DNA from: an uncultured Chloroflexia bacterium
GTDB taxonomy: Bacteria > Chloroflexota > Limnocylindria > Limnocylindrales > CSP1-4
Assembly: GCA_963707215.1 (NCBI GenBank)
Contig: CAVPPB010000002.1
Span: 224,001 to 288,000, forward strand
Reading direction: 5' to 3'
DNA length: 64,000 nt
The translations under genes were made by a program, and so were the position numbers. Positions within the stretch are counted from its first letter, which is position 1; every line of letters begins with the position of its first letter. Under the pieces are notes generated by a model. That model was not told where the DNA came from and made no database searches. It worked only from the letters and a program-made list of their open reading frames with translations. Shown here piece by piece: positions 1 through 64,000 of this stretch.

Positions 1-611
1 GAGAGGTCACACGCGAGGCGATGTGCCATGAAGCCGCCGTTCGAATGGCCGACGGCGAAGATCCGCTTCGGATCGATGGTGTAGCGGGCGCCGACATCGT
101 CGATGACCGCCCTGAGATAGGCGACGTCGTCGACACCGGTCCGTCCGAAGTCGCAGCAGGCATCGGTTGCGTTCCAGAAGCGGAGGCCGTTCCCGCCGGG
201 GACGCCGTTCGGCAGGGCCAGCAGGAATCCCCGCTCGTCCAGGATCGTGCCGAATCCGAACAGCTCGTCCGCCACGACACCATCCGTGCCGTAGCCGTGC
301 AGCACGATGACCAGCGGCATCGGCGTCCCGGCGCGATAGCCGTTCGGCACCCGCAATGCGTAGGGGCGGGCCAGGATCAGCGGATCGCCGCTCGGTTCGG
401 GCGTCGCCGTGCTCGGCTCGGGCGTCCCCGTGCTCGGTTCGGGCGTCGCCGTGCTCGGCTCGGGCGTCCCCGTGCTCGGCTCGGGCGTCCCCGTGCTCGG
501 AGCATAGGTCGCGCTTCCCCCGTTACAGGCTGCGACCAGCCCGACGAGGGCGAGGACCGCGGGTCCGGTCCAACGGAGTGCTGAGAGCGGGGCGGAGCGC
601 ATCTCGCCCAT
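1..611 (-). CDS. Lipoprotein esterase of the PHB-depolymerase/LpqP alpha/beta-hydrolase type (3' end runs off the window)
   Basis: Absent from the ORF track because there is no stop in the window. Manual translation: MGEMRS..LVAAC (lipobox), a PSTGTPE repeat linker, PLVIVLHGYG, WNATDACC, DDVAYL and the GHSNGG nucleophile elbow. Confidence 0.85.
   Translation of the reverse strand, partial: MGEMRSAPLSALRWTGPAVLALVGLVAACNGGSATYAPSTGTPEPSTGTPEPSTATPEPSTGTPEPSTATPEPSGDPLILARPYALRVPNGYRAGTPMPLVIVLHGYGTDGVVADELFGFGTILDERGFLLALPNGVPGGNGLRFWNATDACCDFGRTGVDDVAYLRAVIDDVGARYTIDPKRIFAVGHSNGGFMAHRLACDL
391..499. repeat. 21-bp tandem repeat (about 5 units) encoding a PST(G/A)TPE linker
   Basis: gctcgg(c/t)tcgggcgtc(c/g)ccgt units are directly visible. 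Confidence 0.95.
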
Positions 612-656
612 ACAACCGCGCGACGCGCGAGAGTGCAACCCGATGCCTGCCGGATG

Positions 657-900
657 GGCAGGTTCGCGCTCATCGCCGCGACCGTCCTCGTGGTCCTGGT
701 CCTGGTCCTGGTCCCGGCCGTCGGCCCCTTCTGCGAGCTGGCGCAGGCGCGGCCGCGCAACCTGGACTCGGAGCCCCGCTGGATCATCGCCATACCAGCG
801 GCACTCGTCGTATCGTCGTCCAGCTGCTGGCAGCGATCTGGCGTCGGTCGTCGCTTCCCCTGCCTGTCGCGACCCCGGACATGGTGGCTCTCCGAAGCTC
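657..900 (+). pseudogene. Degenerate copy of the 3' end of the M28 peptidase gene (about 11034-11270)
   Basis: FALIAATVLV..VPAVGPFCELAQARPRNLDSEPRWIIAIPAALV aligns with FALVATTVLV.LVPAIDTFYQLAQPRPGNLDSQVLWIVAIPAALV. The frame is broken afterwards. Confidence 0.85.
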
Positions 901-1042
901 ACGTGGCGGGCATCCAGGGCGAGCCCTGACGCCGGAGTGCCTCGACCGCGCCGGCAGCGAACATGCCACGCCGGCGCTTCGCTACGATCGCCTCCCCGCA
1001 TCGCCGGAGCCTGCCGGATCGGGGTCCAGGCGAAGGAGCGTC

Positions 1043-1330
1043 ATGGCGGTCAAGGTCATCGTCGAGCTGAAGGCCGAACCAGGGCGACGCGACGAGCTGC
1101 GATCGCTCATCGAGCAGCTCGCCACCCGCGATCGACCGAGCGGCTACCACGGGAGCACCTACTACGAGTCGCTCGACGACCCCGACCTGCTCATCGACAT
1201 CGCCGACTGGGAGTCGCCCGAAGCCCGGATGACGCACCTCGCGAAGGCCATGGCCGCCGGTTCGTACGGTCCGGTGCTCGAGTTGCTGGCGGGGCCCTTC
1301 CGGGCGACGGTCATCCGCCGGCTGCCCTGA
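1043..1330 (+). CDS. Antibiotic biosynthesis monooxygenase (ABM) family protein
   Basis: AAGGAG RBS, then MAVKVIVELKAEPGRRDEL...DWESPEA; 95 aa. Confidence 0.8.
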   Translation: MAVKVIVELKAEPGRRDELRSLIEQLATRDRPSGYHGSTYYESLDDPDLLIDIADWESPEARMTHLAKAMAAGSYGPVLELLAGPFRATVIRRLP

Positions 1331-1402
1331 GCCCTGGATCCGCGTCTGGTACCGTCCGGCGACCCTCGGCACCCTCCGTCCGGGGCCAGTCGAGGTGTCC
1401 AC

Positions 1403-1990
1403 GTGGAACCGCTGCGTCCCGATCAGCAGCGCGCGGCTGCGCTGACGCTCGCCGAGGCGTTCGCGAACGACCCCCTGCTCGAGATCCTTGCCCCTGACCA
1501 GGCGCGGCGGGTGAAGCTCGGGCCGCCGATGATGGACATCCTCCTGGCATACGGCCTGCGCTACGGCCGCGTGTGGGCGAACGACGACGCGTCCGCCGTG
1601 GCGATCTGGCTCCATCCCGAGGGTGGGCCGATGACCATGCCCCGGATGCTCCGGGTCGGCATGTGGCGGGCGCCCTTCATCCTCGGGCTGCAGGGCATGG
1701 GCCGGATGTCGAGGGCGATGTCCGCCACCGAAGGCTTCCACAAGCAGGTGGAGGGGCCGCACTGGTATCTCATGACCATCGGGACCCGGATGGCCAGGCA
1801 GGGGCAGGGGCTCGGCTCGCAGCTCGTCGAGCTGGGGACGTCACAGGCGGATGATGCCGGTGTGCCCTGCTACCTCGAGACCGGGACGGACTCCAACATC
1901 GCCTTCTACCGGAAGCGCGGGTTCGAGATCATCGGCCAGGCGGACTGCTACGGGTACACGCTCACCGGCATGATCCGCCCGCCGCGATAG
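1403..1990 (+). CDS. GNAT N-acetyltransferase (puromycin acetyltransferase-like subfamily)
   Basis: LAEAFANDP, HWYLMTIGT, RQGQGLGS (acetyl-CoA motif A) and YLET..N..FYRKRGF. Confidence 0.9.
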   Translation: MEPLRPDQQRAAALTLAEAFANDPLLEILAPDQARRVKLGPPMMDILLAYGLRYGRVWANDDASAVAIWLHPEGGPMTMPRMLRVGMWRAPFILGLQGMGRMSRAMSATEGFHKQVEGPHWYLMTIGTRMARQGQGLGSQLVELGTSQADDAGVPCYLETGTDSNIAFYRKRGFEIIGQADCYGYTLTGMIRPPR

Positions 1991-1999
1991 CCGGCGAAC

Positions 2000-2015
2000 T
2001 GGCGCGCCCGCAGGG
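2000..2015 (-). repeat. Copy of tRNA-Arg 3' end (att-like core, 15/16)
   Basis: tggcgcgcccgcaggg versus tggcgcgcccggaggg at 23650; intergenic. Confidence 0.7.
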
Positions 2016-2081
2016 GGGTGCTCCCCCACCCTGTTCGACGACCTGGCCTCAGTCAGTGGGTGCCCCTGCTAGCATCCACGG

Positions 2082-2999
2082 ATGCCTGGAGCGGCGCGGC
2101 CGCGGTCGTCCCTTCCCGCGACCTCCGCCGGCACGAGCACCCGCGCCTTCACCCCAGTCGACTGGGGGCTGCTGGTGATCGTCGCCCTCGGATGGGGCTC
2201 GTCGTTCTCCTTCATCGCGATCGGCCTCGGATCGTTCGCGCCAGGCGTGGTCACGATGGCGCGGATCGGGCTTGCCGCCGCGGTCCTGGCACTGTCCGCA
2301 CGGGCACGAGCGCCGGTCGCCCGCGACGACCTCGGTCGCATCGCTCTCCTGGGCGCCGCGTGGGTCGCCATCCCCTACACGCTCTATCCGATCGCCCAGC
2401 AGTGGATCGACTCGTCGGTCGCCGGGATGATCAACGGAGCCATGCCGATCTTCGCGGCGCTGTGGGCGACGCTGCTGCTGCGCCGTCCGCCAGGGTGGCG
2501 CCAGGTGCTCGGCATCGCCGTCGGGTTCGTCGGCATCGTCCTCGTCTTCGTGCCCGAGCTCCAGAGTGGCCCGTCCGCCGCTGGAGGGGCGCTGGTCGCG
2601 CTCCTGGCTGTCTCGTTCTTCGGTCTTGGCGTGAACCTGGCGGTTCCCTTGCAGCAGAAGTACGGAGCCCTGCCCGTGATCCTGCGGGCACAGGTCGCGG
2701 CCTTCGTCATGGTGCTGCCGCTCGGGCTGCTGGGCATCCCCGCGTCGACGTGGGCCTGGGACGCGGCGCTGGCCATGCTCCCGCTCGGCATCTTCGGCAC
2801 CGGCATCGCGTACGCGGCCATGGCCACGCTCGCCGGTCGCGTCGGCGGCTCGCGAGCCGCAGTCACGATCTACTTCGTCCCGCTCGTCGCCGTCGTCCTT
2901 GGCGTGGTCCTGCTCGGCGAGTCCGTCGCCCTGTCCGCCGTCGTCGGAGTCGCCCTGGTCCTGATCGGGGCCGTGAGCGCGTCCCGCCGAGAGCGCTAG
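2082..2999 (+). CDS. DMT/EamA family transporter
   Basis: About 10 hydrophobic segments; WGSSF, SSVAGMING..P and LGVVLLGE motifs. Confidence 0.9.
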   Translation: MPGAARPRSSLPATSAGTSTRAFTPVDWGLLVIVALGWGSSFSFIAIGLGSFAPGVVTMARIGLAAAVLALSARARAPVARDDLGRIALLGAAWVAIPYTLYPIAQQWIDSSVAGMINGAMPIFAALWATLLLRRPPGWRQVLGIAVGFVGIVLVFVPELQSGPSAAGGALVALLAVSFFGLGVNLAVPLQQKYGALPVILRAQVAAFVMVLPLGLLGIPASTWAWDAALAMLPLGIFGTGIAYAAMATLAGRVGGSRAAVTIYFVPLVAVVLGVVLLGESVALSAVVGVALVLIGAVSASRRER

Positions 3000-3152
3000 C
3001 CCTGTACCTCCGGTCCGCCCGGCCCGAGCCCAGGTCCGGTGCCTGCGCGACTCCGGATGCCGCTCGTGCTCCGAGCTGCGATTCGCCATGCCCGGTCCCC
3101 GGGCTTGCCATCCAGTGGACGCGCGGAGAGCGGCATCGGCGGAGCCGTCGGG

Positions 3153-3809
3153 TCAGGCCCGGTGCTCCACCGCGGGAGATCCGGGTCCGCGGAGTCCACC
3201 CACGAACGTGGCGACTGCCGTGTCCAGGAGCGACTCGGCGGTGTGGGTGTCGTCCTCGAATCGGATCTCGCGTTCCAGCACCAGGGTCACGATCCCGTGC
3301 AGCAGCGCCCAGCCGACGCGGGTCGTATCGACCGGGTCGCGTCCGGCAGGGATGGCACATGCCGCGACGCAGTCGCTGAAGAACGTGTAGGAGCCGCGAC
3401 CGGCAGCGACGGTCTCCGGGTACTCGGTGAAGGTCAGAGCGTGCTCGCCGAACAGCACGCGGTAGCGACCCCGGTTGCCAAGGCCGAACCGGACATACGC
3501 CCGCATGATGGCTTCGAGGCGTCCGAACGGCTCTGGCCCGACGGCCGCCGCCGCGGATCCCACTGCCGAGTGAAGTGCTCGGTATGCCTCCGCGGCAAGG
3601 TCAGCGAGCAGGGCCTCCTTGGTGGGGAAGTGGTGGTAGAGAGCGGCGTCTGACACGCCGAGCCGCCGCGCCACGGCGCGCAGGCTTGCCGAGTGCAGTC
3701 CGTCCTGGTCGATCAAGTCGCGCGTGCTGTCGAGGACGGCGGCACGGAGGTTCCCATGGTGGTACCGACCGGCCGGCTTGCCGCGATCAGGGTCGGGTGT
3801 CCGGTCCAT
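3153..3809 (-). CDS. TetR/AcrR family regulator (WHG-type C-terminal domain)
   Basis: YHHGNLR, SLRAVARRLGVSDAALYHHFPTKEALL and WALLHG. Confidence 0.92.
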   Translation of the reverse strand: MDRTPDPDRGKPAGRYHHGNLRAAVLDSTRDLIDQDGLHSASLRAVARRLGVSDAALYHHFPTKEALLADLAAEAYRALHSAVGSAAAAVGPEPFGRLEAIMRAYVRFGLGNRGRYRVLFGEHALTFTEYPETVAAGRGSYTFFSDCVAACAIPAGRDPVDTTRVGWALLHGIVTLVLEREIRFEDDTHTAESLLDTAVATFVGGLRGPGSPAVEHRA

Positions 3810-3837
3810 TGACGTCTATCTTAGCAGTGCTTAGACT
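3809..3837 (+). promoter_or_regulatory. Sigma70-type promoter for the hydrolase-methyltransferase operon with an embedded candidate TetR operator
   Basis: TTGACG (3809-3814), 17 bp, TAGACT (3832-3837); imperfect palindrome tcttagcagtgcttaga (3819-3835). Confidence 0.7.
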
Positions 3838-3889
3838 GGCCCGTACGCGCTCGGGCCGTCACGCGGCTCCGATTCCCAGGAGGGCTGCG

Positions 3890-4918
3890 ATGGCACGACA
3901 CGATCCAGGCCTGTACCGGCCGGCGGAAGACCGGCTCATCGGCCACTACGGTGTCGAGGTTCGCGAGCATCTCGTCCCGACTGGTGCTGACGGTCACACC
4001 GTGCGCGTCCTGGAGACCGGCTCGGGACCGGCCACGCTCTTCGTGCATGGCTCCCCGAATGCCGCGGCCACCTGGCTCGGGCTGGCGGCCCTGCTTCCGG
4101 ATCGGCGCTGCCTCATGCTCGAGCGACCCGGCGCCGGGCTCAGTCCGTCCATGCCCTGGACGGATCACCGGGCGCAGACCGTGCAGATCCAGTCGGCGGT
4201 CCTGGACCACCTCGAGGTGCGCGAGGTCGACACGGTGGGGTCCTCGTTCGGCGGCCTCTACGTGCTCAACCTCGCTCTCGCCCGTCCGGAGCGGGTGCGC
4301 CGCGTGTTGCTGATCGGTTCGCCTGGAGGGCTTGCATCGCTGCCCTATCCGGCCGTCATCCGCGGCCTGTCGCTCCCCATTCCCGCGTTCCTGCTCGCCA
4401 GGGCACTCAGGCCCGACTCGAGCGGCGCACGCGAGATGTTCGCCCAGATCGGGCACGATGAGTCCGTTCGCGCCGGAGCGATACCGCCGGTCGTCTTCGA
4501 CTGGTACTCCGCACTGCTCCGCCACACGGACACCCTGCCGAACCTCGCTCGCGAGGTGCGCGCCATCGCGACGCCGGTCGGCTATCGGGCTCGTGCGACC
4601 CTCGCCCCCCGGGACCTGGCTGGGCTCTCCCGGCCGGTCGACCTGGTGTGGGGAGGCCGCGACCCGTTCGCCACCCCGGCCCAGGCCGACGCAGCCGCGA
4701 CCGTCATGGGAGCACGGGTCGAGCATCATCCCGGGCTGGGGCACCTGCCCTGGATGGACGACCCAGCGCTGGTTGCCGACTCGATGCGGGCGCTCCTTGG
4801 GCCCGCGCCGCCGGCCTCACGTGTGACCCACGAGGCGCCGGCTGCACGCCCGGTGGCCCCCGGGCGCTCTGCCGTCGCGAACCGGCGCGTCCAGGTCGGG
4901 GGACGCCCCCGGCCATGA
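3890..4918 (+). CDS. Alpha/beta fold hydrolase
   Basis: AGGAGG RBS; FVHGSP, GSSFGG, WGGRDP and GHLPW. Confidence 0.9.
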   Translation: MARHDPGLYRPAEDRLIGHYGVEVREHLVPTGADGHTVRVLETGSGPATLFVHGSPNAAATWLGLAALLPDRRCLMLERPGAGLSPSMPWTDHRAQTVQIQSAVLDHLEVREVDTVGSSFGGLYVLNLALARPERVRRVLLIGSPGGLASLPYPAVIRGLSLPIPAFLLARALRPDSSGAREMFAQIGHDESVRAGAIPPVVFDWYSALLRHTDTLPNLAREVRAIATPVGYRARATLAPRDLAGLSRPVDLVWGGRDPFATPAQADAAATVMGARVEHHPGLGHLPWMDDPALVADSMRALLGPAPPASRVTHEAPAARPVAPGRSAVANRRVQVGGRPRP

Positions 4919-5577
4919 GCCTGCTCGGAGAGGCCTTGGCCACTGTCTGGCACAGGATGGGCGCCTGGCCCTATGACCGGATCTACCGTCGCGGGGCTCC
5001 ATGGGAGGGCGCGCCCCGCAAGGAGCTCGTCGAGCTGCTGGAGTCTGGTCGCCTGTCGCCAGTGGTGGCGGGCGGTCCCCGAGCGCTGGATGTGGGCTGC
5101 GGTTCGGGCGCAGACACGATCCTGCTGTCCGATCATGGCTTCGATGCTGTCGGGGTGGACTTCTCGACCGTCGCCCTGGAGAAGGCGAGGACGGCCGCGG
5201 GGGACCGCCCAGGCGTCTCGTTCGTGCAGGCCGATCTGTTCGCCCTCCCGGATCAGGTCACGGATCTGCAGTACGACCTGATCTTCGACGGCGGGACGCT
5301 CGATGACTTCCCGGCGGCCCGTCGCCAGGAGCTCGCCCGGATCCTCACCCGCCTGGCTCGACCAGGGGCCGTCCTGGTCCTGTGGTGCTTCTCCGCGGAT
5401 CCTGCCGAGCTCCCCCTGATGAGCCTCCGCGGACCCAGCAGGATGGGGGGTATCGGCGTCTCGCCGGCCGAGGTAGCAGCCAGCTTCGGGGCTGCCTGGG
5501 AGATCGAGCGGCTTGATGAGTCCCGGCCGGGAGGTAGGTCGGCCTTCTACTGGATGACGCGGCGATCTTCGGGGTGA
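4915..5577 (+). CDS. Class I SAM-dependent methyltransferase (TPMT/TehB-like)
   Basis: ALDVGCGSG, GVDFS and YDLIFD; ATGA overlap with the upstream gene. Confidence 0.9.
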   Translation: MSLLGEALATVWHRMGAWPYDRIYRRGAPWEGAPRKELVELLESGRLSPVVAGGPRALDVGCGSGADTILLSDHGFDAVGVDFSTVALEKARTAAGDRPGVSFVQADLFALPDQVTDLQYDLIFDGGTLDDFPAARRQELARILTRLARPGAVLVLWCFSADPAELPLMSLRGPSRMGGIGVSPAEVAASFGAAWEIERLDESRPGGRSAFYWMTRRSSG

Positions 5578-5701
5578 TGGGGCGGCCGGGCCTCGCTTCG
5601 GCCCGCGACCGATCAGCTCGCTGATCCGACGGCCACCCCCTGCGGGCCCGGAGATGGTGGCTCCCCGAGGCTGACGCGGTGGGCGGTCAAGGGCGAGCAC
5701 C

Positions 5702-5739
5702 TGGCGCGCCCGGAGGCGGTCGGGCGCGAAGGAACGACA
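5702..5739. repeat. att-like scar: tRNA-Arg 3' core plus conserved arm
   Basis: tggcgcgcccggaggc ggtc gggcgcgaaggaacgaca. Confidence 0.8.
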
Positions 5740-5956
5740 CGTGCTGGTCGACCGCGCGGGAAGTCGGGACGTTGTCCTCTAGCACGCGCCTTGCGAGAGC
5801 AGGACCGTGGGCCCCGACAGCCCATGGCCGGCCCGCCATCCGGGCGCGCGACCACGGGCTCCTGTGAGTGGAGGACGCGGCGGAGCAGATCGTATACGAC
5901 ACCGGATCGACGGTGGTCAGCCCCCGGCCACCGGGATGGAAGCACCTGGAGGGCGC

Positions 5957-8900
5957 ATGTCACCGATGAGGATCAAGCAAGTGATGGCGGCCATCGTCAT
6001 GGCCGCGCTGGTGGCGATGGCCGTACCCATCGGAGCGGCAGCCACGCCCGCCGACGACGTCGTCGAGGTCACGCTGCTGCACACCAACGACTTCCATGGA
6101 CGACTCGAGGCGGACAGCTCCGGTCGTGGAGGATCGGCGAACATCGCCGGGGTCGTCGAGAGCATCAGAGCCGACGTCGGCGAGGACAACGTCGCCCTGC
6201 TGGACGCCGGGGACGTGTACTTCGCGGCGCCCGCCATCTCTCAGCTCCTGATGGGCGAGAGCACCATCGACGTCTACAACCTGATGGGCTACGACGTCGC
6301 CACCTTCGGCAACCACGAGTTCGACAAGGGTCAGGAGGAGCTCGCGACACGCGTCGCCCAGTCGCAGTTCCCGTGGCTGGGTGCGAACGTCGTGCTCGAA
6401 GGCACGGACTGGGACCTGCCCGAGTGGGCGGAGCCGTATGCGCTGCTCGAGGTCGGCGGGATCACGCTTGGCGTCCTCGGACTCGCCGGTGAGGAGACCC
6501 CCGAGGTCACCCTGCTCGGCACCACCGAGGGCCTGATCTTCAAGGACCTGACCGAGACGATCCTGCACTACTACGACACCGTGATGGCCGAGGCCGACGC
6601 GATGGTCGTGCTCGTCCACATGGGCACCGCCGACAGCGGCCCGTACCAGGGGCTCGAGTCGGTGGCCCAGGAGCTGATCGATGCCGGGAAGCCGGTCGAC
6701 CTCATGATCGGCGGCCACCAGCACCAGGCCCTGTTCGCTCCCGTCTACGTCGGTGACACGGCGATCGTTGCGGCCGGCTACTACGGGCGCTGGCTGGGCC
6801 AGGTGGACGTGTCGATCGACCCGTCGACCAAGGATCTGACCGTCAGCTCCTACAAGCTCCACGCCATCACCGAGTGGACCGGGAAGACGGCCGCCCTGAA
6901 GAGCGCGGTCGAGGGCTACTACGCGAGCGGCGCCATCGCCGACGAGGGCATCTTCGACAGCCTGATGGCGAAGCTCGACACTGCCACGGCGTCGATCGAG
7001 CGCGGCCAGACGAAAGCGGCCGCCAACAAGCTCAGCGCGTTCGTCAATCAGCTCGAGGCGCTCAGCGGGAAGAAGGTCGATGCCTCGGCGGCGGAGGCTC
7101 TGATCGCCAGTGCCGAGATGCTCGCGTTCACGCTGCCCGATCCGGCGGTAGCCGACCTCGTGGACTACTGGGCCGAGGTCGTTGCCCCGATCGTCAACGA
7201 GCCGGTCGGGTACACCAACGTGAGCCTGGTCCGCGACTACAACGACGAGTCGGTCATGGGTGACATCGTCAGCGACTCCATGCTGTGGTCGGCCGACTCG
7301 TACGACGACGGCGAGCTCAACGGCTCGGTCGATGTCGCCTTCACCAACCCGGGAGGGCTGCGGGCCGACATCACGATCCCCGACGGGGCCGCCCTGCCGT
7401 ACACCGTGACCTGGGGCGACACCTTCGACGTGCTGCCGTTCGGGAACACGCTGTACCTGATGGACCTCACCGGAGCCCAGATCCAGGAGATCCTCGACCA
7501 GGCGGCCACGCTCTACAAGGGCATGCTGCAGACGTCGGGGGCCGAGTGGTACTGGTACAACGACTGCGGCTGCGCCACGCCGACGGCGTGGGGCGCCTAC
7601 GGGGTGGAGATCGGCGACGAGCCGCTCGTCCGTGACGAGGTCTACCGGGTGGTGACCAACAACTTCCTGGCCGGTGGCCAGGACGGCTGGGTCACCTTCG
7701 CCGACGGCACCAACCGCTGGGACACGTACTACGACATGCAGCAGGGATTCGTGGAGTACATCGAGATGCTCGACGTGATCGACGCCGAGGACATCCCGAT
7801 GGATCGGATCGCCCGCCTCGATGACGTGGTGACGATGCTCCACACCAACGACACCCACGGCACGTGGCCGGAGACCTACTACTACGGCGCGCCCGAGGGC
7901 TTCGCGTTCCTGGCCGACACGATCGCGAAGGAGCGGGCCCACAACCCGAACGCTCTCCTGCTCGATGCCGGTGACACGTTCCAGGGCAATGCCTTCGCCC
8001 AGTACTTCCGCAACGCCGATCCCAACCCGATCGCCGGTGGGATGAACCTGCTCGGCTACGACGCGATGACGATCGGCAACCACGAGTTCAACTTCGGTCC
8101 GGCGACGTTCGCCACCATGCTCGGCCAGCTCGACGCGCCGCTCCTGGGGACGATCAACCTCGACGACGACGGGTCCTACGGCTTCATCAACGAGAACGTC
8201 CAGGACTACATCAACCTCGAGGTCGACGGCCTGAAGGTGACGGTCTTCGGGCTCACCAACCCGCGGGTCTACCGCTACGAGTTGCCCACGAACATCCCCG
8301 GCCTGACGTTCTACTCGGGCCTGGACACCGGGTTCGCGGCGGTACCCGAGATCCTGACGGCGGAGAGCCCGGACCTGCTGGTCGGCCTCACCCACATGGG
8401 GTACTCGCCCTACGGCGACGAGATCGACAGCGACGTGCTCCTGGCCGAGGGCGTCGCCGGGATCGACGTGATCATCGGCGGGCACAGCCACACCTTCCTG
8501 GACCAGGCCGTGATGGTGACGTCCGCCACCAACCCGGACGGGACGCTCGTCGCCCAGTCCGGGCGCTACGCCCTGAACCTGGGGCAGGTCAACGTCGGGT
8601 TCATCGACGGTGAGGTCGTGCTCCGCGAGGGCTATCTGATCCCGGCCACCGAGGCCCAGGTCGACCCCGAGATGGAGGCATACCTGCAGCCCTTCGTGGG
8701 TGAGCTCGACGCCTACACCAGCACCGAGATCGGCCAGACCACGGCCCCGATCGACGCGCTCCAGGCGTATACGCAGGAGACGAACGGCGCCAACCTGCAG
8801 GCCGACGCCGCCGTCTACGAGCTCGAGACCAACGGTGTCACGGTCGACCTCCACCTGTCCGGTGCGATGTCGAACCGCAAGGTCGCGGACGGCGCGACGC

Positions 8901-9412
8901 CGGCGAGCCCGGTGACGCTCACCGTCAACGACATGTACACGTTGATGCCGTACGAGAACTCGCTGCTCGTCATGGAGATGAACGGACCCGAGATCAAGCA
9001 GGTGCTCGAGCGCGGGTACCGCAACTACTGGTGGTACACGTACGACCCCGGCACGTGGGGCGGCTACTCCCACTACACGACCTGCATGCTGACGACCAAC
9101 GCGGGCGTGCAGATCACGTACGACGACGGTGGCCCGCTCATGCCGCCCGACGGCGACGATGTGGTGTCGTTGACGATCGACGGCGTGCCGGTGGACTTCA
9201 CCGACGCGAGCACGTACTACAACGTCTCGACGGTGAACTACCTGGCGGCCGGCTCGTGCAACTTCAACGACGCCGGTGTCACGGTCTGGCCGCTCGACCA
9301 GATCGTGGCCGACACGCAGTTCTACGTGCGTGACGCGGTGATCGACTACGTCAGCGCCCAGGTCGGGCCCATCAGTCCGGCGATCGAGGGCCGGTTGGTC
9401 TTCGTCCCGTGA
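5957..9412 (+). CDS. Secreted tandem 5'-nucleotidase/2',3'-cyclic phosphodiesterase (two metallophosphoesterase + 5'-NT C-terminal modules, with an inserted FIMAH-like domain)
   Basis: Signal peptide; LHTND.HG, DAGD, GNHEF and GGH.H motifs each occur twice; NPGGLRA and LPFGN. Confidence 0.92.
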   Translation: MSPMRIKQVMAAIVMAALVAMAVPIGAAATPADDVVEVTLLHTNDFHGRLEADSSGRGGSANIAGVVESIRADVGEDNVALLDAGDVYFAAPAISQLLMGESTIDVYNLMGYDVATFGNHEFDKGQEELATRVAQSQFPWLGANVVLEGTDWDLPEWAEPYALLEVGGITLGVLGLAGEETPEVTLLGTTEGLIFKDLTETILHYYDTVMAEADAMVVLVHMGTADSGPYQGLESVAQELIDAGKPVDLMIGGHQHQALFAPVYVGDTAIVAAGYYGRWLGQVDVSIDPSTKDLTVSSYKLHAITEWTGKTAALKSAVEGYYASGAIADEGIFDSLMAKLDTATASIERGQTKAAANKLSAFVNQLEALSGKKVDASAAEALIASAEMLAFTLPDPAVADLVDYWAEVVAPIVNEPVGYTNVSLVRDYNDESVMGDIVSDSMLWSADSYDDGELNGSVDVAFTNPGGLRADITIPDGAALPYTVTWGDTFDVLPFGNTLYLMDLTGAQIQEILDQAATLYKGMLQTSGAEWYWYNDCGCATPTAWGAYGVEIGDEPLVRDEVYRVVTNNFLAGGQDGWVTFADGTNRWDTYYDMQQGFVEYIEMLDVIDAEDIPMDRIARLDDVVTMLHTNDTHGTWPETYYYGAPEGFAFLADTIAKERAHNPNALLLDAGDTFQGNAFAQYFRNADPNPIAGGMNLLGYDAMTIGNHEFNFGPATFATMLGQLDAPLLGTINLDDDGSYGFINENVQDYINLEVDGLKVTVFGLTNPRVYRYELPTNIPGLTFYSGLDTGFAAVPEILTAESPDLLVGLTHMGYSPYGDEIDSDVLLAEGVAGIDVIIGGHSHTFLDQAVMVTSATNPDGTLVAQSGRYALNLGQVNVGFIDGEVVLREGYLIPATEAQVDPEMEAYLQPFVGELDAYTSTEIGQTTAPIDALQAYTQETNGANLQADAAVYELETNGVTVDLHLSGAMSNRKVADGATPASPVTLTVNDMYTLMPYENSLLVMEMNGPEIKQVLERGYRNYWWYTYDPGTWGGYSHYTTCMLTTNAGVQITYDDGGPLMPPDGDDVVSLTIDGVPVDFTDASTYYNVSTVNYLAAGSCNFNDAGVTVWPLDQIVADTQFYVRDAVIDYVSAQVGPISPAIEGRLVFVP

Positions 9413-9439
9413 CGTGACGTCGATCTGACGTCCTGAGAG

Positions 9440-9476
9440 GACGACGAGGCCGGGGGTTCCCGCCCCCGGCCTCGTC
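9440..9476 (+). terminator. GC-rich hairpin downstream of the nucleotidase gene
   Basis: gacgaggccggggg...cccccggcctcgtc inverted repeat; no U-tract. Confidence 0.6.
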
Positions 9477-9573
9477 GCGTCGACCGTAGCCAGGCCCACG
9501 CCTGCCGGTCGGCTCTTGCTCACGGCGGCACGTCCGACCAGCGTTGGAGCCTCATTCGACGTGGAGGCGAGCG

Positions 9574-11268
9574 ATGCCGGAGGCTGGTGCGAGGCTTCGC
9601 CGTCCGTCAGGACGACGGTCGGCGATCGGGGGCTGGCTGGTCCTGGTCGTGGCCGGGGCCCTCGCCGCGATACCGCTCCTGCCGGCGGGCGTCCCGTCCG
9701 ACCCCGCGATCGTTGACTTCTCGGCCAGCCGGGCGCAGCGGCATGTCGAGCAGCTCGCCATCGAGCCGCGACCGATGGGCAGTGCCGCGATCGAGCAGGC
9801 CCGCGAGGTGATCGTCGATGAGCTGCGGCAGATGGGCCTGGACCCGGAGCTCCAGGCGATTGAGGCCCCGGACTACTATGGGATCGAGGGCGGTCCGGTC
9901 GAGGTCGTGAACGTTATGGCCCGGATCCCGGGCAGCTCGTCCACTGGAGCGGTGGCACTCGTTGGCCACTACGACACGTTCCCAACGTCGCCCGGCGCGA
10001 ACGACGATGCGTCCGCGGTGGCAGTGGTCCTCGAGTCGGCCCGGGCGATCCTTGCCGGGCCCCAGCCACGCAACGACGTGGTCCTGCTGTTCACCGACGG
10101 CGAGGAACCGGCGCCGAGATTCGGCTCATCGGCCTTCGTGGCGGAGCACCCCTGGGCCGGTGACGTGGACTTCATCATCAACCTCGAGGCACTCGGTGGC
10201 GATGGGCCCGCGGCACTCACCGCCTTCGCGGGGCCGGCCAGCCTGGCCGTCGACGGCTATGCCAGGTCCGTCCCGCAGCCGATGGCGTTCTCCTACCTCA
10301 CCGCGACGACCGAGCTGATCGGCGGGTCGAACACCGACTTCGCCACGTTCCGAGACGCCGGCGTGGCCGGGGTCGAGCTGGTCTACCTGCACGGGTCCTC
10401 GATCTACCACACGATGGCCGACACGCCGGGCCGGGTGAGCATGAGCAGCCTCCAGCATCAGGGCGAGAGCACCCTGGCGGTCGCGCGCCACATGGCCGAC
10501 CTGGACCTGGGTCGCCTGCCTCGGGCCGAGTCGACGGTCTTTCTCACGATCGGTCGGTACGTCGTTCGCTATCCCGCGGCACTCACCCTCGGGGCCCTCC
10601 TGCTGGCGGGCATCGCGCTTGCCCTCGGGACGATGACGGCTGCCAGATCCGGGCCACGGATCAGCTGGCGTCGTGCCTCGCGGGGTCTGGCCGCGGTCGC
10701 CATCACGGTGGTCGTGACGACGATCGGTGCGGTGGTCGCCTGGTCCCTGGTGGCCGGAGCGAGGAAGGACATGGGGCTCGCCGAGAGCTACCTGTACCTG
10801 GCAGCCCTGGTGCTGGTCGCCTGGGCGGTGCACGCGGGGGTCGAGCGCCTCGTGGGAGCTCGATCGGATCCGTCGTCCACTGCGGTTGGTGTCGTGGCTG
10901 CCTGGTGCCTGGTGGGCGCGCCGATCGTGCTCACCATGCCCGAGATCGGCTATCTGTTCGCCTGGCCGGCGCTCGTCGGCGGAGCGGTGATCCTGCTGCC
11001 GCGATCAGGCGACCGGAGCGGGTGGCTCGACGTGGCAGGGTTTGCGCTCGTCGCCACGACCGTCCTCGTCCTTCTGGTCCCGGCCATCGACACCTTCTAC
11101 CAGTTGGCGCAGCCGCGGCCGGGCAACCTGGACTCGCAGGTCCTCTGGATCGTCGCCATCCCAGCGGCGCTCGTCGCGCTCGTCGTCGAGCTGCTGGCGG
11201 CGTTCTGGCCTCGGTCGTCGCCTGCTCGGCCTCACGCGGTCGCGGACCCGGTGGCTCCCCGAAGTTGA
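9574..11268 (+). CDS. Membrane M28 family metallopeptidase (ERMP1-like)
   Basis: GHYDT, GANDDAS, FTDGEE, INLEA, NTDF and YHT..D; multi-TM C-terminus. Confidence 0.92.
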   Translation: MPEAGARLRRPSGRRSAIGGWLVLVVAGALAAIPLLPAGVPSDPAIVDFSASRAQRHVEQLAIEPRPMGSAAIEQAREVIVDELRQMGLDPELQAIEAPDYYGIEGGPVEVVNVMARIPGSSSTGAVALVGHYDTFPTSPGANDDASAVAVVLESARAILAGPQPRNDVVLLFTDGEEPAPRFGSSAFVAEHPWAGDVDFIINLEALGGDGPAALTAFAGPASLAVDGYARSVPQPMAFSYLTATTELIGGSNTDFATFRDAGVAGVELVYLHGSSIYHTMADTPGRVSMSSLQHQGESTLAVARHMADLDLGRLPRAESTVFLTIGRYVVRYPAALTLGALLLAGIALALGTMTAARSGPRISWRRASRGLAAVAITVVVTTIGAVVAWSLVAGARKDMGLAESYLYLAALVLVAWAVHAGVERLVGARSDPSSTAVGVVAAWCLVGAPIVLTMPEIGYLFAWPALVGGAVILLPRSGDRSGWLDVAGFALVATTVLVLLVPAIDTFYQLAQPRPGNLDSQVLWIVAIPAALVALVVELLAAFWPRSSPARPHAVADPVAPRS

Positions 11269-11335
11269 CCCGGCGGGCAGCCGGGAGGGGGCCTCGGGCG
11301 CCCTGAGAGGCTCGCGCGGGTGCGAACGGGAGCGC

Positions 11336-12676
11336 TCAGGTGGAGGCGAGCGCGAAGACTCGCCAGGAGTCCGGGACCCCCTTGAGCTGCTGCTCACCAC
11401 GATCCTCGAACTCCAGCCCCGAACCGGCCACGAGATCCTTGACCGTCCTCGACACCAGCACCTCTCCTGGCTCCGCCAGGGCGGCGATGCGGGCACCGAT
11501 CGAGACGGCGATGCCGACCACCTTGCCGTCGCTGATCTCGCACTCGCCGGTGTGGAGTCCGGCTCGCACGTCGAGCCCGATCTCGCCGAGCGGGTCGCGG
11601 ATGGCCGCCGCGGCCTGGACGGCCCGGGCCGGTCCGTCGAACGCCGCGAAGAACCCATCGCCGGCGGTATCGAGCTCGCGGCCGTGGAACCTGGCGAGCG
11701 CACGCCGGACGATCGAATGGTGGCGCTCGAGCAGGTCGCGCCAGGCGGCGTCGCCGAGCCGCGCGGCCAGCTCGGTCGAGCCGACGATGTCGGTGAACAG
11801 GATCGTCGCGAGGACCCGTTCGGGGGCGGTTCGACCCTGAAGGCGCGAGAGGAACCGGGCGGTGGCGGCTATCGTCGCCTCGGCGGCCCGGTCGTCGACC
11901 CAGGTGTAGACACCCTGGAAGGCAGGCAGCTCCTGGAGCTCGGCTCCGCGGATCCGCTTGGCCGCGTAGTGGGCGGGCCCGGGCAGTGTCGACCGCGGGA
12001 AGATCAGCGTCGGCACGCGGACCGCGGCGAGGACGTCGGTGACGTCGAGGTCCATCTCCGCCCGGAACGCGGTCAGGGCAGCACCGGGACTCAGGCTGCG
12101 GCGCATGTGCCAGACGAACCAGTCGCGGAAGGCGTCGTCCTCGGCGACCTCCGGGGCCCACTCGCGAGCCAGTCGCTCGAGATAGGCGCGCTCACCCCAG
12201 CCGGCCCGGATCTCGGCCAGGCGCCGACGCCACTCGTCCGGCGTCGGAGCCCATGGGTAGTCGGGCGCACGGGTGCCCTTGATCCGTGGATCGATCAGGA
12301 CGAGGCCCAGGCAGCGATCGGGATACGTTGCCGCGAAGAGCAGGCTGAGACCGGTGCTGGTGCTGCCGCTCCACAGGACGGCCTGTTCGGATCCCACGGC
12401 ATCCATGACGGCCCGGACGTCGTCCATCGCCGTGTCGAGCGACTGTACCTCGCGGACCCGGTCGGACAGGCCGGTGCCGCGCTTGTCCAGCATCAGCACC
12501 CGACCGGACTCGGCAAGACCCTCGACGTGGCGAGCGAGGAGCGGCTGCTCCCAGGTCGAGAGGAGATCGCCGGCGATCCCGCGCACGAAGACGATGTCCG
12601 TCGGTCCCTGGCCCACGACCTGGTAGGCGATCGCCACATCGCCGCTCCGCGCGTAGGAGACGTCGGGCGGTTTCAC
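11336..12676 (-). CDS. Alpha/beta hydrolase-adenylate/guanylate cyclase fusion (LipJ-like)
   Basis: YARSGDVAIAYQVVG, DKRGTGLSD, LFTDIVGST, AGDGFFA and GLHTGE. The GTG start is inferred. Confidence 0.9.
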   Translation of the reverse strand: MKPPDVSYARSGDVAIAYQVVGQGPTDIVFVRGIAGDLLSTWEQPLLARHVEGLAESGRVLMLDKRGTGLSDRVREVQSLDTAMDDVRAVMDAVGSEQAVLWSGSTSTGLSLLFAATYPDRCLGLVLIDPRIKGTRAPDYPWAPTPDEWRRRLAEIRAGWGERAYLERLAREWAPEVAEDDAFRDWFVWHMRRSLSPGAALTAFRAEMDLDVTDVLAAVRVPTLIFPRSTLPGPAHYAAKRIRGAELQELPAFQGVYTWVDDRAAEATIAATARFLSRLQGRTAPERVLATILFTDIVGSTELAARLGDAAWRDLLERHHSIVRRALARFHGRELDTAGDGFFAAFDGPARAVQAAAAIRDPLGEIGLDVRAGLHTGECEISDGKVVGIAVSIGARIAALAEPGEVLVSRTVKDLVAGSGLEFEDRGEQQLKGVPDSWRVFALAST

Positions 12677-12823
12677 CGGCCGAGTGTGGCCTATCGAAGC
12701 GGCCGATGCCACTCGCACTTCCGAAGACCAGGTGTGGACGGCTCGGATGAGCGGGACGCCACGCCGACGGCCCTCGGCCCGTGTCCTGCGCGGACAGCTC
12801 GGGCGGCGCCGGGCCGACCCGAC

Positions 12824-14116
12824 TCAGATCGATTCGGACCGCGTCGGAAGCCGGCCCGCGCCTGAACCCTGCGGAGTCGCATCTGCTGGGGCCATGCACT
12901 CCACGTCCTCGATGCGCCTGACCCGGCGGACGGGCGAGAAGACCACCCAGAGCGGCGCACCGGCGATCCCGATCGCCCCGACCGCCAGCGCGGCTCGAAG
13001 GCCGAATGCCTCGCCGACGATGCCCCCGAGGAGCGCGCCGATGGGCATGACGCCGTAGCCGAGCGTGCGGTAGCTGGCGTTCATCCGCGCCAGAAGGCGG
13101 TCCGGGGTGACGGTCTGCCGGATGGTCATGACGTGGATGACCGTGATCGCGATGAACGCACCGGCCAGGGCGAGGATGAGGGCGATGACGCCTACCGCGA
13201 TGGGGGAGGAGCCATCGATGAGCGGGAGCGCGAGGTAGACGCTGCAGGCGACGATCATCGCGCCGGTGATCGTGGTCCCAAGACCGAATTGTTTCGCGAG
13301 CCGTCCGGCGACCATGGAACCGACCAGCGAACCGACGGCACCGACGACGAAGATCGACCCGACGACCGCGGGCGCGACGCCCAGCTCCCGGGTGAGGTAC
13401 AGGAGGAAGGCCGCGTTGAGGGCGGCGGCGAACAGGTTGAACGTGGCGGCCTCGAGCGCGAAGGCGCGGAGGATGGGATGGCCGAACGTGGTTCGCAGGC
13501 CCTCCCCGATCTCCGCCCGGAGGTCGGGGCGGGCCGGGGCCGCCCGCACGGGCTCCGGCTGCCGGATCGCGGCCAGGCTGCCCGCTGACGCCAGGTAGCT
13601 CACGGCGTCAGCGGCGAGGGCGACCGGCGCGCCGACGAGCGACACCAGGGCACCCGCCAGCCCCGGACCGGCCACTTCGGCGGCCGACGCGCTCGAGAAG
13701 AGCTGTGCGTTCGCGGTCGCGAGCCGGTCTCGGCCGACCAGCGACGGGACGTAGGCGAGGAAGGCCACCTCGAACAGCACCGCACCGCAACCGGCGGCGA
13801 ATGCCACGAAGGCCAGGAGTGGCAGCGACAGCACGTCCAGGGCGGTCGCAAGCGGGATCGAGCCGATCAGTCCCGCGCGGGCCAGGTTCGCGGCCAGCAT
13901 CACGGGCCGGCGCCGGACCCGGTCGATCCAGGCCCCAGCGAACAGGGTCAGGAACAGGAACGGGGCGTACTCCACGGCGGCGAGCAGCCCCATCTCGAAT
14001 GGTGAGGCGTGAAGGACGAGGATCGCCGCCAGCGGCAGGGCCAGCAGCGTGACCTGCGATCCGAACAGCGAGACTGTCTCGCCGAACCAGAGATTCCGGA
14101 ACGCCGCGCTGTTCAT
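12824..14116 (-). CDS. MFS transporter (macrolide/DHA3-like efflux)
   Basis: FRNLWFGETVS, GAWIDRVRRRP and about 12 TM segments. Confidence 0.9.
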   Translation of the reverse strand: MNSAAFRNLWFGETVSLFGSQVTLLALPLAAILVLHASPFEMGLLAAVEYAPFLFLTLFAGAWIDRVRRRPVMLAANLARAGLIGSIPLATALDVLSLPLLAFVAFAAGCGAVLFEVAFLAYVPSLVGRDRLATANAQLFSSASAAEVAGPGLAGALVSLVGAPVALAADAVSYLASAGSLAAIRQPEPVRAAPARPDLRAEIGEGLRTTFGHPILRAFALEAATFNLFAAALNAAFLLYLTRELGVAPAVVGSIFVVGAVGSLVGSMVAGRLAKQFGLGTTITGAMIVACSVYLALPLIDGSSPIAVGVIALILALAGAFIAITVIHVMTIRQTVTPDRLLARMNASYRTLGYGVMPIGALLGGIVGEAFGLRAALAVGAIGIAGAPLWVVFSPVRRVRRIEDVECMAPADATPQGSGAGRLPTRSESI

Positions 14117-14119
14117 GGC

Positions 14120-14201
14120 TCACCAGCGTAAGGACGTTGATGGTTAGCGTCTTGGCAGTCTAGGTCCAGAGTGCTAACCTGTCAAACAGAATGGCTGGTT
14201 A
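14120..14201. promoter_or_regulatory. Two candidate operators T(C/A)ACC-N17-GGTTA between the divergent MFS and CGNR genes
   Basis: tcacc(14120)-17-ggtta(14142) and taacc(14175)-17-ggtta(14197). Confidence 0.55.
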
Positions 14202-14817
14202 TTCACGGAGGCTTCTCAGTCCGGCCGATCCGCCGGTCACGGCGTCATCACGGACCGCGAGACGAGACCCAGCGCCGGGCGGGCTCGAGCTCGTGCGTGC
14301 GTTCATCAACTCGTCCGACATCGAGAAGGGCACCGATGAGCTCGCCACCACCGCGGGGGTCGAGGCGTGGCTCCGCTCCCGAGGCCTTCCCGACCACGAG
14401 AGCGGGGTGACCGAGGACGAGCGGCGGCGGCTGGAGTCCTTCCGCGAAGCGCTCCGGGATCTCATCACGTGCCGTGAGCGAGGGGAGCCAGCCCCCGAGG
14501 CGCTCGAGCTCCTCGACGAAGCCTCCCGGTTGAGCCCCTTGACGGTCGCCTTCGATGCCAACGGCAGCCCGATGTTGCGCCCGGCTCGGGCAGGCGTCAT
14601 CGGGCTCGTCGGGCTGATCATGAGTGAGATCTCGGCCGCGTCGGTCGCCGGCACGTGGCCCCGCCTCAAGGTCTGCCGGAGCGACGCCTGCCGATGGGCG
14701 TTCTACGACGCGTCACGGAACCGCTCCGGGATCTGGTGCTCGATGGCAGTCTGCGGGAACCGGTCGAAGAGTCGGGCCCTGCGGGTCCGCCGTCGGGACG
14801 GACGCACCGGGGGGTGA
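14191..14817 (+). CDS. ABATE/CGNR zinc-finger transcriptional regulator
   Basis: LKVCRSDACRWAFYDASRNRSGIWCSMAVCGNRSK. Confidence 0.93.
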   Translation: MAGYSRRLLSPADPPVTASSRTARRDPAPGGLELVRAFINSSDIEKGTDELATTAGVEAWLRSRGLPDHESGVTEDERRRLESFREALRDLITCRERGEPAPEALELLDEASRLSPLTVAFDANGSPMLRPARAGVIGLVGLIMSEISAASVAGTWPRLKVCRSDACRWAFYDASRNRSGIWCSMAVCGNRSKSRALRVRRRDGRTGG

Positions 14818-14901
14818 CTGGCGAGGCGGCTCCTGAGGGGGCCCGCCCGATCGAGTCCTAGGCGGGGCAGGTGCCGACGAGGGGCACCGTCGCCCGGCTC
14901 G

Positions 14902-15609
14902 CTACTCGAACGCTGTGTTCGTGGCGCTCAGGAGGGCGCTCTGCAGCGTGGCCGGCGAAGCGTGCGCGGCGAGCAGAGCCTCCAGGTCCGCGAGCGCCCG
15001 GGAGACATCGTGCTCGGCCGTTTCGTGATGGCCTTCGACCGTGACGATGATCTCGGTCGTGTCTGCTCGGGCCGAACTCCGGGCGCTCTGCCGCCAGCAC
15101 CAGCGTCGGGCGCTCACGACATCCGCTTGATCCGCGAAGATCACCTCGCCGGGCTCCGGCTGCTCGGTCTGGCTCGAGCCGAGGTCGGCCCAGCGTTCGT
15201 CGCCGCGGGCGAACCGGACGGTCGTGCCGCCTGCGACCCCGCGCTGATCGAACACCGCGACCGGAAGCGCGTAGCGGATGCTCACCAGGTTGGCGAGATC
15301 GACCAGCGTCCCGATGGACGGCAGTCCGCCCTGCTTGGTCAGGCGCCGCAGGAGTGCCTCGGCCGCCGAGCGGTACTGCGTCGGATCGACACCGAATCCC
15401 CGGAACACCTTGCGCCAGGCTGCCAGCGTGGGCATCTCGCTGAGAGGCGTATCGGCGATCCGCGCGCGGACCGCGAGCGTCTCCTCGTCGAAGGCTGCGG
15501 CGAGTCGAGCCGGCGTCGGGCCGTTGTGGACGCCGGTGGCGTGGATGGCGCCTCCCACGATCGCCGGGAAGCGCTCCACGACGTCCGGGTCATAGCGGAG
15601 GCGTGCCAC
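14902..15609 (-). CDS. Stand-alone B3/4 (PheT editing-like) domain protein
   Basis: AWRKVFRGFGVDPTQYRSAAEALLRR, LVDLANLVS, GEVIFAD and RRWCWRQS. Confidence 0.9.
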   Translation of the reverse strand: MARLRYDPDVVERFPAIVGGAIHATGVHNGPTPARLAAAFDEETLAVRARIADTPLSEMPTLAAWRKVFRGFGVDPTQYRSAAEALLRRLTKQGGLPSIGTLVDLANLVSIRYALPVAVFDQRGVAGGTTVRFARGDERWADLGSSQTEQPEPGEVIFADQADVVSARRWCWRQSARSSARADTTEIIVTVEGHHETAEHDVSRALADLEALLAAHASPATLQSALLSATNTAFE

Positions 15610-15768
15610 GAGACGAGTCTCCCACAGGGGCGCCTCCGGGATGGGGCCTCACCGTCCTGTCGTTGCCCCCTGGTCAGAGGGTTCCACGCGAGTCTTCCTG
15701 CGCTCGACGTCTTCCTTCGCGACGCCCACGAGCACGGCTCACGGGCAAGCCGTTCCCGGCCGATGCTC

Positions 15769-15807
15769 TGGCGCGCCCGGAGGGGCGCCGGGCCCGCAGA
15801 GGCAACA
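15769..15807. repeat. att-like scar: tRNA-Arg 3' core (16/16) plus conserved arm
   Basis: tggcgcgcccggaggg gcgcc gggcccgcagaggcaaca. Confidence 0.85.
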
Positions 15808-15992
15808 GGACCTGTGCCTCTGGTCGGGACGGGTCTTGGGGCGGAACCTGTTCGCATCGAGGCGGACGATCCGGGCTCACCGGCTCCGGGCCGGCCCTCG
15901 CGCACCGCCCGAGTTGCCCTCGGCGCGGCAGCGGGTCGCGGCCGACGCGGCTTGGCCAGCCTGGCAGTCCGTCCTCGATGGAGGAGGCTGCC

Positions 15993-16757
15993 GTGACGAC
16001 GACGGCGTTGGGGGCGAACACGGAGCGAGCAGATGGACCGGGGGTGTCGCCGGGGGGCGAGCCGGACGGCGCCGGGGGCGACGGCCCGGCTCGCGGGCTC
16101 GATGACCGCATCACAGTCGCACGACTCGATCCATCGAGCTATCGAGACGCCCTTGACGTTCTTGCCCTGAGCTGGACGGACGAGCCAGCGTTCAGCCACG
16201 TCCTGGGAGGCACTCCGCGTCGCCGGCTGCGGGTGCTCAGACCGTTCCTCTGGACCGGGTTCCGGAGCTATCCGGGCGCCATCGAGGTCCACGGGGCGAG
16301 ACTCGATGGCCGGCTGGTGGGCGTCGGCGTTCGGTACCCACCGGGGCGGTGGCCGGTCACCCGCCGTGAGGAGATACGCGGCTGGGTATGGGGGATCCTC
16401 GGGATGCTCCCCATGCTCGTCGCATTCCCGCAGGCACGTCGCCTCTTCGGCCCGCTGGGCGACCTCCAGGGTCGCCACCCGCGTGACACGCCCCACTGGT
16501 ACTTGTGGTTGATGGGGGTGCACCCGTCGTTCCGCCGCCGGGGTGTCGCGTCGGCGCTCGCGCGGTTCGTCACGGGCCAGGCCGACGCCGCTGGCGTCGG
16601 CTGCTACACGGAGACGCTCGGCGACGGGACGGAGGCCCTCTACCGAGGCTTCGGCTTCGAGGTCCGGGAGCGCTGGGAGATGATTCCCGGCGCGCCGATG
16701 GCCCGGACGATGTGGCGCGCGCCCCGGCGGCGCGAGCCCGTCTCGGACTCAGGCTGA
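15993..16757 (+). CDS. GNAT N-acetyltransferase
   Basis: GGAGG RBS; HWYLWLMGVHPSFRRRGVAS and YTET...LYRGFGF. Confidence 0.85.
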   Translation: MTTTALGANTERADGPGVSPGGEPDGAGGDGPARGLDDRITVARLDPSSYRDALDVLALSWTDEPAFSHVLGGTPRRRLRVLRPFLWTGFRSYPGAIEVHGARLDGRLVGVGVRYPPGRWPVTRREEIRGWVWGILGMLPMLVAFPQARRLFGPLGDLQGRHPRDTPHWYLWLMGVHPSFRRRGVASALARFVTGQADAAGVGCYTETLGDGTEALYRGFGFEVRERWEMIPGAPMARTMWRAPRRREPVSDSG

Positions 16758-16855
16758 CGGCGTCGCACGCCGATCTCGTCGAGGCCGGAGCGGGGAAACA
16801 GCGAAACCTCGAACCCGCCGCTCCTCTCGCGGACCTGGTACGGACACGGGGCCAT

Positions 16856-16893
16856 TGGCGCGCCCGGAGGGCTGTGGACGCGCAGGACCAACA
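16856..16893. repeat. att-like scar: tRNA-Arg 3' core (16/16) plus conserved arm
   Basis: tggcgcgcccggaggg ctgt ggacgcgcaggaccaaca. Confidence 0.88.
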
Positions 16894-17198
16894 AGCGCTG
16901 CTTGAGAACGCATGGCTCGGGCAGGCGTGACAATCCAGGCGCGCCACGTTCCCGTCGTAAAGCTCGCCGAGGAGCACCAAGCGCTCGGGGTCGGTCCCGT
17001 GGTCGGCAGCGTGTGCCACCGCGTACGACACGCGCGGCGAGGGCACCGTTCCGCTCGGCGACGAGCAGCCCTCGAGCACGAGCGCCGCGACGCACAGCGG
17101 CATGACCGGGTTCATCGGCGCCGACGCCGCCGTGGGGTCGGGTCATCCGGATGACGATCCCGGGACTTCCGGCCCTGCCGCATGCCACACGATATTCA

Positions 17199-17210
17199 GT
17201 AATACATTAC
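17199..17210. promoter_or_regulatory. Candidate MarR operator / leaderless promoter
   Basis: Near-palindrome gtaatacattac 2 bp before the ATG, in an AT-rich patch. Confidence 0.5.
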
Positions 17211-17212
17211 GC

Positions 17213-17710
17213 ATGCAGCACGAGACAACGGACCCATCGCCCGATCCGCGCCCCGTCGCCTTCGGCACCGTCTTCATCGTCGCGCACCACCTCGACCTGC
17301 TCGGCGATGTCGCCCTGGCCCCGCTCGGGCTCACGACCAAGCAGTGGCTCCTGCTCGCCGTCATCGAGCGGGCCTTCGCGGGGCACCACCCGACGCTGAG
17401 CGAGGCGGCGGCCGCGTATGGGAGCTCCCGCCAGAATGTCAAGGCGATGGCGCGGGCCCTCGAGGCCGCGGGCTACCTGCGGCTCGTGCCCGACGCGGTC
17501 GACGGCAGGGCCACCCGGCTCGAGCCGACCGCCCGCCTCGAGGTGTTCGCGACACCGGAGTGGAAGGCCCGCGAGGCGGCGTTCTTCGAGTTCGCCTTCG
17601 GTGGCCTCCCCGCGGAGGACGTGGCCAGCCTCGCCGACCTCCTGCAGCGCTGGCTCGCCGCGGTGGCCGCCATGCCGAACGTTGCCACGCGAGTGAAGGG
17701 AGCGAAATGA
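17213..17710 (+). CDS. MarR family regulator
   Basis: GLTTKQWLLL, SSRQNVK..ARALE..GY and D.RA. Confidence 0.88.
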   Translation: MQHETTDPSPDPRPVAFGTVFIVAHHLDLLGDVALAPLGLTTKQWLLLAVIERAFAGHHPTLSEAAAAYGSSRQNVKAMARALEAAGYLRLVPDAVDGRATRLEPTARLEVFATPEWKAREAAFFEFAFGGLPAEDVASLADLLQRWLAAVAAMPNVATRVKGAK

Positions 17711-18114
17711 TCGTCCGACTGCTGGCGGCCGCCCTGCTGGCGGCTCACGGCCTCATCCACCTGATTGGGTTCCTCGTGCCCTGGCAGATCGCCCAGGTGG
17801 AGGGCTTCGCGTACCGGACGACGGCACTCGGCGGGAGCGTGGAGCTCGGCACGATCGGAGCGCAGCTCGTCGGCCTCGCCTGGCTCGCGATCGCGGTCGG
17901 CTTCGTCGTCGCCGCGGTCGGTGTCTGGCGCCGGTCTGCGTGGGCGCTCGGGCTGACCGGCGCGCTCGCGATCGCGTCCCTCCTCGTCTGCGTCCTCGGA
18001 CTGCCCGAGACGGTGGCCGGGATCGTCGTGAACGTGGCGATCCTCGCGGCTGCGGCCTGGCTGGCGCTATTCCGGGGGCGCGTGACTGCCCCGGCGACCG
18101 GCGGAGGGCGGTGA
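17707..18114 (+). CDS. Small four-TM membrane protein
   Basis: HGLIHLIGF N-terminus; hydrophobic; ATGA-coupled to MarR. Confidence 0.75.
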   Translation: MIVRLLAAALLAAHGLIHLIGFLVPWQIAQVEGFAYRTTALGGSVELGTIGAQLVGLAWLAIAVGFVVAAVGVWRRSAWALGLTGALAIASLLVCVLGLPETVAGIVVNVAILAAAAWLALFRGRVTAPATGGGR

Positions 18115-18908
18115 TGGCACGACCCGTCTCGAAGGCCCGATTCGGGGAGCTCGTCGAGGCCGAGTTCGCGGCCCAGCCGCTCACGCCGTCATCGACGCTC
18201 GCCGAGGAGGACCTGGCGCCCCTGCCCGCTCCCGTCCAGCGCTACGTCCGCGCCTCCGGTGCCGTCGGCCGGCCGCGGCCGCGCAACGTCCGGATCGAGT
18301 TCGATGCCGTCATGCGGCGCAAGCCGGGCGATCAGGGGATGGCCGCGACGTCCGTCCAGTACAACTTCTTCGATCGGCCGGCGCGGCTCTTCTTCATGAC
18401 GGCCCGGATGCACGCGCTGCCGGTGCAGGCCCTCCACGTCTACCGGCTCGAGGAGGCCACCTTCACTGTTCGCGTCGCCTCCCTGGTGAACATGGTCGAC
18501 CAGCATGGCCCGGAGATCAGCCGGGCCGAGACGGTGACCGTCCTCAACGACCTCTGCGTGTTCGCGCCGGGCGCGCTCGTCGACCCCCGGCTCAGCTGGC
18601 AGCCGATCGACGACCGGAGCGCCGCCGTGACGTTCACGAACGGCCCGCACCGTGTCTCGGCAACGCTCCTCTTCGGCGAACACGGCGAGCTGGTCGACTT
18701 CTGGTCGGACGATCGGCCCGACAGCAGCAGTGGCCGCTTCGTGCCGATGCGCTGGAGCACGCCCGTCGGCGATCATCGCGAGGTCGGCGGCCTCCGCCTG
18801 CCGACGCGGGGCAGCACCATCTACGCCCGTCCGGATGGCCCGTTCACCTACGGCGAGTTCACGCTGCGCTCGCTCGCCTGCGATGTCCCCGGACCGCACG
18901 GCGGGTAG
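18114..18908 (+). CDS. DUF6544-like protein
   Basis: DLAPLPAPVQRY, AETVTVLND..PGAL and WSTP; TGATG coupling. Confidence 0.75.
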   Translation: MARPVSKARFGELVEAEFAAQPLTPSSTLAEEDLAPLPAPVQRYVRASGAVGRPRPRNVRIEFDAVMRRKPGDQGMAATSVQYNFFDRPARLFFMTARMHALPVQALHVYRLEEATFTVRVASLVNMVDQHGPEISRAETVTVLNDLCVFAPGALVDPRLSWQPIDDRSAAVTFTNGPHRVSATLLFGEHGELVDFWSDDRPDSSSGRFVPMRWSTPVGDHREVGGLRLPTRGSTIYARPDGPFTYGEFTLRSLACDVPGPHGG

Positions 18909-18919
18909 CCACGCCGCGC

Positions 18920-19399
18920 ATGCTCTCCCGGACACACCTCACGGGGGACCCAGTGGACATCCTCTCGGCCGCGATCATCATCTTCGCCGTCATCGAGACG
19001 CTCAACGTCGGCATCCTCTACTTCCGTCCCGGCACGCGCGTGGGCAACGGGATGGGCGTGTTCAACGCCTATCGGACGTCGGAAGCCGACCCGGAGACGC
19101 GCGAGCTCGTCCGCTACCTGGTCAACTGGGTGGCCGGCACCAAGCTCATCTTCGTGGGCCTGCTCGCCGTGATCGTCCTCACGGGCAGCCAGACGACGAA
19201 GGCGTTCGCGGTCATGGCCCTGATCCTCTCGATCCTCTCGTTCTTCTGGCGCCTGTTCCCGGGGATCGTTCGTCTCGACCGGGACGGTCAGATCACCCCG
19301 AGCGGGTACTCGAGGACGCTGGGGATCATGATCGCGTGCTTCGTCGGGGGATTGGCCGCAGCGTTGGTCGTGTCCCTCGCGTTCGGTTCCGGCGGCTGA
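18920..19399 (+). CDS. Hypothetical membrane protein
   Basis: Four hydrophobic helices; GC3-biased codons; YLVNWVAGTKLIF. Confidence 0.7.
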   Translation: MLSRTHLTGDPVDILSAAIIIFAVIETLNVGILYFRPGTRVGNGMGVFNAYRTSEADPETRELVRYLVNWVAGTKLIFVGLLAVIVLTGSQTTKAFAVMALILSILSFFWRLFPGIVRLDRDGQITPSGYSRTLGIMIACFVGGLAAALVVSLAFGSGG

Positions 19400-19490
19400 C
19401 GAGGCCGCTGCCTCACGCAACCCGACGCGGAGCGCGGCCCTTCGGCCCGAGCTCGCGACCTTCGCCCCTCGCCGGGAGCGCAGCTCCCGT

Positions 19491-19720
19491 CAACGGCGAC
19501 AGGCTGTGCCTCGAGCACACGATGTTCAGCCAGACGGTGTTCGGGGACGCCGGCCCCCTGGGCTTCACGCTCGTGGGCGAGTGGGATGCTGTCGGCGGCA
19601 CGGGGCGGTTCGCCCATGCGACGGGACACGGCACGCTGGACGGGGCTGGTGACATCCCCGACGGACGGGGACGTTGGGCCTTCCTGACGGCCTCGCGGCG
19701 TTCAACTTCACGGGCGGGAC
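19491..19720 (+). pseudogene. Fragment of a beta-rich hypothetical protein (GGTGRFA.ATG motif)
   Basis: ..GEWDAVGGTGRFAHATGHGTLDG.. with no credible start. Confidence 0.45.
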
Positions 19721-19861
19721 GCGTACGATGCATCGGACCGCTCGATGAAGCCGCAGGACCGAGGGCTCATCCCCCGGTCGCGTTACGCATCGTCAGGGGC
19801 CTCAATCGCGCTGTCGCTCTCGACCAGCTGCCCGCGATGGCACGGCTCCTGACCGCGTCCA

Positions 19862-19927
19862 GGTGTCGCCGATGTCGCGACGCAGGTGTCGCTCGAGCCC
19901 CACGGCGTCAGGCGCGCAGGAGCAATA
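19862..19927. mobile_element. IS481-type end remnant fused to an eroded att-like scar
   Basis: gtgtcgccgatgtcgcgacgcaggtgtcgc matches the repeats at 23598-23641; it is followed by ..cgtc aggcgcgcaggagcaata (arm motif). Confidence 0.7.
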
Positions 19928-20173
19928 CGGGCGACGGATCGGGCCCGCCGGGGCGCGGCACGAGATGAACCGCCCCGGGTTCGTCGCGGACCGGGATCGC
20001 TGAGTCGCGGGTGCGCGACCGGAGGCCGTTCGCCCGCCCCGACCCATCCACGCACTCCGCCAGGGCGAAGGTCAGACGAGAGCAGCCGGGCGCCCTCCGG
20101 GCGTCGTGGCCTGGCGAGCAGGGGCGATGTCCCGAAGCTCGGTCCAGCGGAACACGTGAAGGTGAGTGCCACG

Positions 20174-20740
20174 GTGGGTGAGACGATCAAGATCCTGATC
20201 CTCGCGGGCAGTCTCCGCCGGGGCTCGTACAACCGGGCGCTGGCGCGTGCTGCTGCGCAGCTCGCACCGAGCGGCGTGGCCACCGCGACGTTCGATGGGC
20301 TCGGCGCCCTCCCGTTCTACGACGGGGACGTCGAGGACGAAGGTCTGCCCGCGAGCGTCAGTGCGCTGCGGCGGGCGATCGTGGAAGCCGACGCGCTGCT
20401 CCTCGCGACCCCCGAGTACAACGGCGCCACGAGTGGGGTCCTCAAGAACGCCCTCGACTGGGCCTCCCGCGGGCCCGACAGGATCCTCGCCCGAAAGCCC
20501 GTCGCGGTCATGGGCGCGTCGACCGGGGCGAGTGGTGCGAGAGGTGGGATCGAGTCGGTCGTGCGGATCATGACCCGCGTGCGTTCGGAGGTGGTCGGTC
20601 ACCTCGTCGCCGTTCCGTTCGCGGCGCAGGCGTTCGACGACGACCTGGCCCTGCGGGACCCGGAGATTCGCACCGAGGTCGCCGAGCTGGTCGCCGAGCT
20701 CGCCGGTCGCGCTCGCAGCAGCACCGCTCTCGCCGCCTGA
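20174..20740 (+). CDS. NADPH-dependent FMN reductase (ChrR/SsuE-like)
   Basis: GSLRRGSYN, TPEYNG, LKNALDWASR and KPVA. Start approximate. Confidence 0.92.
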   Translation: MGETIKILILAGSLRRGSYNRALARAAAQLAPSGVATATFDGLGALPFYDGDVEDEGLPASVSALRRAIVEADALLLATPEYNGATSGVLKNALDWASRGPDRILARKPVAVMGASTGASGARGGIESVVRIMTRVRSEVVGHLVAVPFAAQAFDDDLALRDPEIRTEVAELVAELAGRARSSTALAA

Positions 20741-20792
20741 CGGGCTGCCTCGCAGCAGGGCCGCGGAGCGTGAGCGGTGCTACCGTCGCCGC

Positions 20793-21239
20793 ATGAGTGG
20801 CACCGCGGCGCCCCACCGGTCGTCGCTTCCTCGGACCATCGCACGGGTGGCCCTGGGGTTGGTCCTGCTGGTCGCCGGCATCGCCCATCTCACCTTCGGC
20901 CGCGAGGAGTTCACCGCGCAGGTCCCGGACTGGCTGCCGGTGGCCGACGACCTCGTCGTCGTCGGGTCGGGTGTCGTCGAGCTCGCACTCGGCGCGTCCC
21001 TCATCGCCCTGCCGCGCCATCGGGTCGCCGTGGGCTGGCTGTCGGCAGCGTTCCTCGTCGCGATCTTCCCGGGGAACATCGCCCAGTACGTGAACCAGGT
21101 CGACGCCTTCGGGCTCACCAGCGACGGGGCGCGAGCGGCCCGCCTGGTCCTCCAGCCGCTTCTCGTCCTGTGGGCTCTCTGGTCGACGGATGCATGGCGC
21201 GACCGGGCAATGCTCTGGAGAGTGGTTGGCGGCCCGTGA
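20793..21239 (+). CDS. DoxX-like membrane protein
   Basis: AGIAHL, QVPDWLP, SGVVE, IFPGNI and RLVLQP. Confidence 0.85.
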   Translation: MSGTAAPHRSSLPRTIARVALGLVLLVAGIAHLTFGREEFTAQVPDWLPVADDLVVVGSGVVELALGASLIALPRHRVAVGWLSAAFLVAIFPGNIAQYVNQVDAFGLTSDGARAARLVLQPLLVLWALWSTDAWRDRAMLWRVVGGP

Positions 21240-21265
21240 TAGGCGGAGGTGCCGGCCGGCGGCTT

Positions 21266-21321
21266 TGTCGCGACGCATGACAATGGCGCGCCCGGAGGGC
21301 ATCGGGCACGCAGGAACAACA
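21266..21321. repeat. IS481-type terminus + tRNA-Arg 3' core (16/16) + conserved arm
   Basis: tgtcgcgacgcatgaca a tggcgcgcccggaggg catc gggcacgcaggaacaaca; the same junction occurs at 23632-23665. Confidence 0.9.
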
Positions 21322-21516
21322 ACGGCCACGCTCCTGTTCAACGATGGCCCCTGCTCCTCCCGAGTGGCCCGCTCTGATAGGGATAGACCCCAGATCGCTT
21401 GTCCGTCAGCCGCTCGGTTGATATTCGGGTCTGGACGGCCAGTGGCGACGGGTGGTTCAAGCGGTGGAACGGGACCCGCCCCAGGACCGCGAGATCGACC
21501 AGCCGGCCCGACGTCG

Positions 21517-21708
21517 CTAGCTGTCGTCCGAGCCCTGCTCCGATTGCCAGAATCCGAGGCCAAGGACGACGAAGACGACGCACAGGACGATGAACGCCGC
21601 GTTGGCCGCGATGGCCCCAGTGTCGCCAACGAATCCAGCGACTCCCGCGATCAGAAAGCACAGTGCGGCGATCAAGTACATCACCGCTGCTCTACGCCGA
21701 GCCTTCAA
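21517..21708 (-). CDS. Small two-TM hypothetical protein
   Basis: AAAGGAGG RBS before a TTG start; two hydrophobic helices. Confidence 0.6.
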   Translation of the reverse strand: MKARRRAAVMYLIAALCFLIAGVAGFVGDTGAIAANAAFIVLCVVFVVLGLGFWQSEQGSDDS

Positions 21709-21801
21709 GCCAATTCCTCCTTTCGCAGTAGTTGTGCAGGTTGGGCGGTCATCTCCAGAGCTCGCCCCCAGGGCCCCACGACCACATGACCTCTGAACAC
21801 G

Positions 21802-21853
21802 TGCCGATGGCCATCTGAAGGTCCCCGCCTGTGGCCAAGAGAAGTCCCCACCG
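21802..21853. mobile_element. Orphan IS21-like terminal repeats
   Basis: Tandem ggcca..gaa(g)gtcccc units (ggccatctgaaggtcccc, ggccaagagaagtcccc) resembling IS21-family ends; no istA/istB in the window. Confidence 0.45.
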
Positions 21854-21904
21854 GGCGACGGCGTCGTGGACGGCGGCCCAGGCGACGATGCCGTGGGAAC
21901 TCGC

Positions 21905-22225
21905 TCAGTCGGGCAGGCCCGCAAGCGCTTCGTGCATCGCGGTCCGGTAGCGGCGGAACGCAGCTCGCCCTTCGTCGGTGAGCGAAACCATCGAGTGCGG
22001 CTTCTTTCCCCTATAGCCCTTCTCGATCGCCACGTAGCCCGCGGTCTCGAGCTTGGTCAGACTGGTAGACAGATTGCCCCACGTCAGTCCGGTCTGGTTG
22101 ATCAGCCAGGTGAAGTCGGCCGCATCCAGGACGGCCAGCTCGATCAGCAGGCGCAATCGTGCCGGCGAGTGGATCACGGGATCGATCTCCTCGAGCGGAT
22201 GAGCGCCCGGATCGCTACTGGTCAT
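21905..22225 (-). CDS. Winged-helix (MarR/ArsR-like) transcriptional regulator
   Basis: DPVIHSPARLR, GNLSTSLTKLE.AGY and LTDEGRAAF. Confidence 0.9.
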   Translation of the reverse strand: MTSSDPGAHPLEEIDPVIHSPARLRLLIELAVLDAADFTWLINQTGLTWGNLSTSLTKLETAGYVAIEKGYRGKKPHSMVSLTDEGRAAFRRYRTAMHEALAGLPD

Positions 22226-22856
22226 GCAGTTCTCCGGCCGCCTCTGGGGCCGCCCGATGCGTTCTGGCCAGCAGGCGAGCGAATTGGGTCACGCCGATGC
22301 TCGCGACCACCACGGCCGCCACTCCGAAGGTCACCGGCCAGCCGTGGTGCGCGGCGTAGCCCTCACGGAACAGCCATTCCCCGATGACCACCGCCGCCGC
22401 GAACATGAGCCCATAGAGGTACAGCCGCGGCGTGTCCAGGTAGTAGGCCGCCGTCGAGAAGAGCACGAGCCAGATCAGCATGAACATGATCGTTGGCGCG
22501 TAGCCGGCCGACGGGCTCAGGAGGAAGGCGATCAACCCTCCCCCGAGGGCGATGACGTTGACCGCCAGCATGAGCAGCATGAACGTCCGAAGGCGTCGCT
22601 GCCGGTAGTCGCCGACGCGCACGATGCCAACTCGGGAGACCAGCAGCCGACTCCGGACCAGCTTGATCAGCAGGTACGCACCTCCCACCACAGGGACCAG
22701 GATCGCCGAGCTCCAGAAGTCGCCCAGCGACTCGCTCAGCAGCAGGATGAGGGCGAAACCCGCCAAGAAGCAGGCGAGCAACACGTCCCACAATCCGTCG
22801 TCGTAGGCGTTGCGGAACGCCCTGCGCTCCGCCTGTCCGAGATCGGTGAGTGTCAT
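22215..22856 (-). CDS. Hypothetical multi-TM membrane protein
   Basis: YDDGLWD N-terminus and about 6 TM segments; overlaps the regulator. Confidence 0.75.
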   Translation of the reverse strand: MTLTDLGQAERRAFRNAYDDGLWDVLLACFLAGFALILLLSESLGDFWSSAILVPVVGGAYLLIKLVRSRLLVSRVGIVRVGDYRQRRLRTFMLLMLAVNVIALGGGLIAFLLSPSAGYAPTIMFMLIWLVLFSTAAYYLDTPRLYLYGLMFAAAVVIGEWLFREGYAAHHGWPVTFGVAAVVVASIGVTQFARLLARTHRAAPEAAGELHDQ

Positions 22857-22872
22857 GGTCGCACTCCTCAAG

Positions 22873-22895
22873 AGTACTTTGCAGGTCAAAGTACT
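22873..22895. promoter_or_regulatory. Perfect 9-bp inverted repeat operator upstream of the membrane protein-regulator operon
   Basis: agtactttg-caggt-caaagtact. Confidence 0.7.
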
Positions 22896-22915
22896 TTAGC
22901 CTCCTACGCCTGGCA

Positions 22916-23648
22916 TGTCAAGCCGGCCACCGGGACGGCGGCGACGACGTGGTGGCCACGTTCAGCGCGGCAGGCGAGGAGCACGGGTGGCCCGCCGCCC
23001 CGCTCACCGACACCGGCGCGGTCTACACGTCGCGCTTCACCGGGGGCCGCAACGGCTTCGAGTACCTGCTCGCCTACCTCGGCATCCGCCAGAAGAACGG
23101 GACGCCGGGCCATCCCCAGACCCAGGGCAAGAACGAGCGCTTCCGCCAGACCCTCAAGCGCTGGCTCGAGAACCAGCCGGCGGCGCGGACCCTGGGCGAG
23201 CTCCAGACCCAGCTCGACGCCTTCTGCCTCGCCTACAACGAGCAGCGGCCGCACCGGGCGGTCGGCCGGATGACGCCCGGCGAGGCGTACCGGGCGACGC
23301 CCACGACGATGGTCGCCGGGAGCCGCGCCGGCCACTTCCGTCTCCGCTACGACGTGACCGACGGGAAGGGCGCGATCACCCTGCGCCGGGCCGGCCGCCT
23401 GCACCACCTCAACATCGGCGCGGCTCATGCCCGTCAGCGGGTCCTGGCCATCGTCGACGAGCACGAGGTCACGGTCGTCGCCCTCGACACCGGCGAGGTC
23501 CTGTCCAGCCACCTCATCGAGCCGGACCGCCGGTACTGGCGCAACCAACGAAGAGACCCCGGCCGATGGCCGAGGTCTCCAGCGACCGGGTGACGCATGT
23601 GTCGCCGATGTCGCGACTCATGTGTCGCACATGTCGCGACTCATGACA
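22916..23648 (+). mobile_element. 5'-truncated IS481-family element (integrase core transposase remnant, stop at 23593) with subterminal repeats ending ..ACA
   Basis: LTDTGAVYTSRF, PGHPQTQGKNERF.QTLK and YNEQRPHR; 23-bp repeats catgtgtcgc..atgtcgcgact; ends catgaca 1 bp from the tRNA CCA. Confidence 0.85.
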
Positions 23649-23649
23649 C

Positions 23650-23726
23650 TGGCGCGCCCGGAGGGATTCGAACCCCCGACCCTCTGATCCGAAGTCAGAT
23701 GCTCTGATCCACTGAGCTACGGGCGC
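23650..23726 (-). tRNA. tRNA-Arg (anticodon TCG)
   Basis: GCGCCCG acceptor stem, TAGCTCAGTGGA D-arm, TCTGA-CTTCGGA-TCAGA anticodon arm, GGTTCGAATCC T-arm and encoded CCA; 77 nt. Confidence 0.97.
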
Positions 23727-23830
23727 GCGGCCCGGAGATGATACCGCGCGACCCGCCGATCCCGGCAGCGACCGAGCCCGGAGCTGGCGCACCGCCCCGG
23801 GTATCGTCTCCGGATGCACGTGCGCTTGGC

Positions 23831-25219
23831 ATGACGGACCTCCGCCGGCTCTTCGATCGGCTCGTCCCGCAGGGCGCCCTGCTGCTGTCCGTGCTGAGCT
23901 TCGGCGGGTACGCGATGGGCCTGCTGCGTGACCGCACGTTCGCCCGGACGTACGGCGCGGGCATCGAGCTCGACGCCTACAACGCCGCCTTCGTCCTGCC
24001 GGAGTTGCTTCTCGACGTCCTCGTGGCGAGCGGGCTCACGGCCCCGTTCGTGCCGATCTTCCTCTCGCTCCGCCGCGAGGACGACGCCGCTGCCATCGAC
24101 TTCGGGCGGACGGTCCTGACCGGGGCGGTCCTGGTCATGGGCATCACGACCGCGATCCTCTTCGTCATCGCGCCGCTCACGGCCGACGTCATCGTCCCGG
24201 GGTTCGGCCCGGAGGACCGCGAGCTGTACGTCTCGCTCTTCAGGCTCATGTGCATCACGGCCGTGCTCTTCGCTGCCTCGATCGCCCTGGGCGAGCTGCT
24301 CGTCGCCGGCCGGCGCTTCTTCTGGTTCGGCGTCGCGCCACTCCTCTACAACGGCGGCATCGTCGCCGGCACCGTCCTGCTCGCCGACGCGATCGGCATC
24401 TACGCCGCCGCCGTCGGGGCGGTCCTGGGGGCCGCCCTCCATCTCGCGATCCGCCTCGTGGGCATCGCCCGGATGCGCTTCGTCATCCGACCCCGTCTGG
24501 CCGTCCGGACACCGGCCTTCCGCGAGTTCTTCCGGTTGATGATCCCCAAGATGCTCAGCCACCCGATCGAGCCGATCACCTTCCTCTTCTTCACCGCGGT
24601 CGCGACGACGATCGGGGCCGGCAGCGTCAGCTCGGTGAGCTTCGCCCGGAACTTCCAGAGCGCCCCCGTCAGCCTCATCGGGGTCGCCTTCTCGCTGGCC
24701 GTCTTCCCGACCCTCTCGGCGGCCTGGGCGGCCGGCGACCGGGCCCGGTTCCGCTCCGTCCTGGTCACCAACCTGGCGGTCATCGCGGTCCTGACCCTGG
24801 GGGCAGCCGTGGTCCTGGCCGTCTTCGGCGGCACGATCATCGAGGTGCTGCTGGGAGGCGGTGCCTTCGATGCCGAGGACGTCGAGACGACGGCACTCGT
24901 CCTGTCGGTCTTCGCCATCTCGGTGCCGCTCGAGGCCCTGACCTACCCGCTCTCACGCGGGCTCTACGCGACCCACAACACGCTGTTCCAGGTCGGGGCA
25001 TCGGTGGTCGGGCTGGCCGTGATCGTCGCCAGCTGCCTGGTGCTCGCCCCCCAGGTCGGGATCGTCGCCATCCCGCTCTCGTTCACCCTGGGCAGCGGGG
25101 CCAAGGCCGTCCTGCTCGCGGCCGCCCTGGCCTGGCGGTACCGGCGGGGTCAGCCCCCGATGAGCGGCAGGGGAGCGTCGCCGACCGGCACCGTGGGCAC
25201 CACGGCCAGGAACAAGTAG
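23831..25219 (+). CDS. murJ: Lipid II flippase MurJ/MviN
   Basis: GLLRDR..A..YGAG.ELDAYNAAF.LP and FVPIF; multi-TM. Confidence 0.9.
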   Translation: MTDLRRLFDRLVPQGALLLSVLSFGGYAMGLLRDRTFARTYGAGIELDAYNAAFVLPELLLDVLVASGLTAPFVPIFLSLRREDDAAAIDFGRTVLTGAVLVMGITTAILFVIAPLTADVIVPGFGPEDRELYVSLFRLMCITAVLFAASIALGELLVAGRRFFWFGVAPLLYNGGIVAGTVLLADAIGIYAAAVGAVLGAALHLAIRLVGIARMRFVIRPRLAVRTPAFREFFRLMIPKMLSHPIEPITFLFFTAVATTIGAGSVSSVSFARNFQSAPVSLIGVAFSLAVFPTLSAAWAAGDRARFRSVLVTNLAVIAVLTLGAAVVLAVFGGTIIEVLLGGGAFDAEDVETTALVLSVFAISVPLEALTYPLSRGLYATHNTLFQVGASVVGLAVIVASCLVLAPQVGIVAIPLSFTLGSGAKAVLLAAALAWRYRRGQPPMSGRGASPTGTVGTTARNK

Positions 25220-26136
25220 TCGCGGTCGGGGTACTTGCCTTCGGGCCGGATCCAGCGCTTGTAGTTGCGCTCCATCTCGGCCCGATCCTGGATCACCCCT
25301 GGCCCGTCCGAGCGACCCCAGATCGACGAGACCCGCGGGTACCACGGGTCGTAGATGTAGGCCGAGTGGACGTCGGCATCGGGGAAGACCAGCGGGTCGG
25401 CGTCGGCCTGGTAGCCGGTCATGACCCAGGTGTGAGCGCCGAACCAGGAGATCAGGACCACCGGCATGCCGGTCGTCTCGATGGCGACCGCGAAGTCCCG
25501 CATCGCGTCGGCCCGGTGGCGGTACCCTCTGACCTCGTAGCCGGGGGCGCCGTACGTCTCGAGGGCGAGGGCGATGGCCGTCGGGCCCCAGCCGCCGTCA
25601 AGGCTGTCCTGGCGACTCTCCCACTCACCGATGCGACCGGCGACCTGGCGCTGGAACCCCTCGGAGTTGTCCGCGAGGCCGAGCGCGGCCAGGACGATCT
25701 GCGTGCCCGCCACGGCGCACCAGTCCTTCGTGGCCTGGGAGGCGAACACCCGGCCGGGGTCGAGGTCCAGGCGGACGTCGACCGGCCCGCGGACCGGCGA
25801 TGGCGATGGAGAGGGCGATGGGGACGGGCTGGGCGGCGGGTTCGGCAAAGCGGATGCGCCCGGCTCGGCGGTCGGGCTCGGCGAGGGCGACGGCGCCGGC
25901 GACGGGGAGGCGCTGGCCCGCGGATCGACGACGACGACGGCCGGGATCTGCCGGTCCGGCGGCGGGTCGAGGAAGAGGCCGACCCGGGCCACGGCGCGCC
26001 CGAACGCGTAGCCGGCCCCCAGCGTGTCGGTCGCGACCGCCCCGACCGTCAGCAGGCCGCCGACGACGAGCACGGCCAGTGCGATGGCCGCGAGTCGGGG
26101 GCTGGGTCGGGGGCTGGGACGGGGGGACATCGACAT
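25150..26136 (-). CDS. Exported Pro/Ser-linker protein with a C39/papain-like peptidase domain
   Basis: N-terminal TM; SQ..KDWCAVA (Gln/Cys), GAHTWVMTGY (His) and YIYDP (Asp). Confidence 0.65.
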   Translation of the reverse strand: MSMSPRPSPRPSPRLAAIALAVLVVGGLLTVGAVATDTLGAGYAFGRAVARVGLFLDPPPDRQIPAVVVVDPRASASPSPAPSPSPSPTAEPGASALPNPPPSPSPSPSPSPSPVRGPVDVRLDLDPGRVFASQATKDWCAVAGTQIVLAALGLADNSEGFQRQVAGRIGEWESRQDSLDGGWGPTAIALALETYGAPGYEVRGYRHRADAMRDFAVAIETTGMPVVLISWFGAHTWVMTGYQADADPLVFPDADVHSAYIYDPWYPRVSSIWGRSDGPGVIQDRAEMERNYKRWIRPEGKYPDRDYLFLAVVPTVPVGDAPLPLIGG

Positions 26137-26261
26137 GGGATCCACGGCTGCCGGACGGCTGGCGTCCTGGCGGCGTGACGCCATCCTGCCACAGGTGGGC
26201 GATCGCGCCAGACGGTCGTCGGGCTCCGCGATCGCGGAGCGGTCGGCTACGGTCTTCGGTG

Positions 26262-27452
26262 ATGCTGCACCTGTCGACCGCGGAGCGCCGCACCCGGCTG
26301 GTCGTGCGCCACCGCCTCGCGCCGACCGCACGTGCCGCGACGCTGGGCGAAGCCGCCGACTCGGTCGTCGGGCTCCACGCCAGCGATCCGGTGTCGGTCT
26401 TCCTGGCGGCCCGGGCACGGATGACCGAGCCTGATCCGGTCGTGATAGAGCGTGCGCTCTACGACGAGCGCACGGTCGTCCGGATGCACGGTGTCCGGAG
26501 GACGCTCTTCGTCGTGCCGGTCGGGACGGCGCCTGAGATGCACGCCGCGGCCGCCACGGCGATCGCGGCGGCGGAGCGTCGTCGCCTCGCCGGATGGCTC
26601 ACCGGGGCGGGGATCGCCCAGGATCCCGATCGCTGGCTCGATCGGGTCATGGCGGAGACGCTCGCGGCGCTGGCGGCCCGGGGCGAGGCGTCGACCGCCC
26701 AGCTGACCGGCGACGTGTCGGGGCTCCGCGAGCGCCTCCCGTTCGGCGAGGGCAAGCCATACGCCGGCGTCATCGGGGTCGGGAGCCGGGTCCTGTACCT
26801 CCTCGCGCTCGAAGGGCGGATCGTCCGTGGCCGACCGCTCGGGACCTGGGTCAGCAGCCAGTACCGCTGGCTCCCGCTCGAGGCGGTGATCCCTGGCGGC
26901 TACCCGGAGATGCCGATGGCCGTTGCCCGTGCGGCGATCGTCCGGCGCTGGTTGCGTGCCTTCGGGCCGGGGACGCTGCGTGACCTGCGGTGGTGGACCG
27001 GCTGGGCCGCGAGCGAGATCCGTCGGTCGCTCGCCGCGCTCGAGGCGGTCGAGGTCGCGCTGGACGAGGGGATCGGCTGGGTGCTCCCGGACGACCTCGC
27101 GGCGACCGCACCGCTCGCGCCGGTGGCTGCGCTCCTGCCGAGCCTCGACCCCACGGTCATGGGCTGGGCGGATCGCGGCTTCTACCTGGGCGACCATGGG
27201 CGGTCGCTCTTCGATCGGGCCGGCAACGCCGGTCCCACGATCTGGTGGGACGGTCGGGTCGTCGGCGGCTGGGCCCAGCGACGCTCCGGCCGGATCGCCG
27301 TCGCCCTCCTGGAGGACGTTGGAGCCGAGGGCGAGGCGGCCGTCGATGCGGAGGCGGAGCGTCTTGCCGGCTGGCTCGGGCCGGTCCGGATCGCCCCGAG
27401 GTACCGGGTCCCGCTGGATCGCGAGCTGGCCGGCCGCCCGTCAGTCGAGTGA
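26262..27452 (+). CDS. HTH_42 winged-helix protein (AlkZ/YcaQ-like DNA glycosylase family)
   Basis: GLHASDP, RRTLFVV, FGP.T..DL.WWTGW, LLPSLDP and GRVVGGW. Confidence 0.88.
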   Translation: MLHLSTAERRTRLVVRHRLAPTARAATLGEAADSVVGLHASDPVSVFLAARARMTEPDPVVIERALYDERTVVRMHGVRRTLFVVPVGTAPEMHAAAATAIAAAERRRLAGWLTGAGIAQDPDRWLDRVMAETLAALAARGEASTAQLTGDVSGLRERLPFGEGKPYAGVIGVGSRVLYLLALEGRIVRGRPLGTWVSSQYRWLPLEAVIPGGYPEMPMAVARAAIVRRWLRAFGPGTLRDLRWWTGWAASEIRRSLAALEAVEVALDEGIGWVLPDDLAATAPLAPVAALLPSLDPTVMGWADRGFYLGDHGRSLFDRAGNAGPTIWWDGRVVGGWAQRRSGRIAVALLEDVGAEGEAAVDAEAERLAGWLGPVRIAPRYRVPLDRELAGRPSVE

Positions 27453-29333
27453 GGCCGGCACCTGGGACGGCGCGAGGACCTCGACCCGGACCGCCGTCGG
27501 CTCCGGTGCTCCGAGGATCGTCAGCGACCCGTAGAGGGGGCTCACGACGTCCAGCACCAACAGGTAGGCGCCAGGCTCGCTCGGGGCGGTGACCGCCAGC
27601 TCGGCGTTCGTCGTCTCGCCCGGCGAGGCGCTGATGTCGACGACGACGTCGGGCATCGGGCCGCTCCCGAGAGTCTCGGTGTCGACCTCGAGCGAGACCC
27701 AGTGGCCGACGAGCCGGGCACCCCAGGTGCCCTCGCTCAGGCGCTCGACGACGGCACCGGGGTCGCCGTCGGGCAGTGGGGCGTACCAGGGGATCTCCCC
27801 CGAGTTGAGGACGGCCACCGGGATGCTGGCGGTCGACCCCGGGACGAGCTCGAGGCGGTCGGGCGCTCCGATCGTCGCCGAGAGGGCCGGGGTGACCCGG
27901 ACGACGAGGCCCGGGATGGCCTCCTGGGTCGCCGCGTCGAAAGCGACGCCGTCGGGATCGTGGAGGGTCACGACGAGGCGGTACAGCCCCGGGTGCTCGG
28001 GAGCGCTGACGGTGGCGGCGAGACCGCTGGCGGTCACACTCGTCGCGGACACCCGGACGACGGCCCCCGGGACCTCCGCGGCGACCAGCGAGACGTCGGG
28101 CGCCTCGGACTCGGCACTCGGCTCCGGGCTCGGTGATGGCTGTGTCGACGCCTCGGGCGCCGGGCTCGGGCTCGGGGAGGGCTCGGCCGACGCCTCGACC
28201 GTCGGGCTCGGGGCCGCGCTGGCGCCGGGCTCGATCGACGGTGACGGCGCGGGGTTCGCCTCGGGCACGGCCCCCGGCGGCAGCTCCTGGTCGGGCTCGC
28301 CGGCGAGCTCGTCCCAGCGGATCCCGAGGCCCAGGCCAGACGATCCGGCCCCCGGATCGGCGAAGTCGAGCGCGAGCGTCACCTCGGACGCCACGGTCGG
28401 GATACCGTCGAGGGTCAGCCCGGTCACGGCCGGTCCGGCCGGGGCACCCGGATCGAGCGCTGGCCCGGCCTGGACGAGGCCGGCCCCGCGACGGACCTCC
28501 TCGGCTCGCAGGGTGGCCTTGGTGACGAGCGATCGCATGAAGCCCGACCTCGGCTCGGTGGGGTCCATCAGAGCCGTGTAGCCCGGGGTCCGGGTGCTCG
28601 GGAAGGCGAGGACGTGCCCGTGCTTCGTGGGGGCGCTCCGCCAGATCGCCTCGATCGTCCCCGAGCCGGTCATCAGGCGGCGGACGTACCAGGCCGGGTC
28701 CGCGTACGCGTCGGCGACGACGGCCGAGGCCCCCGCGGCGAGGAACCCGGCGGCGAAGTTGTCGACCCGGGCCTGGCCGGTCGCCAGGGTGCCCTCGGGG
28801 AGCCCGGGCTCGCTGTTGCCCGAGGCGTAGCAGAGGCGGTGGAGGAGGACGACCGCGTCGGGTGCCAGGTCGACGTCACGTGCGATGCGGGCCTCGCCGA
28901 AGTACTGGTGGGCGGCGTCGTCGACGCCGGCCACCGGGTTGAGCCCGAAGCCGTTCTGGACCTCGGGCCGCAGGACCGTCGTGTACTGGCTCGGGAAGCC
29001 ATTGCCGTGGCCGAGGTAGACGACGACCGAGGCGCCCTGGAGGGCCGCCCGGACGGCCGGCCAGGTGGCGTTCGGGGAGTACAGCGTGGTGACGTCGCCG
29101 GTGTGCCGACGGGCCTCCACCGCGGCCCGCTCGCCGGCGGCGATGAACTTGGCGGTGAGCGAGCCGACCGGCCCCACGATGACGACCACCTTGGGCTCGG
29201 CGGCCCGCGCTCCCGGGGCGGTCAGCGGAGCGGCACCGAGCACCAGCCCGTAGCCCAGGGCGATCGCAAGGAGCGCCTTGAGCTCGAGGCGCAGGATCCT
29301 CCAGGCGATCCCACTGGCCCGCTCGGCGGTCAC
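27441..29333 (-). CDS. Secreted hypothetical protein with a putative clan CD (caspase/gingipain-like) domain and C-terminal Ig-like domains
   Basis: Signal-like segment; KVVVIVGP, YLGHGNG and LLHRLCYASG; P/S/E linker; AP..PG.Y.L repeats. Start uncertain. Confidence 0.65.
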   Translation of the reverse strand: MTAERASGIAWRILRLELKALLAIALGYGLVLGAAPLTAPGARAAEPKVVVIVGPVGSLTAKFIAAGERAAVEARRHTGDVTTLYSPNATWPAVRAALQGASVVVYLGHGNGFPSQYTTVLRPEVQNGFGLNPVAGVDDAAHQYFGEARIARDVDLAPDAVVLLHRLCYASGNSEPGLPEGTLATGQARVDNFAAGFLAAGASAVVADAYADPAWYVRRLMTGSGTIEAIWRSAPTKHGHVLAFPSTRTPGYTALMDPTEPRSGFMRSLVTKATLRAEEVRRGAGLVQAGPALDPGAPAGPAVTGLTLDGIPTVASEVTLALDFADPGAGSSGLGLGIRWDELAGEPDQELPPGAVPEANPAPSPSIEPGASAAPSPTVEASAEPSPSPSPAPEASTQPSPSPEPSAESEAPDVSLVAAEVPGAVVRVSATSVTASGLAATVSAPEHPGLYRLVVTLHDPDGVAFDAATQEAIPGLVVRVTPALSATIGAPDRLELVPGSTASIPVAVLNSGEIPWYAPLPDGDPGAVVERLSEGTWGARLVGHWVSLEVDTETLGSGPMPDVVVDISASPGETTNAELAVTAPSEPGAYLLVLDVVSPLYGSLTILGAPEPTAVRVEVLAPSQVPASLD

Positions 29334-29995
29334 GTCGTCAGGCTCCGTGGGCGTGCGTCCACGTTGCGGCTCCGCTGCGGTGGTAGCTCCACGGCCATGG
29401 TGGACCCGGAGCAGAGCAGGGACACCCCCCCATCTGGTGGGCTCCGGCGCGGGCGTGGCAAGGACGCGGTCATGACGCGGGTCGCTCCGTCCCGGGGTGG
29501 CGGCCGATCCGGCGGCGACGCGTGCCCACGAGATCGCCGGCAAGGCGATGGTGTGGCGATGACCGACGAAGCGCATGGTCCCGATGGTCCCTGACGACAG
29601 TGCCCTGTGGCTTATCTGCGCGTGAACGCATGGCCTCGGCCATCCGGCCACCGTGGACGCATCGGCACTGCCGCACGGCCCGACGAGCCATCGTCGCGCG
29701 GCGCATGGCCGCCCGTCCACGGTCGTTGGTCACGAAACGTCCGTCGGCTGCTGCGCGACGGCACCGGCCCGCCTGATCCAGCTCGAGGCCGCAGCGACCC
29801 GTTTCCTGCCATCCTCCGCGCCCAGGCGCACTACGGTCGATCGGGCTGCCGGTGGGGGTCCGGACGGCTGGTCGAGATGGTCGCCCATGCTCGAGCGAAG
29901 GCGCGGGCGCCGATCGGGGACCGCCTGGTCGACGTGACCGGACGTACTGCGGCTCGTGGCGGAATGTGGCAGGGACGACGCGTACCGACCGCCGG

Positions 29996-30973
29996 TCAGC
30001 GCATCGTGAGGGCCATCACCGCCTTCTGGACGTGGAGCCGGTTCTCGGCCTCGTCGTAGACCACCGAGTGCGGCCCGTCGATGACCCCGTCGGTCACCTC
30101 GATGTTCCGGTCGGCCGGCAGCGGGTGCATGTAGATGGCGTGGCCGGCCGCCATCGCCATCCGCCGCTCGTCGGTGATCCAGTCGGTGTAGCGACCGGCG
30201 ATCTCGGCGCCCTCGGCTTCGTCCCCGGCCCGCAACAGGGCGCCCCAGCTCTTGGCGTAGACGACCTCGGCATGGCGGAAGCCACTCTCGAAGTCGTCGA
30301 GCAGCTCGATGCTGCCGCCGGCGTGGCGGGCGTTCTCACGGGCCTCGTCCACCACATCGGGCATGAGCTCGAACTCGGGCGGGTGGACCAGGCGAACGTC
30401 CATCCCGAAGCGGGTCGCGGCGAGCAGCAGGTCCTGGGGCACGCTGATCGGCTTCTGGTAGCTCTTGGCGTAGGCCCAGCTGATGGTGATCCGGCGGCCC
30501 CGCAGCGGGCCCAGCTTCTCCCGCATCGTCATCAGGTCGGCCAGGATCTGGAACGGGTGGTAGATGTCGCACTGCATGTTGAGGACCGGCACCCGGCTGG
30601 CCTCAGCGACCTCCCGGATATAGCGGTTGCCGATGCCCCAGTCCACGTTCCGGATGGCGATCCCGTCGTTGTAGCGGCCCAGGATCTCGCCGATCTCCTT
30701 GGCCGTGTCGCCGTGCGCGATCTGGGTGCTCTTGCTCTCGATGAACTGGGCGTGGCCGCCCAGCTGGGCCATCCCGGCTTCGAACGAGGCCCGGGTCCGG
30801 GTGCTGGAGTAGAAGAAGAGCATCGCCAGGACCCGGTCCCGCAGGTACGGGTGCGGCTCGCCGAGGGCTCGCTTGCGCTTGAGGTCGAAGGCGACGTCGA
30901 GGGCGGTCTCGATCTCCTCGGTCGTCCAATCCGAGAGGGTGATGAGGTCGCGCCCCCGCAGGTCGGTCTGCAT
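29996..30973 (-). CDS. Ornithine carbamoyltransferase-family enzyme (YgeW-like)
   Basis: STRTR, HPFQILAD and MHPLP; SWAYAKSYQKPISVPQ resembles the YgeW loop. Confidence 0.85.
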   Translation of the reverse strand: MQTDLRGRDLITLSDWTTEEIETALDVAFDLKRKRALGEPHPYLRDRVLAMLFFYSSTRTRASFEAGMAQLGGHAQFIESKSTQIAHGDTAKEIGEILGRYNDGIAIRNVDWGIGNRYIREVAEASRVPVLNMQCDIYHPFQILADLMTMREKLGPLRGRRITISWAYAKSYQKPISVPQDLLLAATRFGMDVRLVHPPEFELMPDVVDEARENARHAGGSIELLDDFESGFRHAEVVYAKSWGALLRAGDEAEGAEIAGRYTDWITDERRMAMAAGHAIYMHPLPADRNIEVTDGVIDGPHSVVYDEAENRLHVQKAVMALTMR

Positions 30974-30983
30974 CTGCGACCTC

Positions 30984-31937
30984 CTACTCGGCGGCGCCGA
31001 GGATGAGGGCCAGGAGCCCCATCTTGAGCGCCACGCCGTTGAAGGCCTCCGCCCAGTAGCGCTGGTGGCGGGTCGCATCGACGTCATCCGGGAGCTCGTC
31101 CATCCGGGGCAGCGAGTGGAGGATCATCGACGACCGCTTCGCCTTGTCGCGGAGCAGCTCGCGGGTGACGACGTACTCCGGCGGGGTGAGCCCCACCTGG
31201 TCGCCGCGCTCGACGCGCGACGAGGTGTAGTCGGCCTGGACGACCGGCTCCATGTAGATGACGTCGGCCTCGCCGATGACGTCGCGGACGTCGCCCGCCT
31301 CCTCGTAGTCCACGTTGAGGGCGTCGATCTCGGCCTTGAACTCGGGCAGGAGGCTCATCTCCGGCGGTCCGACCACGTAGGCCTTGGCGTCGAACTGCGA
31401 CAGCGCGTAGAGGATCGAGTGCATCGTCCGCATCCGCATGTCGCCGACCAGCAGGTAGGTGAGCCCGTCGAGGGTGCCCTTCTCGTGGAGGACCGTGTAC
31501 AGGTCGGTCAGGACCTGGGTCGGATGCTCGCCCCAGCCGTCGCCGCAGTTGAGGATCGGCACGGACGACCACTTCGCCGCCTCGGCCGGTGCGCCCTGCT
31601 GGAAGTGGCGGATGGCGATGACGTCCGCGTAGTACTCCAGCATGTGGAAGGTGTCCTTGATCGACTCCTGGTAGAAGTCGCCCGCCCGGGTCATCTTGGC
31701 GTCCGAGAACCCCAGGACGGCGCCGCCGAGCCGGTGCATCGCGGCCTCGTGGGAGAGCCGCGTCCGGGTCGACGGCTGGTAGAAGGCCGTCAGCAGGGTC
31801 TTGTGCTTGAGCAGGTCCGCGTTCCGACGGTCGCGAGCGTACGGCCGAAGGTCGTCGGCGACCTGGAAGACCCGGAAGAACTCGTCCCGGCTGAAGTCCT
31901 TGAGCGACAGGATGTCGCGGCCGGTGAAGCTTCTCAT
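30984..31937 (-). CDS. Aspartate carbamoyltransferase-like transcarbamylase
   Basis: FYQPSTRTRLS, N.GDG..EHPTQ.LTDL, RT.HS and LHSLPR. Confidence 0.85.
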   Translation of the reverse strand: MRSFTGRDILSLKDFSRDEFFRVFQVADDLRPYARDRRNADLLKHKTLLTAFYQPSTRTRLSHEAAMHRLGGAVLGFSDAKMTRAGDFYQESIKDTFHMLEYYADVIAIRHFQQGAPAEAAKWSSVPILNCGDGWGEHPTQVLTDLYTVLHEKGTLDGLTYLLVGDMRMRTMHSILYALSQFDAKAYVVGPPEMSLLPEFKAEIDALNVDYEEAGDVRDVIGEADVIYMEPVVQADYTSSRVERGDQVGLTPPEYVVTRELLRDKAKRSSMILHSLPRMDELPDDVDATRHQRYWAEAFNGVALKMGLLALILGAAE

Positions 31938-31965
31938 GCCCTCGTCCTCTCCTTCGAGCAGGTGG

Positions 31966-33410
<1,445 letters not shown>

Positions 33411-33414
<4 letters not shown>

Positions 33415-34910
33415 CGGGCCCCCAGGGCGCCCGTCCGGGCGTTGAACTCGTCGATCCGCTGGTCCCAGGAGGCGGGCAGGCTTCGCAGATCCGCCCAGAA
33501 GTCGGGCGAGCGTCGGGCCTCGAACGCCTCCAGCGACACGCCCTGCTGTTCGACCCAGGTGTAGTAGCCCAGGTTGAAGATGCGGTCCCGGTCGGCCCGG
33601 GTGCACTCGAGCATGTGGTCCGTGTCGGCTCCCAGCAGGTGGCGTCCCACGGCCTTGGCCACGGCAGCCTCGTCGACCCCCCGCGGGAAGTCCCGGGCGG
33701 TCAGCCGGTCGACCTCGGTCGCGTAGAGCTCGGCGCCGTCGGTGGCCACCGTGACCAGCAGGTCGTTCGGGCCCAGGCGCTGCTGCTTGGCCGTCTTGAT
33801 GGCCGCCAGGACGTTGCAGATCGACGAGAAGCCAAGCGAGCCGAGCCGGGCGACGAGGTCCCCGTCCACGCCCATGCGCCGTTCGAGGAAGTCACGGCCC
33901 TCCGCCGTGTTGAAGACGACGAAGAGGGCGTCGGTCGCCCGGTCCGAGACGTCGACGACGACGTCGGTCGCCATGACGTCGTGGATCAGCGGGACGTGCT
34001 TGTCGCCGATGCCCTGGATGTTGTGTTCGCCGTAGCCGTTCGCCAGGAGGGTCGGGCACTCGAGCGCCTCGGCCGCTACGGTCAGCGAACCGTGGCGCTC
34101 CTTGAGGTAGTCGCCGGCGCCGATGGTGCCGGCCGATCCGGTCGCCGAGACGAACGCCCGGAGTCGCAGGTCCGGGCACCCCTGCCGCAGTGCCTCGTAC
34201 GTCCGCTCGAGGGCGCGGCCGGTCAGCTCGTAGTGGGCCACGTGATTCCCGAACTCAGCGAACTGGTTGAGGATGACCGTGTCGGGCTCCCGGGCGAGCT
34301 CGGCGCAGCGGTCATAGATCTCCTTGACGTTGCTCTCGGTCCCGGGGGTCCGGATCACGTCGGCCGGGTCGGCGACCCAGTGCTCCAGCCACTCGAAGCG
34401 CTCGCGGCTCATCCCCTCCGGAAGCACCGCCACGCCGCGACTGTCCATGATCCGGGAGATCGCCACCCCGCCCCGGCAGTAGTTCCCGGTCGAGGGCCAG
34501 ACCGCCCGCTGGATCGTCGGGTCGAAGCTGCCGGTGACGATCCGCGGTGCCAGGACGCCGTAGGCCGCGATGACCTTGTGCGAGCGGATCATCGGGAAGC
34601 GGTCGCCGAGCAGCGTGACGATGGGGGCATCGACGCCGGTCAGCTCCGACGGCAGGACGACGTGCTCCGGGACGTCGACCCGGCCGGCCCGCGTCGCGTC
34701 GTTGAACCAGTGGACGCGGAAGAGGTTGAGCGGGTGTGGGGCATCCGGGTCGATGTCTGCCAGGGCCTCGACGATGCCGGCCGGGATGCGCTCCGGCTCG
34801 GCCAGCTGGGCGAAGGTCGGCAGGGCGATGCGGTCGCGCCGGAACCTCTCCACGGCTCGCTCGTAGACCGTCGCGTCGACCAGCTCGCGGTCCAACCCGA
34901 GACCCTGCAT
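33411..34910 (-). CDS. PLP-dependent enzyme, cysteine synthase-like (fold type II)
   Basis: [18 protein letters not shown] and IQGIGDKH. Confidence 0.85.
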
Positions 34911-35099
34911 CGTCCCTCCTCGTCGTGCCCGACGGGCTCGCCGCTGCGTCCGACGGGTACCCGTCGTGGTAGGCCCGATGGGGTCCGACCAGCGGGTCAG
35001 TCGGCACGGTCGCCTCGTCGACCGGCTCTCTACGATTGAGGTCCGCGCGGCCGCCTGCTAGGGCCAGAGGGCCCGGGGACGGCCCGCCCGGAAGGTCCG

Positions 35100-37798
<2,699 letters not shown>

Positions 37799-37802
<4 letters not shown>

Positions 37803-38821
37803 CCGCCGTCACGCCGGGCCTGGTCTGCGCCCATCACCACCTGTACTCGACCCTCGCCCGCGGGATGCCGGCACCGCCCCGCACCCCGACCTCCTTCCAG
37901 GAGATCCTCGAGCTGGTCTGGTGGCGGCTCGACGCCGCGCTCGATCTCGAGATGATCCGTTGGTCGGCGATGCTGGGCGCCCTCGAGGCGCTCGAGACCG
38001 GGACGACGGCGATCGTCGACCATCACGAGTCGCCGAACGCCATCGAGGGCAGCCTCGACGTCATCGCCGAGGCCTGTGCCGAGGTCGGCGTCCGGTCGCT
38101 CCTCGCCTACGGCATCACCGACCGTCACGGGCCCGACGGCGCTCGCCGCGGCCTGTCCGAGAACGAGCGCTTCCTGCGGGCCGGGGGCCGGGGCCTGATC
38201 GGGATCCATGCCGCATTCACCTGCTCGGACGCGTCGCTGGAGGCGGCCGCTGGCTTGGCCCGCGACCTCGGGGTCGGCGTCCACGTCCACGTCTGCGAGG
38301 GACCGGGCGACGTCGATGCGCCGGCCCGGCTGGCTGGCCTGACCCGCAAGGACTGGCTGCTGGCCCATGCCGTCCATCTGCCGACGGACCACGACCTGCA
38401 AGGGACGATCCTCCACAACCCCATGTCGAACCTGAACAACGCCGTCGGCTATGCGGATCCGGCCCGCTTCGCGAACCCGGTCGCGCTCGGGACCGACGGC
38501 ATCGGTGGCAACGTCGTGGAGGCGTTCCGGTTGGCCTACGTCCTCCAGCGTTCGGTCGACGTGACCGCCAGCCCGGAGACCGCCTGGTCGTGGCTGGCGA
38601 ACGGCTGGTACCTCGTCCCGGAGGCCCGCGAGGACGAGGTGACCTGGTCGTACGACCCGATGGACCCGTGGCACGTCGCCTTCACACCGGGGATCCGGCC
38701 GCTCCGGGTCGTCGTCGGCGGCGAGGTCGTCCTGGACGGTGGTCGCCCCACCCGGGTCGACGCGGCCGAGATCCGGGCCAGGGCCCGCGAGCAGGCCGCC
38801 CGCCTGCACGCCCGGCTCTGA
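37799..38821 (+). CDS. ssnA: Amidohydrolase, SsnA-like
   Basis: PGLVCAHHHLYS, WWRLDAAL, GTTAIVDHHESP, HNPMSN.NNAVG and GTDG; lies between xdh and ygfK. Confidence 0.78.
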
Positions 38822-38850
38822 AGGCCGGGACGGGCGCCGGGAGGCCGACG

Positions 38851-41800
38851 ATGTCCGACCGCTTCCATCCGCTGACCTTCGAGCAGCTCGTCGACTGGGC
38901 GGCGGTCGAGCTCGCCGAACGCGGCTCGATCTTCGGCGTCCCCCGGGAGGGCTTCTTCGTCCCCCGTCCCGAGGACCGCTTCCGGGCGCGGATGGCCGGG
39001 GTCGAGCTGGAGACGCCGTTCGGAGTGGCTGCCGGTCCGCACACCCAGATGGCCCAGAACGTCGTCGCCGCCTGGCTCTGCGGCGCCAGGGTCATCGAGC
39101 TCAAGACGGTCCAGACCCTCGACGAGCTCGAGGTCCACAAGCCCTGCATCGACGTGACCGACGAGGGCTACAACGTCGAGTGGAGCCAGGAGCTGCGGGT
39201 CCACGAGTCGTTCGACGAGTACGCGCGGGCCTGGGTCCTGGTGCATGCCCTCCATCGGCTGCTCGGGTTCCCCGGCGAGCGGCCCGGCGTCGTCTTCGAC
39301 ATGAGCGTCGGCTACGACCTTGCCGGCATCCGCCGGCCGAACGTCCAGTGGTACCTGGACGCGATGGCCGATGCCTCCGAGCATCTGCCGGCGTACCTGG
39401 CCGTCGTCGCCCATCGCTGGCCCGCGCTCCGCGACCTCGCGGTGCCGGCCCGGATCTCCTCGACGGTCACCCTCTCGACGATGCACGGCTGCCCGCCCGA
39501 CGAGATCGAGCGGATCGCCGGCTACCTCATGGAGGAGCGCGAGCTGCACACGGCGGTCAAGTGCAACCCGACCCTTCTGGGCGCCGAGCGGGTCCGCGGC
39601 ATCGTCAACGACGAGCTGGGCTACGTGGACGTGCCGATCCCCGACGAGGCCTTCGGCCACGACCTTCGCTACGAGGACGCCCTGCCGATGTTCGAGCGGC
39701 TGGCCGGCGTGGCGGCCGCCCGGGGCCTGCGCTTCGGGCTCAAGCTGTCGAACACGCTCGAGGTCCGCAACTGGCGCGGGGTCTTCGCCCGGGACGAGAC
39801 GATGTACCTATCGGGGCGTGCCCTCCACCCGGTGACCGTCAACCTCGCGGCGACCCTGGCCGACGACCTGGCGGCTGTCGGCGGTGCGGCGGCCGCGATC
39901 CCGCTCTCCTTCGCCGGCGGCGCTGACGCGTTCAACGTCGCCGACTTGCTGGCAGGCGGTCTCGCCACGGTCACGGTCTGCTCGGACCTGCTCAAGACCG
40001 GCGGCTACCTCCGGCTGCGCCAGTACCCGGAGCGGATCGACGCGGCGCTCGACGCTGTCGGGGCGGAGGACACCGCCGACCTCATCCGGGGCACGGCCCG
40101 GGCCCACGGCTTCGCCGAGCATGCCGACCTGGGCGCCTGCGCCCGCTTCAATCTACGCCGCTACGCCGCGACGACCCGTGGCGACGCGCGCTACCGCAAG
40201 GAGACGTTCCGGACGGACCGCTCGAAGACCGTCTCGATCGCTGGGGCTGTTCGACTGCATCCAGGCTCCCTGCCTGGACGAGTGCCCGGTCGACCAGCAG
40301 GTGCCCCGCTACATGCGCGCGGTCCGCGACGGCGACCTGGCCGAGGCGGTCCGGATCACCCGCATCGACAACCCCCTCGCGTCCGTCCTCGGGAGCGTCT
40401 GCGACCACCTGTGCGAGCGGACCTGCGTCCGCACCCACCTCGACGAGCCGCTCGCCATCCGCCACCTCAAGCGCTTCATCATGGAGCACGAGGTGGAAGG
40501 GACCCCGGTAGGGGTCGCACCGCCGAGCGCGGCCTCCCCGGCGACCGCCCGGGTCGCCGTCGTCGGCGCCGGCCCGGCCGGCCTGGCGGCCGCCGAGGCC
40601 CTGGCCCGGGCCGGTGTCTCGGTCACCATCCTGGAAGAGCATCCCTATCCCGGCGGCATGGTCGGTGGCGCGATCCCCGTGTACCGCCTGCCCGGCGCCC
40701 GGGTCGCCCAGGACCTGGCCGTGCTCGAGCGGCTTGGCGTGGAGCTCCGCTACGGTCAGCGGGCCGGCCGCGACGTCACTCTTGATGACCTCCATGACCA
40801 GGGGTTCGCCGCGATCCTCGTCGCCATCGGAGCCCAGCGGGCGAAGACCCTCGGTCTCGACGGCGAGGATGCGACCGGCGTCCTCGACGGGGTGGCGTTC
40901 CTGCGGGCCGTCCGCGAAGGCCGACCGCCGACGATCGGGCCGCGGGTGGCTGTCATCGGCGCGGGTGACACCGCCATGGACTGCGCCCGCTCGGCGCGGC
41001 GCCTCGGTGCATCGGTGACGCTCGTCTACCGGCGCACGATCGACCAGATGCCGGCCGACCGCGAGGAGGTCCACGCACTCGGTGAGGAGGGCATCGAGGT
41101 CCTGCAGCTGGCGCGCCCGACGGGTCTCAGCGTCGAGGACGGGCGGCTCACCGGCCTGGCCTGCATCCGGACCGAGTACCGGGGTGATCGCGACGACGCC
41201 GGTCGGAAGATCCCTCACGATGCCGCCGGCTCGGAGCTGGGGATCGGGCTCGACACCTTGATCGTGGCGGTCAGCCAGGACGCGGTCCTCGACCTCTTCG
41301 GCGACCGCCCGCCCCAGCTGACCGAGGACGGCTTCATCGCCACCGACCCGGAGACCCTGGCGACCTCGATCCCGGGCGTCTTCGCCGCCGGCGACGTGGC
41401 CGCTCACGGCCCGGCCTCCATCGTCCGCGCAGCTGCCGACGGGAAGCGGGCGGCCGCAGCCATCCTGGCCTCGCTCGGCTCCGAGGGCGAGGGCCCGCGA
41501 GACGTCCGGGAGCCCACCACGGTGCCTGGCAGCCCCGGCTCCGCGGAGCTCCACGACCTGGTGCTCCGGCGGGCGCGCCGCGAGTACCGGGTCCCGATCC
41601 GATCCACGCCGCCGGACGAGCGGTCCGGGTTCGCCGAGACGACCCTCGGGTACACGGTCGACGAGGCGACCCGCGAGGCCGGCCGATGCCTCGATTGTGA
41701 CGCGCTCTGCAGTCTCTGCGCCGGGGTCTGCCCGAACATGGCGATCCTCACCTACGAGGTCGCCACCGGTCACCTCGACGTCCCGGTGCTGGCCGTGGCC

Positions 41801-42307
41801 GGGACCGGGCTGGAAGCCGCCGGATCGACCCGGTTCAGTGTCGAGCAGGGCTACCAGGTCGCCGTCCTGACCGACCTCTGCAACGAGTGCGGGAACTGCG
41901 TCACGGCCTGCCCGACCGCCGGCACGCCGTACCGCGACAAGCCTCGCCTCTACCTCGACCGGGCCGATTTCGAGGCCGAGGCGTCGAACGCCTTCCTGCT
42001 GGCCGGCGGCGGCGCGCTCGAGGGCCGCTTCGACGGCGCGACCCATCGGATCGTCGCACGGGACGGTCGCCTGGTCTATCGAGCGCCGGGCCTCGAGGCG
42101 ATGCTCGATGCGGCCTCGCTCACCGTGGTCGAGGTGACCGGGTCCGGACCCGACGACGGCGGACCGCCGTCGCTCGAGCCGGCCGCCGTCATGGCGACGA
42201 TCCTGGACGGGATCTCGCGTTCGCTGCCGCATCTGCCGACCGTGTCGGGCCGTGGCACCCGCGTCCGGCCGGACGGCCGAGGGCCGTCCGCCCCCTCCGA
42301 TGAATGA
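38851..42307 (+). CDS. ygfK: YgfK-type Fe-S flavin oxidoreductase, split by a +1 frameshift near 40231
   Basis: AAGPHTQMAQN, ELKTVQ, STMHGCPP.EIE, KLSNT and YLSGR; then in the next frame FDCIQAPC...CP, GAGPAG, GAGDTAMD, CxxCxxxCPN and CNECGNC. Confidence 0.88.
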
Positions 42308-42376
42308 CCCGCGGCCCTGTCGGCGTATGGTGGGACCTGCCGACACTGCCCGCCTAGGCAGCCGAAGGAGACGGCC

Positions 42377-42778
42377 ATGACCCGCGTCCTCGTCGTCCAC
42401 CATGACATCGACCTTGCCGACCAGGAGGTCGACTCCCTTCGACGCCGTGGCTACGAAGTGACCCAGTGCGCGGGGCCGATCGGCGCCTCGGCCGGCTGCC
42501 CGGTCATGTTCGGCCAGTCGTGCGGGCTGGCCGAGGACGCCGACGTCCTGGTCTACGACGCCTGGGCCAGCGGTGAGCCCGATGGCGCCCAGGCCCTCAT
42601 CGAGGGCCTGCGCGACACGCACCCGGATACGCCGATCGTGCTCCTTGCGACCGGCATGGAGCCGGCCTGGGTCGAGACGGCCGGGGTCCATGGCGTCACC
42701 CCGCTCGTCGGCTCGCCGACCGGCGAGCGCCTTGCGGCGGCCATCGAGGAGGCCCTCGCGAGCCGGTCGAGCGACTGA
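42377..42778 (+). CDS. Atypical receiver (CheY-like) domain protein with a three-Cys insert
   Basis: MTRVLVVHHD, GYEVTQCAGP...CP...C, ADVLVYD and PIVLL. Confidence 0.7.
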   Translation: MTRVLVVHHDIDLADQEVDSLRRRGYEVTQCAGPIGASAGCPVMFGQSCGLAEDADVLVYDAWASGEPDGAQALIEGLRDTHPDTPIVLLATGMEPAWVETAGVHGVTPLVGSPTGERLAAAIEEALASRSSD

Positions 42779-42904
42779 TCGGCGCGCGGGGGGCGTGCAG
42801 CTCGTCGCGGGGCCGCTGACGGTGTGCGCCCACGGTCATCCGGCGCCGCAGCCGACTGCGGCCCGTCGGCCCGATGCCCGGATGCCGTGTAGAGTCCGGG
42901 TCCG

Positions 42905-43666
42905 ATGACCCGCTCGAACCGTCGGCGCGAACCGCGATCGGACCCCTGGCCGCTCATCGTCGTCGTGCTCGGCGCGGTCCTCCTCGCCCTTCTGGGCCTG
43001 GCAGCCCTCACCTTCCTGGGTAGCGGCCCCGGGGACGTGGCGTCGTCCCCGACCCCGGCCGGCTCACCGTCCGGATCGGCCGTCGCCAGCCCGTCCGCCA
43101 CACCGGCGCCGAGCACCTCGCCCATGCCGGCCGGCCCGTCGCCCGACCCGAGCTCTACCGTCGAGCCCAGTCCCGCGCCGAGCGCTTCGCCGACCACCGG
43201 CACCAGCCCGACCCCGGTCGCGAGTCCGTCGCCCGGGGTCGATCCTGTCACCGCCTGCACGGGCTCCGACGAGAACCGCGAGTTCTTCAGCCTGGCCGCG
43301 GACCAGCTCCCGTTCGACGTCTACTGTGGTTCCCTGCCGGGTGGCTGGACGTTGACCAGCGGCAGCTACCGGGGCACCGACGGTGGCCGCCTGCTCGTTG
43401 CCTATCAGCGCTCGGGCGGGGCAGCACTCTTCCTGCGGGAGGGCAACTTCTGCGCCGGCGCCGCCGGTGACCTGGCGTGTCTCCCCCAGGGGACCCCGCT
43501 CGGTCCCGCCCAATTCGGCGATCTCGAGGCCGACTTCGTGGCCACCGAGGGCGGGTACGCTGTCGTCGTGCGCGTCTCCCCGAAGCTGGCCTACGTCCTC
43601 GAGGCGATCGGCGTCGGCGAGGAGGGCACCCGCACCTACGCCGAGGACCTGGTCCTCGTCCCCTGA
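42905..43666 (+). CDS. Membrane-anchored Pro/Ser-rich hypothetical protein
   Basis: Single TM, PSP linker and a Cys-containing C-terminal domain. Confidence 0.7.
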   Translation: MTRSNRRREPRSDPWPLIVVVLGAVLLALLGLAALTFLGSGPGDVASSPTPAGSPSGSAVASPSATPAPSTSPMPAGPSPDPSSTVEPSPAPSASPTTGTSPTPVASPSPGVDPVTACTGSDENREFFSLAADQLPFDVYCGSLPGGWTLTSGSYRGTDGGRLLVAYQRSGGAALFLREGNFCAGAAGDLACLPQGTPLGPAQFGDLEADFVATEGGYAVVVRVSPKLAYVLEAIGVGEEGTRTYAEDLVLVP

Positions 43667-43712
43667 GCGGCGGTCCGGAGCCGGAGGCCCCGAGCCGGTG
43701 ACGGCGAGGGAT

Positions 43713-44084
43713 TCAGCCCGCGACGGTCACGTAGAGCTTGCGGACCGTCTCGACGATGTCCCAGCGCCCCGACCAGCCCTTCGGCAGCACGATGGCGTCA
43801 CCCTCGGTGAGATCGTGGACGCGGCCGTCGGCGTCGGTGATCCGAGCCCGACCCTCCAGGATGTGGACGGTCTCCGTGTCCGGTCGATCGACGATCGCCC
43901 AGCCGCCGGGCGTGCACTGCCAGATGCCGACCTGGATCCCGCCGTCCGGCGACTGGAAGATGACCCGGGTCCAGGTCTCGGGGTGGCCGCGGTCGGCGCC
44001 GGCCCGGGGGCCGGTCGGCTCCAGCTCCCCGAACAGGGTGTCGGTGAGTGCCGCGACGGCGGTGGGGATGGTGGTCTCGGTCAT
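43713..44084 (-). CDS. Cupin (DUF861/EutQ-like) protein
   Basis: GIWQCTPG, E...ILEG, PKGWSGRW and ETVRKLY. Confidence 0.88.
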   Translation of the reverse strand: MTETTIPTAVAALTDTLFGELEPTGPRAGADRGHPETWTRVIFQSPDGGIQVGIWQCTPGGWAIVDRPDTETVHILEGRARITDADGRVHDLTEGDAIVLPKGWSGRWDIVETVRKLYVTVAG

Positions 44085-44380
44085 CGTGGTCCTCCGGGTG
44101 GTACGCCGATGGTAGCTTGGGCCGGCCACCGGATTCGCGGGCTTCGGGCCACGATCCGCGACGCCATCGGGCCTCCTTCGCCCAGGTATCGGCGTCACCG
44201 ATGCAGTTCGGGGTCAGTGAGCGCGGCGGTGAGCGAGAGCCGGCGTATCCAGGCTCGCATCAGGCACGCTGAGCCACCATCCCATCGTCGGCGCCGATAG
44301 CCGCGGGCGCCGGCTGGCGCGGTATGCGGCGGGCGCGGGCAGACCAACGGCCCGGGGCCGACGACCGTCGGCAGGCCGGC

Positions 44381-45769
44381 TCAGTGGCTGGCGATGCGCT
44401 CGGCGAGGGATCGGCCGCTCGGTGGCTGGTCGGTCTGTTCGGCCTTCTCGTCCACCTTGCCGATCGCCCATTGCGCGTAGCGGACGCCGATGTAGCGGAG
44501 CGGCTCGGGCTCCCAGTCTCGGGAGCGGTGGTTGGCAAGCGGCAGCTCGGTCAGCTCCGACGGCGTCCCCAGGACGAGGTCGGCCAGGGTCCGCCCGGCC
44601 AGGTTCGCCGTCGAGACCCCGTGGCCGATGTAGCCGCGAGCCGTCCCGATCCCGGTTCGCGGATCGTAGGCGACCGTCGGGTGCCAGTCGCGGGGCATGC
44701 CCAGCGGTCCGCCCCAGGCGTGGCTGAAGCGCACCTCGCGAAGGGCCGGGAACCATGACCTCGCCATCCGCCGCAGCCGCTCGTGGGTCACCTCGTGGTG
44801 GTCGTACTCGTCACGGATCGGCGACCCGAAGCGGTATGGCGCCCCCCGCCCGCCGAACAGGATCCGATCGTCTTCGGTCCGCGACAGGTAGTCGACGGTC
44901 AGCCGGGTCGAGGCGAGGACCTCGCGGTCGGCCCAGCCGATCCGCTCCCACTGGGCCGCGGTCAGCGGCTCGGTCAGGACGATGAGCGACCAGACCGGGA
45001 TGAGCGAGCGGTGGAGCCGCGGCAGCCCGGTGAGGTAGGCCTCGCCGGTCAGCAGCACCTGTTCGGCCCGGACCTCGCCACACGGCGTCACGAGGGTCGC
45101 CCGACCCGAGGCGTCGCGGCCCCGCCAGTCGGTGACCTCGGTCTGCTCGACGATCCGGCCGCCCCGCCGTTCCACGAGCGACCCCAGGCCCCGGGCCAGC
45201 CGTCCGGGGTGGACGACAGCGGCGGTCGGGGAGGCCAGGCCGCGGACGGCGCCCTCGATCCGGACCCGCTCGGCGACCGCGGCCGCGTCGAGAAGCTCAT
45301 AGCGATGGCCGAACCCGAACCGCTCGTACTCGCGGTAGGCCTCCTCGAGCGACGGCACGCCGTAGGCACCGCGGGCGACGATCAGGCTGCCGCCCTTGTG
45401 GAAGCCGATGTCGAGCCCCTCGTCGGCGGCCACCCTGCCGACCTCGTCCACGGCGTCGTAGGTCGCCTGCTGGGTACGCCGGGCCGCCGTGAAGCCGTGC
45501 AGGCGCTCGAGGCGCGACATCGAGATGTTGAGGTCCGGGGCGCACCAGGCGCCGTTCCGTCCGGAGGCTCCGAAGCCGGCGATCTCGCGCTCCACGACCA
45601 GGACCCGCAGCGACGGCTCACGGCGAAGGAGGTAGTAGGCGGTCCAAAGCCCCGAGTAGCCGGCGCCGAGGATCGCCACGTCGACATCGGTCGAACCATC
45701 CAGCGCCGGCCGCGGGGTCAGGTCGCCGGCCGTCTCGAGCCAGAAGGACACGTCGCGGTAGTCACGCAC
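44381..45769 (-). CDS. FAD-dependent oxidoreductase (PuuB/DadA family)
   Basis: SFWLE, DVAILGAGYSGLW, GASGRNG and GY.GHGV. Confidence 0.9.
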   Translation of the reverse strand: MRDYRDVSFWLETAGDLTPRPALDGSTDVDVAILGAGYSGLWTAYYLLRREPSLRVLVVEREIAGFGASGRNGAWCAPDLNISMSRLERLHGFTAARRTQQATYDAVDEVGRVAADEGLDIGFHKGGSLIVARGAYGVPSLEEAYREYERFGFGHRYELLDAAAVAERVRIEGAVRGLASPTAAVVHPGRLARGLGSLVERRGGRIVEQTEVTDWRGRDASGRATLVTPCGEVRAEQVLLTGEAYLTGLPRLHRSLIPVWSLIVLTEPLTAAQWERIGWADREVLASTRLTVDYLSRTEDDRILFGGRGAPYRFGSPIRDEYDHHEVTHERLRRMARSWFPALREVRFSHAWGGPLGMPRDWHPTVAYDPRTGIGTARGYIGHGVSTANLAGRTLADLVLGTPSELTELPLANHRSRDWEPEPLRYIGVRYAQWAIGKVDEKAEQTDQPPSGRSLAERIASH

Positions 45770-45828
45770 GGCCGGCAGCGTAGCGAGGGCGGTCGTGCCC
45801 GGCGGTGCCCGTCGCACGCGGTGGGTCG

Positions 45829-47067
45829 TCAGCCTCGGGCCGGCAGGTCGAAGCGCTGCTGGGCCCGATCGGCCAGCTCGCGGGCGATGGCCAGCGAGGC
45901 CGTGGCCGCCGGCGACGGGGCGTTGCGAACGTGGAGGACCCTGCCGGTGCCGCCGAGGCGGAAGTCGTCGACCAGCGAGCCGTCGGGGTCCAGCGCCTGG
46001 GCTCGCACGCCCGACGGCCCGAAGACCAGATGCTCTGAGCGAAGCTCGGGGACGAACCGCTGGAGCTCGGCCAGGAAGGCCGGCTTGCGCCAGTCGCGCC
46101 ACATCTCGCCGAGCCCGGTCCGCCAGAACCGCCGGGCCAGCCGCAGGAAGCCGCGGTCGGCCAGGATTCCGGCCAGCTCGCGCGGGGCGAGGTCACGGCG
46201 CCGATAGCCCTCTCGGGCGAACGCCAGGACCGCGTTCGGACCGGCCCAGACCTCGCCGTCGATGCGCTTGGTGAAGTGGACGCCCAGGAACGGGAACCGC
46301 GGGTCCGGTACCGGGTAGACGAGCCCGCGGACGAGGTGGCGGGCTTCGGGGGTGAGCGTGTAGTAGTCGCCGCGGAACGGGACGATCCGCTCCGGGCCGG
46401 TGTCGCCGGTCAGCGCGGCGACCCGGTCGGCCCACAGCCCTGCGCAGGCGACGACGCCACGGGCCCGGACCTCGTCGCCGGGACTGCCGTCGTCGCGCTC
46501 CGTCCGGACGATCAGCTCGGCGTCCCGCTGCTCGATCGAGGCCACGCGCGCGCCCGTCCGGATCTCCCCGCCGGCCGCCCGGACGTCCTCGGCGCAGGCC
46601 TGGGCGACCCGCCGGAAGTCGACGATCCCGGTGGTCGGGCTCCACAGCCCGCGGACCCCGACGACGTGCGGCTCGAGCTCGCGCATCCGCTGGGGGCCGA
46701 CGAGCTCGAGCCCGGGCACGCCGTTCTGCTCGGCCCGGGCACGGAGCGCCTCCAGTCCCGGCACCTCGGCCTCGGTCACGGCGACCACCAGCTTGCCGCA
46801 GCGCTCCAGCGGGATGTCCCGCTCATCGGCGAGGCGCTCAAGGGCCGCCTTGCCTTCGCGGCAGAGCCGGGCCTTCAACGATCCCGGGGCGTAGTACAGC
46901 CCGGCGTGGACGACCCCGCTATTGCGGCCGGTCTGGTGGGTCGCCAGCTCGGCCTCCTTCTCGAGGACGACGAGCCGGCCACCGGGCGACCGGGCGAGCA
47001 GCTCGCGGGCCGTCGCCAACCCCAGGATGCCGCCGCCGATGACGGCGACGTCGAACGCCTCGCTCAC
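45829..47067 (-). CDS. lhgO: L-2-hydroxyglutarate oxidase
   Basis: HQTGRNSGVVHAGLYY.PGSLKA, YPVPDPRFPFLGVHFT and NAPSPAATASL. Confidence 0.92.
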   Translation of the reverse strand: MSEAFDVAVIGGGILGLATARELLARSPGGRLVVLEKEAELATHQTGRNSGVVHAGLYYAPGSLKARLCREGKAALERLADERDIPLERCGKLVVAVTEAEVPGLEALRARAEQNGVPGLELVGPQRMRELEPHVVGVRGLWSPTTGIVDFRRVAQACAEDVRAAGGEIRTGARVASIEQRDAELIVRTERDDGSPGDEVRARGVVACAGLWADRVAALTGDTGPERIVPFRGDYYTLTPEARHLVRGLVYPVPDPRFPFLGVHFTKRIDGEVWAGPNAVLAFAREGYRRRDLAPRELAGILADRGFLRLARRFWRTGLGEMWRDWRKPAFLAELQRFVPELRSEHLVFGPSGVRAQALDPDGSLVDDFRLGGTGRVLHVRNAPSPAATASLAIARELADRAQQRFDLPARG

Positions 47068-47171
47068 CGAGGGCCTGCCTCGGCTGACCCGACCCGCTCG
47101 ATCCACCATCGCCCCAGCATCTCGCTGGCAGGGTACGCTCAACGGACCAGCGACGGAGGGAGACAACGACC

Positions 47172-48164
47172 GTGACGACGATCGGCTACGCCGCGATGCT
47201 CGAGCAGTTCCACCCGACCGACCTGCTCGACTGGTGCGAGGCCGCCGAGGGGGCCGGCTTCTCGGCCGGCTTCATGGTCTCCGAACACTTCCACCCCTGG
47301 ACCCCGCAGCAGGGCCAGAGCGCCTTCGCCTGGTCGTTCATGGGTGCGCTCGGTCAACGGACCAGCCTGCCGTTCGGCTGCGCCGTCACCTGCCCGGGGT
47401 TCCGATATCACCCGGCGGTCATCGCCCATGCCGCGGCGACCCTCGGTGCGATGTACCCGGGTCGCTTCTGGCTCGGCCTCGGCGCCGGCGAGGCGCTGAA
47501 CGAGCACATCCTCGGCGGCGAGTGGCCGGAGATCGGCGTCCGCAGCTCGATGCTCTTCGAGGCCATCGAGGTCATCGACAAGCTGTTCACGGGCAAGGTC
47601 GTCCGCCACCGCGGCGAGCACTTCAAGCTCGAGAGCGCCCGGCTGTACACGATCCCGCCGGAGGGCCAGCGGGTCCCGATCTTCGTGGCGACCGCGGGAC
47701 CCCTCAACGCGAAGCGCACCGGCCGGTACGCCGACGGGATGATCACCGTCGGGGCTGCCGACGAGAAGATCAAGATGCTCTGGCAGAAGTGTGACGAGGG
47801 CTGCGCCGAGGCGAACAAGCCGCTCGGTACGCCGAAGCTCCTGCAGGTCCACGTCTCCTGGGCCCGGACGGACGAGGAGGCGGTCGACCAGGCGGTGCGG
47901 GAGTGGCCCAACGGCGGGATGCCCTTCCCCAAGCAGGACATCAAGAACCCCGAGGACTTCGCCGCGATGGCCAAGCTGGTCGGACCGGAGGACTTCGTCA
48001 ACCGGGTCCTGATGACCAGCGACCTCGATGCCCATCGGGCCCACATCCAGCACTACATCGACATGGGCTTCGACGAGGTCCACGTCCACAACGTCGGTCG
48101 CAACCAGGCCGAGTTCATCGAGGCCTTCGGCGCGGAGGTCCTGCCGGCCCTTCGGCTCGACTGA
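47172..48164 (+). CDS. F420-dependent LLM-class oxidoreductase (G6PDH-like family)
   Basis: EQFHP, SEHFHPW, VTCPGFRYHPA and GAGEALNEH. Confidence 0.9.
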   Translation: MTTIGYAAMLEQFHPTDLLDWCEAAEGAGFSAGFMVSEHFHPWTPQQGQSAFAWSFMGALGQRTSLPFGCAVTCPGFRYHPAVIAHAAATLGAMYPGRFWLGLGAGEALNEHILGGEWPEIGVRSSMLFEAIEVIDKLFTGKVVRHRGEHFKLESARLYTIPPEGQRVPIFVATAGPLNAKRTGRYADGMITVGAADEKIKMLWQKCDEGCAEANKPLGTPKLLQVHVSWARTDEEAVDQAVREWPNGGMPFPKQDIKNPEDFAAMAKLVGPEDFVNRVLMTSDLDAHRAHIQHYIDMGFDEVHVHNVGRNQAEFIEAFGAEVLPALRLD

Positions 48165-48203
48165 GGCCGGCGCGGCCGGTGAGCGACGGCTCTCCGTCCC
48201 CGG

Positions 48204-49617
48204 TCAGCCCGCCTTCCGATACCGCCGGGCGATCAGCGCGTAGGCCGGCAGCCGGGCCGCCAGCGCCTCGCTGACCGGCGGGGCCGGGCGGCCGTCGCGT
48301 CCTTCGACGGCCAGCAGCAGATCCGTCGCCGTCGCGTCCGCCGGCCGGGCGTCGACCTCGGCCAGGTCGATCGCGACCTGGCCCGGAACCGCCCCACCGA
48401 GCTCCGCGATCCGGTCGTCCGGCCGCCTGCCGGCCTCGTACTCGAGCCGCAGCTCGGCCTCCGAGCGCCAGGTCGGGCGGCGCAGCAGGATGGCCCGCCA
48501 GGCGTCGGCCACAACCGGTTCGACCGTCCCGTCGCCCGGCCGTGGCGTCGACGACAGCCGCTCGCCGCGGGCCCACAGGGCGGCCTGGTGGAGCAGGGCG
48601 TACTCGTCGAGGTCGGCGTAGTCGGACAGCCGCTCGGCCGGCGAACCCTCGCCGAAGATGGCCCGGACGCTCGGCCCGAAGACCCCGGCCAGGTCGAGGT
48701 CGATGGCCCGCACGGTGCGGTGGAAGTAGACGTTCCGGTACATGAACAGGCGGGCCGTCAGGAACATCTCGAGCGCCCCCAGGCCCGGCTCGTAGAGCGT
48801 CAGCCCACGCTCCGAGACGAACGTGTAGCGGCGCAGGCGCTCGACGTCGACCGGCCCGATGGCGACCCCCGTCAGGTAGGCGTCGCGGCGGACGAAGTCG
48901 AGGTTGTCGACGGTGAAGACGCCCGAGAAGAGCGGCTGGAGCCAGCGCACCCAGCGTGGCATCGCTGGGTCGGCCAGGGCCGGCTTGGAGACGAGGAAGG
49001 CGACCCAGCGCGGGTCGATCGACTCGCCGTCCGCGAAGGCGTCGAGCTCGGGGCGTCCGCCCGGCGCCCGGCGCAGCGCCCGGATGAGCCCAGCCAGCTC
49101 GGCCTCGATGATCCGCTGCGAGAGATCCTCGTGGGAGAGCGGCTTGCCGGCCGGCCGGCGCGGGTCGCTCGGGGGCAGGGTAGGCGGCCAGGACCTGCTC
49201 GTCGAAGAAGTGGGCGAACGGCCCATGGCCGACGTCGTGGAGCAGCCCGGCGACGCGGAGGGTCTCGACGACGAGGCCCTCCGAGGGGATCAGCTCCGTC
49301 GGCGCCACCGCCGCGAGTGCCTGCCGCAGCGACGGATACAGCGAGCGGCCCCAGAGGCCGGCCTCGTGCATGACGCCCAGGCCGTGGGTGAACCGCGAGT
49401 GCTCGGCGGTCGGGAAGACCCAGCGGCCGCTCTGGAGCTGGCTGATCCGGCGGAGGCGCTGGAGCCAGGTCGTGTCGAGGAGGTCCTCCTCGGCGACGTC
49501 CTCGGCGGCCAGCCCGGCCGCCGCCGCCTCGTCGGGCCCGAGCCGCTTCGTCAGCTCGACGTAGCCATGGATGGGATCCGAGATGAGGTTCACCGCACTG
49601 AACGGATGGCGGCGCAT
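48204..49617 (-). CDS. HD-domain phosphohydrolase (SAMHD1/COG1078-like dNTPase family), +1 frameshift in the G5 run at 49171-49175
   Basis: DPIHGY, QRLRRISQL, AEHSRFTH.LG and LLHDVGHGPFAH; then D.LD..RRD and MY.NVYFH in the next frame. Confidence 0.88.
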
Positions 49618-50628
49618 CAGCCGTCCTCGCCGTCGCTCGGGTAGAGGTCGGCCATCCGGCTGGCCGTCGCGGCGACGTCGGCACGAAGGTCGGGCGGTCC
49701 GAGCACCTCGACGTCGTCGCCCCAGGACAGGATCCAGAGCCGGACCTCGATGGTCCCGCTGACGATCGCCCGCCAGACGATCGAGCCGTCGGGCTCGGCC
49801 TCCACCCGCTGGCTCGGATGCCAGGTGGCCTCCTGGACGCGGGCGGCGACCGCGGGGCGGAAGCGCAGGACGATCTCCGTCGGCGGCTGGTCGGCGATGA
49901 TGTCCCAGGCCAGCGGGAGCGAGTCCTCGACCGTCGCCTCGGTCGGCTCGAAGGTCTCCGCCGTGACCGTCAGCTCGCGGATCCGCTCGATCTTGAACGT
50001 CCTGACGGCGCCGCGTGACTCGTCGAAGCCGATGAGGTAGAGCGCATGGGTGACCAGGGACGGCTCGATGAGGTACGGGCGGACCCTGGCCTGCCGGGGC
50101 GTCGCGTCGCGGCCCTCGTAGGCGACCCGGCTCATAGGTCAGGTCGACGATCCGTCGGTCGGCCCAGGCCCTGGTCAGCTGGTGGACGTGCCGCTCGAAT
50201 CGCTCGTCCCGCGGCCGCTCGGCCATGCCCTGGAGGGTCCGCTCCACGTGGGCGGCCAGCGTCGGCGGCAGGACCTCGCGCAGCTTCTGGAAGGCCGCTG
50301 CCAGGTCGGGGTCGTAGCTGTCCGCGTAGCGGGCCATGAGGCGTGACGACAGGACGACCGCCATCGCCTCCGGCAGGGTCAGCTTGAGCGGCGGCAGGAA
50401 GCCCTCGCCCGCCACGCCCCAGCGGCCGGCCCCGTCGCTCCAGACCGGGACTCCGATCTCGTCCTCGAGCGCCCGCAGGTCGCGGTAGACCGTCCGTCGA
50501 CTGACCCCGACCCGTCGGGCGATCTCGTCGATGCGGACCCCGGCCTCGCCGTGGCCCTGGAGGACCTGGACGACCCGGTAGAACCGGGCCAATCGGTCGC
50601 GCTTGCCGCCGCGTTCGTCCTCGAGCAT
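49617..50628 (-). CDS. HTH-WYL-WCX transcriptional regulator (PafB/C-like), +1 frameshift near 50126-50128
   Basis: IARRVGVSRRTVYRDL; then R.VRPY..LYLIG.D..R..RTFKIERI, WHPSQ and WILSWG..VEVLGP..LR. Confidence 0.9.
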
Positions 50629-50641
50629 CCGTCCTCCCCCT

Positions 50642-51823
50642 TCAGTTCGGCCGCGGGATCGAGACCGGCTCGCCCCGGCGCGTCGCGTCGAGGGTCACCC
50701 GGATCGTTCCCAGGACGCCGGCCGGCGTCATCGCCGCACCCTCGCCGTTGAGATAGCCATCCAGCCGCCCCAGCTGGCTGTCGGCGAAGACCCAGTAGTC
50801 CAGCTCGCCGCGCCAGCGCTCGACGGCCTCCGGGTCGACGAGCCAGTCGATCTGCGGGAAGGCGGCCCGGAAGGTCGGACCGTCGACGGCGATCCGACAG
50901 CGTCGAGCGAGGGCGCCCTCCACCAGGTCCGTGCCGCGATCCTCGGCCGCGACCCGGTTCCCGGCGGTGAGGGCGGTGGCCACGACGTTGAGGTCGAGCA
51001 GGCTCGGATCGAGCGAAGCGGGATCCACCGGGGTCCATCCGCTGCCGGGCGCCAGGACCCAGCCCTGGTCGCCCCGGCGGACGACCCCATGCGGGCCCAG
51101 GACGATCCCCGATGCCGCGAACCCGGACCAGCGGACGTCGGAGCCGTCCCGGACGCCCTCGGCCTCGCCCCAGCCCGCGGCCCGCTGGTCGACGGTCGAG
51201 CGGAGCTCGAGTCGGACGCGGGCGGTCGTCCCGGCAGCCAGCGGCCCGTCGCATGGCGGCGGCTCGAGCTCGGGGTCGGTGGGACCGTACGGCGAGCTCG
51301 CCGCGGGTCGATCGCGGACGGCCCGGTCGTTGGCGATCGCGGCCGTGGCGAACGGGACCGCCGCCACCAGGAGGAGGCCCGCGGCGATGCCCGAGCCCAG
51401 GGTCAGGCGCGGACGGCGCAGGCTCGACTCGCCCAGGATCCGCCGGGCCACGCCCAGGCCCGCGAACAGGGCCGTGCCAGCCATCGCGAGGAGCCAGGGG
51501 TAGCCGGCCTCGACCGACGGCAGGAGCGTCTGCGGGCCCCCCGAGGTGAGCTGCTCGACGAGCGCCAGGATCGACGGGGTGAGCAGGAGGGCGGCCCCGA
51601 TCCCGAGCCACGCCACGACGGCGAATGCCCGGTCGCCGCGGGCGACCGGCGGCCAGGCCAGGGCCAGGCCCGCGACGATGACCGCGGGGATAGCCGCCAG
51701 GCCGACGAGGAGATCGGCCGGACCGCCCGGCCGGTAGCCGACCAGGACGAGGACGGCAGCCGCCGCCCAGGCGATCGTCAGGATCCCGGCCAGGAGGCGG
51801 AGCTCGAAGCGTCTGACGCGCAT
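50642..51823 (-). CDS. Hypothetical membrane protein (about 5 TM plus an extracytoplasmic domain)
   Basis: Hydrophobic N-terminal half, GYRPGGP, and a soluble C-terminal half; co-oriented upstream of the WYL gene. Confidence 0.7.
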   Translation of the reverse strand: MRVRRFELRLLAGILTIAWAAAAVLVLVGYRPGGPADLLVGLAAIPAVIVAGLALAWPPVARGDRAFAVVAWLGIGAALLLTPSILALVEQLTSGGPQTLLPSVEAGYPWLLAMAGTALFAGLGVARRILGESSLRRPRLTLGSGIAAGLLLVAAVPFATAAIANDRAVRDRPAASSPYGPTDPELEPPPCDGPLAAGTTARVRLELRSTVDQRAAGWGEAEGVRDGSDVRWSGFAASGIVLGPHGVVRRGDQGWVLAPGSGWTPVDPASLDPSLLDLNVVATALTAGNRVAAEDRGTDLVEGALARRCRIAVDGPTFRAAFPQIDWLVDPEAVERWRGELDYWVFADSQLGRLDGYLNGEGAAMTPAGVLGTIRVTLDATRRGEPVSIPRPN

Positions 51824-52153
51824 CGCCGCCAGTCTAGCGGCCGCATCTGCCCGTACCCCCATCGCCCAGGACCCATGGGTCATCGACGTGACCCGGTGGC
51901 GATGCCATCGTCACCGCACCACACCGGACCGGGTCCCATCGACCTGGACCCACCGGACCGAAAAGCCACCGCCGCCCCGGTCCCTCCCCGTGGCGTCGGC
52001 TCCCTCCCGAAGCGGCGCGATCCCTCCTCCCGCGCCGCTTCGGCGTGTTCGCGGTCCGCATCGGCAGTCGCGCCGCGCCTGGGACGAGGGCGCCGGGTGG
52101 GCTAGAATCGCCGCTCCGCCCGCCTGGCGGATCAGAAACGGAGTGAGGATGAC

Positions 52154-53419
52154 ATGACCGAACGCGAACCCGGGGACCCGGGCGCGACCCCGGAGCCGTC
52201 GGGCGACGCTCCGGCCGCCCCGGAGCCGACCCCCACCGAGCCGACCCCCACCGAGCCGACCCCCACCGAGCCCACCTCGGCCGCAGGCGATGCGGCCGCC
52301 GCCACGGCCGCCGCCGGCGCGACCGGCGCAGCCGCCGGGGCAGGTACCCCTGCGCCGAGCAGCCCTCCGCCACCCACGACGCCACCCACGTCCACGACCA
52401 CGACGGCCGGCCCGACCGGCGGGGACAACCGCACCCTGCTCCTCCTCGGCCTCGCCGTCATCGTCATCGCGGTCATCGCTGCCCTGCTCCTGCTCAACCA
52501 GGGGAACGGTGAGAGCGGCGCCACTCCCGAGCCGTCCGCTTCTGCCAGCGCCGAGGCCAGCGCGTCGCCGGAGGCCAGCCCGTCCGAAGAGCCGTCGCCT
52601 GAGCCGAGCCTCGACGCCTGCGCGATCGAGAACCTGGCCGTGGCGACCGCCGGCCAGCTGACCGTCGGCACCGACAACCCGGCCTACCCGCCGTACTTCG
52701 AGGCCGGCGACGGCCCCTTCACCGAGCCGTGGGAGGACCTCGGCTTCACCGGCGATCCGGGCAGCGGCAAGGGCTTCGAGAGCGCGGTCGCCTACGCCGT
52801 GGCCGAGGAGCTCGGCTTCGGCGCCGACGAGGTCAGCTGGGTCGTCGTGCCGTTCGCCAACGCCTTCGCCCCGGGACCCAAGGAGTTCGACTTCGTCATC
52901 AACCAGGTCTCCTACAAGCCTGAGCGGGCCGAGGCCGTCGACCTGACCGAGGGCTACTACGAGCTCAACCAGGCCGTCGTCGCCCTCAAGGACAACCCGG
53001 CAGCCGCCGCGACCACGCTCGCCGAGCTGAAGGCGTTCAAGTTCGGTGCCCAGGTCGGGACGACCAGCTACGACGCGATCATCAACGTCATCGCGCCGGC
53101 AACGGACCCGTCGGTCTACGACACGAACGACGCCGCGATCGAGGCGCTCAAGGCGAAGCAGATCGACGCTATCGTCGTCGACCTGCCGACGTCGGACTTC
53201 ATCACCCGGGTCCAGATCGACGATGGCTCGGCGACGATCGTCGGCCAGCTCGAGCCCTTCGGCGGGACCCCCGAGTACTTCAGCCTGGTCATCGAGAAGG
53301 ACAGCGCGCTGACGGACTGCGTCAACGCGGCGCTCGGCTCGCTCCGCGATGCCGGCGCGCTCGACGACCTTGCCGCCGAGTGGCTCCCGTTCCAGGAGGA
53401 CGTCCCGTTCATCAAGTAG
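52154..53419 (+). CDS. Polar amino acid ABC transporter substrate-binding protein (TM-anchored)
   Basis: LTVGTDNPAYPPY, GFE..VA, ERA..VD..GYY and GAQVGTT. Confidence 0.9.
   Translation: MTEREPGDPGATPEPSGDAPAAPEPTPTEPTPTEPTPTEPTSAAGDAAAATAAAGATGAAAGAGTPAPSSPPPPTTPPTSTTTTAGPTGGDNRTLLLLGLAVIVIAVIAALLLLNQGNGESGATPEPSASASAEASASPEASPSEEPSPEPSLDACAIENLAVATAGQLTVGTDNPAYPPYFEAGDGPFTEPWEDLGFTGDPGSGKGFESAVAYAVAEELGFGADEVSWVVVPFANAFAPGPKEFDFVINQVSYKPERAEAVDLTEGYYELNQAVVALKDNPAAAATTLAELKAFKFGAQVGTTSYDAIINVIAPATDPSVYDTNDAAIEALKAKQIDAIVVDLPTSDFITRVQIDDGSATIVGQLEPFGGTPEYFSLVIEKDSALTDCVNAALGSLRDAGALDDLAAEWLPFQEDVPFIK
52223..52276. repeat. 15-bp tandem repeat (EPTPT x3.5)
   Basis: gagccgacccccacc units. Confidence 0.9.
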
Positions 53420-53438
53420 CGACCGCCGACCAGCCGTC

Positions 53439-54320
53439 GTGAGCTCCGGTCCCGGCCTGTCCGACCTCGGCCCCACCGTGGGTCCCCCGTCGGACAGGCC
53501 GGTCCGCGTCCGGCGCCGTCGACGCCGCGTGTCGTGGCGCTCGCTCGTCGTCGCCGCGGTCAGCACGGTCGTCTTCTTCTCGGCCCTCGGCTGGATCGTG
53601 GTCAATGCCCCGGGCTGGACGGCGTTCCAGGAGTCGTTCCTCGACGCCGAGATCTTCTGGGCTTCGCTGCCCGACGTCGTCGAGGCATTCTGGGTCAACA
53701 TCCGCCTGTTCATGATCGCCGAGGTCATCATCCTGGCCTTCGGCCTGGTGCTGGCCGTCCTTCGGAGCCTGCCGGGGCCGGTCTTCTTCCCGGTCCGCCT
53801 GCTCGCCACCGTCTACGTCGACCTCTTCCGAGCGCTCCCGGGCGTCCTGGTCATCTTCATGCTGGGCTTCGGGATCCCGGGGCTCGGCATCGCCGGTGTC
53901 CCGGTGGAGCCGTTCCTGTGGGGCGTCGTGACGCTCTCGCTCCTGTACTCGGCCTACGTCTCCGAGGTCTACCGGGCCGGCATCGAGTCGGTCCACCCAA
54001 GCCAGGAGGCGGCCGCCCGGTCGCTCGGCCTCAGCCGCTTCCAGGCGCTCCGCCACGTGATCCTGCCGCAGGCTGTGCGGCGGGTCGTCCCGCCACTGCT
54101 CAATGACTTCATCGGGCTCCAGAAGGACACCGTGCTCGTCTCGTTCATCGGCGTCGTCGAGATCTTCCGGACCGCCCAGATCAAGCAGGCCGCGACGTTC
54201 AACTTCACCCCCTACCTCGCGGTCGCGCTCGTCTTCATCCTCGTGACCTTCCCGCTCGCCCGACTCACCGATTGGCTCGTTGCCCGGGACCGGGCGAAGG
54301 CCGCGACGGGAGCGCGCTGA
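53439..54320 (+). CDS. Amino acid ABC transporter permease
   Basis: YVDLFRA.P, AYVSEVYRAGI, EAAARSLG and KDT. Confidence 0.93.
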   Translation: MSSGPGLSDLGPTVGPPSDRPVRVRRRRRRVSWRSLVVAAVSTVVFFSALGWIVVNAPGWTAFQESFLDAEIFWASLPDVVEAFWVNIRLFMIAEVIILAFGLVLAVLRSLPGPVFFPVRLLATVYVDLFRALPGVLVIFMLGFGIPGLGIAGVPVEPFLWGVVTLSLLYSAYVSEVYRAGIESVHPSQEAAARSLGLSRFQALRHVILPQAVRRVVPPLLNDFIGLQKDTVLVSFIGVVEIFRTAQIKQAATFNFTPYLAVALVFILVTFPLARLTDWLVARDRAKAATGAR

Positions 54321-55075
54321 TGCCGCCAGCCGGCGAGGCCCTCAGGATCGAGGGCCTCCACAAGTCCTTCGGGGAGTTGGAGGTCCTGCGCGGAATCGAC
54401 CTCGTGGTCGCCGAGCACGAGGTCATCTGCCTGATCGGGGCCTCCGGCTCGGGCAAGTCGACCCTGCTGCGATGCGTGAACCTGCTCGAGGAGATCGACG
54501 CGGGTCGCATCGTCGTCGAGGGCGAGGAGATCACGGCCCCGAAGGTCGACGTCGACCGGATCCGCCGGCGGATCGGCATCGTCTTCCAGGCCTTCAACCT
54601 GTTCCCCCACATGAGCGTCCTGGACAACGTCGCCCTGGCTCCCCGGAAGGTGCTGCGCAAGCCGCGGAGGGAGGCCGAGGCCGAGGCGCTCGCCCTGCTC
54701 GAGCGGTTCGGCCTGGCCGACAAGCGGGCCGAGTTCCCCGATCGACTCTCGGGCGGCCAGCAGCAGCGCGTCGCCATCGTCCGGGCCCTGGCGATGCAGC
54801 CCGACCTGCTGCTGCTCGACGAGGTCACCAGCGCCCTCGACCCCGAGCTCGTGGCCGAGGTCCTCGACGTCATCCGAGAGCTGGCCGCCGGCGGGATGAC
54901 GATGGTCATCGCGACCCACGAGATGGGCTTCGCCCGCGACATCGCCAACAGAGTCTGCTTCCTCGACGCCGGCCGGATCCTCGAAGAGGGGCCGCCCGAC
55001 CGGATCTTCAGCGATCCTCGCGAGGAGCGGACCCAACGCTTCCTCCAGCGGATCATCGACGCCGGGCGGCTCTAG
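54320..55075 (+). CDS. Amino acid ABC transporter ATP-binding protein (GlnQ-like)
   Basis: GASGSGKST, LSGGQQQR, LLLDEVTSALDPE and THEMGFA. Confidence 0.95.
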   Translation: MPPAGEALRIEGLHKSFGELEVLRGIDLVVAEHEVICLIGASGSGKSTLLRCVNLLEEIDAGRIVVEGEEITAPKVDVDRIRRRIGIVFQAFNLFPHMSVLDNVALAPRKVLRKPRREAEAEALALLERFGLADKRAEFPDRLSGGQQQRVAIVRALAMQPDLLLLDEVTSALDPELVAEVLDVIRELAAGGMTMVIATHEMGFARDIANRVCFLDAGRILEEGPPDRIFSDPREERTQRFLQRIIDAGRL

Positions 55076-55111
55076 CGGACATCTGTTCGCCCGGGCTCGG
55101 CCCGTGGCCCG

Positions 55112-55858
55112 TCAGCCCGGGGCCGGCTCCTCGCGCCGACAGGCCTCGACGAACGCCGCCCACAGCCGCTCGAAGACCGTCGGCGTCGACTCGATCCGCT
55201 CCGGGTGGCACTGGACGCCGACGACGAATTGCTCGCCGGGCGCCTCGAGCCCTTCGACCACCCGGAGCCCGCCGGTGTCGGCCATCGCCGCGATCCGGAG
55301 GCCCGGAGCCAGCCCATCGGGGGTCACTGCCTGGTGGTGGTAGGAGTTGACCTCGAGCGTCTGTTCGGGCCCCGCGGGCAGGAGGATCGCTGCGAGCCGC
55401 GTCCCGGGCACGAGCGTGATCGGGTGCATGAGCGCCGGCCCGTGCCCGTATGCCGCTCCCCGGTGGCCCTCCACGTGCTGGGCGAGCGTTCCGCCCATCA
55501 GCACGTTGATCTCGTGCATCCCGCGGCACAATCCCAGGACGGGCAGGCCCCGGGCCTCGGCCTCCTGCCAGGCTGCCGCCTCGAGTTCGTCGCGCTCCGT
55601 CTCGACGTCGACCGCCCCGGCGGGGCTCTGGCCGTACCGACCGGGGTCGACGTCGGCCCCACCCGTCAGCACCAGGCCGTCCATCCGGGCGAAGGCCGAA
55701 TCGCGCATGACCGCGCTCGACGACCCGTCGACGAGGACGGGATCGCCGCCGGCATGCCGGACCGACTCCGCGTAGAGCCGGTTCTTGCGCTCGGCAAGGT
55801 CCGACTCGGAGAGCCGGGTCGGCACCGTTACCGTGAGGACGATCCGCGGCCGCGTCAT
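55112..55858 (-). CDS. Gamma-glutamyl-GABA hydrolase family (PuuD, peptidase C26)
   Basis: TGGADVDP, LGLCRG, VNSYHHQ and VQCHPE. Confidence 0.9.
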   Translation of the reverse strand: MTRPRIVLTVTVPTRLSESDLAERKNRLYAESVRHAGGDPVLVDGSSSAVMRDSAFARMDGLVLTGGADVDPGRYGQSPAGAVDVETERDELEAAAWQEAEARGLPVLGLCRGMHEINVLMGGTLAQHVEGHRGAAYGHGPALMHPITLVPGTRLAAILLPAGPEQTLEVNSYHHQAVTPDGLAPGLRIAAMADTGGLRVVEGLEAPGEQFVVGVQCHPERIESTPTVFERLWAAFVEACRREEPAPG

Positions 55859-56100
55859 GGACGCAGCATAGCCGCGCGTCAGCCGCCGGACCTCGTTCGC
55901 AGCGCGACTGGTTCGAGACCGCGGTCCCGGAGCCCGTCGACGACCCGCCGCAGCGCCTCGAGCGTGAAGGAGCCGCCGACCCGCATCAGGTGACCGAGCC
56001 GCCGCGTGCCCGCCTGAGGAACCGGCCACGATGTCGTCGGCGGTGGGCCCGCCATCCTCGACCGGCTTCCAGTCTCGGGGTGACAGGTCCCAGGGGTCAG

Positions 56101-58995
56101 CTAGCGCCGCTCGACCGGGCGCTCGCCGGCCGTGGTGACCGGGACGGCGGCCGGCGCGGCTACCAGGGTCGGCGGATCGATCGGGGTGGGCTCCGAGAGC
56201 ACGAGCTCGTCGACCAGGGCCAGCCCCTCGGCGGCGCCGACGACACGCCCACGACCCGTCCGCTTGGCGGCGATGCAGGCCCGATCGGCGGCCAGGAGGA
56301 TCTCTTCCGCGGTGGCCCCGTCCTCCGGGAAGGACGCCAGTCCGACCGAGCAGTCGACGACCGTCCCGTCGGTGCCTTCCGCCGATGCGCTGGCCCCTCG
56401 GACGGCTCCCCGGATCCGCTCCGCCACGGATCGGGCGCCGGTCTCGTCGGCCCCCGACAGGATCATGGTGAATTCGTCTCCGCCGTAGCGGAAGGCAAGG
56501 TCGCCCTCCCGGCCGACCCCCAGGATCGCGCCGCCGACGACGCTGAGGAAGCGATCCCCGGCCTGGTGGCCGAGTCGGTTGTTCACGGTCCGGAAGTGGT
56601 CGAGGTCCACCATGACCAGGCCGAAGGGCGCACCGGCGTCGACGGCCCGGGCCAGGTGCTCGACGAAGGCCCCGTGGTTGAGGAGGCCGGTCCGGTCGTC
56701 GGTCAGGGCCCGGGCCTCGACCGCGGCGTGGACGGTCGCGTTCTGGAGGGCGATGGAGACCTGCGCGGCGAACAGCCGGACGAGCTCGAATTCGTCGGGG
56801 GCGAACGGCCGCTCGGCGCCTAGCCGCTCTACGAGAAGGACCCCGGACACGCCGGACCGATCGCGCAGCGGCGCGACGATCAGGCTGGCCTCGCGCAGCT
56901 CGAGCCCGGGGACCGCCCTGATCCTCGGGTCGTCTCGGACGTCCGGCACCAGGACCGGAGCGTCGTTGGCGAGGACCCAGCCGGCGATCCCGGTGTCCGC
57001 CGGCTGGGCATCGGCCAGGTAGGCCGGCGCGTCGACGCCGCGAGCGGCCAGCGGTCGGAGCACTCCCGCTACCCGGTCCCAGTGCTCGAGCCAGAGGTTG
57101 TCGTGGCGGACAAGGCCGTCGAGCCGGCTGGCGACCTGGTCGAGGACAGCGGCGGGGTCGAGGGTCGTCAGCAGGGATTCCGTGAGGCGCAGCAACTCCC
57201 GCTGGCCATCGAGCTGCCGCTCCAGGGCCGCGGACTGGTCTCGCAGGCGCTCGGTCGCATCGGCGTTGGCCATCGCCCCGGCCGCCAGGCTGGCGTAGAT
57301 CTCGAGGATCCGGAGGTCGTCCGCCGTGAAGCGGTCGATGCCGAGCTTCGAGAGGACCAGGACGCCGAGGACCTGGTTCTCGTGGATCATCGGGGCCAGG
57401 AGCATCGACTCCGGCAGGTCGTCCTCGGTGCCCGGGATCGTGTGCGACCTCGGGTCTGCCGCTGCGTCGGACAGGTACTGGGCGATCCCGTGCCGGGCGA
57501 CCCAGCCGGTGATGCCCTGCCCGACCTTCAGGCGCAGCTGTTCGAACGTTTCGTCCTCGTACTCGCCCACCTGGCCTCGGATGGCGACCGGGACGAGGTC
57601 GTCGCCGTCCGCGCGATACACCCGGACGTTGTGGTTGTCGATCAGCTCACGGAGCTCGCTCGCGATCGCCTCGCCGATCTCTCGGACGGTCGTGAGGTGG
57701 TTCAGCCGAGCGCCCAGCGCCTGGATCGACTGGAGCTGCGCGGCCCACGTCGCCATCTGCTGGTAGTCGGCTGCGGCCTTGATCGCCACGCTCGCCTGGG
57801 CGCTGAAGGCCTCGATCGTCTCGAGCTCCTCGCGGCCCCAGGCGTGAGGTTGGTCGTGGTACACGGCCAGGACCCCGAGGACGTCGCCGCCGGACAGCAA
57901 CGGAGCGACGCAGATGGTGTCGAAGCCCTCCTGGACCACGGCCGCCCGGAGCGCGGCTCCGCGCGGATCGTCGCGGTAGCCGACGGCGAAGGTGGTCCGC
58001 CGGGTCTCCAGGACCTCGGCCACGAGGGAGGGACTCCGGAACTCCCGGGTCGCGGCTACGTACGCTGTCGAGAGGCCCCGGCTGACCTCTGCCGCTACGC
58101 GGCCGTCAGGCCGGCGGAGGAAGAGCGCTGCTCGATCAGCCTCGAACAGGACGAGGAGGTGGTCGGCCAGGCCCCCCAGGATCCGGTCGAGGTCGAGGCG
58201 GCTGCCGATGTCGCTGGCGACCCGCCGCAGGGCATCGGCTCGGTGTAGCCGATGGGCGACCTCCTCCGCGCGGCGGCCGGACCGTACGGCCGAAGCGACG
58301 ACGCGGGCTGCGGCCTCGGCCGGTTCCACCTCGGGATCGCCAAGGGTCCCGTCGGCGCCGGCCGCCAGCCAGAGCACCCCCCAGGCCTCGTCAGCGCCGG
58401 GGATCGGCGTCGCGAGCTCGGGCCCGTGTCCCGGCAGGATCGCCTCGCCGTCGAGCTCCCGGCTCCCGAGCACGACGGCGGCCCGGGCCTCCAGGCACCG
58501 ACCGGCGATGCCGAAGGTCTCGGGAAGCTCGACCGCCCGCCCCGCCCCTGCCATCGCCCTCGGCACGAGGCGACCACCAAGTCGCTCCCAGATCCCTACG
58601 GCCTCCAGTCCCCAGGCATCGCGCAGGATCCTGGCGCAACCCGAGAGACTGGCATCGAGTGGTCGTCCGGTCGCGACGGCGTCGGCCAGGAGCACAAGCA
58701 GGCTGAGATCGGGGTGAGCGCCCTCCCTGGGGTCGGGCCACGACGAAGCGTGCCTGCCCGCCGCGCTCGCACCCGCCGGGCGAGGCTCCGAGGCCGTGCC
58801 ACCCGCCTCGACCGGACCGTGACCCGAGTTGATGAAGCGCTCCAGGTCACCGAGTCGATAACGTCGGTCGCCTCGGGCGTTGATCCGATAGCAGCGCAGC
58901 CTCCCCTGGTCGCTCCAGGCCCGCACCGTGTTCGGGTGCACCCCGAGGAACCGCGCCGCGCGGGTCACGGAGAGCGTCGCGTCGGGGGGTCGCAT
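56101..58995 (-). CDS. Diguanylate cyclase with an N-terminal MerR/excisionase-type HTH and four GAF domains
   Basis: LSVTRAARFLGVHPNTVRAWSD.G...RRY; GAF repeats (G.GI.GWV, L.APM); D.LD.F..VN..GH..GD and RYGGDEF. Confidence 0.9.
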   Translation of the reverse strand: MRPPDATLSVTRAARFLGVHPNTVRAWSDQGRLRCYRINARGDRRYRLGDLERFINSGHGPVEAGGTASEPRPAGASAAGRHASSWPDPREGAHPDLSLLVLLADAVATGRPLDASLSGCARILRDAWGLEAVGIWERLGGRLVPRAMAGAGRAVELPETFGIAGRCLEARAAVVLGSRELDGEAILPGHGPELATPIPGADEAWGVLWLAAGADGTLGDPEVEPAEAAARVVASAVRSGRRAEEVAHRLHRADALRRVASDIGSRLDLDRILGGLADHLLVLFEADRAALFLRRPDGRVAAEVSRGLSTAYVAATREFRSPSLVAEVLETRRTTFAVGYRDDPRGAALRAAVVQEGFDTICVAPLLSGGDVLGVLAVYHDQPHAWGREELETIEAFSAQASVAIKAAADYQQMATWAAQLQSIQALGARLNHLTTVREIGEAIASELRELIDNHNVRVYRADGDDLVPVAIRGQVGEYEDETFEQLRLKVGQGITGWVARHGIAQYLSDAAADPRSHTIPGTEDDLPESMLLAPMIHENQVLGVLVLSKLGIDRFTADDLRILEIYASLAAGAMANADATERLRDQSAALERQLDGQRELLRLTESLLTTLDPAAVLDQVASRLDGLVRHDNLWLEHWDRVAGVLRPLAARGVDAPAYLADAQPADTGIAGWVLANDAPVLVPDVRDDPRIRAVPGLELREASLIVAPLRDRSGVSGVLLVERLGAERPFAPDEFELVRLFAAQVSIALQNATVHAAVEARALTDDRTGLLNHGAFVEHLARAVDAGAPFGLVMVDLDHFRTVNNRLGHQAGDRFLSVVGGAILGVGREGDLAFRYGGDEFTMILSGADETGARSVAERIRGAVRGASASAEGTDGTVVDCSVGLASFPEDGATAEEILLAADRACIAAKRTGRGRVVGAAEGLALVDELVLSEPTPIDPPTLVAAPAAVPVTTAGERPVERR

Positions 58996-59096
58996 CGTCT
59001 CGAGGGGTCGCTCGCTGGAGGATTTGGTAAGTCGGCCCGGCGAGCGTAGGCAGGCTCACAGTTCCTGCCAATAGGACCCTCGTACGGGGTCCGAGG

Positions 59097-59486
59097 TCAG
59101 GGGCGATCGTCCGGGCGCCCGGTCAGGCGCACATACCCAAGGGTCGCTACCAGTGCCGCGGCCCCCAGCGCGGCGACGGCCATGACGGCAAGCCAGGGCT
59201 CGCCGACCACGCTGGGAGTGCCGGACGGGACCCTGGGGTCGCCGACCGGATCGGCCGATGCTCCGACCGACCCTGCCGGCGTGATCATCGGCGTCGGCTC
59301 CGCAGCCGCGACCGAGGTGTCCTGGCGGCCCGAGACAGCCGGACCGAGGCCGACGGCCACGGCCAGGGCGACGCCCAGTGCTGCCGCGAGCAGGGCGGCT
59401 CTCCCCGGGTGCAGCCGCGGCCGCTCGCTCGTGGTGCCGGCTCGCCGCGCGGCGAGCCTGGATCCGTCGCCCGGCGGCCTCCTCAC
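59097..59486 (-). CDS. Hypothetical two-TM protein
   Basis: GTGA-coupled to the upstream gene; two hydrophobic segments. Confidence 0.6.
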   Translation of the reverse strand: MRRPPGDGSRLAARRAGTTSERPRLHPGRAALLAAALGVALAVAVGLGPAVSGRQDTSVAAAEPTPMITPAGSVGASADPVGDPRVPSGTPSVVGEPWLAVMAVAALGAAALVATLGYVRLTGRPDDRP

Positions 59487-60202
59487 CCCAGGAGCGCCTG
59501 GGCGGATGCCATCAGCAGGCCGACGACCACGAGGACGACGCCGGCGCCGAGCAGGAGGGCCACCGAGGTCGCGCGCCACCGTCCACCTCCGGCGAGCACC
59601 CGCATGGCCTCGTCCCGCTCGAGGGTCGACAGGATGAGCGGTCGCCCCGTCCCGGCGGTCAACACGATGGAGCCGTTCGCCCGTCGGGTCGGCACGCCCA
59701 GGGCGATGGCGTGCTCCACGGCGGAGACCTGCTGGATGACGATCCGGGCCCGGGTGTCGGGCGCGGTGCCGGCAGGGACGCGGTCCGCCAGATCGCCGGC
59801 GATGCCGGTGGATTCACGGGGGAGCACGACGAGCCCCGGTCCCAGCGCGTCCTGGTCGACGGCGATCTCCTCGAGCCCCTCGCGGAGCGAGAACGGGACG
59901 GCCTCACGGCCGTCCTCGACCGTGACCCAGCGGCCGCGACGGTGCAGCTCGACCCGGGTCCGGCGGCATACCAACGGCCGATCGGCCGCGTCGGTGAACG
60001 CCGTCTCGCTGTCGATCCTCCCTTCGACGGCGACGTAGCCGGCTCGCCCCGACTCGGCCGCCTCGACGGCCGCGGCGATCGGAACGATCGGCGTCGCTGC
60101 CAGCAGCCGGCCCAGCCGGTAGCCGGATCCGAAGCTGAGCAGGGTCAGCACCCCGGCCGCGAGCGCGACGAAGCCGGCGACGATCAGGATCTGGGGGTCC
60201 AC
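59483..60202 (-). CDS. Hypothetical membrane protein (N- and C-terminal TM segments)
   Basis: Codon bias; TM-soluble-TM layout. Confidence 0.7.
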   Translation of the reverse strand: MDPQILIVAGFVALAAGVLTLLSFGSGYRLGRLLAATPIVPIAAAVEAAESGRAGYVAVEGRIDSETAFTDAADRPLVCRRTRVELHRRGRWVTVEDGREAVPFSLREGLEEIAVDQDALGPGLVVLPRESTGIAGDLADRVPAGTAPDTRARIVIQQVSAVEHAIALGVPTRRANGSIVLTAGTGRPLILSTLERDEAMRVLAGGGRWRATSVALLLGAGVVLVVVGLLMASAQALLG

Positions 60203-60466
60203 GGCCGGATGATAGCCGCGGCGAGAAGGTCGGCCACGGGCCGAAGCCCCGGTGCCGGACATGAGAACGCCCGAAGGAACCGCTCCGACGCGTGGGCGTT
60301 GATGCGATCGCCGCCGTTAGCGTCCTTGGGCCCCTCCGGGCTGGGATGAACGGTAGGCGCCGTGAGCGGCTCGGTCAATCGAGTTCATCCACGAATCGAG
60401 GCCGCGAGATCCGACTTTTCCACCGCTCATCCACAGTCGGCCGGTCACTCGCGTCCCGGCGTGAGC

Positions 60467-61036
60467 TCAGTCGGTCGCCCGCCCGGTCGCCGGGTCGAGC
60501 GCCGACATCATGCCGCCGTAGCTGGTCAGGACGAGGCGGCCGCCGACGAGCTCGGCCGAGGCGACGACGTCGGAGTGAGCCGCTCTCCAGGCCACCGAGC
60601 CATCGGCCTCGATGGCGAAGGTCTCGATCTCCGCCTGGACGAGCACGTGGTCGAGTCTTGCGGACCCGAGGACCGCGACGATCGGGCTGTGTGACCGGTG
60701 CCACCAGCGCAGCTGGCCGCTCCGGGCCTCGAACCCGTACGTGTGGAAGCCATAGGCCACCACGAGGAGCCCGGCCGTGTCCCAGTAGACGGCCCTGGGC
60801 CGATCGTGGATAGCGCTGGCGACCCGGGCGACCCAGGTGGCACCGGGGGCGTCGACGCGCAGCTCGGCTCGACAGAGGCGATCCGGTTCGGCGGCGACCA
60901 GGCTTCCGTGATCCTGGAGGGCGCCGCCAGCTTCCGTCAGGGCGAAGATCTCGGCCGCCTGGCCGCTCCCGCCCCATCGAAGGCGTGCCCGGATCGCACC
61001 CGGGAACCGGACGACCGCATCGAGCGGCTCGGCCAC
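60467..61036 (-). CDS. Hypothetical protein with PQQ-like beta-propeller blades
   Basis: ARSGQLRW, ADGSVAW and ALDPATG motifs. Confidence 0.65.
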   Translation of the reverse strand: MAEPLDAVVRFPGAIRARLRWGGSGQAAEIFALTEAGGALQDHGSLVAAEPDRLCRAELRVDAPGATWVARVASAIHDRPRAVYWDTAGLLVVAYGFHTYGFEARSGQLRWWHRSHSPIVAVLGSARLDHVLVQAEIETFAIEADGSVAWRAAHSDVVASAELVGGRLVLTSYGGMMSALDPATGRATD

Positions 61037-61048
61037 CGGGATCGCCGG

Positions 61049-61666
61049 TCAGGCGCCGGCGCCGTGGGCGGCCGGATCGGGCGCGGTCAGGATCGCAACG
61101 GGGTCCGGGTCGGCGACCGATGACGCCGGCCGGTCGTTGGCGGCCTCAGCGGCGACGTCGGCTGGACGTCGGGTCTCGGCGATCGGCGCGACCGTCGCGT
61201 TCGCGAGCATCCGCAGGGCCGCCGGTGAGGCCGGGAAGACGGCGGTCGCCGTGCCCGCGGCGGCCCAGACGATCGTGTACCGGCCGAGATCGGGGTCCAT
61301 GAACGCCCGGATGAGCCGCTGATGGCCGATCGGTGGGATCCCACCGATGGTGAAGCCGGTCAGCTCGGCGGCCTCGCGGGCCGTCGCTCGCCGCACGTCC
61401 GACTTCCCGACCACCGCTGCCAGCCGGCCCAGGTCGACGCGATCGACCCCCGCCACGAGGCAGAGGATCGGCTCGAGCGTATCGCCGTCGGGGACGACGA
61501 AGACCAGCGACTTCACGATCTGCCCGAGCTCGACCCCGAGGGCGGCCGCCGCTTGCTCGGCCGTGTGGGTCGACTCGTCGAAGGTGGTCACCTCGAGCGT
61601 CACGCCCTTGCGGGCGGCCGCCTCGAGCACCCGCTGGATGGCTGGATGCGCGGGATCCTGCGGCAC
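61049..61666 (-). CDS. YbaK/EbsC (ProX-like) aminoacyl-tRNA deacylase family
   Basis: TAEQAA.ALG..GQIVKSLVF, TGF.IGGIPP.GH and WAAAG. Confidence 0.92.
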   Translation of the reverse strand: MPQDPAHPAIQRVLEAAARKGVTLEVTTFDESTHTAEQAAAALGVELGQIVKSLVFVVPDGDTLEPILCLVAGVDRVDLGRLAAVVGKSDVRRATAREAAELTGFTIGGIPPIGHQRLIRAFMDPDLGRYTIVWAAAGTATAVFPASPAALRMLANATVAPIAETRRPADVAAEAANDRPASSVADPDPVAILTAPDPAAHGAGA

Positions 61667-61721
61667 GGCCCGAGTCTAGCACCGGCGATGCGCGCGGCCG
61701 GGCTCGCGGTAGCATCGGGGC

Positions 61722-62372
61722 GTGAAGTCGATCCTCTTCGACTGGGACGGCACGCTCGTCGACTCGCTGGGGGCCTATTTCGAGGCCAACCGCTGGGTCC
61801 TGGACCAATTCGGCCTGCCCTTCGACGAAGAGCTCTACCGGCTCCACTACGCCCCTGACTGGCGGATCCAGTACCGGGCCCTCGGGGTACCCGAGGATCG
61901 ACTGCCCGAGGCCCACGAGCTCTGGCGGGCGCGCTTCTCCCTTCAGGATGCCCGGCTCCTGCCCGGTGCTGACGAGGCGCTGGTCGCGCTCGCGGCGGCC
62001 GGCTATCGCCTCGGCCTGGTGACCGCGACCGAGCGCGACTCCGCGGAGCCGCTCATCGCCAGGCTCGGCCTCGACGACCTCCTGGAGGCGCGGGTCTACG
62101 GCGACGACCTGCTCGTCCACAAGCCCGATCCGGAGCCGTTGCGCCTGGCGCTCCGGCGGCTCGGGCACGACGGTGCTCCAGCGAGCGCGATCTACGTCGG
62201 CGACGCCGTGCCCGACATGCTGATGGCCCGGGCCGTCGGGACGCGGGCGATCGGCGTCCGGTCGATCCTCGGCGACCCCGACGAGCTGCGGGCCGCCGGA
62301 GCCGAGACCGTGGTCGCGTCCGTCGCGGCCTGGACCGCCGATCTGCTGGGTCGGCCCGCCCCCGTGGCCTGA
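61722..62372 (+). CDS. HAD family phosphatase
   Basis: FDWDGTLVDS, KPDPEP and YVGD...D. Confidence 0.92.
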   Translation: MKSILFDWDGTLVDSLGAYFEANRWVLDQFGLPFDEELYRLHYAPDWRIQYRALGVPEDRLPEAHELWRARFSLQDARLLPGADEALVALAAAGYRLGLVTATERDSAEPLIARLGLDDLLEARVYGDDLLVHKPDPEPLRLALRRLGHDGAPASAIYVGDAVPDMLMARAVGTRAIGVRSILGDPDELRAAGAETVVASVAAWTADLLGRPAPVA

Positions 62373-62374
62373 TC

Positions 62375-63061
62375 GTGCACGTCATCGTCGTCGCCGACGG
62401 GGACACGCCTACCCGGGCCGCCCTCGACGACGCCTGGCCCGGCTGGGCCGACGACGTGGGACTCGTCGTCGCGGCCGACGGCGGCGCGACGGCCTGCCCG
62501 ACGCTCGGCCTCGCCCCCGACCTGGTCGTCGGCGACGGGGATTCGCTGGGGCCCGGCGGTTGGGAGCGGCTCGAGCGGTCCGGCATCGCGGTCGAGGTCG
62601 CGCCGGTCGACAAGGACGAGTCGGACCTCGAGCTTGCTCTCGCGGCGGCGGTCCGGCGCGGCGCCGATCGGATCACGGTCCTCGGCGCCTTCGGTGGTGG
62701 GCGCCTCGACCACGAGCTCGCCAACATCGCCCTGCTGGCCCATCCGGTCGTGGACCGGGTGGCGGTCGACCTGCTCGACGAGCGGAACCGGATGGCGCTC
62801 CTGCGTGGACCGGCGCCTGGAGGTGGGCGGGCCCGGCGCTCGCTTCCCGGCCCGCTCGGTGCGATCGTTTCGCTCCTGCCGGTCGGCGGCGGGGTCGATG
62901 GGGTGACCACGACCGGCATGCGCTATCCCCTGGACGACGAGCCGCTTCCGTACGGTCCGGCCCGCGGGCTGTCCAACGTCCGCGTCGCCCACGACGCGGC
63001 GGTCTCGATCCGGCGTGGCCTCCTGCTCATCGTGGAGTCGCCTGCTACGCTCGGAGCATGA
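62375..63061 (+). CDS. thiN: Thiamine pyrophosphokinase
   Basis: AADGGA, VGDGDS, DKDESDLELAL, GGRLDHELAN and GLSN. Confidence 0.92.
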   Translation: MHVIVVADGDTPTRAALDDAWPGWADDVGLVVAADGGATACPTLGLAPDLVVGDGDSLGPGGWERLERSGIAVEVAPVDKDESDLELALAAAVRRGADRITVLGAFGGGRLDHELANIALLAHPVVDRVAVDLLDERNRMALLRGPAPGGGRARRSLPGPLGAIVSLLPVGGGVDGVTTTGMRYPLDDEPLPYGPARGLSNVRVAHDAAVSIRRGLLLIVESPATLGA

Positions 63062-63558
63062 CGACGCTTCAGCCAGGCGACCTCGCCCCCTCGATCGAGC
63101 TCCCCGATGAGACGGGGACGACCCATCGGCTGGCCGATCAACGCGGCCGCTGGACGGTCGTCTACTTCTACCCGCAGGACGACACGCCCGGTTGCACCAC
63201 CGAGGCCTGCCAGTTCCGCGATCGCGGGGCCGATATCGCCGCCGAGTCGGCCGACGTGTGGGGCATCAGTCCGGATGGGGCGGCCAGCCACGCGGCCTTC
63301 CGGGCCCGGTTCCAGCTCCCGTTCGTCCTGCTCAGCGACGAGGACCACGCGGTCGCCGAGCGATACGGCGCGTGGGGGCTGAAGAAGAACTACGGCCGCG
63401 AGTATGAGGGGATCATCCGTTCGACCTTCCTCGTCGACCCCGACGGGCGGATCGCCCGGGTCTGGCCCCGGGTCAAGGCGGACGGCCACGCCGATCGCGT
63501 GCTGGAGACGCTTCGCGAGCTGGCGGCCGCATGGCCCGGCTTGCGGGTGGACGCGTGA
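63058..63558 (+). CDS. bcp: Thioredoxin-dependent peroxiredoxin Bcp
   Basis: YFYPQDDTPGCTTEACQFRD and RSTFLVD. Confidence 0.95.
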   Translation: MTTLQPGDLAPSIELPDETGTTHRLADQRGRWTVVYFYPQDDTPGCTTEACQFRDRGADIAAESADVWGISPDGAASHAAFRARFQLPFVLLSDEDHAVAERYGAWGLKKNYGREYEGIIRSTFLVDPDGRIARVWPRVKADGHADRVLETLRELAAAWPGLRVDA

Positions 63559-63601
63559 GCGCGGCGACTGCCGTCGCGCGCGACCGTCCCAGGCGAAGGG
63601 C

Positions 63602-63633
63602 GGCCTCGCCCGTGGGGGGAGACGGGCGAGGCC
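63602..63633. terminator. 12-bp stem hairpin downstream of bcp
   Basis: ggcctcgcccgt...acgggcgaggcc. Confidence 0.55.
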
Positions 63634-63663
63634 ACGCTCCGAATCCTACTAGAGGGCGTCGCC

Positions 63664-64000
63664 GTGGGTGAGCTCGGGTCTCAAGTCGACCACCGGGACC
63701 ATGCCTGGCGGCCGGAGCGCTTCATGGTCGTCGCGGCGCATCCGGACGACGCCGACTTCGGGCCGGCGGCCACGGCCGCTCGCTGGATCGATGCGGGCTC
63801 GGTGGGACGGCTCGTCTGCTGCACGAGCGGCGACGCCGGCGGCACCGACCCCGACCAGGATCCCCTCGAGCTCGCCGCCCTCCGGGAGTCGGAGCAGGCG
63901 GCGGCCGCCGCGATCATCGGCTACGAGGGCGTCGCGTTCCTCCACCAGCCTGACGGCGCCCTTGCCAACGACCTCGCCCTGCGCGAACAGCTGGTCCGCG
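63664..64000 (+). CDS. PIG-L family deacetylase (partial, runs off the window)
   Basis: Manual translation: FMVVAAHPDDADFG, CCTSGDAG, RESEQAAAA.IIG and FLHQPDG. Confidence 0.88.
   Translation, partial: MGELGSQVDHRDHAWRPERFMVVAAHPDDADFGPAATAARWIDAGSVGRLVCCTSGDAGGTDPDQDPLELAALRESEQAAAAAIIGYEGVAFLHQPDGALANDLALREQLVR

Follow-up and report, generated by a model that had tools for sequence, protein, structure and literature searches.

The window, that is, the whole 64,000-nucleotide (nt) stretch of DNA analyzed here, belongs to a Chloroflexota genome from soil or sediment (3.26 Mb, 84.8% complete). It contains a tRNA-Arg(TCG) gene whose final 16 nt (plus strand 23650-23665) recur between blocks of other genes (Table 1). 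In a window search, this core, TGGCGCGCCCGGAGGG, was found exactly at 15769, 16856, 21284 and 23650 and with 15 of 16 matching nucleotides at 2000 and 5702, always on the plus strand. The same-orientation recurrence noticed in an earlier, sequence-only reading was thus recovered. With up to two mismatches, eight window matches were obtained compared to 0.89 expected, and none of 100 shuffles reached eight; two extra matches of this kind (5836 minus, 41109 plus) are at chance level. The blocks are 1.1 to 5.6 kb long, often hold one gene, and carry genes on both strands. One block had been described as holding only a GNAT gene, and Pfam confirmed this content for 15808-16855.

Table 1. Features of the array in window coordinates
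Feature	Position	Strand	Basis and content
Possible outermost eroded junction (927-966, weak), then GNAT gene (1403-1990)	927..1990	+	Pfam GNAT; junction missed by profile
Core-only copy, 15/16, without arm	2000..2015	+	Core search
Transporter/methyltransferase block	2016..5701	.	EamA transporter 2082-2999 plus; TetR 3153-3809 minus; alpha/beta hydrolase within 3575-4918 plus; methyltransferase within 4648-5577 plus (Pfam)
Site: 15/16 core, GGTC, arm GGGCGCGAAGGAACGACA	5702..5739	+	Core/arm match; nhmmer E = 1.2e-4
Phosphatase/peptidase block	5740..11294	+	1201-aa 5'-nucleotidase/metallophosphatase 5807-9412; M28 peptidase 9544-11268 (Pfam)
Possible heavily eroded site (weak)	11295..11334	+	Missed by profile; left flank in common with 5702 and 927 sites
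Four-gene block	11335..15768	.	Hydrolase-cyclase fusion 11336-12718 minus; MFS transporter 12824-14116 minus; CGNR regulator 14191-14817 plus; B3/4-domain protein 14902-15609 minus (Pfam)
Site: exact core, 5-nt spacer, weaker arm GGGCCCGCAGAGGCAACA	15769..15807	+	Core/arm match; nhmmer E = 0.29
GNAT acetyltransferase cassette, one gene	15808..16855	+	Pfam
38-nt site: exact core, CTGT, arm GGACGCGCAGGACCAACA	16856..16893	+	Core match; nhmmer E = 1.7e-8
MarR cassette	16894..19859	+	MarR 17102-17710; DUF6544 17940-18908; 159-aa ORF 18920-19399 (Pfam)
Eroded junction	19860..19927	+	IS right-end remnant 19860-19892 (repeat D11, 91% identical to 23596-23628); degenerate core 19891-19906; arm AGGCGCGCAGGAGCAATA 19910-19927 (3 mismatches, array-only); nhmmer E = 0.49
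FMN reductase/DoxX cassette	19928..21265	+	FMN reductase within 19886-20740; DoxX/MauE-like membrane protein 20793-21239 (Pfam)
IS right-end remnant, 18 nt, TGTCGCGACGCATGACAA, immediately left of 21284 site	21266..21283	+	Repeat family D19, 90% identical to 23632-23670
Best-preserved 38-nt site: core, CATC, arm GGGCACGCAGGAACAACA	21284..21321	+	Core match; nhmmer E = 4e-10
tRNA-proximal cassette	21322..22931	+	HTH_34 regulator 21905-22225 minus (Pfam); 224-aa ORF 22215-22889 minus, no family match
Truncated IS481-family remnant, 5' end missing	22932..23649	+	rve_3 ORF 22850-23593 (Pfam rve_3 4e-19)
tRNA-Arg(TCG), attB-like insertion point	23650..23726	-	ARAGORN; Rfam tRNA 71.6 bits

Site anatomy and distribution

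A site comprises 38 nt: the 16-nt core, 4 nt and an 18-nt arm. The sequence-only reading had regarded the arm as a motif that is not tRNA sequence. This needs correction, because arm nt 1-8 repeat core nt 3-10 in inverted orientation. The inverted repeats, each of 8 bp, are 10 bp apart, and the symmetry center of the site is between core nt 15 and 16. The 4-nt spacer is fixed in all 44 aligned sites. Among 216 unique core contexts, 134 have the arm and 25 are tRNAs; the outer left palindrome half, TGTTGTTC, is present at just 11 of the 134 arm sites.

An nhmmer profile built solely from 44 sites of other genomes was then scored on the window. In addition to the sites with E-values in Table 1 (the eroded junction being matched at 19904), it detected the tRNA itself (E = 0.012); matches below these were noise. 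Eroded copies had been suggested at 19891, 11295 and 927. The first is supported by its arm and an insertion sequence (IS) end remnant, although not by its core. The other two were missed by the profile, and the only feature pointing to them is a left flank of 43 to 220 nt in common with the 5702 site (708-927 resembles 11074-11294 at 77 to 85%).

A whole-genome scan had also been proposed, and it showed that the site is not a genome-wide repeat. All six core matches with at most one mismatch are inside window positions 2000-23650, and all four arm matches with at most three mismatches are window sites (5722, 16876, 19910 and 21304); the arm at 15790 has four mismatches. As a control, the final 16 nt of each of the 52 tRNAs of the genome were searched within 60 kb. 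Most tRNAs matched only themselves. Multiple matches were obtained for four serine tRNAs matching each other (four each), for tRNA-Pro(CGG) (three local matches) and for three tRNAs with two matches. tRNA-Arg(TCG) has the only large local cluster unexplained by paralogous tRNA genes, and no comparable cluster of the own 3' end was found at the remaining 51 tRNAs.

Same-orientation arrays of the 38-nt site adjoining tRNA-Arg(TCG) were found in 30 tiles from 24 related Chloroflexota metagenome-assembled genome records and in 79 metagenome contigs. Core copies were grouped in one region in all five other whole genomes checked. Further, tRNA-Arg(CCT) arrays, which adjoin remnants of a large serine recombinase (LSR), have the same site design, with core GCGCCCCC and arm GGGGGCGC; the tRNA-Arg(TCG) counterpart is core GCGCGCCC with arm GGGCGCGC. 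The arm shifts in step with the core between targets, and the site design follows the target tRNA.

Cassettes are shared, with breakpoints at the sites. Stretch 1098-2595 of L014 is 97.7% identical to L030 over 1499 nt, core to core, compared to 88% in the flanking tRNA region and 73% in the M23 peptidase gene. The tRNA-proximal cassette with its site (21284-22931) aligns with metagenome contig L095 at 99.0% identity over 1648 nt; this alignment stops at the site and at 22931. Near-identical contigs were detected in all four metagenome runs searched, with varying left neighbors at 21284. Positions 20777-21249 are 90% identical to L034 4009-4481, immediately left of an L034 site, and 15764-16766 is 81% identical to L015 4307-3303, a stretch flanked by sites 4287 and 3237. 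Overall, 138 of 386 ends of high-scoring segment pairs are at most 30 nt from a core, compared to 11 of 386 random positions. As the sequence-only reading had anticipated, between-genome breakpoints in gene content fall at the sites. Judged from these alignments, the cassettes, common to several genomes, probably move as units.

An IS481-family element and a candidate recombinase

The window harbors three remnants of an IS481-family element (22932-23649, 21266-21283 and 19860-19892), an element targeting tRNA 3' ends that the earlier reading had overlooked. In the largest remnant, the IS right end (23596-23649, with a repeated ATGTCGCGACTCATG motif) adjoins the tRNA 3' end. This remnant shares 83% identity with an intact L030 copy, and its rve_3 match (22850-23593) is the only one in the genome. 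The tRNA-proximal cassette departs from its metagenome twin at 22931, immediately left of this remnant. The intact IS has 1316 bp and encodes one transposase with HTH, LZ_Tnp_IS481, rve and rve_3 domains. This single-transposase domain set and terminal inverted repeats beginning with TGT are as in the IS481 family; unlike that family, the IS is specific for tRNA ends. It inserts at the final 15 nt of tRNA genes, with at least two different tRNAs as targets, and a 15- to 16-bp duplication keeps the tRNA intact. Among the papers listed by a literature search, none was on a tRNA-specific IS481 member. The IS would have struck the same tRNA several times, and each copy would have been displaced outward and decayed.

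The window had been reported to lack an integrase. It does lack a site-specific recombinase, but the remnant at 22850-23593 is that of an IS481-family DDE transposase. No site-specific recombinase was found near the window in its own 84.8%-complete genome either, and neither the window nor this genome contains an LSR or LSR remnant. PF00239 had no match in G041-G043. PF07508 had no match on the array contig in 10 further array-bearing genomes (contig identity inferred from numbering) and was absent altogether from five of them. When the 30 tiles and the 79 metagenome contigs were searched by phmmer with the LSR of G045, no match was obtained, and no recombinase family was among the top 25 Pfam rows (down to two members) for the 100 largest nearby ORFs. 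A free attP form was also searched for: no viral contig had the site, and none encoded an LSR relative.

A search for a recombinase at other loci with the same arm had been suggested. The arrays of G175 and G045 contain an LSR. In G175, an intact 526-aa LSR adjoins tRNA-Arg(TCG) in the tRNA-proximal slot of an array with seven further cores. In G045, the LSR gene is within the array. Both LSR-bearing blocks have non-consensus distal arms. G267 has a C-terminal LSR remnant at tRNA-Arg(TCG). Homologs of the G045 LSR, which has Resolvase, Recombinase and Zn_ribbon_recom domains, are present in 39 of 201 genomes of the family. Among the matches listed, a tRNA is beside the LSR gene or its C-terminal remnant at 21 of 30 loci: Glu(TTC) at 13, Arg(CCT) at six, Arg(TCG) at one, and Ser+Arg(GCG) at one. 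In relatives, the LSR 3' end is 20 to 40 nt from the tRNA 3' end. From this genomic context, the enzyme acting on the sites is most likely an LSR of this tRNA-abutting family.

Proposed mechanism, alternatives and known systems

We consider it probable that the region from 927 or 2000 to 23650 grew by tandem accretion at the tRNA-Arg(TCG) 3' end, through a serine integrase that acted in trans or has since been lost. The results support the reading of the core copies as att-type junctions from recurrent insertion at this end. Circular elements or cassettes would bear an attP-like site of 38 nt, made up of a left part corresponding to the final 16 nt of the tRNA and a right part of 4 variable nt and the 18-nt arm, and would recombine with the tRNA end. 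Because the left part is identical to the tRNA end, insertion would restore the gene. Each insertion would leave the old core and arm on the far side and an intact tRNA on the near side, so that newer arrivals would displace older ones outward. The serine integrase would cut at the symmetry center, a crossover position predicted from the palindrome. Since the cassettes mostly lack a recombinase, they would have been moved in trans or be leftovers. Repeated integration by related elements, as the sequence-only reading had it, agrees with local att-type junctions and coinciding breakpoints, but the likely enzyme is an LSR and not an integron-type integrase.

It is unlikely that the array arose from tyrosine-integrase islands, i.e., phage- or ICE-like elements inserted repeatedly, each integrase being later deleted, with the arm as a core-type or arm-type binding site. 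Insertion into tRNA 3' ends with end duplication is textbook behavior of tyrosine integrases, for which a 6- to 8-bp overlap is usual; the 10 bp between the 8-bp inverted repeats are beyond this range. A broken tyrosine recombinase adjoins tRNA-Lys(CTT) in the own genome, so such elements exist there. Yet PF00589 was absent near the array in this and all five other genomes, and the only two PF00589 genes of G043 are on another contig. Three tyrosine-recombinase queries had no phmmer match in the 30 tiles, the window and the 79 contigs (a search of limited sensitivity), and the Pfam rows of nearby ORFs likewise contain no such family. In favor of this alternative, 910 of 937 tycheposon elements use tyrosine recombinases (bioRxiv 10.1101/2020.12.28.424599).

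Also rather improbable is a scenario in which the sites are conserved for a different reason, for example as a structured RNA or as a hairpin of single-stranded DNA resembling the acceptor stem of the tRNA, and cassettes are swapped by ordinary homologous recombination at the 38-nt sites with no dedicated recombinase. This would fit the missing recombinase in most arrays and the near-identical sites across species, but the 16 to 38 nt of homology are marginal for RecA-type exchange. Arm-stem changes are G-to-A in 42 cases versus C-to-T in one, keeping G-T/G-U pairing on the tRNA-sense strand, although these counts represent non-independent events. Sense-strand folding compared to shuffles revealed no consistent gain (z = -3.1, +0.7, -1.9 and -2.4), and no Rfam family matched the sites. 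Sites solely beside the tRNA and a core stopping exactly at the tRNA end would be left unexplained.

The idea that the repeats are target-site duplications of the IS, and the blocks DNA trapped between insertions and decays, is very improbable and largely refuted as the main cause. Duplications of 15 to 16 nt of the tRNA end do flank intact IS copies, tandem 15-mers are present as footprints, and IS right-end remnants are immediately left of 25 of the 134 arm sites and of three window junctions. However, the IS left end (TGTCTGAG...) and not the arm would then follow the core, which was seen in just four of 216 contexts. The arm is unlike either IS end, IS insertion brings no cargo, and arrays exist in G041 and G043, for which the transposase query had no match. 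The 38-mer is GC-rich and palindromic like REP elements, but a generic dispersed repeat of this type, resembling the tRNA end by chance, is refuted: the 38-mer is absent from the rest of the 3.26-Mb genome, is clustered beside the tRNA in five of five other genomes, and has a single orientation in all copies.

Accretion anchored at a tRNA or similar gene has been described, and by analogy the serine integrase array proposed here resembles both ssrA islands and tycheposons. Dehalococcoides ssrA islands are arranged in tandem on the 3' side of ssrA with 20-bp direct repeats of its 3' end. Their proposed integrase is the ~540-aa serine recombinase DsiB, whose gene belongs to a module of six that also encodes a second small recombinase; 15 of 31 islands lack an integration module and were proposed to be cis-mobilizable elements gathered by accretion (McMurdie et al. 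2011, PMC3146451). The phylum and the 3' side of a small-RNA gene are common to both systems, with repeats of 20 bp there and 16 nt here. The target differs (tmRNA there, tRNA-Arg(TCG) here), and the blocks are smaller here. The LSR is missing from most arrays and, where present, stands alone, abutting the tRNA and reading toward it. The conserved core-mirroring arm of 18 nt also distinguishes the junctions here.

Tycheposons are cargo elements inserting at Prochlorococcus tRNA genes, where newcomers displace older ones into an island with scattered partial tRNAs and broken integrases; a minority use LSRs (Hackl et al., bioRxiv 10.1101/2020.12.28.424599). Insertion of cargo at a tRNA gene and outward displacement are alike. 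Unlike tycheposons, which mostly have tyrosine recombinases and replication modules, most blocks here have neither, and a conserved palindromic junction with a fixed 4-nt spacer is not in the descriptions compared.

In SCCmec, Ccr LSRs insert elements at the end of a single conserved gene (the 3' end of rlmH/orfX), and tandem composites include recombinase-less pseudo-elements between short direct repeats. These features are similar to those of the array; the protein-gene target, the phylum, the much larger elements and the two-protein CcrAB pair are different.

The term integron-like, used in the sequence-only reading, holds only as an analogy: in both cases, small cassettes that mostly contain a single gene and lack their own recombinase form polar arrays, with one imperfectly palindromic site per cassette, one fixed insertion anchor, and cassettes common to several species. 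Unlike in integrons, genes are on both strands, no IntI-type tyrosine recombinase is beside the array, the anchor is a tRNA gene, and the site is conserved in sequence and not in fold, without the GTTRRRY/RYYYAAC cores typical of attC. Repeated site-specific insertion is a known way to build genomic islands, and its form here is unusually tidy and cassette-like.

The repeat array and its cargo

The window, which has a G+C content of 70-75%, contains a tRNA-Arg(TCG) gene, and the core, TGGCGCGCCCGGAGGG, is the reverse complement of the last 16 nucleotides (nt) of this tRNA. Further copies of the core, either exact or with one mismatch (see the table), are all found on one strand and all to the left of the tRNA. 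When up to two mismatches were allowed, 8 matches were detected in the window compared with 0.89 expected, and this number was reached in 0/100 shuffles. Throughout the genome assembly to which the window belongs (3.26 Mb in 5 contigs, 84.8% complete), 6 matches with at most one mismatch were found, 6/6 of them in the array, the row of gene blocks beside the tRNA. The arm consensus, GGGCGCGCAGGAACAACA, has four genome-wide matches with at most three mismatches, all within the array, and the arm of a fifth array site shows four mismatches. Since the own genome contains no copies outside the array, a dispersed, REP-like repeat was rejected. Occurrence of the 38-nt site elsewhere in the genome had been set beforehand as a refutation of the sequence-only reading, which had claimed an array of att-like scars accreted at the tRNA; this refutation fails, and the observation that core and arm copies are confined to the array genome-wide is real.

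For a window-independent test, a profile was built from 44 sites of other genomes and run over the own genome. It recovered the tRNA and the sites listed with E values in the table; matches below the one with E = 0.49 were noise. The scar list of the sequence-only reading thus holds for the main sites with their cores and arms, but the candidate eroded sites at 927 and 11295 were not detected by this profile, and the core copy at 2000 has no arm behind it. In a control with the 52 tRNAs of the own genome, a large local cluster of a tRNA's own 3' end, beyond paralogy, was present only at tRNA-Arg(TCG); four serine tRNAs match one another and three tRNAs have two local matches. Separately, we noted three copies of the last 16 nt of tRNA-Pro(CGG) (at most one mismatch, within 60 kb), which may represent a second small array.

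Coordinates of the array and related features (window positions unless a contig or locus is named; E, match to the profile of 44 sites)
Feature	Position	Strand	Remarks
tRNA-Arg(TCG)	23650-23726	minus	sole tRNA in window; E = 0.012
Site	21284	plus	exact core; E = 4e-10
Site	16856	plus	exact core; E = 1.7e-8
Site	15769	plus	exact core; E = 0.29
Site	5702	plus	core with one mismatch; E = 1.2e-4
Profile match	19904		E = 0.49
Core copy	2000	plus	one mismatch
Candidate eroded sites	927, 11295
Similar left flanks	708-927, 5642-5684, 11074-11294
Six head-to-tail copies of a 21-nt unit	369-521
ORF around these copies	3-1001	minus	weak esterase/peptidase_S9 matches
Hydrolase-cyclase gene	11336-12718
ORF with rve_3 domain	22850-23593
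tRNA-Pro(CGG)	C3:1279714-1279790		own genome
Split tyrosine recombinase	C3:400514-401256		own genome
Cassette shared with L030	L014 1098-2595
Intact IS	L039:8614-9930		genome G045
Intact IS	L042 (G044:C11)
Intact IS	L041 (G044:C19)
Intact IS	L040 (G045:C1:3177500-3181000)		second copy in G045
Intact IS	L043 (G042:C12:199000-202500)
Tandem 15-mers	L030 4737-4782; L041
tRNA-Arg(CCT) array	L163 (G205:C6:354600-374599)		5 cores
tRNA-Arg(CCT) array	L164 (G088:C3:613300-633299)		2 cores

According to GC3-based gene calling and Pfam searches, the genes in the window blocks are of ordinary accessory kinds and are found on either strand. They encode two GNAT acetyltransferases; EamA and MFS transporters; TetR, MarR, CGNR and HTH_34 regulators; an alpha/beta hydrolase, a methyltransferase, a 5'-nucleotidase, an M28 peptidase, a hydrolase-cyclase fusion and an FMN reductase; and a B3/4-domain protein, DUF6544 and a DoxX-like protein. 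With the weak sites at 927 and 11295 counted, the junction-to-junction intervals are 1073, 3702, 5593, 4474, 1087, 3035, 1393 and 2366 nt. Among the 100 largest ORFs within 4.5 kb of sites in 79 metagenome contigs (L045-L123), the commonest cargo in the best 25 of 130 families comprised AlkZ-like DNA glycosylases (8/100), alpha/beta hydrolases (8/100) and adenylate/guanylate cyclase fusions (6/100); one window gene is a member of the hydrolase-cyclase group. An all-against-all comparison of 242 ORFs revealed no recurrent block-borne family, yielding only an insertion sequence (IS, see below) and a housekeeping M23 peptidase upstream of the tRNA.

Three window junctions (927, 5702 and 11295) have a left-flank motif in common. 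The first and third flanks are 77-85% identical over 220 nt, and the third flank overlaps the M28 peptidase ORF at its 3' end. This shared flank could be a right end common to related elements or the product of local duplication. Its sequence TGGTGGCTCCCCGAGG was also considered as the end of a second tRNA. Good matches were limited to the three window sites (0, 2 and 3 mismatches); in approximately 973 kb of loci, another ten with 3-4 mismatches are weaker and represent unrelated sequence. Because the motif is specific to the window and no tRNA of the own genome ends in this way, the idea was dropped. Near the left edge of the window, a minus-strand ORF contains tandem copies of the unit GCTCGGYTCGGGCGTCSCCGT.

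Related arrays and cassette exchange

Among the first 40 relatives searched, the site was found in one. A scan of species representatives then yielded 30 tiles from 24 MAG records labelled Chloroflexia, Chloroflexota or Chloroflexi, each tile with 1-5 cores in the same orientation, 0.2-5 kb apart; six of the 30 include tRNA-Arg(TCG). Exact cores were clustered in one region in 5/5 whole genomes examined. The metagenome scan detected the site in the 79 contigs mentioned above, and the scan of viral contigs in none. All 44 aligned sites have the form core, 4 variable nt, arm. To the right of 216 unique core contexts, we found an arm with a 4-nt spacer in 134, the tRNA body in 25, the left end of the IS in 4, an arm with a 3- or 5-nt spacer in 4 and other sequence in 49. 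A search for genes in common with G022 around the tRNA yielded matches only to the tRNA itself, one scar and 110 nt of the IS end.

Cassettes, the DNA between successive sites, are shared across genomes. Two loci from relatives (L014 and L030) have 1499 nt in common at 97.7% identity, from one core to the next, and the adjoining tRNA region and M23 peptidase gene are 88% and 73% identical, respectively. Counted from the tRNA, the shared cassette occupies the second place in one of the genomes and the first place in the other. In 118 high-identity matches between loci, 138/386 internal match ends were located within 30 nt of a core, compared with 11/386 random positions. The GNAT cassette of the window has an 81% counterpart bounded by sites (L015), and a counterpart of the DoxX gene (90%) adjoins a site in L034. 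The cassette at 21284-22931 is 99.0% identical to part of a metagenome contig (L095), and the match is limited by a site at one end and by the start of the shortened IS at the other. The last 50 nt of this contig (reverse-complemented) contain a consensus arm, CATC GGGCGCGCAGGAACAACA, preceded by the non-core sequence ...CGGTACGAGCGGGGG; this arm without a core does not fit the simple model.

The tRNA-proximal cassette was nearly unchanged in assembled contigs from 4/4 sediment runs examined, originating from four studies. In these contigs the left neighbours differ from 21284 onward, and several diverge at 22931. Matches in the read-run search shared only 0.07-0.14 of the window words, and window parts not covered by the run contigs do not mean absence. 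Joints such as 16887->21284 and 21320->23645 link repeated sites and are indistinguishable from assembly effects. The sequence-only reading had also made itself dependent on gene-content breakpoints that coincide with the sites, and this expectation was borne out by the match ends, the L014/L030 cassette, the L095 match and the run contigs.

In the window and its relatives, 3'-end repeats in one orientation are present only 3' of the tRNA and bound blocks of accessory genes; block content varies between genomes, with breakpoints at the repeats. We conclude that the feature is real and that its reading as a tRNA-anchored accretion array with mobile cassettes has good support. Such an array is a clean natural record of island growth: its layers are ordered and datable, and IS remnants serve as time marks. 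It belongs to a poorly known, uncultured lineage of soil and sediment, in which cassettes demonstrably move between species.

Site anatomy and an overlaid IS481-family element

Nucleotides 1-8 of the arm (GGGCGCGC) are the reverse complement of nucleotides 3-10 of the core (GCGCGCCC). This inner 8-bp inverted repeat is present in nearly all sites, and its symmetry centre lies between core nucleotides 15 and 16. At only 11/134 sites, a left flank, TGTTGTTC, completes a 46-bp imperfect palindrome of two 23-nt halves. Attachment sites of large serine recombinases (LSRs) are approximately 40-50 bp long, with imperfect dyad symmetry around a central dinucleotide. The tRNA-identical stretch extends from the last base of the tRNA exactly to the symmetry centre, as is expected if strand exchange were to take place at this centre and the left half of the element were to rebuild the tRNA. 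Substitutions in the arm stem are strongly biased, with 42 G-to-A changes vs. 1 C-to-T change; such a bias would preserve wobble pairs on the tRNA-sense strand. Hairpin folding energies were not consistently better than those of shuffled sequences, and an Rfam search of the sites detected nothing besides the tRNA.

An element overlooked in the sequence-only reading lies next to the tRNA, where an ORF carries the only rve_3 integrase-core domain detected in the own genome. This remnant (22932-23649) retains the rve_3 part and has lost the left approximately 575 nt including the left end. Its intact relatives are 1316-bp IS481-family elements with the left end TGTCTGAGTTCACGACAT and the right end ATGTCGCGACTCATGACA. 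Five copies of 1316-1332 bp have both ends in common, with inverted repeats and target duplication. They encode a single DDE transposase of 400 aa with HTH, LZ_Tnp_IS481, rve and rve_3 domains; in the full-length G045 copy, HTH_32, HTH_28 and LZ_Tnp_IS481 form an N-terminal HTH/leucine zipper part ahead of the rve and rve_3 core.

The intact IS is inserted exactly at the 3' end of a tRNA gene and flanked by a 15-16-nt duplication of the tRNA end, so that the tRNA stays whole. Two different tRNAs show such duplications: tRNA-Arg(TCG), in both G044 and G045, and a second tRNA of G044 that has the 15-mer in tandem. The 15-nt duplication ends at the same point as the symmetry centre of the site, which may be a coincidence. 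Tandem 15-mers in IS context look like footprints of repeated insertion and loss. The motif left of window junctions 23650, 21284 and 19891 (repeat families D11 and D19) is the right end of this IS. The pattern is repeated in other genomes, and the motif lies left of 25/134 arm sites. The simplest reading of these remnants is that the IS would hit the live tRNA repeatedly and then be pushed outward by later cassette insertions. In two copies (L040 and L043), the IS carries the tRNA-Arg 15/16-mer to a foreign place. One of them has the Arg 15-mer to its left and a different tRNA to its right. The other joins the Arg core to a different tRNA's body; the 3' end proper to that tRNA now lies beyond the IS, and the resulting chimeric tRNA is probably dead. 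Among the papers listed in a literature search, none dealt with a tRNA-specific IS481 member; an element specific for tRNA ends neatly exemplifies how a DDE transposase may target safe sites.

Candidate recombinases and known systems

Apart from the rve_3 remnant, the statement of the sequence-only reading that the window has no integrase was confirmed by the absence of tyrosine and serine recombinases. In the own genome, PF00239 had no match, and PF00589 matched only on contig C3; no PF00589 gene was found near the array, nor near the arrays of 5/5 other genomes. One C3 locus, a tyrosine recombinase gene split over two frames and adjoining tRNA-Lys(CTT), is a separate, classical tRNA-linked island remnant. 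Neither the 30 tiles nor the window nor the 79 contigs gave a match in phmmer searches with three tyrosine recombinases and one serine recombinase as queries, and recombinase families were absent among the best 25 of 130 Pfam families of the 100 largest site-proximal ORFs. A tblastn search of the window for LSR remnants (E up to 10) returned only a trivial core overlap and a weak match in the GNAT cassette (E = 0.11), which we did not trust.

The relative G045 carries a 531-aa LSR inside its array, and homologues were found in 39/201 family genomes. At 21 of the 30 loci listed, a tRNA lies beside the LSR gene or its C-terminal remnant: Glu(TTC) at 13, Arg(CCT) at 6, Arg(TCG) at 1 and Ser+Arg(GCG) at 1. 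At those 13 of the 21 loci that were examined in detail, the distance from the conserved C terminus ...PPARPFF to the 3' end of the tRNA is 20-40 nt. An intact LSR of 526 aa abuts tRNA-Arg(TCG) in G175; its reading frame runs into the core, and seven further cores follow behind it, 1-6 kb apart. Resolvase, Recombinase and zinc-ribbon domains were detected in the G045 and G175 enzymes and in one tRNA-Glu-linked enzyme, and in no window gene. The strict pattern of a recombinase end plus core occurs in 2/401 genomes, the second being G267 with a remnant at tRNA-Arg(TCG). An array-linked recombinase was not detected in the window or the own genome; among relatives it is intact in G175, a remnant in G267 and within the array in G045.

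Arrays of the same design are present at tRNA-Arg(CCT), beside N-terminally truncated LSR genes. They consist of the core TGGCGCCCCCGGACGG, 4 nt, and an arm starting with GGGGGCGC and ending in a similar ACGA..CAAAG tail. This arm start mirrors the acceptor strand of tRNA-Arg(CCT), showing that the inner arm repeat changes together with the target tRNA. The tRNA-Glu-linked LSR loci have no second core copy on contigs too short to show an array. Together, these loci suggest an LSR family with attachment sites that mimic tRNA acceptor stems. They provide candidate enzyme-site pairs for three tRNAs (Arg-TCG, Arg-CCT and Glu-TTC), of the kind sought by genome engineers.

LSR genes were not detected in G041-G043. 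In 10 further array-bearing genomes, no LSR match lies on the array contig, and 5/10 have none at all. Both recombinase-bearing blocks have non-consensus distal arms. A free attP-bearing element was not found, and no viral contig contains the site or an LSR relative. Given arrays mostly without an LSR, the odd arms, the rare outer half-site and the lack of a free element, consensus-arm cassettes must either depend on mobilisation in trans, represent leftovers, or rely on an enzyme that has so far escaped detection. A serine-recombinase mechanism, unproven, is the best-supported inference.

The sequence-only reading had called the array integron-like. In integrons, attC contains paired R''/R' cores (RYYYAAC ... 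GTTRRRY) around a variable centre, and an IntI-type tyrosine recombinase is encoded beside the insertion point. By contrast, the site TGGCGCGCCCGGAGGG-NNNN-GGGCGCGCAGGAACAACA has a fixed length and no such core pair, and no PF00589 gene adjoins the array in the own genome or 5/5 others. An integron was therefore rejected. A serine-recombinase counterpart of the integron is a speculative and rather unlikely extension: the site would take the role of attC and the tRNA-Arg 3' end that of attI, and a tRNA-targeting LSR, often encoded at another locus or present only for a time, would integrate and excise single-gene cassettes lacking a recombinase. Cassette site and tRNA have an identical left half-site of 16 nt, so recombination would regenerate one cassette-type and one tRNA-type site instead of attL/attR hybrids. 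Reversal would thus require no directionality factor, and any cassette run adjoining the tRNA could leave as a circle and re-enter another genome. In view of the G-to-A-only drift in the arm, the site might act as a folded single strand. If recombinase-less cassettes were indeed moved reversibly in trans, integron-like gene capture would have been invented a second time, independently.

The array works like two known types of island. The Dehalococcoides ssrA islands are arranged in tandem, with a 20-bp repeat of the 3' end of tmRNA at their boundaries; they encode a 540-aa serine recombinase, which about half of them lack, and these are proposed to be cis-mobilisable (PMC3146451). In the Prochlorococcus tycheposon islands, successive tRNA insertions push older elements inward, and partial tRNAs and broken integrases are left behind (bioRxiv 10.1101/2020.12.28.424599). 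Relative to these two accounts, the novel features are the target; small cassettes without a recombinase, with a fixed 38-nt junction that mirrors the acceptor strand of the tRNA; the distribution over an entire uncultured Chloroflexota family; and the tRNA-specific IS481 member superimposed on the array.
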